Shown here: positions 1-64,000 of the stretch, one piece after another
How the letters are laid out: each line of letters starts with the position of its first letter
How positions within the stretch are numbered: the first letter of the stretch is position 1
NCBI GenBank assembly: GCA_964016885.1
Contig: OZ024740.1
Span: 49,290,001 to 49,354,000 of the forward strand
Reading direction: 5' to 3'
Origin: Eledone cirrhosa
Lineage: Eukaryota
Length of the DNA: 64,000 nucleotides
The notes under the pieces: model-generated
The model's input: only the letters and a program-made list of their open reading frames with translations
Databases searched by the model: none
What the model was told of the DNA's origin: nothing
Translations under genes and position numbers: made by a program

Positions 1-369
1 TTGTAGTTAAATACCATATAAGTTTCTGTTAAAACACAATTCCGTCCCCTATCAAATACGAGCATACTGTATTTAAATCATTGAAACTTCTCCAGTAATA
101 CGCTCGAACAATAGAACATGTAAAGATAAATATAATTGTGTTGAGTGGAATTTATGTGAACAGATTGTTGACAGTATTTAATTAATATAAAACATTGGTA
201 TTTCAAGATGGAAACAGGAATATTAAAGTGTGAATAATTCGGAAGATGACTGCATGATGAACTTGCAATAAAATATTGCTATTTTAAAACGGAAACTGGC
301 ATACTGAAGAGTGAGAAATTTGGAAGACGATTTCATAATATTCCTGAAATGAAATAGCAAAAAACAAAG

Positions 370-457
370 TCTCGCGAGACGGATTCGAACCATCGACCTA
401 AGGATAACAGGTAAATACTACTACAGTCCTCCGCTCTACCAACTGAACTATCGCGAG
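370..457 (-). tRNA. tRNA-Tyr-GTA: tRNA-Tyr(GTA) with 15-nt intron; C11>T gives a U.G wobble in the D-stem, probably intact
   Basis: Reverse complement reads CTCGCGATAGTTCAGTTGGTAGAGCGGAGGACTGTAG-tagtatttacctgtt-ATCCTTAGGTCGATGGTTCGAATCCGTCTCGCGAGA, with a T-run downstream. Confidence 0.85.
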
Positions 458-951
458 GTTCTCACTGTTTCCTAAAAATAATACAACACTATCTATGTCT
501 TGTTTATCATCTCAACTGATCGTGTCAACATTTCAAAACACTCACCTTCTATGGTTTTGTCGTAAAACATGGTATTATCCCAAATGTTACGAATATTTTA
601 AAGTATGACCCTAGCATTAGTTCAAATCTTATTTTCTCAATTATCACATTAAAGAAGTTGATTTAGTTTAGAAGAAATAAACATGTATAATTAAGTTTAG
701 ACTGATACAGTGGTGTCATCAATTGTAGTTTAATACCATGAAAGTTTCTATTCTAAAAATATTTCCGTCCTCTATCAAATATGAACCTACTTTAAATCAT
801 TTAAACATTGATATATTTCTCTGTACAGAAATGAAATATCTATTGATTTCATGTCTATGTGAGTCACTGTAAAGTATGTTGTTATTGAATCGGTGGCATA
901 GTCATAAAAAAGACAGGCATTGCAGCTTTATTTTTGACTGCTTTCAGACAC

Positions 952-1040
952 CTCGCGATAGCTCAGTTGTTAGCGCGGAGGACTGTAGTAGCATTTATTC
1001 TGTTATCATTAGGTCGATGGTTCGAATCCGTCTCGCGAGA
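952..1040 (+). pseudogene. tRNA-Tyr pseudogene
   Basis: D-loop GG>GT, D-stem mismatch, anticodon stem ATCATT, 16-nt intron. Confidence 0.8.
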
Positions 1041-1948
1041 CATTGTTTTTGTTAATTCATTTCAGGAAAATTATGAAAGCTTCAGTTTCCGTTTTAAAAT
1101 AGCAATATTTTATTGCAAAGAAATCATTCAGTCATCTTCCAAATTATTCACATTTTAGTATTCCAGTCTCCATTTTAAAATAGTAATATTTTATTGCGGG
1201 TCCATCATGCAGTCATCTTCCAAATTATAACTGTAATGTGACAGTGGCATATTTTGCTGAACTTATTACATCGAAACCACTTCAAACATTCAGATATCAT
1301 CTCTGAACGTATTTCTCAGTTCATTGTAGAAATCATTTGTCATGGTTCAGCTAATATTATATTGTACCTCCAAACTACACGATATGTTTGTCATTGGACA
1401 GAATATGATTATTGAATCATTAAATCAATCATTTGACGACGTTAAGAAAACATCGATATTGTAGCATTACTTGTGGAGTATAACCTTGATATAGTACATA
1501 ACTCATGTAAAAAGGTCGAACGCGAAGATCTTACAGATTTACATAACCTAAGAACACAATTGAGAGGTAGCGGTTCTGGACTTGTGTTAGTATCCTTTAT
1601 AACCTTCTTATAAGGTTTGCTATATGACTAAGTAAAAGGTTAGTTCATTGAGTTGGTCATAGTAATTATTTACTATATAAAGTAATTTACAGAATGAAGT
1701 GTATTCCTCAGTAAATGAAACTATCTAAAGAACAAATAGATTTACCAGGGGAAAAGGTATATGTGGAAATTAATGTAGTGGAGAATTTGTAAAGATAAAT
1801 ATGAGTTGGGTGGAATTTATGAGAGCAACATGTTGGACTTATTATTAAAGAGGTAATTATTTTAGAATGTTTCAATGACATATTGGAGTATGTGTAATTT
1901 GGAGGATGATTTTATGATTTACACCTGTGAATGACTAAAAAATGTAAT

Positions 1949-2028
1949 TCTCCTTAGAAGGAATTGAATCATCGACCTAAAGACCACATGGTAAACGTTT
2001 CTATAGTTATCCGCTCTCACAATGGAAC
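1949..2028 (-). pseudogene. Highly degenerate tRNA-Tyr remnant
   Basis: Residual catcgacctaa...ggtaaac...ctatag...tccgctct matches the reverse complement of the gene. Confidence 0.55.
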
Positions 2029-2205
2029 AAGTCATGATAAGTAAAATTGTGTTGGGTGGAGATTATGTAGGGAGATTGTTGACAGTATTTACTTAATTTA
2101 AAAGATTGCTATTTTAAAATAGAAAATGGAATACGGGACCGTGAGTAATTTCGAAGACGAATTCATGATTTTTACCACCACCGGAATGAAATAGCAAAAA
2201 CAAAC

Positions 2206-2293
2206 TCTCACGAGACGGATTCGAACCATCGACCTAAGGATAACAGGTAAATACTACTACAGTCCTCCGCTCTACCAACTGAGTTATCGCGAG
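2206..2293 (-). pseudogene. tRNA-Tyr copy, likely impaired
   Basis: G10>A breaks the D-stem/A-box; C69>T gives a wobble; otherwise identical to the consensus. Confidence 0.7.
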
Positions 2294-2784
2294 GTGCTCA
2301 CTATTTCCCCAAAATAATACTACAATACATAAGTCTTGTTTATCATATCAACTGACTGTGTCAACATTTCGTAACACACTCCTATAGTTTTGTCGTAAAA
2401 CATGGTATTATCCCAAATGTTACGAATAGTTTAAAGTATGAACCTAACATTAGTTCAAATCTTATTTTCTCAATTATCACATTAAAGAAGTCTATTTAGT
2501 TAAGAAGAAATAAACATGTATAATTAAGCCTGAACTGATACAGTGGTGTCATCAATTGTAGTTTAATACCATGAAAGTTTCTATTCTAAACATATTTCCG
2601 TCCTCTATCAATTATGAACCTACTTTAAATCATTGAAACATTGATATATTTCTCTGTACAGAAATGAAATATCTACTGATTTCATGTCTATGTGAGTCAC
2701 TGTAAAGTATGTTGTTATTGAATCGGTGGCATAGTCATAAAAAAGACAGGCATTGCAGCTTTATTTTTGACTGCTTTCAGATAT

Positions 2785-2872
2785 CTCGCGATTACTCAGT
2801 TGGTAGAGCGGAGGACTGTAGTAGTATTTATCTGTTATCCTTAGGTCGATGGTTCGAATCCGTCTTGCTAGA
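2785..2872 (+). pseudogene. tRNA-Tyr pseudogene
   Basis: A9T and G10A in the A-box; acceptor 3' strand TTGCTAG mispairs. Confidence 0.8.
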
Positions 2873-3390
2873 CATTTTTTCGTTATTTCATTTCAGGAAA
2901 ATCATGAAATCGTCTTCCAAATTACTCACTCTTCAGTATTCTCGTCTCTGTTTTAAAATAGCAATATTTTATTGCAAATAAATCTTGCAGTCATCTTCCA
3001 AGTTAATCACACTTTAGTATTCATGTTTCTGTTTTAAAATACCAATGTTTTATATTAATTAAATACTGTAAACAATCTGTCAACATAAATTCCATTCAAC
3101 ACAATTATATTTATCTTTACATTTCCTATTGTTAGAGCGGATTACTGGAGAAATGGTTATCTGTTGTTTTAAGGTCAATGGATCAAATTTCACACCTATC
3201 ACTACAGAGATTACCTAACAACGGTCATAATTGAATTAGTTGATAGTCTGTCTGAAACGTTTCAGCATACGTTTCTTTAGATAATTTCCAATCAGTTGCT
3301 CTTGTGAAAAAGATCTCGTTTCAAATGTAATTACTGGTATATAAGATCAGTAGATGTTACATTTCTATACAGAAAAGAATAAAAAATAAC

Positions 3391-3495
3391 GGTTTCTGAT
3401 TTAGGCATAAGGTCAACAATTTTCCTTTTTGGGTGGGGGGATCGATTAAATCGACCTCAGTGGATTAGTGGGGCTTTATTTTATCGACTCCTTAC
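3391..3495 (-). mobile_element. 3' fragment of a related SINE subfamily
   Basis: ggcataaggtcaacaatt...gatcgattaaatcgacc...ctttattttatcgactccttac resembles the SINE body at 4652, 9602 and 54412 but has an extra TCGA..TCGA hairpin segment. Confidence 0.6.
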
Positions 3496-4232
3496 AAAAA
3501 AATAATACTTGAATATCTATGACTTGTTTATTATGTCTAATGACTGTATCGCCGATACAACAATCAGATTCTTTACAACGACACACATATCATGAGTGTT
3601 GGTCCTATAACATGGTATCATAAAAAAAATCAACAATTCTTTAATGTAAAAACCAACATTGCTCCAACTATAATTTTCTGAATTATCACATTAATAAGAT
3701 CGACTCAGTTTCAAAGAAATTGATATTTGAAATACATTACCATGCAATATTCTGATACCATTGACTAGTTAAATTTATATATAATAAATTATTATAATAA
3801 TGTATTTAGAGGTGTCATTAAATGTATTTAAATACAAAGGAAATTCCTGTTGAAATAATTCCTAGGGCTTCCATTCAAATATATGAGCACACAGTCTTTA
3901 AATCATTGAAACATCAATATATTTCTCTGTATAGAAATAAAACATCAACTGACATTATATATTACTGAAAATATATTTTATATACCACAGTTATTGACAT
4001 GTTTTGTTGAAACCAATTCAAGCATGACAGTTGTTAGATAACCATTACACACATTCAGAAAATTGTTCCTGGACCAGTTTTGGGGTTCTTAGTAAAAAAA
4101 TATTGGTCATTTTCGATCTCATATCAAGTTGGATGAGTAAAGTATGTGATTATTGAATCGGTGATACAGTCTTTTGACTTCATAAACAAGACATAGGTAT
4201 TGTAGCATTATCTTTAGTAAAGTTACGAACAA

Positions 4233-4263
4233 CTTGCGATAGCTCAGTTGGTAGAGTGGAGAA
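4233..4263 (+). pseudogene. 5' fragment of tRNA-Tyr
   Basis: cttgcgatagctcagttggtagagtggaga follows the standard upstream flank, then is truncated. Confidence 0.7.
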
Positions 4264-4526
4264 CTCCAGAAAAACTGTACAAACCAATTCAAGCATGGCA
4301 TTTGTAAAGTAACCATTTCACACCTCAGAATTATTCCTCGACCAGTTTTGGAATTCTTAATAAAAAGTATCGGTAATTTTCGATCGTATATTAAGCTGGA
4401 CGACCGAAATTACACGAAGCTTGTGTTATTGTAAAGTGTGTGATTATTGAATCTGTGGCACAGTCATTTGACTTCATAAATAAGACATAGGTATTGTAGC
4501 ATTATTTTTAGTGGAACTACAAACAC

Positions 4527-4617
4527 CTCGCGATAGCTCAGTTGGTAGAGCGGAGGACTGAAATAGTACTATTTACCTGTTATCCTTAGGTCGAAGATTC
4601 GAATCCGTCTCGCGAGA
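4527..4617 (+). pseudogene. tRNA-Tyr-derived pseudogene with GAA (Phe) anticodon and broken T-arm
   Basis: Loop reads CTGAAA; 18-nt intron; T-stem GAAGA instead of GATGG (G53>A in the B-box). Confidence 0.8.
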
Positions 4618-4651
4618 GTTGTATGTTTCTATTTTATTGCAGGTAAATAAT

Positions 4652-4786
4652 TGTTTCTACTTTTGGCACAAGGCCAGCAATTACCCAATACATTACTGGT
4701 ACTTTATTTTATCGACCCCGTAAGGATGAAAGGCAAAGTTAACCTCGTCGGAATTTGAACTAAGACCAAATCCCGCCGAGGTTAAC
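4652..4786 (-). mobile_element. 5'-truncated SINE with terminal inverted segment and 19-bp TSD
   Basis: TSD TTTATTGCAGGTAAATAAT at 4633-4651 and 4787-4805; the empty site is seen downstream of the tRNA at 7919. Confidence 0.9.
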
Positions 4787-4985
4787 TTTATTGCAGGTAA
4801 ATAATGAATAAGTTTTTCGAATTACTCACTCACTAATATTCCAGTTTTCGTTTTAAAATAACAATCCTTCAAATTAATTAACTGTTGTCAACAATCTGTT
4901 CACATAATTTCCACACTATACAATTATATTTATCATCATACGTTCCATTGTAAAGGTGAAGTACTGTAGAAAGTTACTCGATGTA

Positions 4986-5239
4986 GTGCATAGCTCGGAA
5001 ATCAGAGTCGCTCTAGGTAGAGTCACTACTACTTCAAATTGAGAGATCACAGCTCTGATATTTCAGGCATGTGGTTAGAATGTCAAAGGAAAGAATCACT
5101 GGACAGATTTTAGAGGCAAAACCGACAGGGGTAGAGCCGGAAACGAAGGCTGGTCACGCTTGGGGACCTAGCCAGATCAATGGAGACGATTGCTTCTAAC
5201 AAGAATCCTCACAGGAATGAATGGCAGAAGAAGAATAAG
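4986..5239 (+). mobile_element. Decayed 3' end of an RTE-clade non-LTR retrotransposon
   Basis: Manual translation VHSSEIRVAL/VESLLLQIERSQL*YFRHVVRMSKERITGQILEAKPTG resembles the RTE C-terminal 'IERSQLRWFGHVxRM...PTG' motif; ends in a (GAA)n tail. Confidence 0.8.
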
Positions 5240-5280
5240 GGATCCATTTAAATATTGAAACATCAATATATTTCTCTCTA

Positions 5281-5340
5281 TCAGTGTATAACAGACAGTA
5301 TAGAAAAGTATCGGTGTATAACAGACAGTAAAGAAAAGTA
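5281..5340. repeat. 30-bp tandem duplication
   Basis: tc(a/g)gtgtataacagacagta(t/a)agaaaagta occurs twice. Confidence 0.9.
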
Positions 5341-5467
5341 TCGGTCATAATATAATTAAAGAAAGATATTGGTGATATATGTGATCATTGAATCGGTGGG
5401 ACAGTTATTTGACTTCATTAACGAGACATAGGTATTGTAGCATTATTTTTAGCGACTCTACAAACAC

Positions 5468-5555
5468 TTAGCGATAGCTCAGTTGCTAGAACGGAGGACT
5501 GTAGTAGTATTTACCTGTTATCCTTAGGTCGATGGTTCGAATCCGTCTCGCGAGA
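5468..5555 (+). pseudogene. tRNA-Tyr pseudogene
   Basis: C1T, C3A, G18C, G24A; 3' half intact. Confidence 0.8.
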
Positions 5556-6721
5556 GTTCGTTTTTGCTATTTCATTTCGAGGGGAAACAACCCCACAGCT
5601 TCAGCCTCCAACCTCTGTTCTCTCTACATTTATCCTCTAAATATGACTGAGGCTTATATACTTCCACAGATGTATTCAATGTATCTCAGGATATACAAGA
5701 TTGTAAGATATTCCCATTCTCTTTCGGTTGATTAAATATTACAAAATGTAATGTCTTCGAAATGAAGTCTATCTCCTTAATATATAAACAAACCATTCCA
5801 AACATTCAGAAGTTTTCAATAAAATATTAATTTCTAATGGAATGGTATAGTCTGTTTTGAGCTAATAATATTGTGAAGAATTAACCCAATCATTTGACGT
5901 CATAAAGAAATATTTGGTATTGTGATATTTATTATATTCAGCGAAAGACATTCTAATGTAGTTGACTTATTAATCTAAAAATTTACTTTAACACAGGGTC
6001 TGAACTGATAGTGTATATGGTGGTACCATCAACTGCAGTTAAATTGGCTGAAATCTCCTGTTCAAAACACCCTACCGCCTTCTAACAAATATGGAGACAC
6101 TGTCTTTAAATCATTGAACCATTACTATATTTTTATGCATTGACATGAAACAACGACTGATCTCATATACTAGTAACTTATATTTGGAACCAGTTTTTAT
6201 ATGCTATAAAAATTGATACAAAGACATGTAAAGAAACGTATGCTGTACAAAATAATTCAATCATGGCAGTTATTATGTAAACTGTAGCTACAGGTGTGAC
6301 ATTATACTGAGACTAATAACTCAGGTATGTAACATATATATCAGGTAGGAAATATCTTACAAATTTGAATATCCCGAGATATACTGAATACATTTATGGA
6401 AGCATAGATTTATATTTAGCAGGATAAATATAAGAAAAGAACATTGAACGGTGTATGTTTGGATTGTAATGTGACAGTGGCATATTATGCTGAACTTATT
6501 ACATCGAAACCACTTCAAACATTCAGATATAAGCTCTGAACGTATTTCTCAGTTCATTGTAGAAATCATTTGTCATGGTTGAGCTAATATTATGTTGTAC
6601 CTCCAAACTACACGATATGTTTGTCATTGGAAAGAATGTGATTATTAAATCATTAAATCAATCATTTGAGGTCGTAAGAAAACAGATATTGTTGCATTAT
6701 TTGTGGCGAGAGTTTAAGATA

Positions 6722-6808
6722 TTCACGATAGTTCTATTAGTTGAGAGAACGACTATAGTAATGTTTACTTGGTATCCTTCGGGCGATACTTCAAACCGTC
6801 TCACGAGA
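6722..6808 (+). pseudogene. Degenerate tRNA-Tyr, older counterpart of the array copy at 15147
   Basis: Same upstream flank (ttgtggcgaga.tttaagata); many substitutions; intron still present. Confidence 0.7.
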
Positions 6809-7324
6809 GTTGTGGATTTTGTATCTGTTTTTAATCACGAAGAAAAATAATATATATATTGAAAAAAATCCTTATATAGAAATTTATTAGAATCACTCTA
6901 GAACACGGGGCAGTGTAGGTAGTGGTGTAAACCACCTAGCAATCACTTTACTGACTAACATTACTCGTCGACTTACAGCCGCCATTAAAATCTTCAAATG
7001 TGTGCTAATGAATTTGCCAGTGGAAGGTATGTGTGGAAATTAATGTAGTGTAAAATATATAAAGATAAATATAATTGTGTTGAGTGGAATTTATGAGAGA
7101 GCATGTTGGACTTATTATTAAAGAGGTAATTATTTTAGAATGTTTCAATGACATATTGGAGTATGTGTAATTTGGAGGATGATTTTATGATTTTCACCTG
7201 AGAATGACTAAAAAAAATTGAAACATCAATATATATCTTTCTATCGGAATATAATATTTACAGACGGTATATGTATATATTAATTGTATTTGAAAACATT
7301 TCATATAGTACAGAAATTGCTTCA

Positions 7325-7600
7325 AAAACTAAATTCCTGCATTTGAACCCATCCACTCTCAGTCCATTACATGCTTCTGAGGGTTTACCTAATGAACTGG
7401 TTCAACTATTTAAATGTTTGGGTTCAGAATCCCGGACACTCAGTGTCGCTTGCTCATGATAAATCTGCAGGGAACTTGCTTTATGGTCACCATATGCAAA
7501 GCCCCAAGCGAGTCGCTAAACATAACCATTAGTACTCTCTTTGCGAGGGACGCTGGCCTCTCTGGACGAGATCTTGGGAAAGCCTGGAACAAGAACTTTG
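7325..7600 (+). mobile_element. Decayed RTE-like LINE fragment (second family), internally deleted
   Basis: KTKFLHLN...ELVQLFKCLG / ESRTLS / ELALWSP...LFARDAGLSGRDL resembles the post-RT region of RTE-type ORFs. Confidence 0.65.
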
Positions 7601-7918
7601 TGCATGTTTCACCTTCATTAGAAGAATGACTCAATAAGAGGAAAAAAGTAATTGATAAAACATTCGTAAAGAAATGTATGTGAGAAACGTCAGTTAAACA
7701 GTAAAAACAAATTCAAGCATGACATTCCTCGAACAGTTTTGGAGTTCGCAGTAAAAAGTATTGGTCATTTTAGATCTTATTCCAAGCTGGACGACCGAAA
7801 TTACACGAAGCATGTGTTATTGTAAAGTATGTGTTTATTGAATCGGCGGCGCAAGTCTTTTGAGTTCATAAACAAAACATAGGTATTGTAGCATTATTTT
7901 TACTAGAGTTACAAGTAA

Positions 7919-8006
7919 CTCGCGATAGCTCAGTTGGTAGAATGGAGGACTGTAGTAGTATTTACCTGTTATCCTTAGGTCGATGGTTCGAATTTGTCTC
8001 GCGAGA
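7919..8006 (+). pseudogene. tRNA-Tyr pseudogene (older counterpart of array gene A)
   Basis: G24A, C25T, C61T, C62T (B-box damaged). Confidence 0.8.
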
Positions 8007-8209
8007 GTTGTATGTTTTTATTTTATTGCAGGTAAATAATGAATACGTTTTCCAAATTACTCGACTCTCGAGTATTCCAGTTCCCGCTTTAAAATAACAA
8101 TCTTTCAAATTAATTAACTGTTGTCACATAATTTTCACACAATACAATTATATTTATCATCTCTCGTTCCATTGTAAAAGCAAAATACTGTAGAAAGTTA
8201 GTCGATGTA

Positions 8210-8460
8210 GCGCATAGCTCGGAGATCATAGTGTCGCTCTAGGAAGAGTCACTACTTCTTCAAATTGAGAGATTACAGCTCTGATATTTCAGGCATGTGG
8301 TTAGAATGTCACAGGAAAGAATCGCTCGACAGATTGTAAAGGCAAAACCAACTGGGGCAGAGCCCGAGAACGGCGGCTGTTCTTGCTGGGATATCTAGGC
8401 AGATAAATGGAGACGATTGCTTCTAACAGGAATCTTCACAGGAATAAATAGAAGAAGAAG
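8210..8460 (+). mobile_element. Duplicate of the RTE 3' fragment
   Basis: Homologous to 4986-5239; ends in gaagaagaag. Confidence 0.75.
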
Positions 8461-8756
8461 GGATCCATTAAAATATTGTAACATCAATATATTTCTCTCT
8501 ATCGGTGTTTAATATAACAGACGGTATATACTACTAATTACACTTGAAAATATATTTTATATACTACAGTAATTGATACGAAGATAAGTAAAGAAAAATA
8601 TTGGTCATTTTCAATATTATATCAGGCTGGACAACCAAACTACACGAAGTGTGTTTCAATATAAAGTATGTGATTATTGAATCTGTAGCACAGTCATTTG
8701 ACTCCATTAATGAGACATAGGTATTGTAATATTATTTTCAGTCGAATATCAAGTAC

Positions 8757-8844
8757 CTCGCGATAGCTCAGTTGGTAGAGCGGAGGACTGTAGTAGTATT
8801 TACCTGTTATCCTTAGGTCGATGGTTCGAATCCGTCTCGCGAGA
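8757..8844 (+). tRNA. tRNA-Tyr-GTA: tRNA-Tyr(GTA), intact, 15-nt intron
   Basis: Perfect consensus cloverleaf; TTTTT terminator a few nt downstream. Confidence 0.95.
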
Positions 8845-9252
8845 GTTTGTTTTTGCTATTTCATTTCATTGGGAAAATCATGAAATCATCTTCCAAATTA
8901 CCCACAGTCCAGTATTCCTGTCTCCGTTTTAAAATAACAACCTTTTAAATTGACTAAATTCTGAAAGAAGTCTGTATCAATGAAATATTGTAGAATCTGT
9001 AAATTGGGGATGCTTTCATGATTTACTCCATAGAGTGAGAAAAGCATAATACAATTCTCCTGAAAAAGATTTGAATTCTCGATCTACAGACAAAAAGTAT
9101 TGGGACCCTTTCGATCTCATATCAAGTCTGAGGACTAAACTACACGACGTGTGTGTTGTAAAGTATGTGGTTATTGAATCGGTGACACAGTCATTTGACT
9201 TCATAAACAAGACAAAGTATTGTAGCATAATTTTTGGTAGAGCTACAAACAT

Positions 9253-9339
9253 CCTGCGATAGCTCAGTTGGTAGAGCGGAGGACTGTAGTAGTATTTATC
9301 TGTTATCCATAGATCGAAGGCTCGAATCGTCTCGCGAGA
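9253..9339 (+). pseudogene. tRNA-Tyr pseudogene (full-length counterpart of the 5'-truncated array copy)
   Basis: Acceptor CCTGCGA, ATCCAT, GGCTCGA B-box defect, 1-nt deletion. Confidence 0.8.
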
Positions 9340-9470
9340 GTTGTAAATCATAAAAAAACTTCTTCACGCGACTAATTACACACTTAAATGAATTTGATTA
9401 TTAAATCTTTAATAACGTCATAAACAATACATTGGTTTTGTAGCATTATTTGTAAGGGTATATTAAGGAA

Positions 9471-9556
9471 CCCGGGAAAGTTCAATTGGTTGACTCGACC
9501 ACTGTAGTAGTGTTGATGTTGACATTAGGTTGATGGTTTAAATCCCTCTCGTGTGA
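9471..9556 (+). pseudogene. Degenerate tRNA-Tyr
   Basis: cccgggaaagttcaattggt...actgtagtag...ttaggttgatggtttaaatcc. Confidence 0.7.
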
Positions 9557-9601
9557 TTGTGATTTTGTGTTATATTTTAATCATTATGCTATATAAATAA
9601 T

Positions 9602-9782
9602 TAATTCTACTTTTGGCACAAGGTCAGCAGTTATGCCAGTGCATTATTGGTACTTTATTTTATCGATTCCGTAAGGCAAAGTTAACCTCGGCGGGATTTG
9701 AAATCAGAATGGCAAGGGCCTTACGTCTATGTGTCAAAGCATGGCGTCCGACCCTCTACCGATACTGCCAATCCACCGCCCT
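9602..9782 (-). mobile_element. Full-length tRNA-derived SINE with 10-bp TSD
   Basis: Head GGCGGTGGATTGGCAGTATCGG; TSD TATAAATAAT at 9592-9601 and 9783-9792; empty site in the array at ~13262. Confidence 0.9.
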
Positions 9783-10077
9783 TATAAATAATGAAATAAT
9801 CTTCCAAACAACAAACACCCCAGTATTTATGTGTTTTTAAAGTACTCATCTCTTTTGCCAGCTACTGTCAACATTTTGTTCCTGTAAATGTCACTCAATA
9901 CAATTGTATATTACACACTATGTTAATCTTTACACATACCTTTACCTATCAAATCTGTTCTTTCAATAACTGTGGAATACATGACATCTTTGTAAATTTA
10001 TCAAGATATTAGTAGCAATCATCAACTCAATGAAAGGCTGACTCATTCCAGAATCTTTCTCAGTAACACAAAAGATG

Positions 10078-10122
10078 TTTAACTACTACAGACCTCCGCT
10101 CTACCAACAGAGCTATCGCGAG
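10078..10122 (-). pseudogene. 5' half of tRNA-Tyr
   Basis: ctactacagacctccgctctaccaacagagctatcgcgag. Confidence 0.75.
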
Positions 10123-10195
10123 CTGCTTGTTACACTTCCCAAAAATAATACTACAATACCTGTCTTGTTTATCATGTCAACTGACTGTGTCAACA

Positions 10196-10941
10196 TTTAA
10201 TAACACACACCTCCTATAGTTTTGTCATACAACATGGTATTATCCCAAATGTTACGAATAGTTTAAAGTATGAACCTAACATTAGTTCAAATCTTATTTT
10301 CTCAATTATTACATTAAAGAAGTTGATTTAGTTTAGAAAAAATAAACATGTATAATTAAGCCTGGACTGATACAGTGGTGTCATCAATTGTTGTTTAATA
10401 CCATGAAAGTTTCTATTCTAATTAGTTGATACAGTCTATCAGAAATATTTCAGCGTACGTTTCTTTACATATTTTCAAATCAGTTTCTAAAGTATATAAA
10501 ATCTGGTTTCAAATGTAATTACTGGTATATAAGATCAGTAGATGTTACATTTCTATACAGAGAAGACTATGCTGATATTTCAATAATTTAAAGACAGTAT
10601 GTTCATATTTGATACGGGGTGGAAATGTGTTTAGAACAGAAACTGTGATGGTATTTAACTATGGTTGATGACACCCCTATATCAGTCCAGACTTAATTAT
10701 ACATGTGTTAAAATTAATTATCAAATTTAATATGTCAACGATATTAGAAACAGACACATTCTTTTAACATATCTCAAATATGTATTTCTTCTAAACTAAA
10801 TCGACTTCTCTAATGAAATAGTTGAGAAAATATTATTTGAACTAATGCCGGGATAATTCCGGTTCATACTTTAAAATATTCGTAACATTTGGGATAATAC
10901 CATGTTGTATGACCAAACTACAGGAGGCGTGTGTTTTGAAA
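10196..10941. repeat. Imperfect inverted repeat of the tRNA upstream flank
   Basis: Arms ~10196-10420 and ~10630-10941, e.g. catggtattatcccaaatgttacgaat versus attcgtaacatttgggataataccatg. Confidence 0.8.
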
Positions 10942-11114
10942 ATTATAGTTGGAGTAATGCTGGTTTTTACATTAAAGAATTGTTAATCTTTTAGATAATA
11001 CCATGTTATAGGACTAAAGTACACGATATGTGTGTCATTGTAAAGAATGTTATTATTGTATCGGCGATACAGTCTTTTGACATCATAAACATGTCATAGA
11101 TATTCAAGTATTGA

Positions 11115-11307
11115 GGCGGTGGATTGGCAGTATCAGTAGAGAGTCGGACGCCATGCTTTGCAACAAAGAGTTACAGCCTTTTATGGTCTGAGTTCAAATC
11201 CCGCCAAGGTTAACTTTACCTTTCATCCTTACGGGGTCGATAAAATAAAGTACCAGTAATACACTGCGATAATTGCTGGCCTTGTGCCAAAAGTAGAAAC
11301 TATTATT
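11115..11307 (+). mobile_element. Full-length tRNA-derived SINE
   Basis: A-box-like TGGCAGTATCAG, B-box GAGTTCAAATCC, body ctttcatccttacggggtcgataaaataaagtaccag, TATTATT tail. Confidence 0.9.
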
Positions 11308-11329
11308 TGATGAAATAGCAAAAACAAAG

Positions 11330-11417
11330 TATCGCGAGACGGATTCGAACCATCGACATAAGGATAACAAGTAAATACTACTACAATCCTCCACTCTACC
11401 AACTGAACTATCATGAG
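11330..11417 (-). pseudogene. tRNA-Tyr pseudogene
   Basis: Acceptor CTCATGA/TCGCGAT mismatches; C32T, C25T and other changes. Confidence 0.8.
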
Positions 11418-11771
11418 TTGCTTGACACCTTGTTAAAAATAATGCTACAATACCTAAGTCTTACTAAGTATTAACCCGGCATTAGTTCAAATCTTATTTT
11501 CTCAATTGTGTAATTATTGGCTTTGTGCCGAAAGTAGCAACTAATTCACCAATGATCGTTGTTAGGTAATAATTGTAGCTATAGGTGAGAAATATGATTC
11601 ATTGACCCTAAAACAACAGATAACCACTTCTCCAGTAATCTGTTCTAAGAATATAACATGTAAAGATAAATGTAATTGTAAAGTATGTGATTATTGAATC
11701 GGTGGCACATTCAGTTAGTTTCATATAGAAGACATGTATTATAGCATTATTTTTAGTGGAGTAACAAGCAG

Positions 11772-11859
11772 CTCGCGATAGCTCAGTTGGTAGAGCGGAG
11801 GACTGTAGTAGTATTTAACTGTTATCCTTAGGTCGATGGTTCGAATCCGTCTCGCGAGA
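11772..11859 (+). tRNA. tRNA-Tyr-GTA: tRNA-Tyr(GTA) gene A, unit 1 (intron variant TAGTATTTAACTGTT)
   Basis: Acceptor CTCGCGA/TCGCGAG plus A73, D-stem GCTC/GAGC, anticodon stem GAGGA/TCCTT, T-stem GATGG/CCGTC, intron between positions 37 and 38. Confidence 0.95.
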
Positions 11860-12057
11860 GTTGTATGTTTCTATTTTATTGCAGGTAAATAAAGAAAACG
11901 TTTTCCAAATTACTCGCTCTCAAGTATTCCAGTTTCTGGTTTAAAATAACAATTGTTTAATTTAACTGTTGTCACATAATTTTTACGCAATACAATTATA
12001 TTTACCATCTCTCGTTCCATTGTAAAAGAGAAGTACTGTTGAAGTTTACTCGATATA

Positions 12058-12220
12058 GTGCATAGCTCGGTAATATAGAGTCACTCTAGGTAGAGTCACT
12101 ACTTCTTCAAATTGAGAGATCACAGCTCTGATATTTCAATCATGTGATTAGAATGTCAGTGGACAGATTTTAAAGGCAAAACCAAGTGGGGGTACAGCCT
12201 GAGAACGACGCCTATTCTTT
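12058..12220 (+). mobile_element. RTE 3' fragment inside the array unit (every unit with both genes A and B; lost in the 4289-bp type)
   Basis: VESLLLQIERSQL*YFNHVIRMS; homologous to 4986 and 8210. Confidence 0.75.
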
Positions 12221-12488
12221 CCTATTTCTCTCTATCGGTGTTTAATATAACAGACGGTATATACTACTAATTACACTTGAAAATATATTTTATATACTAC
12301 AGTAATTGATACGAAGATAAGTGAAGAAAAATATTGGTCATTTTCAATATTATATCAGGCTGGACAACCAAACTACACGAAGTGTGTTTCAAATAAAGTA
12401 TGTGATTATTGAATCTGTAGCACAGTCATTTGACTCCATTAATGAGACATAGGTATTGTAACATTATTTTCAGTCGAATATCCAGTAC

Positions 12489-12576
12489 CTCGCGATAGCT
12501 CAGTTGGTAGAGCGGAGGACTGTAGTAGTATTTACCTGTTATCCTTAGGTCGATGGTTCGAATCCGTCTCGCGAGA
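12489..12576 (+). tRNA. tRNA-Tyr-GTA: tRNA-Tyr(GTA) gene B, unit 1
   Basis: Perfect consensus; TTTTT downstream. Confidence 0.95.
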
Positions 12577-12942
12577 GTTTATTTTTGCTATTTCATTTCA
12601 TTGGAAAAATCGTGAAATCATCTTCCAAATTACCCACAGTCCAGTATTCCTGTCTCCGTTTTAAAATAACAACTATTTAAATTGACTAAATTCTGAAAGA
12701 AGTCTGTATCAATGAAATATTGTAGAATCTGTAAATTGGGGATGCTTTCATGATTTACTCCATAGAGTGAGAAAAGCATAATACAATTCTCCTGAAAAAG
12801 ATTTGAATTCTCGATCTACAGACAAAAAGTATTTGTCATTTACGATCTCATATCAAGTCTGAGGACTAAACTATACGACGTGTGTGTTGTAAAGTATGTG
12901 ATTATTGAATCAAAAACAAGACAAAGTATTGCAGCATCATTT

Positions 12943-13015
12943 TTGGTAGAGCGGAGGACTGTAATAGTATTTATCTGTTATCCATAGATCGATGGCTCGA
13001 ATCCGTCTCGCGAGA
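12943..13015 (+). pseudogene. 5'-truncated tRNA-Tyr (copy C, one per unit)
   Basis: Starts at TTGGTAGAGC; also at ~17924, 22905, 27886, 32867, 37848, 42829, 47810, 52799, 57244, 61533. Confidence 0.85.
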
Positions 13016-13146
13016 GTTGTAAATCATAAAAAAACCTCTTCACACGACTAACTACACATTTAAATGAATCTGATTATTGAATCATTAATGACGTTATAAA
13101 CAATACATTAGTTTTGTAGCATTATTTGTAAGGGTATATTAAGGAA

Positions 13147-13228
13147 CCCGGGAAAGTTCAATTGGTTGACTCGACCACTGTAGTAGTGTTGATGTTGACA
13201 TTAGGTTGATGGTTTAAATCTCGCGAGA
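13147..13228 (+). pseudogene. Degenerate tRNA-Tyr (copy D, one per unit)
   Basis: Homologous to 9471-9556; ends in TCTCGCGAGA. Confidence 0.75.
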
Positions 13229-15146
13229 TTGTGATTTTGTGTTATATTTTAATCATTATGCTATATAAATCATGAAATCATCTTCCAAACAACAAACACG
13301 CCAGTGTTTCTGTTTGTGTTTTTAAAGTACTCATCTCTTTTGCCAGCTACTGTCAACATTTTGTTCCTGTAAATGTCACTCAACACAATTGTATATTCCA
13401 GACTACGTTAACTTTTACACATGCCTCTACCTAACAAATCTATTCTTTCAGTAAATGTGGAATACATGACATCTTTGTAAATATATTCAGATATTAGTAA
13501 CAATCATCAACTCAATGAAACGCCGACTCATTCCAGAATCTTTCTCAGCAAGACAAAAGATGTTTTACTTAATATTGTAACAACCCCAAACCTTTAACCT
13601 CTAATCTTTGTTATCCCTACATTTATCCTTCTTAATATGAGTGAAGTTGATATACTTCCATAGATGTATTCAATGTATCTCAGGATATACAAGATTGTAA
13701 GATATTCTCGCTATAAGATATTCCCCTTCTCTTTCGGTTGATTAAATATTGTAAAATGTAATGTCTTTGAAATGAAGTCGACTTCCTTAATGTGATAATA
13801 GGATAGGTGAATTGTATTTGTTATAAACAAACCATTCCAAGAATTCAGAAGTCTTCAATAAAATGTTGGTTTCTAATGGAATGGTATAGTCTGTTTTGAG
13901 GTAATACCACTGTGAAGAATGTATATTGAATAACTGAATCAATCATTTGACGTCATAAAGAAATATTTGGTATTGTGATATTTATTATATTTAGCGCAAA
14001 GACATTCTAATGTAGTTGACTTATTAATTTAAAACTTTACTTTAACACACCGTCAGAACTGATAGTGTATATGGTGGTACCATCAATTGCAGTTAAATAG
14101 GATGAAATTTCCTCTTCAAAACACGCTGCCGTCTCCTAACAAATATGAATGTACTACTATTTAAATCATTGAAACATCGCAATAGTTCTCTGTATAGACA
14201 TGAAACATCAACTGATCTAAATTGTGCCACCGATTCAAAAACACACAATTTTTTGAACAGTTTGATCGCACAATATTATCTCGAAATCTGCGACGTCAGC
14301 ATTGGTTTAAATCTAATATTCTGAATCATTAAATTAATGTAGTTGATTCAGTTCAAAAGAATTTAATATTTGAAATATTTTACCAAACGAAAGAATATTG
14401 TAATACCGTTGACTCTCGTTAATCTTGAAACATCACTATATTTAACTGTATAGAAATATAATATCTACTGATATATAGTAGTAAATACAAATGAAGCCGT
14501 TGACTCGTTAAAATTGAAAATTTATTTTAACATATAATTAATCTGGATTAATAATGTATATAGAAATGTGTCATCAATTGAAGTAAATACGAGGACATTT
14601 TGTGCTTAAAACATCCTACCGTCTCCTAACAAACCTGAATCTATTGCTATATAAATCTTTGAATACAATGTACAAACTGATTCAATGATGGCAGTTATGT
14701 CAACTGTAGTTACAGGTGTGACATTATACTGAGACTAATAACTCAGGCATGTAAATATATATCAGATAAGAAATATCTTACAACATGGAATATTCTGAGA
14801 TTCACTGAATACATTTATGGAAGCATAGTTATATATTTAGCAGGATAAATATAAGAAAAGTACATTGAAATCTGTATGTTTGGATTATAATGTGACAGTG
14901 GCATATTTTGCTGAACTTATTACATCGAAACCACTTGAAACATTCAGATATTAGTTTCTGAACGTATTTTTCAGTTCATTGTAGAAATCATTTGTCAGTT
15001 TTGAGCTAATATTATGTTGTAAGTCCAAACTACACGATATATTTGTCATTGGAAAGAATGTGATTATTGAATCATTAAATCAATCACTTTAGGTCATAAA
15101 GAAAACATTGATATTGAAGCATTACTTGTGGCGAGATTTTAAGATA

Positions 15147-15205
15147 CTCTCGATAGCACAACCGGTAGAATCCTTAGATCGACGGTTCGAAGACTTCTCG
15201 CGAGA
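15147..15205 (+). pseudogene. Internally deleted tRNA-Tyr (copy E, one per unit)
   Basis: 59 nt with GGTAGA joined to ATCCTT; also at 20128, 25109, 30090, 35071, 40052, 45033, 50014, 55159, 59448, 63737. Confidence 0.8.
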
Positions 15206-15495
15206 CTTGTGGTTCTGTATTTTGTGTTTAATCATGATGGAAAAAAATATATTGAAAAAAGCCCTGATATAGAAATTTATCAGACTGTACAACACAAGTT
15301 GATGTTGACAGTAGTCGTATAAATCCCGTAGTAATTATATTACATTGCTCGTCGTTATTCAGTTAATGTTCATACAATTGCCATAACTCCCACACCCAAA
15401 TGTAGAGTTGTCTGGCGTGCTTGACACAGGAGTGGAACGAATTCGAAAGATGACTGCATGATTTATACGTAATAAAATATCAAAAACAAAGAAAG

Positions 15496-15583
15496 TCTCG
15501 CGAGACGGATTCGAACTATCGCCCTAAGTACAACGACTAATCACTACTACAGTCCTCCGCTCTACCAACTGAGCTATCGCAAG
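15496..15583 (-). pseudogene. Minus-strand tRNA-Tyr (copy F) with a second intron type and damaged 3' exon
   Basis: Intron TAGTGATTAGTCGTT; 3' exon GTACTTAGGGCGATAG; also at 20477, 25458, 30439, 35420, 40401, 45382, 50363. Confidence 0.8.
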
Positions 15584-16128
15584 ATGCTTGTAATCAAACC
15601 AAAAATAATGCCCTTTTATGGCGTCAAATGACTGTCCTAACCATTTTATAATCACATATTTTGTAAAGATACACAAATCGTGTAGTTTCGTCGTACATTA
15701 TGGTAATATGTCGAACATTACCAATACTTTGAAACAAGAAACTAACATTGGTTCAAGTCTAATGTTCTGAATCATCCCATTAACAAGGCTGACTTAGATT
15801 CAAAGAATTTTATAAGATTTGAAATATTTTATCAATCGAAAGAGTATTCTAGTACCGTTGAATCGTTAAAACTGACAATTTACTTTGCGACTTGTATAAG
15901 TCAGTCTGGAGAGATAGTGTATACAGAGGTGTCAGTAATTGTAGTTAAAGGCTATGACATTTCCTGTTCAAAAGATTCAACCGCTCCCCATGAAGTATGA
16001 ACACGCCGTCGTTATTATATTGAAACATCAATATATTTCTTTCTATCGGAATATAATATTTACAGACGGTATATGTATATATTAATTGTATTCGAAAAGA
16101 TATTTGATATAGTACAGAAATTGCTTCA

Positions 16129-16405
16129 AAAACTAAGTTCCTGCATTTGAATCAATCCAGTCTCAGTCCATTACATGCTTCTGAGGCTTCCCCTATCGAA
16201 CTGGTTCAAGAATCTGAATATCTGGGTGTTACACTGACTCTGTGTATGATATGACCACCTGAATTGGTAAAACATGCAGTGCAATAACTTCACTAGAAAA
16301 AGATCTACAAAGTGCAAAGCTACGGTGAAACCCATCGTATTATATGGTCCAGAATCCTGGACTCTCAGTGTTGCTCGCTCAAGGAGAATTGATGGTTCCT
16401 ACAAT
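16129..16405 (+). mobile_element. Decayed RTE-like LINE post-RT fragment (one per unit)
   Basis: KTKFLHLN...IELVQESEYLG / T*IGKTCSAITSLEK / KATVKPIVLYGPESWTLSVARSRRIDGSY matches the non-LTR motifs 'V..F.YLG' and 'LLYG.E.WTL...IDG.Y'; frameshifted. Confidence 0.8.
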
Positions 16406-16752
16406 TGATGTGTAACTTTGTGCATGTTTCACCTTCATTGGAAGAATGATTCAATAAGACGAGAAGTAATTCATAAATAAATGTATGTTGAAACATGTCA
16501 GATAAACTGTACACACCTCCTCAAGCATGGCAGCTGTACGGTAACCATTCAGAACATTATTCCTGGACCACTTTTGAAGTTCTCCGTAAAAAGTATTGGT
16601 TATTTTCAATCTTATTCCAAGCTGAACGACCAAAATTACACGAAGCATGTGTTATTGTAAAGTATGGGATTATTGAATCTGTGGCGCAGTCTTTTGAGTT
16701 CATAAACAAGACATAGGTATTGTAGCATTATTTTTAGGGGAACTGCTAGTAA

Positions 16753-16840
16753 CTCGCGATAGCTCAGTTGGTAGAGCGGAGGACTGTAGTAGTATTTACC
16801 TGTTATCCTTAGGTCGATGGTTCGAATCCGTCTCGCGAGA
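16753..16840 (+). tRNA. tRNA-Tyr-GTA: tRNA-Tyr(GTA) gene A, unit 2
   Basis: Perfect 88-nt consensus. Confidence 0.95.
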
Positions 16841-17469
16841 GTTGTATGTTTCTATTTTATTGCAGGTAAATAAAGAAAACGTTTTCCAAATTACTCGCTC
16901 TCTAGTATTCCAGTTTCTGTTTTAAAATAACAATTGTTTAAATTAACTGTTGTCACATAATTTTTACGCAATACAATTATATTTACCATCTCTCGTTCCA
17001 TTGTAAAAGAGAAGTACTGTAGAAGTTTACTCGATATAGTGCATAGCTCGGTAATATAGAGTCACTCTAGGTAGAGTCACTACTTCTTCAAATTGAGAGA
17101 TCACAGCTCTAATATTTCAATCATGTGATTAGAATGTCAGTGGACAGATTTTAAAGGCAAAACCAAGTGGGGGTACAGCCTGAGAACGACGCCTATTCTT
17201 TCCTATTTCTCTCTATCGGTGTTTAATATAACAGACGGTATATACTACTAATTACACTTGAAAATATATTTTATATACTACAGTAATTGATACGAAGATA
17301 AGTGAAGAAAAATATTGGTCATTTTCAATATTATATCAGGCTGGACAACCAAACTACACGAAGTGTGTTTCAAATAAAGTATGTGATTATTGAATCTGTA
17401 GCACAGTCATTTGACTCCATTAATGAGACATAGGTATTGTAACATTATTTTCAGTCGAATATCCTGTAC

Positions 17470-17557
17470 CTCGCGATAGCTCAGTTGGTAGAGCGGAGGA
17501 CTGTAGTAGTATTTACCTGTTATCCTTAGGTCGATGGTTCGAATCCGTCTCGCGAGA
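17470..17557 (+). tRNA. tRNA-Tyr-GTA: tRNA-Tyr(GTA) gene B, unit 2
   Basis: Perfect 88-nt consensus. Confidence 0.95.
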
Positions 17558-20500
17558 GTTTGTTTTTGCTATTTCATTTCATTGGGAAAATCGTGAAATC
17601 ATCTTCCAAATTACCCACAGTCCAGTATTCCTGTCTCCGTTTTAAAATAACAACTTTTTAAATTGACTAAATTCTGAAAGAAGTCTGTATCAATGAAATA
17701 TTGTAGAATCTGTAAATTGGGGATGCTTTCATGATTTACTCCATAGAGTGAGAAAAGCATAATACAATTCTCCTGAAAAAGATTTGAATTCTCGATCTAC
17801 AGACAAAAAGTATTTGTCATTTACGATCTCATATCAAGTCTGAGGACTAAACTATACGACGTGTGTGTTGTAAAGTATGTGATTATTGAATCAAAAACAA
17901 GACAAAGTATTGCAGCATCATTTTTGGTAGAGCGGAGGACTGTAATAGTATTTATCTGTTATCCATAGATCGATGGCTCGAATCCGTCTCGCGAGAGTTG
18001 TAAATCATAAAAAAACCTCTTCACACGACTAACTACACATTTAAATGAATCTGATTATTGAATCATTAATGACGTTATAAACAATACATTGGTTTTGTAG
18101 CATTATTTGTAAGGGTATATTAAGGAACCCGGGAAAGTTCAATTGGTTGACTCGACCACTGTAGTAGTGTTGATGTTGACATTAGGTTGATGGTTTAAAT
18201 CTCGCGAGATTGTGATTTTGTGTTATATTTTAATCATTATGCTATATAAATCATGAAATCATCTTCCAAACAACAAACACGCCAGTGTTTCTGTTTGTGT
18301 TTTTAAAGTACTCATCTCTTTTGCCAGCTACTGTCAACATTTTGTTCCTGTAAATGTCACTCAACACAATTGTATATTCCAGACTACGTTAACTTTTACA
18401 CATGCCTCTACCTAACAAATCTATTCTTTCAGTAAATGTGGAATACATGACATCTTTGTAAATATATTCAGATATTAGTAACAATCATCAACTCAATGAA
18501 ACGCCGACTCATTCCAGAATCTTTCTCAGCAAGACAAAAGATGTTTTACTTAATATTGTAACAACCCCAAACCTTTAACCTCTAATCTTTGTTATCCCTA
18601 CATTTATCCTTCTTAATATGAGTGAGGTTGATATACTTCCATAGATGTATTCAATGAATCTCAGGATATACAAGATTGTAAGATATTCTCGCTATAAGAT
18701 ATTCCCCTTCTCTTTCGGTTGATTAAATATTGTAAAATGTAATGTCTTTGAAATGAAGTCGACTTCCTTAATGTGATAATAGGATAGGTGAATTGTATTT
18801 GTTATAAACAAACCATTCCAAGAATTCAGAAGTCTTCAATAAAATGTTGGTTTCTAATGGAATGGTATAGTCTGTTTTGAGGTAATACCACTGTGAAGAA
18901 TGTATATTGAATAACTGAATCAATCATTTGACGTCATAAAGAAATATTTGGTATTGTGATATTTATTATATTTAGCGCAAAGACATTCTAATGTAGTTGA
19001 CTTATTAATTTAAAACTTTACTTTAACACACCGTCAGAACTGATAGTGTATATGGTGGTACCATCAATTGCAGTTAAATAGGATGAAATTTCCTCTTCAA
19101 AACACGCTGCCGTCTCCTAACAAATATGAATGTACTACTATTTAAATCATTGAAACATCGCAATAGTTCTCTGTATAGACATGAAATATCAACTGATCTA
19201 AATTGTGCCACCGATTCAAAAACACACAATTTTTTGAACAGTTTGATCGCACAATATTATCTCGAAATTTGCGACGTCAGCATTGGTTTAAATCTAATAT
19301 TCTGAATCATTAAATTAATGTAGTTGATTCAGTTCAAAAGAATTTAATATTTGAAATATTTTACCAAACGAAAGAATATTGTAATACCGTTGACTCTCGT
19401 TAATCTTGAAACATCACTATATTTAACTGTATAGAAATATAATATCTACTGATATATAGTAGTAAATACAAATGAAGCCGTTGACTCGTTAAAATTGAAA
19501 ATTTATTTTAACATATAATTAATCTGGATTAATAATGTATATAGAAATGTGTCATCAATTGAAGTAAATACGAGGACATTTTGTGCTTAAAACATCCTAC
19601 CGTCTCCTAACAAACCTGAATCTATTGCTATATAAATCTTTGAATACAATGTACAAACTGATTCAATGATGGCAGTTATGTCAACTGTAGTTACAGGTGT
19701 GACATTATACTGAGACTAATAACTCAGGCATGTAAATATATATCAGATAAGAAATATCTTACAACATGGAATATTCTGAGATTCACTGAATACATTTATG
19801 GAAGCATAGTTATATATTTAGCAGGATAAATATAAGAAAAGTACATTGAAATCTGTATGTTTGGATTATAATGTGACAGTGGCATATTTTGCTGAACTTA
19901 TTACATCGAAACCACTTGAAACATTCAGATATTAGTTTCTGAACGTATTTTTCAGTTCATTGTAGAAATCATTTGTCAGTTTTGAGCTAATATTATGTTG
20001 TAAGTCCAAACTACACGATATATTTGTCATTGGAAAGAATGTGATTATTGAATCATTAAATCAATCACTTTAGGTCATAAAGAAAACATTGATATTGAAG
20101 CATTACTTGTGGCGAGATTTTAAGATACTCTCGATAGCACAACCGGTAGAATCCTTAGATCGACGGTTCGAAGACTTCTCGCGAGACTTGTGGTTCTGTA
20201 TTTTGTGTTTAATCATGATGGAAAAAAATATATTGAAAAAAGCCCTGATATAGAAATTTATCAGACTGTACAACACAAGTTGATGTTGACAGTAGTCGTA
20301 TAAATCCCGTAGTAATTATATTACATTGCTCGTCGTTATTCAGTTAATGTTCATACAATTGCCATAACTCCCACACCCAAATGTAGAGTTGTCTGGCGTG
20401 CTTGACACAGGAGTGGAACGAATTCGAAAGATGACTGCATGATTTATACGTAATAAAATATCAAAAACAAAGAAAGTCTCGCGAGACGGATTCGAACTAT

Positions 20501-21733
20501 CGCCCTAAGTACAACGACTAATCACTACTACAGTCCTCCGCTCTACCAACTGAGCTATCGCAAGATGCTTGTAATCAAACCAAAAATAATGCCCTTTTAT
20601 GGCGTCAAATGACTGTCCTAACCATTTTATAATCACATATTTTGTAAAGATACACAAATCGTGTAGTTTCGTCGTACATTATGGTAATATGTCGAACATT
20701 ACCAATACTTTGAAACAAGAAACTAATATTGGTTCAAGTCTAATGTTCTGAATCATCCCATTAACAAGGCTGACTTAGATTCAAAGAATTTTATAAGATT
20801 TGAAATATTTTATCAATCGAAAGAGTATTCTAGTACCGTTGAATCGTTAAAACTGACAATTTACTTTGCGACTTGTATAAGTCAGTCTGGAGAGATAGTG
20901 TATACAGAGGTGTCAGTAATTGTAGTTAAAGGCTATGAAATTTCCTGTTCAAAAGATTCAACCGCTCCCCATGAAGTATGAACACGCCGTCGTTATTATA
21001 TTGAAACATCAATATATTTCTTTCTATCGGAATATAATATTTACAGACGGTATATGTATATATTAATTGTATTCGAAAAGATATTTGATATAGTACAGAA
21101 ATTGCTTCAAAAACTAAGTTCCTGCATTTGAATCAATCCAGTCTCAGTCCATTACATGCTTCTGAGGCTTCCCCTATCGAACTGGTTCAAGAATCTGAAT
21201 ATCTGGGTGTTACACTGACTCTGTGTATGATATGACCACCTGAATTGGTAAAACATGCAGTGCAATAACTTCACTAGAAAAAGATCTACAAAGTGCAAAG
21301 CTACGGTGAAACCCATCGTATTATATGGTCCAGAATCCTGGACTCTCAGTGTTGCTCGCTCAAGGAGAATTGATGGTTCCTACAATTGATGTGTAACTTT
21401 GTGTATGTTTCACCTTCATTGGAAGAATGATTCAATAAGACGAGAAGTAATTCATAAATAAATGTATGTTGAAACATGTCAGATAAACTGTACACACCTC
21501 CTCAAGCATGGCAGCTGTACGGTAACCATTCAGAACATTATTCCTGGACCACTTTTGAAGTTCTCCGTAAAAAGTATTGGTTATTTTCAATCTTATTCCA
21601 AGCTGAACGACCAAAATTACACGAAGCATGTGTTATTGTAAAGTATGGGATTATTGAATCTGTGGCGCAGTCTTTTGAGTTCATAAACAAGACATAGGTA
21701 TTGTAGCATTATTTTTAGGGGAACTGCTAGTAA

Positions 21734-21821
21734 CTCGCGATAGCTCAGTTGGTAGAGCGGAGGACTGTAGTAGTATTTACCTGTTATCCTTAGGTCGATG
21801 GTTCGAATCCGTCTCGCGAGA
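21734..21821 (+). tRNA. tRNA-Tyr-GTA: tRNA-Tyr(GTA) gene A, unit 3
   Basis: Perfect 88-nt consensus. Confidence 0.95.
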
Positions 21822-22450
21822 GTTGTATGTTTCTATTTTATTGCAGGTAAATAAAGAAAACGTTTTCCAAATTACTCGCTCTCTAGTATTCCAGTTTCTG
21901 TTTTAAAATAACAATTGTTTAAATTAACTGTTGTCACATAATTTTTACGCAATACAATTATATTTACCATCTCTCGTTCCATTGTAAAAGAGAAGTACTG
22001 TAGAAGTTTACTCGATATAGTGCATAGCTCGGTAATATAGAGTCACTCTAGGTAGAGTCACTACTTCTTCAAATTGAGAGATCACAGCTCTAATATTTCA
22101 ATCATGTGATTAGAATGTCAGTGGACAGATTTTAAAGGCAAAACCAAGTGGGGGTACAGCCTGAGAACGACGCCTATTCTTTCCTATTTCTCTCTATCGG
22201 TGTTTAATATAACAGACGGTATATACTACTAATTACACTTGAAAATATATTTTATATACTACAGTAATTGATACGAAGATAAGTGAAGAAAAATATTGGT
22301 CATTTTCAATATTATATCAGGCTGGACAACCAAACTACACGAAGTGTGTTTCAAATAAAGTATGTGATTATTGAATCTGTAGCACAGTCATTTGACTCCA
22401 TTAATGAGACATAGGTATTGTAACATTATTTTCAGTCGAATATCCTGTAC

Positions 22451-22538
22451 CTCGCGATAGCTCAGTTGGTAGAGCGGAGGACTGTAGTAGTATTTACCTG
22501 TTATCCTTAGGTCGATGGTTCGAATCCGTCTCGCGAGA
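22451..22538 (+). tRNA. tRNA-Tyr-GTA: tRNA-Tyr(GTA) gene B, unit 3
   Basis: Perfect 88-nt consensus. Confidence 0.95.
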
Positions 22539-25500
22539 GTTTGTTTTTGCTATTTCATTTCATTGGGAAAATCGTGAAATCATCTTCCAAATTACCCACA
22601 GTCCAGTATTCCTGTCTCTGTTTTAAAATAACAACTTTTTAAATTGACTAAATTCTGAAAGAAGTCTGTATCAATGAAATATTGTAGAATCTGTAAATTG
22701 GGGATGCTTTCATGATTTACTCCATAGAGTGAGAAAAGCATAATACAATTCTCCTGAAAAAGATTTGAATTCTCGATCTACAGACAAAAAGTATTTGTCA
22801 TTTACGATCTCATATCAAGTCTGAGGACTAAACTATACGACGTGTGTGTTGTAAAGTATGTGATTATTGAATCAAAAACAAGACAAAGTATTGCAGCATC
22901 ATTTTTGGTAGAGCGGAGGACTGTAATAGTATTTATCTGTTATCCATAGATCGATGGCTCGAATCCGTCTCGCGAGAGTTGTAAATCATAAAAAAACCTC
23001 TTCACACGACTAACTACACATTTAAATGAATCTGATTATTGAATCATTAATGACGTTATAAACAATACATTGGTTTTGTAGCATTATTTGTAAGGGTATA
23101 TTAAGGAACCCGGGAAAGTTCAATTGGTTGACTCGACCACTGTAGTAGTGTTGATGTTGACATTAGGTTGATGGTTTAAATCTCGCGAGATTGTGATTTT
23201 GTGTTATATTTTAATCATTATGCTATATAAATCATGAAATCATCTTCCAAACAACAAACACGCCAGTGTTTCTGTTTGTGTTTTTAAAGTACTCATCTCT
23301 TTTGCCAGCTACTGTCAACATTTTGTTCCTGTAAATGTCACTCAACACAATTGTATATTCCAGACTACGTTAACTTTTACACATGCCTCTACCTAACAAA
23401 TCTATTCTTTCAGTAAATGTGGAATACATGACATCTTTGTAAATATATTCAGATATTAGTAACAATCATCAACTCAATGAAACGCCGACTCATTCCAGAA
23501 TCTTTCTCAGCAAGACAAAAGATGTTTTACTTAATATTGTAACAACCCCAAACCTTTAACCTCTAATCTTTGTTATCCCTACATTTATCCTTCTTAATAT
23601 GAGTGAAGTTGATATACTTCCATAGATGTATTCAATGTATCTCAGGATATACAAGATTGTAAGATATTCTCGCTATAAGATATTCCCCTTCTCTTTCGGT
23701 TGATTAAATATTGTAAAATGTAATGTCTTTGAAATGAAGTCGACTTCCTTAATGTGATAATAGGATAGGTGAATTGTATTTGTTATAAACAAACCATTCC
23801 AAGAATTCAGAAGTCTTCAATAAAATGTTGGTTTCTAATGGAATGGTATAGTCTGTTTTGAGGTAATACCACTGTGAAGAATGTATATTGAATAACTGAA
23901 TAAATCATTTGACGTCATAAAGAAATATTTGGTATTGTGATATTTATTATATTTAGCGCAAAGACATTCTAATGTAGTTGACTTATTAATTTAAAACTTT
24001 ACTTTAACACACCGTCAGAACTGATAGTGTATATGGTGGTACCATCAATTGCAGTTAAATAGGATGAAATTTCCTCTTCAAAACACGCTGCCGTCTCCTA
24101 ACAAATATGAATGTACTACTATTTAAATCATTGAAACATCGCAATAGTTCTCTGTATAGACATGAAACATCAACTGATCTAAATTGTGCCACCGATTCAA
24201 AAACACACAATTTTTTGAACAGTTTGATCGCACAATATTATCTCGAAATTTGCGACGTCAGCATTGGTTTAAATCTAATATTCTGAATCATTAAATTAAT
24301 GTAGTTGATTCAGTTCAAAAGAATTTAATATTTGAAATATTTTACCAAACGAAAGAATATTGTAATACCGTTGACTCTCGTTAATCTTGAAACATCACTA
24401 TATTTAACTGTATAGAAATATAATATCTACTGATATATAGTAGTAAATACAAATGAAGCCGTTGACTCGTTAAAATTGAAAATTTATTTTAACATATAAT
24501 TAATCTGGATTAATAATGTATATAGAAATGTGTCATCAATTGAAGTAAATACGAGGACATTTTGTGCTTAAAACATCCTACCGTCTCCTAACAAACCTGA
24601 ATCTATTGCTATATAAATCTTTGAATACAATGTACAAACTGATTCAATGATGGCAGTTATGTCAACTGTAGTTACAGGTGTGACATTATACTGAGACTAA
24701 TAACTCAGGCATGTAAATATATATCAGATAAGAAATATCTTACAACATGGAATATTCTGAGATTCACTGAATACATTTATGGAAGCATAGTTATATATTT
24801 AGCAGGATAAATATAAGAAAAGTACATTGAAATCTGTATGTTTGGATTATAATGTGACAGTGGCATATTTTGCTGAACTTATTACATCGAAACCACTTGA
24901 AACATTCAGATATTAGTTTCTGAACGTATTTTTCAGTTCATTGTAGAAATCATTTGTCAGTTTTGAGCTAATATTATGTTGTAAGTCCAAACTACACGAT
25001 ATATTTGTCATTGGAAAGAATGTGATTATTGAATCATTAAATCAATCACTTTAGGTCATAAAGAAAACATTGATATTGAAGCATTACTTGTGGCGAGATT
25101 TTAAGATACTCTCGATAGCACAACCGGTAGAATCCTTAGATCGACGGTTCGAAGACTTCTCGCGAGACTTGTGGTTCTGTATTTTGTGTTTAATCATGAT
25201 GGAAAAAAATATATTGAAAAAAGCCCTGATATAGAAATTTATCAGACTGTACAACACAAGTTGATGTTGACAGTAGTCGTATAAATCCCGTAGTAATTAT
25301 ATTACATTGCTCGTCGTTATTCAGTTAATGTTCATACAATTGCCATAACTCCCACACCCAAATGTAGAGTTGTCTGGCGTGCTTGACACAGGAGTGGAAC
25401 GAATTCGAAAGATGACTGCATGATTTATACGTAATAAAATATCAAAAACAAAGAAAGTCTCGCGAGACGGATTCGAACTATCGCCCTAAGTACAACGACT

Positions 25501-26714
25501 AATCACTACTACAGTCCTCCGCTCTACCAACTGAGCTATCGCAAGATGCTTGTAATCAAACCAAAAATAATGCCCTTTTATGGCGTCAAATGACTGTCCT
25601 AACCATTTTATAATCACATATTTTGTAAAGATACACAAATCGTGTAGTTTCGTCGTACATTATGGTAATATGTCGAACATTACCAATACTTTGAAACAAG
25701 AAACTAACATTGGTTCAAGTCTAATGTTCTGAATCATCCCATTAACAAGGCTGACTTAGATTCAAAGAATTTTATAAGATTTGAAATATTTTATCAATCG
25801 AAAGAGTATTCTAGTACCGTTGAATCGTTAAAACTAACAATTTACTTTGCGACTTGTATAAGTCAGTCTGGAGAGATAGTGTATACAGAGGTGTCAGTAA
25901 TTGTAGTTAAAGGCTATGAAATTTCCTGTTCAAAAGATTCAACCGCTCCCCATGAAGTATGAACACGCCGTCGTTATTATATTGAAACATCAATATATTT
26001 CTTTCTATCGGAATATAATATTTACAGACGGTATATGTATATATTAATTGTATTCGAAAAGATATTTGATATAGTACAGAAATTGCTTCAAAAACTAAGT
26101 TCCTGCATTTAAATCAATCCACTCTCAGTCCATTACATGCTTCTGAGGCTTCCCCTATCGAACTGGTTCAAGAATCTGAATATCTGGGTGTTACACTGAC
26201 TCTGTGTATGATATGACCACCTGAATTGGTAAAACATGCAGTGCAATAACTTCACTAGAAAAAGATCTACAAAGTGCAAAGCTACGGTGAAACCCGTCGT
26301 ATTATATGGTCCAGAATCCTGGACTCTCAGTGTTGCTCGCTCAAGGAGAATTGATGGTTCCTGCAATTGATGTGTAACTTTGTGCATGTTTCACCTTCAT
26401 TGGAAGAATGATTCAATAAGACGAGAAGTAATTCATAAATAAATGTATGTTGAAACATGTCAGATAAACTGTACACACCTCCTCAAGCATGGCAGCTGTA
26501 CGGTAACCATTCAGAACATTATTCCTGGACCACTTTTGAAGTTCTCCGTAAAAAGTATTGGTTATTTTCAATCTTATTCCAAGCTGAACGACCAAAATTA
26601 CACGAAGCATGTGTTATTGTAAAGTATGGGATTATTGAATCTGTGGCGCAGTCTTTTGAGTTCATAAACAAGACATAGGTATTGTAGCATTATTTTTATT
26701 GGAACTGCTAGTAA

Positions 26715-26802
26715 CTCGCGATAGCTCAGTTGGTAGAGCGGAGGACTGTAGTAGTATTTACCTGTTATCCTTAGGTCGATGGTTCGAATCCGTCTCGCGA
26801 GA
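26715..26802 (+). tRNA. tRNA-Tyr-GTA: tRNA-Tyr(GTA) gene A, unit 4
   Basis: Perfect 88-nt consensus. Confidence 0.95.
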
Positions 26803-27431
26803 GTTGTATGTTTCTATTTTATTGCAGGTAAATAAAGAAAACGTTTTCCAAATTACTCGCTCTCTAGTATTCCAGTTTCTGTTTTAAAATAACAATTGTT
26901 TAAATTAACTGTTGTCACATAATTTTTACGCAATACAATTATATTTACCATCTCTCGTTCCATTGTAAAAGAGAAGTACTGTAGAAGTTTACTCGATATA
27001 GTGCATAGCTCGGTAATATAGAGTCACTCTAGGTAGAGTCACTACTTCTTCAAATTGAGAGATCACAGCTCTAATATTTCAATCATGTGATTAGAATGTC
27101 AGTGGACAGATTTTAAAGGCAAAACCAAGTGGGGGTACAGCCTGAGAACGACGCCTATTCTTTCCTATTTCTCTCTATCGGTGTTTAATATAACAGACGG
27201 TATATACTACTAATTACACTTGAAAATATATTTTATATACTACAGTAATTGATACGAAGATAAGTGAAGAAAAATATTGGTCATTTTCAATATTATATCA
27301 GGCTGGACAACCAAACTACACGAAGTGTGTTTCAAATAAAGTATGTGATTATTGAATCTGTAGCACAGTCATTTGACTCCATTAATGAGACATAGGTATT
27401 GTAACATTATTTTCAGTCGAATATCCTGTAC

Positions 27432-27519
27432 CTCGCGATAGCTCAGTTGGTAGAGCGGAGGACTGTAGTAGTATTTACCTGTTATCCTTAGGTCGATGGT
27501 TCGAATCCGTCTCGCGAGA
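27432..27519 (+). tRNA. tRNA-Tyr-GTA: tRNA-Tyr(GTA) gene B, unit 4
   Basis: Perfect 88-nt consensus. Confidence 0.95.
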
Positions 27520-30500
27520 GTTTGTTTTTGCTATTTCATTTCATTGGGAAAATCGTGAAATCATCTTCCAAATTACCCACAGTCCAGTATTCCTGTCTCC
27601 GTTTTAAAATAACAACTTTTTAAATTGACTAAATTCTGAAAGAAGTCTGTATCAATGAAATATTGTAGAATCTGTAAATTGGGGATGCTTTCATGATTTA
27701 CTCCATAGAGTGAGAAAAGCATAATACAATTCTCCTGAAAAAGATTTGAATTCTCGATCTACAGACAAAAAGTATTTGTCATTTACGATCTCATATCAAG
27801 TCTGAGGACTAAACTATACGACGTGTGTGTTGTAAAGTATGTGATTATTGAATCAAAAACAAGACAAAGTATTGCAGCATCATTTTTGGTAGAGCGGAGG
27901 ACTGTAATAGTATTTATCTGTTATCCATAGATCGATGGCTCGAATCCGTCTCGCGAGAGTTGTAAATCATAAAAAAACCTCTTCACACGACTAACTACAC
28001 ATTTAAATGAATCTGATTATTGAATCATTAATGACGTTATAAACAATACATTGGTTTTGTAGCATTATTTGTAAGGGTATATTAAGGAACCCGGGAAAGT
28101 TCAATTGGTTGACTCGACCACTGTAGTAGTGTTGATGTTGACATTAGGTTGATGGTTTAAATCTCGCGAGATTGTGATTTTGTGTTATATTTTAATCATT
28201 ATGCTATATAAATCATGAAATCATCTTCCAAACAACAAACACGCCAGTGTTTCTGTTTGTGTTTTTAAAGTACTCATCTCTTTTGCCAGCTACTGTCAAC
28301 ATTTTGTTCCTGTAAATGTCACTCAACACAATTGTATATTCCAGACTACGTTAACTTTTACACATGCCTCTACCTAACAAATCTATTCTTTCAGTAAATG
28401 TGGAATACATGACATCTTTGTAAATATATTCAGATATTAGTAACAATCATCAACTCAATGAAACGCCGACTCATTCCAGAATCTTTCTCAGCAAGACAAA
28501 AGATGTTTTACTTAATATTGTAACAACCCCAAACCTTTAACCTCTAATCTTTGTTATCCCTACATTTATCCTTCTTAATATGAGTGAGGTTGATATACTT
28601 CCATAGATGTATTCAATGAATCTCAGGATATACAAGATTGTAAGATATTCTCGCTATAAGATATTCCCCTTCTCTTTCGGTTGATTAAATATTGTAAAAT
28701 GTAATGTCTTTGAAATGAAGTCGACTTCCTTAATGTGATAATAGGATAGGTGAATTGTATTTGTTATAAACAAACCATTCCAAGAATTCAGAAGTCTTCA
28801 ATAAAATGTTGGTTTCTAATGGAATGGTATAGTCTGTTTTGAGGTAATACCACTGTGAAGAATGTATATTGAATAACTGAATAAATCATTTGACGTCATA
28901 AAGAAATATTTGGTATTGTGATATTTATTATATTTAGCGCAAAGACATTCTAATGTAGTTGACTTATTAATTTAAAACTTTACTTTAACACACCGTCAGA
29001 ACTGATAGTGTATATGGTGGTACCATCAATTGCAGTTAAATAGGATGAAATTTCCTCTTCAAAACACGCTGCCGTCTCCTAACAAATATGAATGTACTAC
29101 TATTTAAATCATTGAAACATCGCAATAGTTCTCTGTATAGACATGAAACATCAACTGATCTAAATTGTGCCACCGATTCAAAAACACACAATTTTTTGAA
29201 CAGTTTGATCGCACAATATTATCTCGAAATTTGCGACGTCAGCATTGGTTTAAATCTAATATTCTGAATCATTAAATTAATGTAGTTGATTCAGTTCAAA
29301 AGAATTTAATATTTGAAATATTTTACCAAACGAAAGAATATTGTAATACCGTTGACTCTCGTTAATCTTGAAACATCACTATATTTAACTGTATAGAAAT
29401 ATAATATCTACTGATATATAGTAGTAAATACAAATGAAGCCGTTGACTCGTTAAAATTGAAAATTTATTTTAACATATAATTAATCTGGATTAATAATGT
29501 ATATAGAAATGTGTCATCAATTGAAGTAAATACGAGGACATTTTGTGCTTAAAACATCCTACCGTCTCCTAACAAACCTGAATCTATTGCTATATAAATC
29601 TTTGAATACAATGTACAAACTGATTCAATGATGGCAGTTATGTCAACTGTAGTTACAGGTGTGACATTATACTGAGACTAATAACTCAGGCATGTAAATA
29701 TATATCAGATAAGAAATATCTTACAACATGGAATATTCTGAGATTCACTGAATACATTTATGGAAGCATAGTTATATATTTAGCAGGATAAATATAAGAA
29801 AAGTACATTGAAATCTGTATGTTTGGATTATAATGTGACAGTGGCATATTTTGCTGAACTTATTACATCGAAACCACTTGAAACATTCAGATATTAGTTT
29901 CTGAACGTATTTTTCAGTTCATTGTAGAAATCATTTGTCAGTTTTGAGCTAATATTATGTTGTAAGTCCAAACTACACGATATATTTGTCATTGGAAAGA
30001 ATGTGATTATTGAATCATTAAATCAATCACTTTAGGTCATAAAGAAAACATTGATATTGAAGCATTACTTGTGGCGAGATTTTAAGATACTCTCGATAGC
30101 ACAACCGGTAGAATCCTTAGATCGACGGTTCGAAGACTTCTCGCGAGACTTGTGGTTCTGTATTTTGTGTTTAATCATGATGGAAAAAAATATATTGAAA
30201 AAAGCCCTGATATAGAAATTTATCAGACTGTACAACACAAGTTGATATTGACAGTAGTCGTATAAATCCCGTAGTAATTATATTACATTGCTCGTCGTTA
30301 TTCAGTTAATGTTCATACAATTGCCATAACTCCCACACCCAAATGTAGAGTTGTCTGGCGTGCTTGACACAGGAGTGGAACGAATTCGAAAGATGACTGC
30401 ATGATTTATACGTAATAAAATATCAAAAACAAAGAAAGTCTCGCGAGACGGATTCGAACTATCGCCCTAAGTACAACGACTAATCACTACTACAGTCCTC

Positions 30501-31695
30501 CGCTCTACCAACTGAGCTATCGCAAGATGCTTGTAATCAAACCAAAAATAATGCCCTTTTATGGCGTCAAATGACTGTCCTAACCATTTTATAATCACAT
30601 ATTTTGTAAAGATACACAAATCGTGTAGTTTCGTCGTACATTATGGTAATATGTCGAACATTACCAATACTTTGAAACAAGAAACTAACATTGGTTCAAG
30701 TCTAATGTTCTGAATCATCCCATTAACAAGGCTGACTTAGATTCAAAGAATTTTATAAGATTTGAAATATTTTATCAATCGAAAGAGTATTCTAGTACCG
30801 TTGAATCGTTAAAACTGACAATTTACTTTGCGACTTGTATAAGTCAGTCTGGAGAGATAGTGTATACAGAGGTGTCAGTAATTGTAGTTAAAGGCTATGA
30901 AATTTCCTGTTCAAAAGATTCAACCGCTCCCCATGAAGTATGAACACGCCGTCGTTATTATATTGAAACATCAATATATTTCTTTCTATCGGAATATAAT
31001 ATTTACAGACGGTATATGTATATATTAATTGTATTCGAAAAGATATTTGATATAGTACAGAAATTGCTTCAAAAACTAAGTTCCTGCATTTAAATCAATC
31101 CACTCTCAGTCCATTACATGCTTCTGAGGCTTCCCCTATCGAACTGGTTCAAGAATCTGAATATCTGGGTGTTACACTGACTCTGTGTATGATATGACCA
31201 CCTGAATTGGTAAAACATGCAGTGCAATAACTTCACTAGAAAAAGATCTACAAAGTGCAAAGCTACGGTGAAACCCGTCGTATTATATGGTCCAGAATCC
31301 TGGACTCTCAGTGTTGCTCGCTCAAGGAGAATTGATGGTTCCTGCAATTGATGTGTAACTTTGTGCATGTTTCACCTTCATTGGAAGAATGATTCAATAA
31401 GACGAGAAGTAATTCATAAATAAATGTATGTTGAAACATGTCAGATAAACTGTACACACCTCCTCAAGCATGGCAGCTGTACGGTAACCATTCAGAACAT
31501 TATTCCTGGACCACTTTTGAAGTTCTCCGTAAAAAGTATTGGTTATTTTCAATCTTATTCCAAGCTGAACGACCAAAATTACACGAAGCATGTGTTATTG
31601 TAAAGTATGGGATTATTGAATCTGTGGCGCAGTCTTTTGAGTTCATAAACAAGACATAGGTATTGTAGCATTATTTTTAGGGGAACTGCTAGTAA

Positions 31696-31783
31696 CTCGC
31701 GATAGCTCAGTTGGTAGAGCGGAGGACTGTAGTAGTATTTACCTGTTATCCTTAGGTCGATGGTTCGAATCCGTCTCGCGAGA
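31696..31783 (+). tRNA. tRNA-Tyr-GTA: tRNA-Tyr(GTA) gene A, unit 5
   Basis: Perfect 88-nt consensus. Confidence 0.95.
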
Positions 31784-32412
31784 GTTGTATGTTTCTATTT
31801 TATTGCAGGTAAATAAAGAAAACGTTTTCCAAATTACTCGCTCTCTAGTATTCCAGTTTCTGTTTTAAAATAACAATTGTTTAAATTAACTGTTGTCACA
31901 TAATTTTTACGCAATACAATTATATTTACCATCTCTCGTTCCATTGTAAAAGAGAAGTACTGTAGAAGTTTACTCGATATAGTGCATAGCTCGGTAATAT
32001 AGAGTCACTCTAGGTAGAGTCACTACTTCTTCAAATTGAGAGATCACAGCTCTAATATTTCAATCATGTGATTAGAATGTCAGTGGACAGATTTTAAAGG
32101 CAAAACCAAGTGGGGGTACAGCCTGAGAACGACGCCTATTCTTTCCTATTTCTCTCTATCGGTGTTTAATATAACAGACGGTATATACTACTAATTACAC
32201 TTGAAAATATATTTTATATACTACAGTAATTGATACGAAGATAAGTGAAGAAAAATATTGGTCATTTTCAATATTATATCAGGCTGGACAACCAAACTAC
32301 ACGAAGTGTGTTTCAAATAAAGTATGTGATTATTGAATCTGTAGCACAGTCATTTGACTCCATTAATGAGACATAGGTATTGTAACATTATTTTCAGTCG
32401 AATATCCTGTAC

Positions 32413-32500
32413 CTCGCGATAGCTCAGTTGGTAGAGCGGAGGACTGTAGTAGTATTTACCTGTTATCCTTAGGTCGATGGTTCGAATCCGTCTCGCGAGA
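32413..32500 (+). tRNA. tRNA-Tyr-GTA: tRNA-Tyr(GTA) gene B, unit 5
   Basis: Perfect 88-nt consensus. Confidence 0.95.
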
Positions 32501-35500
32501 GTTTGTTTTTGCTATTTCATTTCATTGGGAAAATCGTGAAATCATCTTCCAAATTACCCACAGTCCAGTATTCCTGTCTCCGTTTTAAAATAACAACTTT
32601 TTAAATTGACTAAATTCTGAAAGAAGTCTGTATCAATGAAATATTGTAGAATCTGTAAATTGGGGATGCTTTCATGATTTACTCCATAGAGTGAGAAAAG
32701 CATAATACAATTCTCCTGAAAAAGATTTGAATTCTCGATCTACAGACAAAAAGTATTTGTCATTTACGATCTCATATCAAGTCTGAGGACTAAACTATAC
32801 GACGTGTGTGTTGTAAAGTATGTGATTATTGAATCAAAAACAAGACAAAGTATTGCAGCATCATTTTTGGTAGAGCGGAGGACTGTAATAGTATTTATCT
32901 GTTATCCATAGATCGATGGCTCGAATCCGTCTCGCGAGAGTTGTAAATCATAAAAAAACCTCTTCACACGACTAACTACACATTTAAATGAATCTGATTA
33001 TTGAATCATTAATGACGTTATAAACAATACATTGGTTTTGTAGCATTATTTGTAAGGGTATATTAAGGAACCCGGGAAAGTTCAATTGGTTGACTCGACC
33101 ACTGTAGTAGTGTTGATGTTGACATTAGGTTGATGGTTTAAATCTCGCGAGATTGTGATTTTGTGTTATATTTTAATCATTATGCTATATAAATCATGAA
33201 ATCATCTTCCAAACAACAAACACGCCAGTGTTTCTGTTTGTGTTTTTAAAGTACTCATCTCTTTTGCCAGCTACTGTCAACATTTTGTTCCTGTAAATGT
33301 CACTCAACACAATTGTATATTCCAGACTACGTTAACTTTTACACATGCCTCTACCTAACAAATCTATTCTTTCAGTAAATGTGGAATACATGACATCTTT
33401 GTAAATATATTCAGATATTAGTAACAATCATCAACTCAATGAAACGCCGACTCATTCCAGAATCTTTCTCAGCAAGACAAAAGATGTTTTACTTAATATT
33501 GTAACAACCCCAAACCTTTAACCTCTAATCTTTGTTATCCCTACATTTATCCTTCTTAATATGAGTGAGGTTGATATACTTCCATAGATGTATTCAATGA
33601 ATCTCAGGATATACAAGATTGTAAGATATTCTCGCTATAAGATATTCCCCTTCTCTTTCGGTTGATTAAATATTGTAAAATGTAATGTCTTTGAAATGAA
33701 GTCGACTTCCTTAATGTGATAATAGGATAGGTGAATTGTATTTGTTATAAACAAACCATTCCAAGAATTCAGAAGTCTTCAATAAAATGTTGGTTTCTAA
33801 TGGAATGGTATAGTCTGTTTTGAGGTAATACCACTGTGAAGAATGTATATTGAATAACTGAATAAATCATTTGACGTCATAAAGAAATATTTGGTATTGT
33901 GATATTTATTATATTTAGCGCAAAGACATTCTAATGTAGTTGACTTATTAATTTAAAACTTTACTTTAACACACCGTCAGAACTGATAGTGTATATGGTG
34001 GTACCATCAATTGCAGTTAAATAGGATGAAATTTCCTCTTCAAAACACGCTGCCGTCTCCTAACAAATATGAATGTACTACTATTTAAATCATTGAAACA
34101 TCGCAATAGTTCTCTGTATAGACATGAAACATCAACTGATCTAAATTGTGCCACCGATTCAAAAACACACAATTTTTTGAACAGTTTGATCGCACAATAT
34201 TATCTCGAAATTTGCGACGTCAGCATTGGTTTAAATCTAATATTCTGAATCATTAAATTAATGTAGTTGATTCAGTTCAAAAGAATTTAATATTTGAAAT
34301 ATTTTACCAAACGAAAGAATATTGTAATACCGTTGACTCTCGTTAATCTTGAAACATCACTATATTTAACTGTATAGAAATATAATATCTACTGATATAT
34401 AGTAGTAAATACAAATGAAGCCGTTGACTCGTTAAAATTGAAAATTTATTTTAACATATAATTAATCTGGATTAATAATGTATATAGAAATGTGTCATCA
34501 ATTGAAGTAAATACGAGGACATTTTGTGCTTAAAACATCCTACCGTCTCCTAACAAACCTGAATCTATTGCTATATAAATCTTTGAATACAATGTACAAA
34601 CTGATTCAATGATGGCAGTTATGTCAACTGTAGTTACAGGTGTGACATTATACTGAGACTAATAACTCAGGCATGTAAATATATATCAGATAAGAAATAT
34701 CTTACAACATGGAATATTCTGAGATTCACTGAATACATTTATGGAAGCATAGTTATATATTTAGCAGGATAAATATAAGAAAAGTACATTGAAATCTGTA
34801 TGTTTGGATTATAATGTGACAGTGGCATATTTTGCTGAACTTATTACATCGAAACCACTTGAAACATTCAGATATTAGTTTCTGAACGTATTTTTCAGTT
34901 CATTGTAGAAATCATTTGTCAGTTTTGAGCTAATATTATGTTGTAAGTCCAAACTACACGATATATTTGTCATTGGAAAGAATGTGATTATTGAATCATT
35001 AAATCAATCACTTTAGGTCATAAAGAAAACATTGATATTGAAGCATTACTTGTGGCGAGATTTTAAGATACTCTCGATAGCACAACCGGTAGAATCCTTA
35101 GATCGACGGTTCGAAGACTTCTCGCGAGACTTGTGGTTCTGTATTTTGTGTTTAATCATGATGGAAAAAAATATATTGAAAAAAGCCCTGATATAGAAAT
35201 TTATCAGACTGTACAACACAAGTTGATGTTGACAGTAGTCGTATAAATCCCGTAGTAATTATATTACATTGCTCGTCGTTATTCAGTTAATGTTCATACA
35301 ATTGCCATAACTCCCACACCCAAATGTAGAGTTGTCTGGCGTGCTTGACACAGGAGTGGAACGAATTCGAAAGATGACTGCATGATTTATACGTAATAAA
35401 ATATCAAAAACAAAGAAAGTCTCGCGAGACGGATTCGAACTATCGCCCTAAGTACAACGACTAATCACTACTACAGTCCTCCGCTCTACCAACTGAGCTA

Positions 35501-36676
35501 TCGCAAGATGCTTGTAATCAAACCAAAAATAATGCCCTTTTATGGCGTCAAATGACTGTCCTAACCATTTTATAATCACATATTTTGTAAAGATACACAA
35601 ATCGTGTAGTTTCGTCGTACATTATGGTAATATGTCGAACATTACCAATACTTTGAAACAAGAAACTAACATTGGTTCAAGTCTAATGTTCTGAATCATC
35701 CCATTAACAAGGCTGACTTAGATTCAAAGAATTTTATAAGATTTGAAATATTTTATCAATCGAAAGAGTATTCTAGTACCGTTGAATCGTTAAAACTGAC
35801 AATTTACTTTGCGACTTGTATAAGTCAGTCTGGAGAGATAGTGTATACAGAGGTGTCAGTAATTGTAGTTAAAGGCTATGAAATTTCCTGTTCAAAAGAT
35901 TCAACCGCTCCCCATGAAGTATGAACACGCCGTCGTTATTATATTGAAACATCAATATATTTCTTTCTATCGGAATATAATATTTACAGACGGTATATGT
36001 ATATATTAATTGTATTCGAAAAGATATTTGATATAGTACAGAAATTGCTTCAAAAACTAAGTTCCTGCATTTAAATCAATCCACTCTCAGTCCATTACAT
36101 GCTTCTGAGGCTTCCCCTATCGAACTGGTTCAAGAATCTGAATATCTGGGTGTTACACTGACTCTGTGTATGATATGACCACCTGAATTGGTAAAACATG
36201 CAGTGCAATAACTTCACTAGAAAAAGATCTACAAAGTGCAAAGCTACGGTGAAACCCATCGTATTATATGGTCCAGAATCCTGGACTCTCAGTGTTGCTC
36301 GCTCAAGGAGAATTGATGGTTCCTGCAATTGATGTGTAACTTTGTGCATGTTTCACCTTCATTGGAAGAATGATTCAATAAGACGAGAAGTAATTCATAA
36401 ATAAATGTATGTTGAAACATGTCAGATAAACTGTACACACCTCCTCAAGCATGGCAGCTGTACGGTAACCATTCAGAACATTATTCCTGGACCACTTTTG
36501 AAGTTCTCCGTAAAAAGTATTGGTTATTTTCAATCTTATTCCAAGCTGAACGACCAAAATTACACGAAGCATGTGTTATTGTAAAGTATGGGATTATTGA
36601 ATCTGTGGCGCAGTCTTTTGAGTTCATAAACAAGACATAGGTATTGTAGCATTATTTTTAGGGGAACTGCTAGTAA

Positions 36677-36764
36677 CTCGCGATAGCTCAGTTGGTAGAG
36701 CGGAGGACTGTAGTAGTATTTACCTGTTATCCTTAGGTCGATGGTTCGAATCCGTCTCGCGAGA
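36677..36764 (+). tRNA. tRNA-Tyr-GTA: tRNA-Tyr(GTA) gene A, unit 6
   Basis: Perfect 88-nt consensus. Confidence 0.95.
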
Positions 36765-37393
36765 GTTGTATGTTTCTATTTTATTGCAGGTAAATAAAGA
36801 AAACGTTTTCCAAATTACTCGCTCTCTAGTATTCCAGTTTCTGTTTTAAAATAACAATTGTTTAAATTAACTGTTGTCACATAATTTTTACGCAATACAA
36901 TTATATTTACCATCTCTCGTTCCATTGTAAAAGAGAAGTACTGTAGAAGTTTACTCGATATAGTGCATAGCTCGGTAATATAGAGTCACTCTAGGTAGAG
37001 TCACTACTTCTTCAAATTGAGAGATCACAGCTCTAATATTTCAATCATGTGATTAGAATGTCAGTGGACAGATTTTAAAGGCAAAACCAAGTGGGGGTAC
37101 AGCCTGAGAACGACGCCTATTCTTTCCTATTTCTCTCTATCGGTGTTTAATATAACAGACGGTATATACTACTAATTACACTTGAAAATATATTTTATAT
37201 ACTACAGTAATTGATACGAAGATAAGTGAAGAAAAATATTGGTCATTTTCAATATTATATCAGGCTGGACAACCAAACTACACGAAGTGTGTTTCAAATA
37301 AAGTATGTGATTATTGAATCTGTAGCACAGTCATTTGACTCCATTAATGAGACATAGGTATTGTAACATTATTTTCAGTCGCATATCCTGTAC

Positions 37394-37481
37394 CTCGCGA
37401 TAGCTCAGTTGGTAGAGCGGAGGACTGTAGTAGTATTTACCTGTTATCCTTAGGTCGATGGTTCGAATCCGTCTCGCGAGA
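37394..37481 (+). tRNA. tRNA-Tyr-GTA: tRNA-Tyr(GTA) gene B, unit 6
   Basis: Perfect 88-nt consensus. Confidence 0.95.
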
Positions 37482-40400
37482 GTTTGTTTTTGCTATTTCA
37501 TTTCATTGGGAAAATCGTGAAATCATCTTCCAAATTACCCACAGTCCAGTATTCCTGTCTCCGTTTTAAAATAACAACTTTTTAAATTGACTAAATTCTG
37601 AAAGAAGTCTGTATCAATGAAATATTGTAGAATCTGTAAATTGGGGATGCTTTCATGATTTACTCCATAGAGTGAGAAAAGCATAATACAATTCTCCTGA
37701 AAAAGATTTGAATTCTCGATCTACAGACAAAAAGTATTTGTCATTTACGATCTCATATCAAGTCTGAGGACTAAACTATACGACGTGTGTGTTGTAAAGT
37801 ATGTGATTATTGAATCAAAAACAAGACAAAGTATTGCAGCATCATTTTTGGTAGAGCGGAGGACTGTAATAGTATTTATCTGTTATCCATAGATCGATGG
37901 CTCGAATCCGTCTCGCGAGAGTTGTAAATCATAAAAAAACCTCTTCACACGACTAACTACACATTTAAATGAATCTGATTATTGAATCATTAATGACGTT
38001 ATAAACAATACATTGGTTTTGTAGCATTATTTGTAAGGGTATATTAAGGAACCCGGGAAAGTTCAATTGGTTGACTCGACCACTGTAGTAGTGTTGATGT
38101 TGACATTAGGTTGATGGTTTAAATCTCGCGAGATTGTGATTTTGTGTTATATTTTAATCATTATGCTATATAAATCATGAAATCATCTTCCAAACAACAA
38201 ACACGCCAGTGTTTCTGTTTGTGTTTTTAAAGTACTCATCTCTTTTGCCAGCTACTGTCAACATTTTGTTCCTGTAAATGTCACTCAACACAATTGTATA
38301 TTCCAGACTACGTTAACTTTTACACATGCCTCTACCTAACAAATCTATTCTTTCAGTAAATGTGGAATACATGACATCTTTGTAAATATATTCAGATATT
38401 AGTAACAATCATCAACTCAATGAAACGCCGACTCATTCCAGAATCTTTCTCAGCAAGACAAAAGATGTTTTACTTAATATTGTAACAACCCCAAACCTTT
38501 AACCTCTAATCTTTGTTATCCCTACATTTATCCTTCTTAATATGAGTGAGGTTGATATACTTCCATAGATGTATTCAATGAATCTCAGGATATACAAGAT
38601 TGTAAGATATTCTCGCTATAAGATATTCCCCTTCTCTTTCGGTTGATTAAATATTGTAAAATGTAATGTCTTTGAAATGAAGTCGACTTCCTTAATGTGA
38701 TAATAGGATAGGTGAATTGTATTTGTTATAAACAAACCATTCCAAGAATTCAGAAGTCTTCAATAAAATGTTGGTTTCTAATGGAATGGTATAGTCTGTT
38801 TTGAGGTAATACCACTGTGAAGAATGTATATTGAATAACTGAATAAATCATTTGACGTCATAAAGAAATATTTGGTATTGTGATATTTATTATATTTAGC
38901 GCAAAGACATTCTAATGTAGTTGACTTATTAATTTAAAACTTTACTTTAACACACCGTCAGAACTGATAGTGTATATGGTGGTACCATCAATTGCAGTTA
39001 AATAGGATGAAATTTCCTCTTCAAAACACGCTGCCGTCTCCTAACAAATATGAATGTACTACTATTTAAATCATTGAAACATCGCAATAGTTCTCTGTAT
39101 AGACATGAAACATCAACTGATCTAAATTGTGCCACCGATTCAAAAACACACAATTTTTTGAACAGTTTGATCGCACAATATTATCTCGAAATTTGCGACG
39201 TCAGCATTGGTTTAAATCTAATATTCTGAATCATTAAATTAATGTAGTTGATTCAGTTCAAAAGAATTTAATATTTGAAATATTTTACCAAACGAAAGAA
39301 TATTGTAATACCGTTGACTCTCGTTAATCTTGAAACATCACTATATTTAACTGTATAGAAATATAATATCTACTGATATATAGTAGTAAATACAAATGAA
39401 GCCGTTGACTCGTTAAAATTGAAAATTTATTTTAACATATAATTAATCTGGATTAATAATGTATATAGAAATGTGTCATCAATTGAAGTAAATACGAGGA
39501 CATTTTGTGCTTAAAACATCCTACCGTCTCCTAACAAACCTGAATCTATTGCTATATAAATCTTTGAATACAATGTACAAACTGATTCAATGATGGCAGT
39601 TATGTCAACTGTAGTTACAGGTGTGACATTATACTGAGACTAATAACTCAGGCATGTAAATATATATCAGATAAGAAATATCTTACAACATGGAATATTC
39701 TGAGATTCACTGAATACATTTATGGAAGCATAGTTATATATTTAGCAGGATAAATATAAGAAAAGTACATTGAAATCTGTATGTTTGGATTATAATGTGA
39801 CAGTGGCATATTTTGCTGAACTTATTACATCGAAACCACTTGAAACATTCAGATATTAGTTTCTGAACGTATTTTTCAGTTCATTGTAGAAATCATTTGT
39901 CAGTTTTGAGCTAATATTATGTTGTAAGTCCAAACTACACGATATATTTGTCATTGGAAAGAATGTGATTATTGAATCATTAAATCAATCACTTTAGGTC
40001 ATAAAGAAAACATTGATATTGAAGCATTACTTGTGGCGAGATTTTAAGATACTCTCGATAGCACAACCGGTAGAATCCTTAGATCGACGGTTCGAAGACT
40101 TCTCGCGAGACTTGTGGTTCTGTATTTTGTGTTTAATCATGATGGAAAAAAATATATTGAAAAAAGCCCTGATATAGAAATTTATCAGACTGTACAACAC
40201 AAGTTGATGTTGACAGTAGTCGTATAAATCCCGTAGTAATTATATTACATTGCTCGTCGTTATTCAGTTAATGTTCATACAATTGCCATAACTCCCACAC
40301 CCAAATGTAGAGTTGTCTGGCGTGCTTGACACAGGAGTGGAACGAATTCGAAAGATGACTGCATGATTTATACGTAATAAAATATCAAAAACAAAGAAAG

Positions 40401-41657
40401 TCTCGCGAGACGGATTCGAACTATCGCCCTAAGTACAACGACTAATCACTACTACAGTCCTCCGCTCTACCAACTGAGCTATCGCAAGATGCTTGTAATC
40501 AAACCAAAAATAATGCCCTTTTATGGCGTCAAATGACTGTCCTAACCATTTTATAATCACATATTTTGTAAAGATACACAAATCGTGTAGTTTCGTCGTA
40601 CATTATGGTAATATGTCGAACATTACCAATACTTTGAAACAAGAAACTAACATTGGTTCAAGTCTAATGTTCTGAATCATCCCATTAACAAGGCTGACTT
40701 AGATTCAAAGAATTTTATAAGATTTGAAATATTTTATCAATCGAAAGAGTATTCTAGTACCGTTGAATCGTTAAAACTGACAATTTACTTTGCGACTTGT
40801 ATAAGTCAGTCTGGAGAGATAGTGTATACAGAGGTGTCAGTAATTGTAGTTAAAGGCTATGAAATTTCCTGTTCAAAAGATTCAACCGCTCCCCATGAAG
40901 TATGAACACGCCGTCGTTATTATATTGAAACATCAATATATTTCTTTCTATCGGAATATAATATTTACAGACGGTATATGTATATATTAATTGTATTCGA
41001 AAAGATATTTGATATAGTACAGAAATTGCTTCAAAAACTAAGTTCCTGCATTTAAATCAATCCACTCTCAGTCCATTACATGCTTCTGAGGCTTCCCCTA
41101 TCGAACTGGTTCAAGAATCTGAATATCTGGGTGTTACACTGACTCTGTGTATGATATGACCACCTGAATTGGTAAAACATGCAGTGCAATAACTTCACTA
41201 GAAAAAGATCTACAAAGTGCAAAGCTACGGTGAAACCCGTCGTATTATATGGTCCAGAATCCTGGACTCTCAGTGTTGCTCGCTCAAGGAGAATTGATGG
41301 TTCCTGCAATTGATGTGTAACTTTGTGCATGTTTCACCTTCATTGGAAGAATGATTCAATAAGACGAGAAGTAATTCATAAATAAATGTATGTTGAAACA
41401 TGTCAGATAAACTGTACACACCTCCTCAAGCATGGCAGCTGTACGGTAACCATTCAGAACATTATTCCTGGACCACTTTTGAAGTTCTCCGTAAAAAGTA
41501 TTGGTTATTTTCAATCTTATTCCAAGCTGAACGACCAAAATTACACGAAGCATGTGTTATTGTAAAGTATGGGATTATTGAATCTGTGGCGCAGTCTTTT
41601 GAGTTCATAAACAAGACATAGGTATTGTAGCATTATTTTTAGGGGAACTGCTAGTAA

Positions 41658-41745
41658 CTCGCGATAGCTCAGTTGGTAGAGCGGAGGACTGTAGTAGTAT
41701 TTACCTGTTATCCTTAGGTCGATGGTTCGAATCCGTCTCGCGAGA
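41658..41745 (+). tRNA. tRNA-Tyr-GTA: tRNA-Tyr(GTA) gene A, unit 7
   Basis: Perfect 88-nt consensus. Confidence 0.95.
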
Positions 41746-42374
41746 GTTGTATGTTTCTATTTTATTGCAGGTAAATAAAGAAAACGTTTTCCAAATTACT
41801 CGCTCTCTAGTATTCCAGTTTCTGTTTTAAAATAACAATTGTTTAAATTAACTGTTGTCACATAATTTTTACGCAATACAATTATATTTACCATCTCTCG
41901 TTCCATTGTAAAAGAGAAGTACTGTAGAAGTTTACTCGATATAGTGCATAGCTCGGTAATATAGAGTCACTCTAGGTAGAGTCACTACTTCTTCAAATTG
42001 AGAGATCACAGCTCTAATATTTCAATCATGTGATTAGAATGTCAGTGGACAGATTTTAAAGGCAAAACCAAGTGGGGGTACAGCCTGAGAACGACGCCTA
42101 TTCTTTCCTATTTCTCTCTATCGGTGTTTAATATAACAGACGGTATATACTACTAATTACACTTGAAAATATATTTTATATACTACAGTAATTGATACGA
42201 AGATAAGTGAAGAAAAATATTGGTCATTTTCAATATTATATCAGGCTGGACAACCAAACTACACGAAGTGTGTTTCAAATAAAGTATGTGATTATTGAAT
42301 CTGTAGCACAGTCATTTGACTCCATTAATGAGACATAGGTATTGTAACATTATTTTCAGTCGCATATCCTGTAC

Positions 42375-42462
42375 CTCGCGATAGCTCAGTTGGTAGAGCG
42401 GAGGACTGTAGTAGTATTTACCTGTTATCCTTAGGTCGATGGTTCGAATCCGTCTCGCGAGA
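42375..42462 (+). tRNA. tRNA-Tyr-GTA: tRNA-Tyr(GTA) gene B, unit 7
   Basis: Perfect 88-nt consensus. Confidence 0.95.
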
Positions 42463-45400
42463 GTTTGTTTTTGCTATTTCATTTCATTGGGAAAATCGTG
42501 AAATCATCTTCCAAATTACCCACAGTCCAGTATTCCTGTCTCCGTTTTAAAATAACAACTTTTTAAATTGACTAAATTCTGAAAGAAGTCTGTATCAATG
42601 AAATATTGTAGAATCTGTAAATTGGGGATGCTTTCATGATTTACTCCATAGAGTGAGAAAAGCATAATACAATTCTCCTGAAAAAGATTTGAATTCTCGA
42701 TCTACAGACAAAAAGTATTTGTCATTTACGATCTCATATCAAGTCTGAGGACTAAACTATACGACGTGTGTGTTGTAAAGTATGTGATTATTGAATCAAA
42801 AACAAGACAAAGTATTGCAGCATCATTTTTGGTAGAGCGGAGGACTGTAATAGTATTTATCTGTTATCCATAGATCGATGGCTCGAATCCGTCTCGCGAG
42901 AGTTGTAAATCATAAAAAAACCTCTTCACACGACTAACTACACATTTAAATGAATCTGATTATTGAATCATTAATGACGTTATAAACAATACATTGGTTT
43001 TGTAGCATTATTTGTAAGGGTATATTAAGGAACCCGGGAAAGTTCAATTGGTTGACTCGACCACTGTAGTAGTGTTGATGTTGACATTAGGTTGATGGTT
43101 TAAATCTCGCGAGATTGTGATTTTGTGTTATATTTTAATCATTATGCTATATAAATCATGAAATCATCTTCCAAACAACAAACACGCCAGTGTTTCTGTT
43201 TGTGTTTTTAAAGTACTCATCTCTTTTGCCAGCTACTGTCAACATTTTGTTCCTGTAAATGTCACTCAACACAATTGTATATTCCAGACTACGTTAACTT
43301 TTACACATGCCTCTACCTAACAAATCTATTCTTTCAGTAAATGTGGAATACATGACATCTTTGTAAATATATTCAGATATTAGTAACAATCATCAACTCA
43401 ATGAAACGCCGACTCATTCCAGAATCTTTCTCAGCAAGACAAAAGATGTTTTACTTAATATTGTAACAACCCCAAACCTTTAACCTCTAATCTTTGTTAT
43501 CCCTACATTTATCCTTCTTAATATGAGTGAGGTTGATATACTTCCATAGATGTATTCAATGAATCTCAGGATATACAAGATTGTAAGATATTCTCGCTAT
43601 AAGATATTCCCCTTCTCTTTCGGTTGATTAAATATTGTAAAATGTAATGTCTTTGAAATGAAGTCGACTTCCTTAATGTGATAATAGGATAGGTGAATTG
43701 TATTTGTTATAAACAAACCATTCCAAGAATTCAGAAGTCTTCAATAAAATGTTGGTTTCTAATGGAATGGTATAGTCTGTTTTGAGGTAATACCACTGTG
43801 AAGAATGTATATTGAATAACTGAATAAATCATTTGACGTCATAAAGAAATATTTGGTATTGTGATATTTATTATATTTAGCGCAAAGACATTCTAATGTA
43901 GTTGACTTATTAATTTAAAACTTTACTTTAACACACCGTCAGAACTGATAGTGTATATGGTGGTACCATCAATTGCAGTTAAATAGGATGAAATTTCCTC
44001 TTCAAAACACGCTGCCGTCTCCTAACAAATATGAATGTACTACTATTTAAATCATTGAAACATCGCAATAGTTCTCTGTATAGACATGAAACATCAACTG
44101 ATCTAAATTGTGCCACCGATTCAAAAACACACAATTTTTTGAACAGTTTGATCGCACAATATTATCTCGAAATTTGCGACGTCAGCATTGGTTTAAATCT
44201 AATATTCTGAATCATTAAATTAATGTAGTTGATTCAGTTCAAAAGAATTTAATATTTGAAATATTTTACCAAACGAAAGAATATTGTAATACCGTTGACT
44301 CTCGTTAATCTTGAAACATCACTATATTTAACTGTATAGAAATATAATATCTACTGATATATAGTAGTAAATACAAATGAAGCCGTTGACTCGTTAAAAT
44401 TGAAAATTTATTTTAACATATAATTAATCTGGATTAATAATGTATATAGAAATGTGTCATCAATTGAAGTAAATACGAGGACATTTTGTGCTTAAAACAT
44501 CCTACCGTCTCCTAACAAACCTGAATCTATTGCTATATAAATCTTTGAATACAATGTACAAACTGATTCAATGATGGCAGTTATGTCAACTGTAGTTACA
44601 GGTGTGACATTATACTGAGACTAATAACTCAGGCATGTAAATATATATCAGATAAGAAATATCTTACAACATGGAATATTCTGAGATTCACTGAATACAT
44701 TTATGGAAGCATAGTTATATATTTAGCAGGATAAATATAAGAAAAGTACATTGAAATCTGTATGTTTGGATTATAATGTGACAGTGGCATATTTTGCTGA
44801 ACTTATTACATCGAAACCACTTGAAACATTCAGATATTAGTTTCTGAACGTATTTTTCAGTTCATTGTAGAAATCATTTGTCAGTTTTGAGCTAATATTA
44901 TGTTGTAAGTCCAAACTACACGATATATTTGTCATTGGAAAGAATGTGATTATTGAATCATTAAATCAATCACTTTAGGTCATAAAGAAAACATTGATAT
45001 TGAAGCATTACTTGTGGCGAGATTTTAAGATACTCTCGATAGCACAACCGGTAGAATCCTTAGATCGACGGTTCGAAGACTTCTCGCGAGACTTGTGGTT
45101 CTGTATTTTGTGTTTAATCATGATGGAAAAAAATATATTGAAAAAAGCCCTGATATAGAAATTTATCAGACTGTACAACACAAGTTGATGTTGACAGTAG
45201 TCGTATAAATCCCGTAGTAATTATATTACATTGCTCGTCGTTATTCAGTTAATGTTCATACAATTGCCATAACTCCCACACCCAAATGTAGAGTTGTCTG
45301 GCGTGCTTGACACAGGAGTGGAACGAATTCGAAAGATGACTGCATGATTTATACGTAATAAAATATCAAAAACAAAGAAAGTCTCGCGAGACGGATTCGA

Positions 45401-46638
45401 ACTATCGCCCTAAGTACAACGACTAATCACTACTACAGTCCTCCGCTCTACCAACTGAGCTATCGCAAGATGCTTGTAATCAAACCAAAAATAATGCCCT
45501 TTTATGGCGTCAAATGACTGTCCTAACCATTTTATAATCACATATTTTGTAAAGATACACAAATCGTGTAGTTTCGTCGTACATTATGGTAATATGTCGA
45601 ACATTACCAATACTTTGAAACAAGAAACTAACATTGGTTCAAGTCTAATGTTCTGAATCATCCCATTAACAAGGCTGACTTAGATTCAAAGAATTTTATA
45701 AGATTTGAAATATTTTATCAATCGAAAGAGTATTCTAGTACCGTTGAATCGTTAAAACTGACAATTTACTTTGCGACTTGTATAAGTCAGTCTGGAGAGA
45801 TAGTGTATACAGAGGTGTCAGTAATTGTAGTTAAAGGCTATGAAATTTCCTGTTCAAAAGATTCAACCGCTCCCCATGAAGTATGAACACGCCGTCGTTA
45901 TTATATTGAAACATCAATATATTTCTTTCTATCGGAATATAATATTTACAGACGGTATATGTATATATTAATTGTATTCGAAAAGATATTTGATATAGTA
46001 CAGAAATTGCTTCAAAAACTAAGTTCCTGCATTTAAATCAATCCACTCTCAGTCCATTACATGCTTCTGAGGCTTCCCCTATCGAACTGGTTCAAGAATC
46101 TGAATATCTGGGTGTTACACTGACTCTGTGTATGATATGACCACCTGAATTGGTAAAACATGCAGTGCAATAACTTCACTAGAAAAAGATCTACAAAGTG
46201 CAAAGCTACGGTGAAACCCATCGTATTATATGGTCCAGAATCCTGGACTCTCAGTGTTGCTCGCTCAAGGAGAATTGATGGTTCCTGCAATTGATGTGTA
46301 ACTTTGTGCATGTTTCACCTTCATTGGAAGAATGATTCAATAAGACGAGAAGTAATTCATAAATAAATGTATGTTGAAACATGTCAGATAAACTGTACAC
46401 ACCTCCTCAAGCATGGCAGCTGTACGGTAACCATTCAGAACATTATTCCTGGACCACTTTTGAAGTTCTCCGTAAAAAGTATTGGTTATTTTCAATCTTA
46501 TTCCAAGCTGAACGACCAAAATTACACGAAGCATGTGTTATTGTAAAGTATGGGATTATTGAATCTGTGGCGCAGTCTTTTGAGTTCATAAACAAGACAT
46601 AGGTATTGTAGCATTATTTTTAGGGGAACTGCTAGTAA

Positions 46639-46726
46639 CTCGCGATAGCTCAGTTGGTAGAGCGGAGGACTGTAGTAGTATTTACCTGTTATCCTTAGGT
46701 CGATGGTTCGAATCCGTCTCGCGAGA
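46639..46726 (+). tRNA. tRNA-Tyr-GTA: tRNA-Tyr(GTA) gene A, unit 8
   Basis: Perfect 88-nt consensus. Confidence 0.95.
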
Positions 46727-47355
46727 GTTGTATGTTTCTATTTTATTGCAGGTAAATAAAGAAAACGTTTTCCAAATTACTCGCTCTCTAGTATTCCAGT
46801 TTCTGTTTTAAAATAACAATTGTTTAAATTAACTGTTGTCACATAATTTTTACGCAATACAATTATATTTACCATCTCTCGTTCCATTGTAAAAGAGAAG
46901 TACTGTAGAAGTTTACTCGATATAGTGCATAGCTCGGTAATATAGAGTCACTCTAGGTAGAGTCACTACTTCTTCAAATTGAGAGATCACAGCTCTAATA
47001 TTTCAATCATGTGATTAGAATGTCAGTGGACAGATTTTAAAGGCAAAACCAAGTGGGGGTACAGCCTGAGAACGACGCCTATTCTTTCCTATTTCTCTCT
47101 ATCGGTGTTTAATATAACAGACGGTATATACTACTAATTACACTTGAAAATATATTTTATATACTACAGTAATTGATACGAAGATAAGTGAAGAAAAATA
47201 TTGGTCATTTTCAATATTATATCAGGCTGGACAACCAAACTACACGAAGTGTGTTTCAAATAAAGTATGTGATTATTGAATCTGTAGCACAGTCATTTGA
47301 CTCCATTAATGAGACATAGGTATTGTAACATTATTTTCAGTCGAATATCCTGTAC

Positions 47356-47443
47356 CTCGCGATAGCTCAGTTGGTAGAGCGGAGGACTGTAGTAGTATTT
47401 ACCTGTTATCCTTAGGTCGATGGTTCGAATCCGTCTCGCGAGA
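47356..47443 (+). tRNA. tRNA-Tyr-GTA: tRNA-Tyr(GTA) gene B, unit 8
   Basis: Perfect 88-nt consensus. Confidence 0.95.
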
Positions 47444-50400
47444 GTTTGTTTTTGCTATTTCATTTCATTGGGAAAATCGTGAAATCATCTTCCAAATTAC
47501 CCACAGTCCAGTATTCCTGTCTCCGTTTTAAAATAACAACTTTTTAAATTGACTAAATTCTGAAAGAAGTCTGTATCAATGAAATATTGTAGAATCTGTA
47601 AATTGGGGATGCTTTCATGATTTACTCCATAGAGTGAGAAAAGCATAATACAATTCTCCTGAAAAAGATTTGAATTCTCGATCTACAGACAAAAAGTATT
47701 TGTCATTTACGATCTCATATCAAGTCTGAGGACTAAACTATACGACGTGTGTGTTGTAAAGTATGTGATTATTGAATCAAAAACAAGACAAAGTATTGCA
47801 GCATCATTTTTGGTAGAGCGGAGGACTGTAATAGTATTTATCTGTTATCCATAGATCGATGGCTCGAATCCGTCTCGCGAGAGTTGTAAATCATAAAAAA
47901 ACCTCTTCACACGACTAACTACACATTTAAATGAATCTGATTATTGAATCATTAATGACGTTATAAACAATACATTGGTTTTGTAGCATTATTTGTAAGG
48001 GTATATTAAGGAACCCGGGAAAGTTCAATTGGTTGACTCGACCACTGTAGTAGTGTTGATGTTGACATTAGGTTGATGGTTTAAATCTCGCGAGATTGTG
48101 ATTTTGTGTTATATTTTAATCATTATGCTATATAAATCATGAAATCATCTTCCAAACAACAAACACGCCAGTGTTTCTGTTTGTGTTTTTAAAGTACTCA
48201 TCTCTTTTGCCAGCTACTGTCAACATTTTGTTCCTGTAAATGTCACTCAACACAATTGTATATTCCAGACTACGTTAACTTTTACACATGCCTCTACCTA
48301 ACAAATCTATTCTTTCAGTAAATGTGGAATACATGACATCTTTGTAAATATATTCAGATATTAGTAACAATCATCAACTCAATGAAACGCCGACTCATTC
48401 CAGAATCTTTCTCAGCAAGACAAAAGATGTTTTACTTAATATTGTAACAACCCCAAACCTTTAACCTCTAATCTTTGTTATCCCTACATTTATCCTTCTT
48501 AATATGAGTGAGGTTGATATACTTCCATAGATGTATTCAATGAATCTCAGGATATACAAGATTGTAAGATATTCTCGCTATAAGATATTCCCCTTCTCTT
48601 TCGGTTGATTAAATATTGTAAAATGTAATGTCTTTGAAATGAAGTCGACTTCCTTAATGTGATAATAGGATAGGTGAATTGTATTTGTTATAAACAAACC
48701 ATTCCAAGAATTCAGAAGTCTTCAATAAAATGTTGGTTTCTAATGGAATGGTATAGTCTGTTTTGAGGTAATACCACTGTGAAGAATGTATATTGAATAA
48801 CTGAATAAATCATTTGACGTCATAAAGAAATATTTGGTATTGTGATATTTATTATATTTAGCGCAAAGACATTCTAATGTAGTTGACTTATTAATTTAAA
48901 ACTTTACTTTAACACACCGTCAGAACTGATAGTGTATATGGTGGTACCATCAATTGCAGTTAAATAGGATGAAATTTCCTCTTCAAAACACGCTGCCGTC
49001 TCCTAACAAATATGAATGTACTACTATTTAAATCATTGAAACATCGCAATAGTTCTCTGTATAGACATGAAACATCAACTGATCTAAATTGTGCCACCGA
49101 TTCAAAAACACACAATTTTTTGAACAGTTTGATCGCACAATATTATCTCGAAATCTGCGACGTCAGCATTGGTTTAAATCTAATATTCTGAATCATTAAA
49201 TTAATGTAGTTGATTCAGTTCAAAAGAATTTAATATTTGAAATATTTTACCAAACGAAAGAATATTGTAATACCGTTGACTCTCGTTAATCTTGAAACAT
49301 CACTATATTTAACTGTATAGAAATATAATATCTACTGATATATAGTAGTAAATACAAATGAAGCCGTTGACTCGTTAAAATTGAAAATTTATTTTAACAT
49401 ATAATTAATCTGGATTAATAATGTATATAGAAATGTGTCATCAATTGAAGTAAATACGAGGACATTTTGTGCTTAAAACATCCTACGGTCTCCTAACAAA
49501 CCTGAATCTATTGCTATATAAATCTTTGAATACAATGTACAAACTGATTCAATGATGGCAGTTATGTCAACTGTAGTTACAGGTGTGACATTATACTGAG
49601 ACTAATAACTCAGGCATGTAAATATATATCAGATAAGAAATATCTTACAACATGGAATATTCTGAGATTCACTGAATACATTTATGGAAGCATAGTTATA
49701 TATTTAGCAGGATAAATATAAGAAAAGTACATTGAAATCTGTATGTTTGGATTATAATGTGACAGTGGCATATTTTGCTGAACTTATTACATCGAAACCA
49801 CTTGAAACATTCAGATATTAGTTTCTGAACGTATTTTTCAGTTCATTGTAGAAATCATTTGTCAGTTTTGAGCTAATATTATGTTGTAAGTCCAAACTAC
49901 ACGATATATTTGTCATTGGAAAGAATGTGATTATTGAATCATTAAATCAATCACTTTAGGTCATAAAGAAAACATTGATATTGAAGCATTACTTGTGGCG
50001 AGATTTTAAGATACTCTCGATAGCACAACCGGTAGAATCCTTAGATCGACGGTTCGAAGACTTCTCGCGAGACTTGTGGTTCTGTATTTTGTGTTTAATC
50101 ATGATGGAAAAAAATATATTGAAAAAAGCCCTGATATAGAAATTTATCAGACTGTACAACACAAGTTGATGTTGACAGTAGTCGTATAAATCCCGTAGTA
50201 ATTATATTACATTGCTCGTCGTTATTCAGTTAATGTTCATACAATTGCCATAACTCCCACACCCAAATGTAGAGTTGTCTGGCGTGCTTGACACAGGAGT
50301 GGAACGAATTCGAAAGATGACTGCATGATTTATACGTAATAAAATATCAAAAACAAAGAAAGTCTCGCGAGACGGATTCGAACTATCGCCCTAAGTACAA

Positions 50401-51627
50401 CGACTAATCACTACTACAGTCCTCCGCTCTACCAACTGAGCTATCGCAAGATGCTTGTAATCAAACCAAAAATAATGCCCTTTTATGGCGTCAAATGACT
50501 GTCCTAACCATTTTATAATCACATATTTTGTAAAGATACACAAATCGTGTAGTTTCGTCGTACATTATGGTAATATGTCGAACATTACCAATACTTTGAA
50601 ACAAGAAACTAACATTGGTTCAAGTCTAATGTTCTGAATCATCCCATTAACAAGGCTGACTTAGATTCGAAGAACTTTATAAGATTTGAAATATTTTATC
50701 AATCGAAAGAGTATTCTAGTACCGTTGAATCGTTAAAACTGACAATTTACTTTGCGACTTGTATAAGTCAGTCTGGAGAGATAGTGTATACAGAGGTGTC
50801 AGTAATTGTAGTTAAATGCTATGAAATTTCCTGTTCAAAAGATTCAACCGCTCCCCATGAAGTATGAACACGCCGTCGTTATTATATTGAAACATCAATA
50901 TATTTCTTTCTATCGGAATATAATATTTACAGACGGTATATGTATATATTAATTGTATTCGAAAAGATATTTGATATAGTACAGAAATTGCTTCAAAAAC
51001 TAAGTTCCTGCATTTGAATCAATCCAGTCTCAGTCCATTACATGCTTCTGAGGCTTCACCTATCGAACTGGTTCAAGAATCTGAATATCTGGGTGTTACA
51101 CTGACTCTGTGTATGATATGACCACCTGAATTGGTAAAACATGCAGTGCAATAACTTCACTAGAAAAAGATCTACAAAGTGCAAAGCTACGGTGAAACCC
51201 ATCGTATTATATGGTCCAGAATCCTGGACTCTCAGTGTTGCTCGCTCAAGGAGAATTGATGGTTCCTACATCAAGACATTACGTGTGTAACTTTGTGCAT
51301 GTTTCACCTTCATTGGAAGAATGATTCAATAAGACGAGAAGTAATTCATAAATAAATGTATGTTGAAACATGTCAGATAAACTGTACACACCTCCTCAAG
51401 CATGGCAGCTGTACGGTAACCATTCAGAACATTATTCCTGGACCACTTTTGAAGTTCTCCGTAAAAAGTATTGCTTATTTTCAATCTTATTCCAAGCTGA
51501 ACGACCAAAATTACACGAAGCATGTGTTATTGTAAAGTATGGGATTATTGAATCTGTGGCGCAGTCTTTTGAGTTCATAAACAAGACATAGGTATTGTAG
51601 CATTATTTTTAGGGGAACTGCTAGTAA

Positions 51628-51715
51628 CTCGCGATAGCTCAGTTGGTAGAGCGGAGGACTGTAGTAGTATTTACCTGTTATCCTTAGGTCGATGGTTCGA
51701 ATCCGTCTCGCGAGA
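51628..51715 (+). tRNA. tRNA-Tyr-GTA: tRNA-Tyr(GTA) gene A, unit 9
   Basis: Perfect 88-nt consensus. Confidence 0.95.
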
Positions 51716-52344
51716 GTTGTATGTTTCTATTTTATTGCAGGTAAATAAAGAAAACGTTTTCCAAATTACTCGCTCTCTAGTATTCCAGTTTCTGTTTTAA
51801 AATAACAATTGTTTAAATTAACTGTTGTCACATAATTTTTACGCAATACAATTATATTTACCATCTCTCGTTCCATTGTAAAAGAGAAGTACTGTTGAAG
51901 TTTACTCGATATAGTGCATAGCTCGGTAATATAGAGTCACTCTAGGTAGAGTCACTACTTCTTCAAATTGAGAGATCACAGCTCTGATATTTCAATCATG
52001 TGATTAGAATGTCAGTGGACAGATTTTAAAGGCAAAACCAAGTGGGGGTACAGCCTGAGAACGACGCCTATTCTTTCCTATTTCTCTCTATCGGTGTTTA
52101 ATATAACAGACGGTATATACTACTAATTACACTTGAAAATATATTTTATATACTACAGTAATTGATACGAAGATAAGTGAAGAAAAATATTGGTCATTTT
52201 CAATATTATATCAGGCTGGACAACCAAACTACACGAAGTGTGTTTCAAATAAAGTATGTGATTATTGAATCTGTAGCACAGTCATTTGACTCCATTAATG
52301 AAACATAGGTATTGTAACATTATTTTCAGTCGAATATCCAGTAC

Positions 52345-52432
52345 CTCGCGATAGCTCAGTTGGTAGAGCGGAGGACTGTAGTAGTATTTACCTGTTATCC
52401 TTAGGTCGATGGTTCGAATCCGTCTCGCGAGA
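52345..52432 (+). tRNA. tRNA-Tyr-GTA: tRNA-Tyr(GTA) gene B, unit 9
   Basis: Perfect 88-nt consensus. Confidence 0.95.
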
Positions 52433-54411
52433 GTTTGTTTTTGCTATTTCATTTCATTGGGAAAATCGTGAAATCATCTTCCAAATTACCCACAGTCCAG
52501 TATTCCTGTCTCCGTTTTAAAATAACAACTTTTTAAATTGACTAAATTCTGAAAGAAGTCTGTATCAATGAAATATTGTAGAATCTGTAAATTGGGGATG
52601 CTTTCATGATTTACTCCATAGATTGAGAAAAGCATAATACAATTCTCCTGAAAAAGATTTGAATTCTCGATCTACAGACAAAAAATATTTGTCATTTACG
52701 ACCTCATATCAAGTCTGAGGACTAAACTATACGACGTGTGTGTTGTAAAGTATGTGATTATTGAATCAAAAACAAGACAAAGTATTGCAGCATCATTTTT
52801 GGTAGAGCGGAGGACTGTAATAGTATTTATCTGTTATCCATAGATCGATGGCTCGAATCCGTCTCGCGAGAGTTGTAAATCATAAAAAAACCTCTTCACA
52901 CGACTAACTACACATTTAAATGAATCTGATTATTGAATCATTAATGACGTTATAAACAATACATTGGTTTTGTAGCATTATTTGTAAGGGTATATTAAGG
53001 AACCCGGGAAAGTTCAATTGGTTGACTCGACCACTGTAGTAGTGTTGATGTTGACATTAGGTTGATGGTTTAAATCTCGTGAGATTGTGATTTTGTGTTA
53101 TATTTTAATCATTATGCTATATAAATCATGAAATCATCTTCCAAACAACAAACACGCCAGTGTTTCTGTTTGTGTTTTTAAAGTACTCATCTCTTTTGCC
53201 AGCTACTGTCAACATTTTGTTCCTGTAAATGTCACTCAACACAATTGTATATTCCAGACTACGTTAACTTTTACACATGCCTCTACCTAACAAATCTATT
53301 CTTTCAGTAAATGTGGAATACATGACATCTTTGTAAATATATTCAGATATTAGTAACAATCATCAACTCAATGAAACGCCGACTCATTCCAGAATCTTTC
53401 TCAGCAAGACAAAAGATGTTTTACTTAATATTGTAACAACCCCAAACCTTTAACCTCTAATCTTTGTTATCCCTACATTTATCCTTCTTAATATGAGTGA
53501 GGTTGATATACTTCCATAGATGTATTCAATGTATCTCAGGATATACAAGATTGTAAGATATTCTCGCTATAAGATATTCCCCTTCTCTTTCGGTTGATTA
53601 AATATTATAAAATGTAATGTCTTTGAAATGAAGTCGACTTCCTTAATGTGATAATAGGATAGGTGAATTGTATTTGTTATAAACAAACCATTCCAAGAAT
53701 TCAGAAGTCTTCAATAAAATGTTGGTTTCTAATGGAATGGTATAGTCTGTTTTGAGGTAATACCACTGTGAAGAATGTATATTGAATAACTGAATCAATC
53801 ATTTGACGTCATAAAGAAATATTTGGTATTGTGATATTTATTATATTTAGCGCAAAGACATTCTAATGTAGTTGACTTATTAATTTAAAACTTTACTTTA
53901 ACACACCGTCAGAACTGATAGTGTATATGGTGGTACCATCAATTGCAGTTAAATAGGATGAAATTTCCTCTTCAAAACACGCTGTCGTCTCCTAACAAAT
54001 ATGAATGTACTACTATTTAAATCATTGAAACATCGCAATAGTTCTCTGTATAGACATGAAACATCAACTGATCTAAATTGTGCCACCAATTCAAAAACAC
54101 ACAATTTTTTGAACAGTTTGATCACACAATATTATCTCGAAATTTGCGACGTCAGCATTGGTTTAAATCTAATATTCTGAATCATTAAATTAATGTAGTT
54201 GATTCAGTTCAAAAGAATTTAATATTTGAAATATTTTACCAAACGAAAGAATATTGTAATACCGTTGACTCTCGTTAATCTTGAAACATCACTATATTTA
54301 ACTGTATAGAAATATAATATCTACTGATATATAGTAGTAAATACAAATGAAGCCGTTGACTCGTTAAAATTGAAAATTTATTTTAACATATAATTAATCT
54401 GGATTAATAAT

Positions 54412-54551
54412 TGTTTCTACTTTTGGCACAAGGCCAGCAATTATCCAGTGCATTACTGGTACTTTATTTTATCGACCCCGTAAGGATGAAAGGCAAAGTT
54501 AACCTCGGCGGGATTTGAACTCAAACCATAAAGGGGCGTAACTGGGCGTAA
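54412..54551 (-). mobile_element. 5'-truncated SINE inserted in a single array unit, 16-bp TSD
   Basis: TSD AATCTGGATTAATAAT at 54396-54411 and 54552-54567; all other units have the empty site. Confidence 0.95.
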
Positions 54552-55514
54552 AATCTGGATTAATAATGTATATAGAAATGTGTCATCAATTGAAGTAAAT
54601 ACGAGGACATTTTGTGCTTAAAACATCCTACCGTCTCCTAACAAACCTGAATCTATTGCTATATAAATCTTTGAATACAATGTACAAACTGATTCAATGA
54701 TGCCAGTTATGTCAACTGTAGTTACAGGTGTGACATTATACTAAGACTAATAACTCAGGCATGTAAATATATATCAGATAAGAAATATCTTACAACATGG
54801 AATATTCTGAGATTCACTGAATACATTTATGGAAGCATAGTTATATATTTAGCAGGATAAATATAAGAAAAGTACATTGAAATCTGTATGTTTGGATTAT
54901 AATGTGACAGTGGCATATTTTGCTGAACTTATTACATCGAAACCACTTGAAACATTCAGATATTAGTTTCTGAACGTATTTTTCAGTTCATTGTAGAAAT
55001 CATTTGTCAGTTTTGAGCTAATATTATGTTGTAAGTCCAAACTACACGATATATTTGTCATTGGAAAGAATGTGATTATTGAATCATTAAATCAATCACT
55101 TTAGGTCATAAAGAAAACATTGATATTGAAGCATTACTTGTGGCGAGATTTTAAGATACTCTCGATAGCACAACCGGTAGAATCCTTAGATCGACGGTTC
55201 GAAGACTTCTCGCGAGACTTGTGGTTCTGTATTTTGTGTTTAATCATGATGGAAAAAAATATATTGAAAAAAGCCCTGATATAGAAATTTATCAGACTGT
55301 ACAACACAAGTTGATGTTGACAGTAGTCGTATAAATCCCGTAGTAATTATATTACATTGCTCGTCGTTATTCAGTTAATGTTCATACAATTGCCATAACT
55401 CCCACACCCAAATGACGGTGTAATGGAGAGTTGTCTGGCGTGCTTGACACAGGAGTGGAAAGAATTCGAAAGATGACTGCATGATTTATACGTAATAAAA
55501 TATCAAAAACAAAG

Positions 55515-55602
55515 TCTCGCGAGACGGATTCGAACCATCGACCTAAGGATAAAGACTAATCACTACTACATTCCTCCGCTCTACCAACTCAGCTATCGCA
55601 AG
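55515..55602 (-). pseudogene. Copy F variant: canonical 3' exon, A32, C13>G D-stem break
   Basis: Reverse complement CTTGCGATAGCTGAGTTGG...GGAATGTAG-tagtgattagtcttt-ATCCTTAGGTCGATGG... Confidence 0.7.
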
Positions 55603-56789
55603 ATGCTTGTAATCAAACCAAAAATAATGCCCTTTTATGGCGTCAAATGACTGTCCTAACCATTTTATAATCACATATTTTGTAAAGATACACAAATCGT
55701 GTAGTTTCGTCGTACATTATGGTAATATGTCGAACATTACCAATACTTTGAAACAAGAAACTAACATTGGTTCAAGTCTAATGTTCTGAATCATCCCATT
55801 AACAAGGCTGACTTAGATTCGAAGAATTTTATAAGATTTGAAATATTTTATCAATCGAAAGAGTATTCTAGTACCGTTGAATCGTTAAAACTGACAATTT
55901 ACTTTGCGACTTGTATAAGTCAGTCTGGAGAGATAGTGTATACAGAGGTGTCATGTTGTAGTTAAATGCTATGAAATTTCCTGTTCAAAAGATTCAACCG
56001 CTCCCCATGAAGTATGAACACGCCGTCGTTATTATATTGAAACATCAATATATTTCTTTCTATCGGAATATAATATTTACAGACGGTATATGTATATATT
56101 AATTGTATTCGAAAAGATATTTGATATAGTACAGAAATTGCTTCAAAAACTAAGTTCCTGCATTTGAATCAATCCACTCTCAGTCCATTACATGCTTCTG
56201 AGGCTTCACCTATCGAACTGGTTCAAGAATCTGAATATCTGGGTGTTACACTGACTCTGTGTATGATATGACCACCTGAATTGGTAAAACGTGCAGTGCA
56301 ATAACTTCACTAGAAAAAGATCTACAAAGTGCAAAGCTACGGTGAAACCCATCGTATTATATGGTCCAGAATCCTGGACTCTCAGTGTTGCTCGCTCAAG
56401 GAGAATTGATGGTTCCTACATCAAGACATTACGTGTGTAACTTTGTGCATGTTTCACCTTCATTGGAAGAATGATTCAATAAGACGAGAAGTAATTGATA
56501 TAAAGATTCATAAATAAATGTATGTTGAAACATGTCAGATAAACTGTACACACCTCCTCAAGCATGGCAGCTGTACGGTAACCATTCAGAACATTATTCC
56601 TGGACCACTTTTGAAGTTCTCCGTAAAAAGTATTGGTTATTTTCAATCTTATTCCAAGCTGAACGACCAAAATTACACGAAGCATGTGTTATTGTAAAGT
56701 ATGGGATTATTGAATCTGTGGCGCAGTCTTTTGAGTTCATAAACAAGACATAGGTATTGTAGCATTATTTTTATTGGAACTGCTAGTAA

Positions 56790-56877
56790 CTCGCGATAGC
56801 TCAGTTGGTAGAGCGGAGGACTGTAGTAGTATTTACCTGTTATCCTTAGGTCGATGGTTCGAATCCGTCTCGCGAGA
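56790..56877 (+). tRNA. tRNA-Tyr-GTA: tRNA-Tyr(GTA), A/B hybrid locus, unit 10
   Basis: Perfect consensus; gene-A 5' flank and gene-B 3' flank. Confidence 0.95.
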
Positions 56878-59803
56878 GTTTGTTTTTGCTATTTCATTTC
56901 ATTGGGAAAATCGTGAAATCATCTTCCAAATTACCCACAGTCCAGTATTCCTGTCTCCGTTTTAAAATAACAACTTTTTAAATTGACTAAATTCTGAAAG
57001 AAGTCTGTATCAATGAAATATTGTAGAATCTGTAAATTGGGGATGCTTTCATGATTTACTCCATAGAGTGAGAAAAGCATAATACAATTCTCCTGAAAAA
57101 GATTTGAATTCTCGATCTACAGACAAAAAGTATTTGTCATTTACGATCTCATATCAAGTCTGAGGACTAAACTATACGACGTGTGTGTTGTAAAGTATGT
57201 GATTATTGAATCAAAAACAAGACAAAGTATTGCAGCATCATTTTTGGTAGAGCGGAGGACTGTAATAGTATTTATCTGTTATCCATAGATCGATGGCTCG
57301 AATCCGTCTCGCGAGAGTTGTAAATCATAAAAAAACCTCTTCACACGACTAACTACACATTTAAATGAATCTGATTATTGAATCATTAATGACGTTATAA
57401 ACAATACATTGGTTTTGTAGCATTATTTGTAAGGGTATATTAAGGAACCCGGGAAAGTTCAATTGGTTGACTCGACCACTGTAGTAGTGTTGATGTTGAC
57501 ATTAGGTTGATGGTTTAAATCTCGCGAGATTGTGATTTTGTGTTATATTTTAATCATTATGCTATATAAATCATGAAATCATCTTCCAAACAACAAACAC
57601 GCCAGTGTTTCTGTTTGTGTTTTTAAAGTACTCATCTCTTTTGCCAGCTACTGTCAACATTTTGTTCCTGTAAATGTCACTCAACACAATTGTATATTCC
57701 AGACTACGTTAACTTTTACACATGCCTCTACCTAACAAATCTATTCTTTCAGTAAATGTGGAATACATGACATCTTTGTAAATATATTCAGATATTAGTA
57801 ACAATCATCAACTCAATGAAACGCCGACTCATTCCAGAATCTTTCTCAGCAAGACAAAAGATGTTTTACTTAATATTGTAACAACCCCAAACCTTTAACC
57901 TCTAACCTTTGTTATCCCTACATTTATCCTTCTTAATATGAGTGAAGTTGATATACTTCCATAGATGTATTCAATGTATCTCAGGATATACAAGATTGTA
58001 AGATATTCTCGCTATAAGATATTCCCCTTCTCTTTCGGTTGATTAAATATTGTAAAATGTAATGTCTTTGAAATGAAGTCGACTTCCTTAATGTGATAAT
58101 AGGATAGGTGAATTGTATTTGTTATAAACAAACCATTCCAAGAATTCAGAAGTCTTCAATAAAATGTTGGTTTCTAATGGAATGGTATAGTCTGTTTTGA
58201 GGTAATACCACTGTGAAGAATGTATATTGAATAACTGAATAAATCATTTGACGTCATAAAGAAATATTTGGTATTGTGATATTTATTATATTTAGCGCAA
58301 AGACATTCTAATGTAGTTGACTTATTAATTTAAAACTTTACTTTAACACACCGTCAGAACTGATAGTGTATATGGTGGTACCATCAATTGCAGTTAAATA
58401 GGATGAAATTTCCTCTTCAAAACACGCTGTCGTCTCCTAACAAATATGAATGTACTACTATTTAAATCATTGAAACATCGCAATAGTTCTCTCTATAGAC
58501 ATGAAACATCAACTGATCTAAATTGTGCCACCAATTCAAAAACACACAATTTTTTGAACAGTTTGATCGCACAATATTATCTCGAAATTTGCGACGTCAG
58601 CATTGGTTTAAATCTAATATTCTGAATCATTAAATTAATGTAGTTGATTCAGTTCAAAAGAATTTAATATTTGAAATATTTTGCCAAACGAAAGAATATT
58701 GTAATACCGTTGACTCTCGTTAATCTTGAAACATCACTATATTTAACTGTATAGAAATATAATATCTACTGATATATAGTAGTAAATACAAATGAAGCCG
58801 TTGACTCGTTAAAATTGAAAATTTATTTTAACATATAATTAATCTGGATTAATAATGTATATAGAAATGTGTCATCAATTGAAGTAAATACGAGGACATT
58901 TTGTGCTTAAAACATCCTACCGTCTCCTAACAAACCTGAATCTATTGCTATATAAATCTTTGAATACAATGTACAAACTGATTCAATGATGGCAGTTATG
59001 TCAACTGTAGTTACAGGTGTGACATTATACTGAGACTAATAACTCAGGCATGTAAATATATATCAGATAAGAAATATCTTACAACATGGAATATTCTGAG
59101 ATTCACTGAATACATTTATGGAAGCATAGTTATATATTTAGCAGGATAAATATAAGAAAAGTACATTGAAATCTGTATGTTTGGATTATAATGTGACAGT
59201 GGCATATTTTGCTGAACTTATTACATCGAAACCACTTGAAACATTCAGATATTAGTTTCTGAACGTATTTTTCAGTTCATTGTAGAAATCATTTGTCAGT
59301 TTTGAGCTAATATTATGTTGTAAGTCCAAACTACACGATATATTTGTCATTGGAAAGAATGTGATTATTGAATCATTAAATCAATCACTTTAGGTCATAA
59401 AGAAAACATTGATATTGAAGCATTACTTGTGGCGAGATTTTAAGATACTCTCGATAGCACAACCGGTAGAATCCTTAGATCGACGGTTCGAAGACTTCTC
59501 GCGAGACTTGTGGTTCTGTATTTTGTGTTTAATCATGATGGAAAAAAATATATTGAAAAAAGCCCTGATATAGAAATTTATCAGACTGTACAACACAAGT
59601 TGATGTTGACAGTAGTCGTATAAATCCCGTAGTAATTATATTACATTGCTCGTCGTTATTCAGTTAATGTTCATACAATTGCCATAACTCCCACACCCAA
59701 ATGACGGTGTAATGGAGAGTTGTCTGGCGTGCTTGACACAGGAGTGGAAAGAATTCGAAAGATGACTGCATGATTTATACGTAATAAAATATCAAAAACA
59801 AAG

Positions 59804-59891
59804 TCTCGCGAGACGGATTCGAACCATCGACCTAAGGATAAAGACTAATCACTACTACATTCCTCCGCTCTACCAACTGAGCTATCGCAAG
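59804..59891 (-). tRNA. tRNA-Tyr-GTA: Copy F variant: near-intact tRNA-Tyr(GTA) with A32 and U3.G70; function uncertain
   Basis: All stems pair; A- and B-boxes intact; intron TAGTGATTAGTCTTT; T-run downstream. Confidence 0.55.
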
Positions 59892-61078
59892 ATGCTTGTA
59901 ATCAAACCAAAAATAATGCCCTTTTATGGCGTCAAATGACTGTCCTAACCATTTTATAATCACATATTTTGTAAAGATACACAAATCGTGTAGTTTCGTC
60001 GTACATTATGGTAATATGTCGAACATTACCAATACTTTGAAACAAGAAACTAACATTGGTTCAAGTCTAATGTTCTGAATCATCCCATTAACAAGGCTGA
60101 CTTAGATTCGAAGAATTTTATAAGATTTGAAATATTTTATCAATCGAAAGAGTATTCTAGTACCGTTGAATCGTTAAAACTGACAATTTACTTTGCGACT
60201 TGTATAAGTCAGTCTGGAGAGATAGTGTATACAGAGGTGTCATGTTGTAGTTAAATGCTATGAAATTTCCTGTTCAAAAGATTCAACCGCTCCCCATGAA
60301 GTATGAACACGCCGTCGTTATTATATTGAAACATCAATATATTTCTTTCTATCGGAATATAATATTTACAGACGGTATATGTATATATTAATTGTATTCG
60401 AAAAGATATTTGATATAGTACAGAAATTGCTTCAAAAACTAAGTTCCTGCATTTGAATCAATCCACTCTCAGTCCATTACATGCTTCTGAGGCTTCACCT
60501 ATCGAACTGGTTCAAGAATCTGAATATCTGGGTGTTACACTGACTCTGTGTATGATATGACCACCTGAATTGGTAAAACGTGCAGTGCAATAACTTCACT
60601 AGAAAAAGATCTACAAAGTGCAAAGCTACGGTGAAACCCATCGTATTATATGGTCCAGAATCCTGGACTCTCAGTGTTGCTCGCTCAAGGAGAATTGATG
60701 GTTCCTACATCAAGACATTACGTGTGTAACTTTGTGCATGTTTCACCTTCATTGGAAGAATGATTCAATAAGACGAGAAGTAATTGATATAAAGATTCAT
60801 AAATAAATGTATGTTGAAACATGTCAGATAAACTGTACACACCTCCTCAAGCATGGCAGCTGTACGGTAACCATTCAGAACATTATTCCTGGACCACTTT
60901 TGAAGTTCTCCGTAAAAAGTATTGGTTATTTTCAATCTTATTCCAAGCTGAACGACCAAAATTACACGAAGCATGTGTTATTGTAAAGTATGGGATTATT
61001 GAATCTGTGGCGCAGTCTTTTGAGTTCATAAACAAGACATAGGTATTGTAGCATTATTTTTATTGGAACTGCTAGTAA

Positions 61079-61166
61079 CTCGCGATAGCTCAGTTGGTAG
61101 AGCGGAGGACTGTAGTAGTATTTACCTGTTATCCTTAGGTCGATGGTTCGAATCCGTCTCGCGAGA
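61079..61166 (+). tRNA. tRNA-Tyr-GTA: tRNA-Tyr(GTA), A/B hybrid locus, unit 11
   Basis: Perfect consensus; gene-A 5' flank and gene-B 3' flank. Confidence 0.95.
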
Positions 61167-64000
61167 GTTTGTTTTTGCTATTTCATTTCATTGGGAAAAT
61201 CGTGAAATCATCTTCCAAATTACCCACAGTCCAGTATTCCTGTCTCCGTTTTAAAATAACAACTTTTTAAATTGACTAAATTCTGAAAGAAGTCTGTATC
61301 AATGAAATATTGTAGAATCTGTAAATTGGGGATGCTTTCATGATTTACTCCATAGAGTGAGAAAAGCATAATACAATTCTCCTGAAAAAGATTTGAATTC
61401 TCGATCTACAGACAAAAAGTATTTGTCATTTACGATCTCATATCAAGTCTGAGGACTAAACTATACGACGTGTGTGTTGTAAAGTATGTGATTATTGAAT
61501 CAAAAACAAGACAAAGTATTGCAGCATCATTTTTGGTAGAGCGGAGTACTGTAATAGTATTTATCTGTTATCCATAGATCGATGGCTCGAATCCGTCTCG
61601 CGAGAGTTGTAAATCATAAAAAAACCTCTTCACACGACTAACTACACATTTAAATGAATCTGATTATTGAATCATTAATGACGTTATAAACAATACATTG
61701 GTTTTGTAGCATTATTTGTAAGGGTATATTAAGGAACCCGGGAAAGTTCAATTGGTTGACTCGACCACTGTAGTAGTGTTGATGTTGACATTAGGTTGAT
61801 GGTTTAAATCTCGCGAGATTGTGATTTTGTGTTATATTTTAATCATTATGCTATATAAATCATGAAATCATCTTCCAAACAACAAACACGCCAGTGTTTC
61901 TGTTTGTGTTTTTAAAGTACTCATCTCTTTTGCCAGCTACTGTCAACATTTTGTTCCTGTAAATGTCACTCAACACAATTGTATATTCCAGACTACGTTA
62001 ACTTTTACACATGCCTCTACCTAACAAATCTATTCTTTCAGTAAATGTGGAATACATGACATCTTTGTAAATATATTCAGATATTAGTAACAATCATCAA
62101 CTCAATGAAACGCCGACTCATTCCAGAATCTTTCTCAGCAAGACAAAAGATGTTTTACTTAATATTGTAACAACCCCAAACCTTTAACCTCTAATCTTTG
62201 TTATCCCTACATTTATCCTTCTTAATATGAGTGAGGTTGATATACTTCCATAGATGTATTCAATGAATCTCAGGATATACAAGATTGTAAGATATTCTCG
62301 CTATAAGATATTCCCCTTCTCTTTCGGTTGATTAAATATTGTAAAATGTAATGTCTTTGAAATGAAGTCGACTTCCTTAATGTGATAATAGGATAGGTGA
62401 ATTGTATTTGTTATAAACAAACCATTCCAAGAATTCAGAAGTCTTCAATAAAATGTTGGTTTCTAATGGAATGGTATAGTCTGTTTTGAGGTAATACCAC
62501 TGTGAAGAATGTATATTGAATAACTGAATAAATCATTTGACGTCATAAAGAAATATTTGGTATTGTGATATTTATTATATTTAGCGCAAAGACATTCTAA
62601 TGTAGTTGACTTATTAATTTAAAACTTTACTTTAACACACCGTCAGAACTGATAGTGTATATGGTGGTACCATCAATTGCAGTTAAATAGGATGAAATTT
62701 CCTCTTCAAAACACGCTGTCGTCTCCTAACAAATATGAATGTACTACTATTTAAATCATTGAAACATCGCAATAGTTCTCTGTATAGACATGAAACATCA
62801 ACTGATCTAAATTGTGCCACCAATTCAAAAACACACAATTTTTTGAACAGTTTGATCGCACAATATTATCTCGAAATTTGCGACGTCAGCATTGGTTTAA
62901 ATCTAATATTCTGAATCATTAAATTAATGTAGTTGATTCAGTTCAAAAGAATTTAATATTTGAAATATTTTGCCAAACGAAAGAATATTGTAATACCGTT
63001 GACTCTCGTTAATCTTGAAACATCACTATATTTAACTGTATAGAAATATAATATCTACTGATATATAGTAGTAAATACAAATGAAGCCGTTGACTCGTTA
63101 AAATTGAAAATTTATTTTAACATATAATTAATCTGGATTAATAATGTATATAGAAATGTGTCATCAATTGAAGTAAATACGAGGACATTTTGTGCTTAAA
63201 ACATCCTACCGTCTCCTAACAAACCTGAATCTATTGCTATATAAATCTTTGAATACAATGTACAAACTGATTCAATGATGGCAGTTATGTCAACTGTAGT
63301 TACAGGTGTGACATTATACTGAGACTAATAACTCAGGCATGTAAATATATATCAGATAAGAAATATCTTACAACATGGAATATTCTGAGATTCACTGAAT
63401 ACATTTATGGAAGCATAGTTATATATTTAGCAGGATAAATATAAGAAAAGTACATTGAAATCTGTATGTTTGGATTATAATGTGACAGTGGCATATTTTG
63501 CTGAACTTATTACATCGAAACCACTTGAAACATTCAGATATTAGTTTCTGAACGTATTTTTCAGTTCATTGTAGAAATCATTTGTCAGTTTTGAGCTAAT
63601 ATTATGTTGTAAGTCCAAACTACACGATATATTTGTCATTGGAAAGAATGTGATTATTGAATCATTAAATCAATCACTTTAGGTCATAAAGAAAACATTG
63701 ATATTGAAGCATTACTTGTGGCGAGATTTTAAGATACTCTCGATAGCACAACCGGTAGAATCCTTAGATCGACGGTTCGAAGACTTCTCGCGAGACTTGT
63801 GGTTCTGTATTTTGTGTTTAATCATGATGGAAAAAAATATATTGAAAAAAGCCCTGATATAGAAATTTATCAGACTGTACAACACAAGTTGATGTTGACA
63901 GTAGTCGTATAAATCCCGTAGTAATTATATTACATTGCTCGTCGTTATTCAGTTAATGTTCATACAATTGCCATAACTCCCACACCCAAATGTAGAGTTG

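What the first reader, a model, noticed from the sequence alone, without database searches (positions are those of the whole stretch)
11772..64000. Single-isotype tRNA-Tyr macrosatellite built as a higher-order repeat
Seen: 20 intact tRNA-Tyr(GTA) genes with identical exons in ~5-kb units. Each standard unit is itself made of six diverged tRNA-plus-flank monomers in both orientations and two LINE fossils. No other tRNA isotype appears in 64 kb. Known: tandem tDNA arrays exist (Xenopus tDNA repeat, human chr1 tDNA VNTR, Arabidopsis Tyr-Tyr-Ser cluster) and those examples are mixed-isotype. Inference: a recent gene-dosage expansion of one tRNA, probably variable in copy number.
Basis: partly seen in the sequence, partly recalled or inferred. 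Interest (0 to 1): 0.75.

Follow-up and report, generated by a model that had tools for sequence, protein, structure and literature searches.

The report
Tandem tyrosine tRNA gene array
This is a real run of fifteen 5-kb repeats that holds most of this animal's tyrosine tRNA genes among broken copies, and because the same genome stacks its tRNA genes for other amino acids the same way, it is likely ordinary tandem gene turnover rather than a tyrosine-specific device.

Summary
There are 20 exact-exon tRNA-Tyr(GTA) genes with a 15-nt intron in 11772-64000. They sit in ~4.98-kb units of six monomers (2 intact, 4 decayed) with two LINE fragments. The array runs past the window: 15 units, 73.5 kb, inside a ~140-kb older cluster of diverged Tyr monomers. 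It holds 31 of the 39 exact-exon Tyr genes found genome-wide. The inference of a dosage expansion of one tRNA is weak. The same genome has comparable arrays for Thr, Gly, Ile (93 of the first 100 matches listed), Ser, Leu and Asp+Glu, and this scan noted Met, Val and Pro arrays there before. Single-isotype arrays are also in print (Phytophthora, Arabidopsis Pro and Cys). Unequal crossover is recorded in the sequence: two units carry a hybrid gene and lack the 717 bp between two identical genes. Variants between units pile up 5-15 nt upstream of the intact genes only (5 sites vs 0.72 expected), a footprint of past transcription. No RNA was available. Verdict: new member of a known kind, modest interest.

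The parts
11772..64000 (+). Homogeneous higher-order repeat: units 1-10 and part of unit 11 of 15 (array continues to window-equivalent 85316 = G000:C1:49375316)
1..11771 (.). Older, diverged flank of tRNA-Tyr monomers in both orientations; 5586-10084 is a 77-92% identical, largely colinear earlier copy of the unit
8757..8844 (+). Intact tRNA-Tyr(GTA) in the old flank (B type)
11772..11859 (+). Monomer A: intact tRNA-Tyr(GTA), 15-nt intron, T4 run at +15; repeated at 16753, 21734, 26715, 31696, 36677, 41658, 46639, 51628
12489..12576 (+). Monomer B: intact tRNA-Tyr(GTA), T5 run at +6; repeated at 17470, 22451, 27432, 32413, 37394, 42375, 47356, 52345
12020..12210 (+). LINE fragment 1: decayed 3' end of a LINE ORF2 (RTE-like by recalled motifs); dispersed relatives 78-87% identical
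12943..13015 (+). Monomer C: 5'-truncated tRNA-Tyr pseudogene
13149..13228 (+). Monomer D: degenerate tRNA-Tyr (72% identical)
15170..15205 (+). Monomer E: degenerate tRNA-Tyr, only the 3' part still aligns
15496..15583 (-). Monomer F: inverted tRNA-Tyr, anticodon kept, anticodon stem mispaired; no cloverleaf predicted
16123..16403 (+). LINE fragment 2: end of the reverse-transcriptase region of a LINE; matches a dispersed copy (L054) that scores on RVT_1 below Pfam's cut-off
54396..54551 (.). High-copy SINE-like insertion with a 16-bp target-site duplication, in unit 9 only
56790..56877 (+). Hybrid gene of unit 10: upstream flank of A, downstream flank of B (717 bp lost between the two genes)
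61079..61166 (+). Hybrid gene of unit 11, duplicate of the same deletion

Best explanation
This is the genome's main tRNA-Tyr gene cluster, a tandem array of intact and decayed copies that likely grew by unequal crossing-over and likely still supplies ordinary tRNA-Tyr, as one of many amino-acid-sorted tRNA arrays in this genome. Shown: a tRNA-plus-flank monomer was duplicated locally many times in both orientations, most copies decayed, LINE pieces landed among them, and one 5-kb block with two intact genes was then repeated 15 times. Inferred: the identical 88-bp genes serve as crossover substrates; purifying selection keeps the mature tRNA identical to the dispersed genes; the two intact genes per unit were transcribed in the germ line while the array diversified; copy number drifts rather than being selected for tyrosine demand.
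For: (1) Layered structure: a core of units 1-44 substitutions apart, flanked by 77-92% copies of the unit and lone monomers. Variants are shared by neighbouring units, e.g. units 1-8 vs 9-15. (2) Units 10 and 11 carry an A/B hybrid gene and lack the 717 bp between A and B: a crossover inside or just beside the gene, later duplicated. (3) Exons are identical to 8 dispersed genes on C8 and C15 whose introns differ. Among 23 monomers, divergence is 0.08 in exons vs 0.18-0.50 in flanks. (4) 5 of 90 variant sites between units lie in the 40 bp just upstream of A and B, at -15, -14, -12, -10 and -5 (0.72 expected; Poisson P 9e-4; permutation P 0.009); 0 lie in the 80 equivalent bp of pseudogenes C-F (1.45 expected). 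PMC6130373 (passages) reports a peak 10-15 nt upstream of active tRNA genes. (5) Other arrays in G000: Thr-AGT, 19 of 24 exact matches in one cluster with a 3.67-kb period; Gly-GCC, 2.47-kb units with one intact and two decayed monomers; Ile-AAT, 93 of the first 100 listed of 136 matches; Ser-TGA, 1.685-kb units, and Leu; Asp+Glu, 1.34-kb units. (6) In the Arabidopsis Tyr-Tyr-Ser array, Tyr dosage selection was tested and judged unlikely (PMC2886086, section 17).
Against: No RNA or Pol III data were obtained, so present-day expression is unshown. Within the 15 young units the intact genes are not significantly more conserved than the rest (2 variant sites vs 3.2 expected). The upstream-variant signal rests on 5 sites (4 if the adjacent pair is one event, P 0.006); the pseudogene control alone is not significant. 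It repeated nominally in 3 of 5 other array sets (Gly, Ser, Ile-minus; not Asp, Ile-plus), and in two of those three the anchor also caught second monomers. The 23 monomers are not independent. Array genes have only T4-T5 runs downstream, against longest runs of 5-19 T in the 8 dispersed genes, as in the silenced Arabidopsis clusters (PMC7544208, passages). Tyr codon usage was not measured.
Confidence: 0.72

Rival explanations
1. Silent or conditional reserve: the dispersed genes with long T-tracts supply most tRNA-Tyr, and the array is repressed in most cells and opened only in the germ line or special tissues.
For: Short T4-T5 terminators in all 31 array-locus genes, longer runs in 7 of 8 dispersed genes. 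Four of six monomers are decayed. Arabidopsis clusters with shorter T-tracts are silent (PMC7544208, passages). The upstream mutation footprint only requires germ-line transcription.
Against: The locus holds 31 of 39 exact-exon genes found. A conserved AT-rich block at -40..-21 is kept (divergence 0.18). The plant paper itself calls the cis-elements of clustered genes well conserved.
Confidence: 0.15
2. Tyrosine-specific dosage adaptation, for example for tyrosine-rich skin or structural proteins of cephalopods (reflectins; recalled, not from a call).
For: The array multiplies intact Tyr genes about five-fold over the dispersed set (31 vs 8).
Against: Thr, Gly, Ile, Ser, Leu and Asp+Glu are arrayed too, Ile with more copies. 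Two-thirds of the amplified monomers are dead. A paper search for such a link listed nothing relevant, and its term 'reflectin' also matches 'reflecting'.
Confidence: 0.07
3. Passive macrosatellite: the unit was amplified by drift and its tRNA genes are unexpressed passengers.
For: No significant deficit of variants in A and B among young units. The unit carries LINE debris and took a SINE-like insertion.
Against: Upstream variant excess at intact genes only. A and B are identical over 88 bp while their flanks are about 80-86% alike.
Confidence: 0.05
4. Assembly over-expansion of a smaller array.
For: Units 4-7 differ by only 1-3 bases. The rough depth ratio is about 9 (152/17), below 15.
Against: Most units carry their own or neighbour-shared variants, indels, a private insertion and a private deletion. 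No N in 264 kb. The depth ratio is 5-26 under any of four normalisers.
Confidence: 0.04

Closest known systems
Same-gene tandem tRNA arrays of Phytophthora infestans (PMC9584435; passages of sections 9 and 18 seen)
   Same: Single-isotype tandem arrays as a genome-wide habit (about 64% of tRNA genes; 271 tRNA-Cys in one array), most families on one chromosome, ascribed to unequal crossing-over.
   Different: Units there are 0.5-0.85 kb in the examples given. Here the unit is 5 kb, itself a multimer of intact and dead monomers with LINE fragments, in an animal.
Arabidopsis Tyr-Tyr-Ser array (PMC2886086, abstract and section 17; PMC7544208, passages)
   Same: A tRNA-Tyr doublet amplified as part of a larger unit by unequal crossing-over; non-functional copies toward the ends; shorter T-tracts than dispersed genes; dosage selection judged unlikely.
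   Different: Mixed isotype there. Silencing was shown there and is untested here.
Arabidopsis Pro homoclusters and tRNA-Cys cluster (PMC13578239 passages; PMC10701932 abstract)
   Same: Single isotype, repeating units, a pseudogene and transposon marks, copy-number variation among accessions (Cys).
   Different: The Cys cluster is much smaller (four genes, 0.4-kb units); no higher-order layer described in what I read.
Human 1q23.3 tDNA VNTR (PMC4041453, abstract and outline)
   Same: Multi-kb unit (7.3 kb) in comparable copy number (9-43 per allele).
   Different: GC-rich and CTCF-bound, with demonstrated CNV; mixed isotypes (recalled). Here about 33% GC, one isotype, CNV not measured.
Alpha-satellite higher-order repeats (recalled)
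   Same: Diverged monomers repeated as a near-identical block, with monomeric, more diverged flanks.
   Different: Monomers here are tRNA genes with flanks of unequal length; no sign of a centromeric role was tested.

Membership tests
Eukaryotic intron-containing tRNA-Tyr(GTA) gene | Cloverleaf with GTA anticodon and a short intron just 3' of it | tested here: met
   ARAGORN with introns; fold of the unspliced gene; Rfam 59.8 bits
Eukaryotic intron-containing tRNA-Tyr(GTA) gene | C1:G72 pair and A73 discriminator (identity elements, recalled) | tested here: met
   Read from the sequence; same exons in 8 dispersed genes
Eukaryotic intron-containing tRNA-Tyr(GTA) gene | Oligo-T terminator downstream | tested here: met
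   T4 at +15 (A), T5 at +5/+6 (B); minimal length
Eukaryotic intron-containing tRNA-Tyr(GTA) gene | Transcribed by Pol III, spliced and charged | not testable with these tools
   No RNA holder listed; only the indirect mutation footprint
Homogeneous tDNA cluster (PMC2888827: same amino acid, under 1000 nt apart) | Adjacent tDNAs of one isotype within 1 kb | tested here: met
   A and B start 717 bp apart; only Tyr-derived copies in the window
tRNA homocluster (PMC13578239: 5 or more genes in 5 kb, one isotype) | At least 5 genes per 5-kb window | tested here: inconclusive
   3 ARAGORN calls per unit; 6 if decayed monomers count
Higher-order tandem repeat / macrosatellite | Multi-kb head-to-tail units far more alike than their internal monomers | tested here: met
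   Standard units 99.3-100% to unit 5, altered units 97-99%; monomer-plus-flank matches within a unit 68-86%, short tRNA-only matches up to 94%
tDNA VNTR | Unit number varies between alleles or individuals | tested here: inconclusive
   Rough depth ratio about 9 vs 15 assembled; two of three RAD samples show a variant absent from all 15 units; no copy count possible
LINE (non-LTR retrotransposon) fragment | Homology to a reverse-transcriptase ORF of a dispersed family | tested here: met
   Fragment 2: tblastn E 6e-13 to L054:3924-4346, which hits RVT_1 at E 2e-4, below the curated cut-off; dispersed copies 71-83%. Fragment 1: dispersed relatives and ORF2-end motifs only; clade name recalled

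The most novel reading that the evidence does not exclude
This genome (likely an octopod) runs a two-tier tRNA system: a few dispersed housekeeping genes with long terminators, plus amino-acid-sorted higher-order arrays with their own intron and short terminators that act as separately switchable, copy-number-variable modules (germ line or special tissues). The Tyr array's private 15-nt intron would be a natural barcode for testing whether whole tDNA arrays are switched as units in an animal.
Probability: 0.15. Interest if true: 0.62.

Novelty: new member of a known kind. Interest (0 to 1): 0.27.

Why it matters
As it stands it is a clean case of tRNA gene birth, decay and re-amplification, with a recorded crossover between two identical genes and a mutation footprint that points to germ-line transcription after amplification. 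It also shows that most genes of one isotype can sit in a repeat that short-read assemblies would collapse. The wider pattern, a genome whose tRNA genes are largely stacked by amino acid, matters more than this one array. I did not find it described for cephalopods in three searches (listings only), but the same pattern is in print for an oomycete. Because array and dispersed genes share exons but differ in introns, their relative output is directly measurable.

Tried and rejected
Leu(TAG) and Phe calls: artefacts of ignoring the intron. Long-intron Asn calls and a Thr call in the 264-kb scan: misreads of decayed Tyr copies. Special isodecoder: rejected, the exons equal those of the dispersed genes. 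Tandem Repeats Finder: period limit 500, uninformative. Rfam tRNA search of G000: scored only 63 of about 552,000 candidates; 9 of its 13 best hits that I fetched were one tRNA-like repeat with varying anticodons, so it is no census. Expression: no RNA holder listed; no evidence either way. Read depth across the array's left junction could not be obtained; a tRNA-free part of unit 9 was laid, and Logan depth is not a copy number and X1 may be the assembly's own sample. RAD depth (1-5x, off-target) could not be normalised. tblastn of an unrelated LINE ORF2 end from L054 against the unit gave no hit. No stop-free frame of 130 aa or more lies in the window. Replication of the upstream footprint in other arrays was mixed. 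Genome-wide patterns list only the first 100 places, so the list of arrays is partial. Supplements of the cited papers were not read.
Full report
Observation. The finding is real. With intron search on, ARAGORN calls the repeated genes tRNA-Tyr(GTA) with a 15-nt intron; without it they are misread as Leu. Exactly 20 genes with both exons identical lie in 11772-64000. All 39 Rfam tRNA hits in the window coincide with matches to the Tyr gene. Each standard 4981-bp unit has six tRNA-derived monomers: A and B intact and 717 bp apart, C truncated, D and E degenerate, F inverted and mispaired. Two LINE fragments lie between them. One matches a dispersed copy that scores on the reverse-transcriptase profile, below Pfam's cut-off. 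The other has dispersed relatives and ORF2-end motifs (clade recalled).

Extent. The window is G000:C1:49290001-49354000 of a 3.0-Gb genome. I fetched 100 kb on each side. The homogeneous array has 15 units, from 11772 to window-equivalent 85316, with no N in 264 kb. Units differ by 1 to 44 substitutions, and variants are shared by neighbours. On both sides lie 77-92% copies of the unit and lone, more decayed Tyr monomers in both orientations, from about -13 kb to +128 kb. Beyond are transposon fragments and dinucleotide microsatellites; the window has no stop-free frame of 130 aa.

Share of the gene family. An exact exon-1 pattern matched 58 places in G000, 46 in this locus. An intron-spanning pattern matched 50, 39 here. 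I fetched all 14 outside places (12 loci). They hold 8 genes with exactly the same exons and 3 with one change; the locus holds 31. So 31 of 39 exact-exon genes are here. The dispersed genes have different introns and mostly long T-tracts (longest run 5-19), while array genes have T4 or T5. Isodecoders too different for these patterns would be missed.

How it grew. Units 10 and 11 have one gene with A's upstream flank and B's downstream flank and lack the 717 bp between. This is what an unequal crossover in or beside two identical genes leaves, followed by a duplication (inference). Unit 9 alone carries a 156-bp SINE-like insertion with a 16-bp target-site duplication. A young core with old edges fits repeated rounds of local amplification.

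Is it real DNA? Contigs of run X1 cover the unit at word depth 152-157. Low-depth contigs on the same stretch match flank paralogues by their differences: one at 17.2 fits the single copy at 9972-10084; others are at 6, 29 and 30. The ratio is about 9, range 5-26. The tool warns that this depth is no copy number, and X1 may be the source sample, so it shows multi-copy status only. Three RAD samples of the same species label carry the unit at low depth. Two show a variant at 54034 (3 of 8 and 2 of 3 reads) that none of the 15 units has.

Are the genes used? No RNA was available. Indirectly, 5 of 90 variant sites between units fall in the 20 bp upstream of A and B (0.72 expected, P 9e-4; permutation P 0.009) and none in the same windows of C-F. 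Among 23 monomers, divergence is 0.47 at -20..-1, 0.18 at -40..-21 and 0.08 in exons. PMC6130373 (passages) ties such a peak to tRNA gene activity. Against: few sites; no significant deficit of variants in A and B among young units (2 vs 3.2); replication in only 3 of 5 other array sets, two of them with imperfect anchoring.

Not special to tyrosine. G000 has a Thr-AGT cluster with a 3.67-kb period; a Gly-GCC array of 2.47-kb units, each with one intact and two decayed monomers; an Ile-AAT array in two opposed halves, 93 of the first 100 listed matches; a Ser-TGA array and a Leu cluster; and a two-isotype Asp+Glu array. Earlier scan notes report Met, Val and Pro arrays in this genome (not checked by me). 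My reading was formed before that look-up.

Comparison with print. Homoclusters are a defined class (PMC2888827 and PMC13578239, passages). Phytophthora infestans keeps about 64% of its tRNA genes in same-gene tandem arrays (PMC9584435, passages). The Arabidopsis Cys cluster is single-isotype with a pseudogene, transposon marks and variable unit number (PMC10701932, abstract). For the Arabidopsis Tyr-Tyr-Ser array, unequal crossing-over and drift were favoured and Tyr dosage judged unlikely (PMC2886086, abstract and section 17); those clusters are silenced and have shorter T-tracts (PMC7544208, passages). Three bivalves have 17-30 Tyr genes (PMC9679248, table passage). PMC12652284 and PMC4041453 were seen as abstract and outline; PMC10886601 as passages, not relevant. 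Searches for a cephalopod description listed nothing to the point; searches supplied the precedents. I did not see a 5-kb six-monomer single-isotype unit described, but the library is partial.

Verdict. Most likely (0.72) the working, partly decayed main Tyr cluster of a genome that arrays many tRNA types, grown by unequal crossover with drifting copy number. A conditional reserve (0.15), Tyr-specific dosage (0.07), passive satellite (0.05) and assembly excess (0.04) remain. New member of a known kind; interest 0.27.

Noticed in passing
G000:C4:315870256-316066000 (L076-L085): tRNA-Ile(AAT) array in two opposed halves: about 1.495-kb units on - (about two ARAGORN calls per unit) and 1.58-kb units on +; at least 93 matches.
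   Followed up: partly
G000:C1:243648000-243700100 (L036-L038, L070-L072): Dense tRNA-Thr(AGT) cluster with a 3.67-kb higher-order period; decayed copies show changed anticodons (TGT, ACT, AAT).
   Followed up: partly
G000:C1:141.18-141.28 Mb (L055-L059): tRNA-Gly(GCC) array, 2.47-kb units with one intact and two decayed monomers.
   Followed up: partly
G000:C3:277.237-277.310 Mb (L060-L066): Asp(GTC) and Glu(TTC) on opposite strands in 1.34-kb units over at least 70 kb: not all arrays here are single-isotype.
   Followed up: partly
G000:C1:441.187-441.218 Mb and C1:153.75-153.83 Mb: Ser(TGA) array of 1.685-kb units at 99%; Leu(CAG/TAG) cluster.
   Followed up: partly
G000:C1:325.63-325.66 Mb (L092-L094): Cluster with about 3.7-kb period found by a Leu/Ser-type D-arm pattern but called Met(CAT) by ARAGORN; possibly intron-bearing Leu misread, unresolved.
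   Followed up: no
window 12020-12210; L076-L078; L025; L099; L060: The same LINE 3'-end family sits in the Tyr unit, in the 1.495-kb Ile units (82%) and near other tRNA loci; simple abundance or a preference for tRNA loci was not tested.
   Followed up: no
window 55515-55602 and 59804-59891: Monomer F of units 9 and 10 has an exon 2 closer to the intact gene than in other units (9 variant sites in F vs 1.6 expected), suggesting gene conversion or an older haplotype.
   Followed up: no
window 1-64000 vs L004-L020: The tRNA cluster lacks the dinucleotide microsatellites that fill the DNA on both sides.
   Followed up: no
G000:C15:40641147, 40669826 and C9:20776477: Half tRNA-Tyr genes: exon 1 joined to unrelated sequence.
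   Followed up: no
L039-L048: A dispersed tRNA-like repeat with one shared body and varying anticodons dominates the Rfam tRNA hits of the genome.
   Followed up: no

What the first reader, a model, noticed from the sequence alone, without database searches (positions are those of the whole stretch)
55515..59891. Apparent compensatory change at the anticodon-intron (A-I) splicing base pair
Seen: copy F in units 1-8 has C32 and an intron ending GTT. The copies at 55515-55602 and 59804-59891 have C32>A together with an intron ending TTT, so C:G becomes A:U. Known: the eukaryotic tRNA splicing endonuclease (TSEN) relies on a pair between position 32 and the antepenultimate intron base for 3' splice-site cleavage, normally pyrimidine32:purine. 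The same two copies have a canonical 3' exon. Inference: selection may have kept a spliceable, non-canonical A32 tRNA-Tyr. It is one event on one haplotype and could be chance.
Basis: partly seen in the sequence, partly recalled or inferred. Interest (0 to 1): 0.7.

Follow-up and report, generated by a model that had tools for sequence, protein, structure and literature searches.

The report
Odd paired changes in spare tRNA
Two neighbouring copies of a many-copy tyrosine tRNA gene carry a matching pair of changes at the base pair that guides intron removal, but they come from a single event and the match is most likely chance in a redundant, decaying gene copy rather than a selected repair.

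Summary
Observation confirmed. In a tandem array of intron-containing tRNA-Tyr(GTA) genes, 13 of 15 copies of slot F have C32 with intron G(-3); 2 of 15 (55515-55602, 59804-59891) have A32 with T(-3) and a canonical 3' exon. The two are one event: a recent 4.3-kb duplication (6 differences in 4280 bp) of an older F allele kept in a ~160-bp tract. Selection is not shown. One copy already has a D-stem break (C13>G). About 39 exon-identical canonical copies exist. 5 of 39 lineages change one side only, and a heavily decayed copy shows its own 'compensation' (T32:A). Stem double changes match chance (6 vs 5.5). All 5 intron-bearing purine-32 metagenome loci keep G(-3). For selection: among 19 near-intact lineages an A-I match has chance probability 0.02 (0.29 at any pair), and the A32 branch changed less than its sister. 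Published assays show an A-U pair splices, less well. No RNA evidence was available. Best reading: neutral double hit, likely weakly spliceable (0.65); selected compensation 0.2.

The parts
55515..55602 (-). tRNA-Tyr(GTA) gene, slot F, A32 allele with extra C13>G (D-stem break) and U3:G70 wobble; 37-nt 5' exon, 15-nt intron, 36-nt canonical 3' exon
   Evidence: Rfam RF00005 47.9 bits
59804..59891 (-). tRNA-Tyr(GTA) gene, slot F, A32 allele with all four stems intact; the only candidate for a working A32 tRNA
   Evidence: Rfam RF00005 52.9 bits against 59.8 for canonical copies and 41.6 for the common F
55571..55571 (-). Position 32, A instead of C (first copy)
55553..55553 (-). Intron position -3, T instead of G (first copy)
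55590..55590 (-). C13>G, private to the first copy, breaks C13-G22
59860..59860 (-). Position 32, A instead of C (second copy)
59842..59842 (-). Intron position -3, T instead of G (second copy)
55551..55565 (-). 15-nt intron of the first copy (second copy: 59840-59854)
55411..55571 (.). About 160-bp diverged tract shared by the two A32 units: 8 substitutions and 2 indels in 150 aligned columns against the common unit, about ten times the background; keeps ancestral states in the 3' exon and 3' flank
55201..63769 (.). Recent tandem duplication of a 4289-bp variant unit (6 differences in 4280 bp) that carries the A32 allele and a 716-bp deletion fusing the two canonical copies into one
15496..50450 (-). 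Eight common F copies, one per 4981-bp unit: C32, intron GTT, decayed 3' exon (G30xA40 and A52xC62 mismatches)
11772..64000 (.). Tandem array of about 5-kb units, each with 1-2 canonical tRNA-Tyr(GTA) genes, several remnants and one slot-F gene; it runs on about 22 kb past the window end

Best explanation
The two genes are a recent duplicate of one older allele of a spare slot in a tRNA-Tyr tandem array, and the matching A32 and intron T(-3) changes are most likely two independent neutral hits that happen to pair. Shown: the allele sits in a short tract that escaped the homogenisation of the rest of the unit, keeps ancestral 3' exon and flank states, and was copied once with its 4.3-kb unit. 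Inferred: with about 39 exon-identical canonical copies, slot F is under little or no selection, so both G:C-to-T:A type changes (or a slip that lost the G in a T run) drifted in. Predicted: if the 59804 copy is transcribed, TSEN would cut it at reduced efficiency and give a minor A32.A38 tRNA-Tyr that is likely unstable; the 55515 copy would likely misfold.
For: One event: 6 differences in 4280 bp between the duplicated segments, one being C13>G in the gene. Redundancy: 36 of 159 fetched copies match the reference over both exons and the last 5 intron bases, 3 more over both exons. The other 13 of 15 F copies have decayed and persist. A-I states in 39 lineages: C:G 32, C:C 3, T:G 2, A:T 1, T:A 1; the T:A copy has 11 substitutions and a modelled cloverleaf probability of 0.0000. 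Watson-Crick double changes in the 21 stem pairs: 6 seen, 5.5 expected by permutation; any-pair chance among 19 near-intact lineages 0.285. C>A (19) and G>T (23) are ordinary among 265 substitutions. All 11 dispersed copies on other contigs with at most one exon change keep C32 and G(-3) despite very different introns, so intact copies hold C:G, not just any pair. Metagenomes: of 7 purine-32 hits, 5 are intron-bearing tRNA-Tyr-like loci (3 lineages), all keep G(-3) and all are damaged elsewhere. The A:U pair is flanked by U x C and two wobbles; modelled P(A-I | cloverleaf) 0.002 against 0.020 for C:G on the same background and 0.099 canonical. A32 is an exception to a quasi-universal pyrimidine and where cited occurs with U38 (PMC5041475, passages); yeast C32A tRNA-Tyr is a decay substrate, ratio 2-4 (PMC6913130, section 5).
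Against: The only two sure changes on the A32 branch both hit this one pair and are complementary: per-lineage chance 0.0003-0.0013 for 2-3 changes, 0.021 across 19 near-intact lineages; A-I Watson-Crick doubles 2 seen against 0.42 expected, P = 0.064. None of the other 18 near-intact lineages has a one-sided A-I change. The A32 branch has 2-3 changes against 7-8 on the common-F branch (one-sided P 0.055-0.17), which fits longer constraint. The 59804 copy keeps all stems, the internal promoter boxes, the upstream motif and a T5 run after the gene. Modelled P(cloverleaf plus A-I) for it (0.0008) is close to a canonical-type copy (0.0011).
Confidence: 0.65

Rival explanations
1. Selected compensation: the slot-F ancestor was a working gene; C32>A came first (it also breaks a competing hairpin between G30-U33 and the F intron's AGUC and frees the anticodon stem), and G(-3)>T then restored the A-I pair, keeping a spliceable A32 isodecoder or removing a half-cut precursor.
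For: Low chance for a near-intact copy (0.021); slower branch; canonical 3' exon kept; on the F background modelled cloverleaf probability rises from 0.009 (C32/G) to 0.37 (A32/G) and 0.36 (A32/U); A-U supports some splicing; yeast C32A alone still yields measurable mature tRNA, so the intermediate is passable.
Against: 2 of 159 fetched copies; 13 of 15 sister copies decayed freely; C13>G appeared within 6 mutations of the duplication (chance of one in the gene about 0.12 by my hand calculation, so no sign of constraint, low power); the A32 gain in modelled folding also appears on the canonical background (0.047 to 0.32), so it is not specific to F; no intact purine-32 tRNA-Tyr among 7 metagenome hits; no known benefit of A32.A38.
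Confidence: 0.2
2. One mutational or recombinational event made both changes: gene conversion from a donor copy not in this assembly, or hairpin-templated repair or template switching in the single-stranded tRNA gene.
For: The changes lie in a sharply bounded tract with ten times the background divergence, so the tract itself came by conversion or unequal exchange; tRNA genes are reported to have 7-10 times raised mutation rates (PMC6130373, abstract).
Against: No donor in the assembly: only 15 F-type introns and 15 F-type 3' flanks, all in this array. The arms are not a perfected palindrome: a 3-nt bulge separates the stem from the A-I pair and neighbouring mismatches were not corrected (sequence). 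A donor would only move the question back one step.
Confidence: 0.08
3. Assembly or consensus artefact: the tract does not exist in the animal.
For: None of the contigs laid from three runs of one sample shows the A32 base or the T(-3) base; the spanning contig is the common F type.
Against: Such contigs drop rare variants, and 2 of 15 copies is a small bubble; the sample may be another individual. The tract occurs twice identically, and holds ancestral states that a consensus error would not invent: an 11-bp stretch that the common F lacks but a distant paralogue keeps and no CTTT duplication.
Confidence: 0.07

Closest known systems
Eukaryotic intron-containing tRNA-Tyr(GTA) genes, spliced by TSEN at the canonical 37/38 position
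   Same: Anticodon GTA, 15-nt intron between 37 and 38, C1-G72 and A73, 6 nt from position 32 to the 5' splice site and a 3-nt bulge at the 3' site.
   Different: A32:U(-3) instead of pyrimidine-32:purine(-3); all 16 Drosophila intronic tRNAs have C-G (10.1101/497545, passages), and the human rule is pyrimidine:purine (PMC8479045, passages).
Engineered A-I (proximal base pair) swaps: G32:C in yeast pre-tRNA-Phe and human pre-tRNA-Tyr 8-1; A-U, U-A, G-U in Drosophila tRNA-Tyr reporters
   Same: The A-U state has been built and tested: splicing continues at reduced level; mismatches block 3' cleavage.
   Different: Here it is a natural genomic allele, with a weak distal helix (U x C, G.U, U.G), a condition that reduced splicing in the same study even with an intact proximal pair.
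Bacterial A32 tRNAs (E. coli tRNA-Ala GGC, tRNA-Pro GGG)
   Same: Purine at 32.
   Different: Those have no intron and the cited pair is A32-U38, which tunes decoding (PMC5041475, PMC7293025; passages); here 38 is A.
Tandem tRNA gene arrays with pseudogenes under birth-and-death and unequal exchange (recalled, general knowledge)
   Same: Near-identical 5-kb units, decayed copies carried along, variant sub-blocks.
   Different: Nothing of kind.

Membership tests
Intron-containing tRNA-Tyr(GTA) gene | Cloverleaf with GTA anticodon and intron after position 37 | tested here: met
   ARAGORN intron mode calls both Tyr(gta) at default threshold; Rfam RF00005 52.9 and 47.9 bits, gathering 29
Intron-containing tRNA-Tyr(GTA) gene | All four stems paired | tested here: inconclusive
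   Met for 59804-59891; not met for 55515-55602 (G13 x G22; modelled D stem lost)
Intron-containing tRNA-Tyr(GTA) gene | Pyrimidine at 32 paired with a purine at intron -3 | tested here: not met
   A32:U in both copies; a pair is possible but the classes are swapped
Intron-containing tRNA-Tyr(GTA) gene | Pol III A and B boxes and a T-run terminator | tested here: met
   Box regions equal to canonical copies in the 59804 gene; T5 within 10 nt downstream; read from sequence only
Intron-containing tRNA-Tyr(GTA) gene | Transcribed, spliced and charged | not testable with these tools
Selected compensatory substitution | Both sides change and stay complementary | tested here: met
   C:G to A:U on one branch
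Selected compensatory substitution | Excess of double over single changes beyond chance | tested here: inconclusive
   2 doubles and 5 singles in 39 lineages; P(at least 2 Watson-Crick doubles) 0.064; near-intact subset 0.021 for this pair, 0.285 for any pair
Selected compensatory substitution | Recurs in independent lineages or species | tested here: not met
   The two copies are one event; 0 of 5 intron-bearing purine-32 metagenome loci have T(-3), though these are damaged copies from a mostly prokaryotic collection
Selected compensatory substitution | The gene stays under purifying selection after the change | tested here: inconclusive
   C13>G in one duplicate argues against; fewer changes on the branch (P 0.055-0.17) argues for

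The most novel reading that the evidence does not exclude
A natural purine-32 tRNA-Tyr isodecoder arose by a two-step selected path (C32>A unlocking a misfolded precursor, then intron G>T restoring the splicing pair), is expressed and spliced from the 59804 gene, and shows that an intron base can co-evolve with an anticodon-loop base in a nuclear tRNA array.
Probability: 0.12. Interest if true: 0.55.

Novelty: new variant of a known kind. Interest (0 to 1): 0.2.

Why it matters
If selected, it would be a natural case of the swapped A-I pair that has so far been shown with engineered substrates (my searches, listed no natural eukaryotic example; subscription papers and supplements were not seen), and it would show selection acting on a single member of a highly redundant tRNA array. 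As it stands it is a ready-made natural substrate for a TSEN assay and an example of how decaying tRNA copies produce apparent covariation by chance. It does not change what is known about TSEN.

Tried and rejected
Expression: no RNA holder listed; this is no evidence either way. Reads: three contig sets from one sample and one RAD-seq run laid on 55300-55800 show only the common F type; uninformative because rare variants are dropped, and the RAD run barely covers the gene. Whether that sample carries the variant unit at all was not established. Donor search: no F-type intron or flank outside the array (such searches give lower bounds). Template switch: rejected by reading the arms, no perfected palindrome. 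Idea that the canonical 3' exon was converted in from a canonical copy: a distant remnant (L009:876) shares G38/A40 with the common F, but F's nearest paralogue by 5' flank (L003:8686) has canonical C40 and T47, and the ancestral 11-bp and non-duplicated CTTT states travel with the A32 tract, so retention of an older allele fits better. Folding models were given little weight: even the canonical precursor reaches only 0.047 for the cloverleaf body. ARAGORN without intron mode miscalls the genes as Leu(TAG). Earlier findings of the scan: two look-ups, nothing. Rows dropped before the statistics: of 74 distinct rows, 13 truncated, deleted or poorly aligned, 4 identical to the reference and 18 collapsed by eye into clades were left out, leaving 39; residual shared ancestry remains, so the P values are approximate.

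Full report
Setting. The window is G000:C1:49290001-49354000 of a 3.0-Gb assembly; I did not identify the organism. ARAGORN in intron mode shows a cluster of tRNA-Tyr(GTA) genes with 15-nt introns after position 37; without intron mode it miscalls them Leu(TAG).

Observation. It is exact. The genes at 55515-55602 and 59804-59891 have A32, an intron ending TTT and a canonical 3' exon; the eight earlier F copies have C32, GTT and four 3'-exon changes. Five more F copies beyond the window are also C32/GTT, and the assembly holds no other F-type intron or 3' flank, so the count is 2 of 15. The 55515 copy has a further change, C13>G, that breaks the D stem. Rfam scores are 59.8 bits for canonical copies, 52.9 and 47.9 for the A32 copies, 41.6 for common F.

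History. The two A32 copies are one event: the segments 55201-59480 and 59490-63769 differ at 6 of 4280 positions, one being C13>G. Against the common unit, the A32 units have 8 substitutions and 2 indels in a tract of 150 aligned columns (about 55411-55571) but only 29 substitutions in 4796 and 22 in 4077 columns elsewhere. The tract is mostly ancestral: a paralogue at L005:6796 keeps the 11-bp stretch that common F lacks, no other aligned paralogue has the CTTT duplication, and F's nearest relative by 5' flank has canonical C40 and T47. So an older F allele survived in a short tract while the rest of the unit was homogenised (inference). On its branch I can place 2 sure changes and 1 unpolarised one; on the common-F branch 7-8 (one-sided P 0.055-0.17). 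The intron change may be G>T or loss of the G in a T run (equal parsimony by hand).

Is it more than chance? I scored 39 lineages after dropping 35 of 74 distinct rows (13 truncated or poorly aligned, 4 identical to the reference, 18 collapsed into clades). A-I states: C:G 32, C:C 3, T:G 2, A:T 1 (this allele), T:A 1. The T:A copy (L004:222) has 11 substitutions and is plainly decayed. In the 21 stem pairs, Watson-Crick double changes number 6 against 5.5 by permutation; at the A-I pair 2 against 0.42 (P = 0.064; at least one, 0.35). All five one-sided changes are in copies with 7-18 substitutions; none is in a near-intact copy. So the event is unusual but was picked after the fact, and it is single.

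Other species. One scan of metagenome contigs for the tRNA-Tyr motif with a purine at 32 gave 7 loci. Five are intron-bearing tRNA-Tyr-like genes in three lineages; all keep G at intron -3 and all are damaged elsewhere. One is an intronless, 5'-truncated copy with A32 and U38, one is not tRNA-like. No intact purine-32 gene was found; the collection is mostly prokaryotic and the match exact, so this is a weak test. Within the genome, the 11 dispersed copies on other contigs with at most one exon change all keep C32 and G(-3) although their introns differ widely.

Would it splice and work? Human TSEN needs a pair, not particular bases (PMC8479045 and 10.1101/2022.09.03.506465; passages). In Drosophila cells A-U and U-A reduce splicing, G-U nearly and C-C fully block it, and the proximal pair alone is not sufficient if the rest of the helix is unpaired (10.1101/497545; passages). 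Here the pair is followed by U x C, G.U and U.G. ViennaRNA gives P(A-I | cloverleaf) of 0.002 against 0.020 for C:G on the same background and 0.099 canonical, but A32 raises the cloverleaf probability, so P(cloverleaf plus A-I) is 0.0008 for the 59804 copy against 0.0047 and 0.0011 for two canonical-type copies, and 0.00002 for the 55515 copy. These models are crude. A mature A32.A38 loop departs from a quasi-universal pyrimidine at 32 (PMC5041475; passages); in yeast the C32A tRNA-Tyr variant gives mature tRNA that is subject to Met22-dependent decay, ratio 2-4 (PMC6913130; section 5). Prediction: 59804 is weakly spliceable if transcribed, 55515 likely not.

Read evidence. Contigs from three runs of one sample show only common F at both positions. 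Contigs drop rare variants and the sample may be another individual, so this neither confirms nor refutes the allele; an artefact is unlikely because the tract recurs twice and holds ancestral states.

Verdict. Most likely (0.65) a neutral double hit on an old allele of a spare gene: 39 exon-identical copies exist, 13 of 15 sister copies have decayed, and one of the two duplicates is already broken. Selected compensation keeps 0.2 on the strength of the low per-lineage chance and the slower branch; a single conversion or repair event 0.08; artefact 0.07. It is a member of the intron-containing tRNA-Tyr family with one defining feature (pyrimidine:purine A-I pair) not met, and it works, if at all, like the engineered A-U swaps already described. 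Papers seen: passages of PMC8479045, 10.1101/497545, PMC10485636, 10.1101/2022.09.03.506465, PMC7293025, PMC5041475, PMC4090602; passages and section 5 of PMC6913130; abstract and outline of PMC6130373 and PMC13034040; no supplements. Searches for a natural example listed none; GtRNAdb-type tables and subscription papers were not seen. Interest 0.2.

Noticed in passing
L004:222-309 (G000:C1:49384222): A decayed tRNA-Tyr copy with 11 substitutions has T32 and intron A(-3): a second, independent apparent A-I compensation, used here as a chance control.
   Followed up: yes
window 54396-54551: 156-bp insertion private to the unit just before the first A32 copy, flanked by a direct repeat of about 15 bp; related sequence lies in flanks of other copies. 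Looks like a recent short mobile element insertion (inferred, not searched against a library).
   Followed up: no
window 56790-56877 and 61079-61166: In two units a 716-bp deletion fuses the two canonical genes into one, with the 5' flank of the first and the 3' flank of the second: recombination between neighbouring tRNA copies.
   Followed up: partly
window 4527-4617: A 3-bp insertion next to the anticodon gives a GAA reading; ARAGORN calls it tRNA-Phe on a Tyr body. It also has two T-arm changes, so likely a pseudogene.
   Followed up: no
window 369-61166: ARAGORN without intron mode labels the Tyr genes Leu(TAG) (22 of 23 calls), an annotation trap for this array.
   Followed up: yes
about 30 nt upstream of most array copies, e.g. 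window 56760-56775: A conserved AT-rich upstream motif (TAGCATTATTTT-like) precedes canonical and decayed copies alike; could be an upstream Pol III element or just shared ancestry.
   Followed up: no
L009:876-963 (G000:C1:49280876): An old remnant with different flanks shares G38 and A40 with the common F allele; homoplasy or a very short conversion.
   Followed up: partly
window 15496-50450, slot F: The F intron carries an AGUC stretch complementary to G30-U33; the common F precursor is modelled to fold into this competing hairpin instead of the anticodon stem.
   Followed up: partly
L041:104-180: An intronless, 5'-truncated tRNA-Tyr-like sequence in a metagenome contig has A32 together with U38, the pairing known from some bacterial tRNAs; probably a pseudogene coincidence.
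   Followed up: no
L019, L021, L027, L028, L031-L034: Dispersed tRNA-Tyr genes on contigs C3, C8, C15 and C24 have the same exons but varied introns of about 14-21 nt, all with G at -3 and longer T-run terminators than the array copies.
   Followed up: partly
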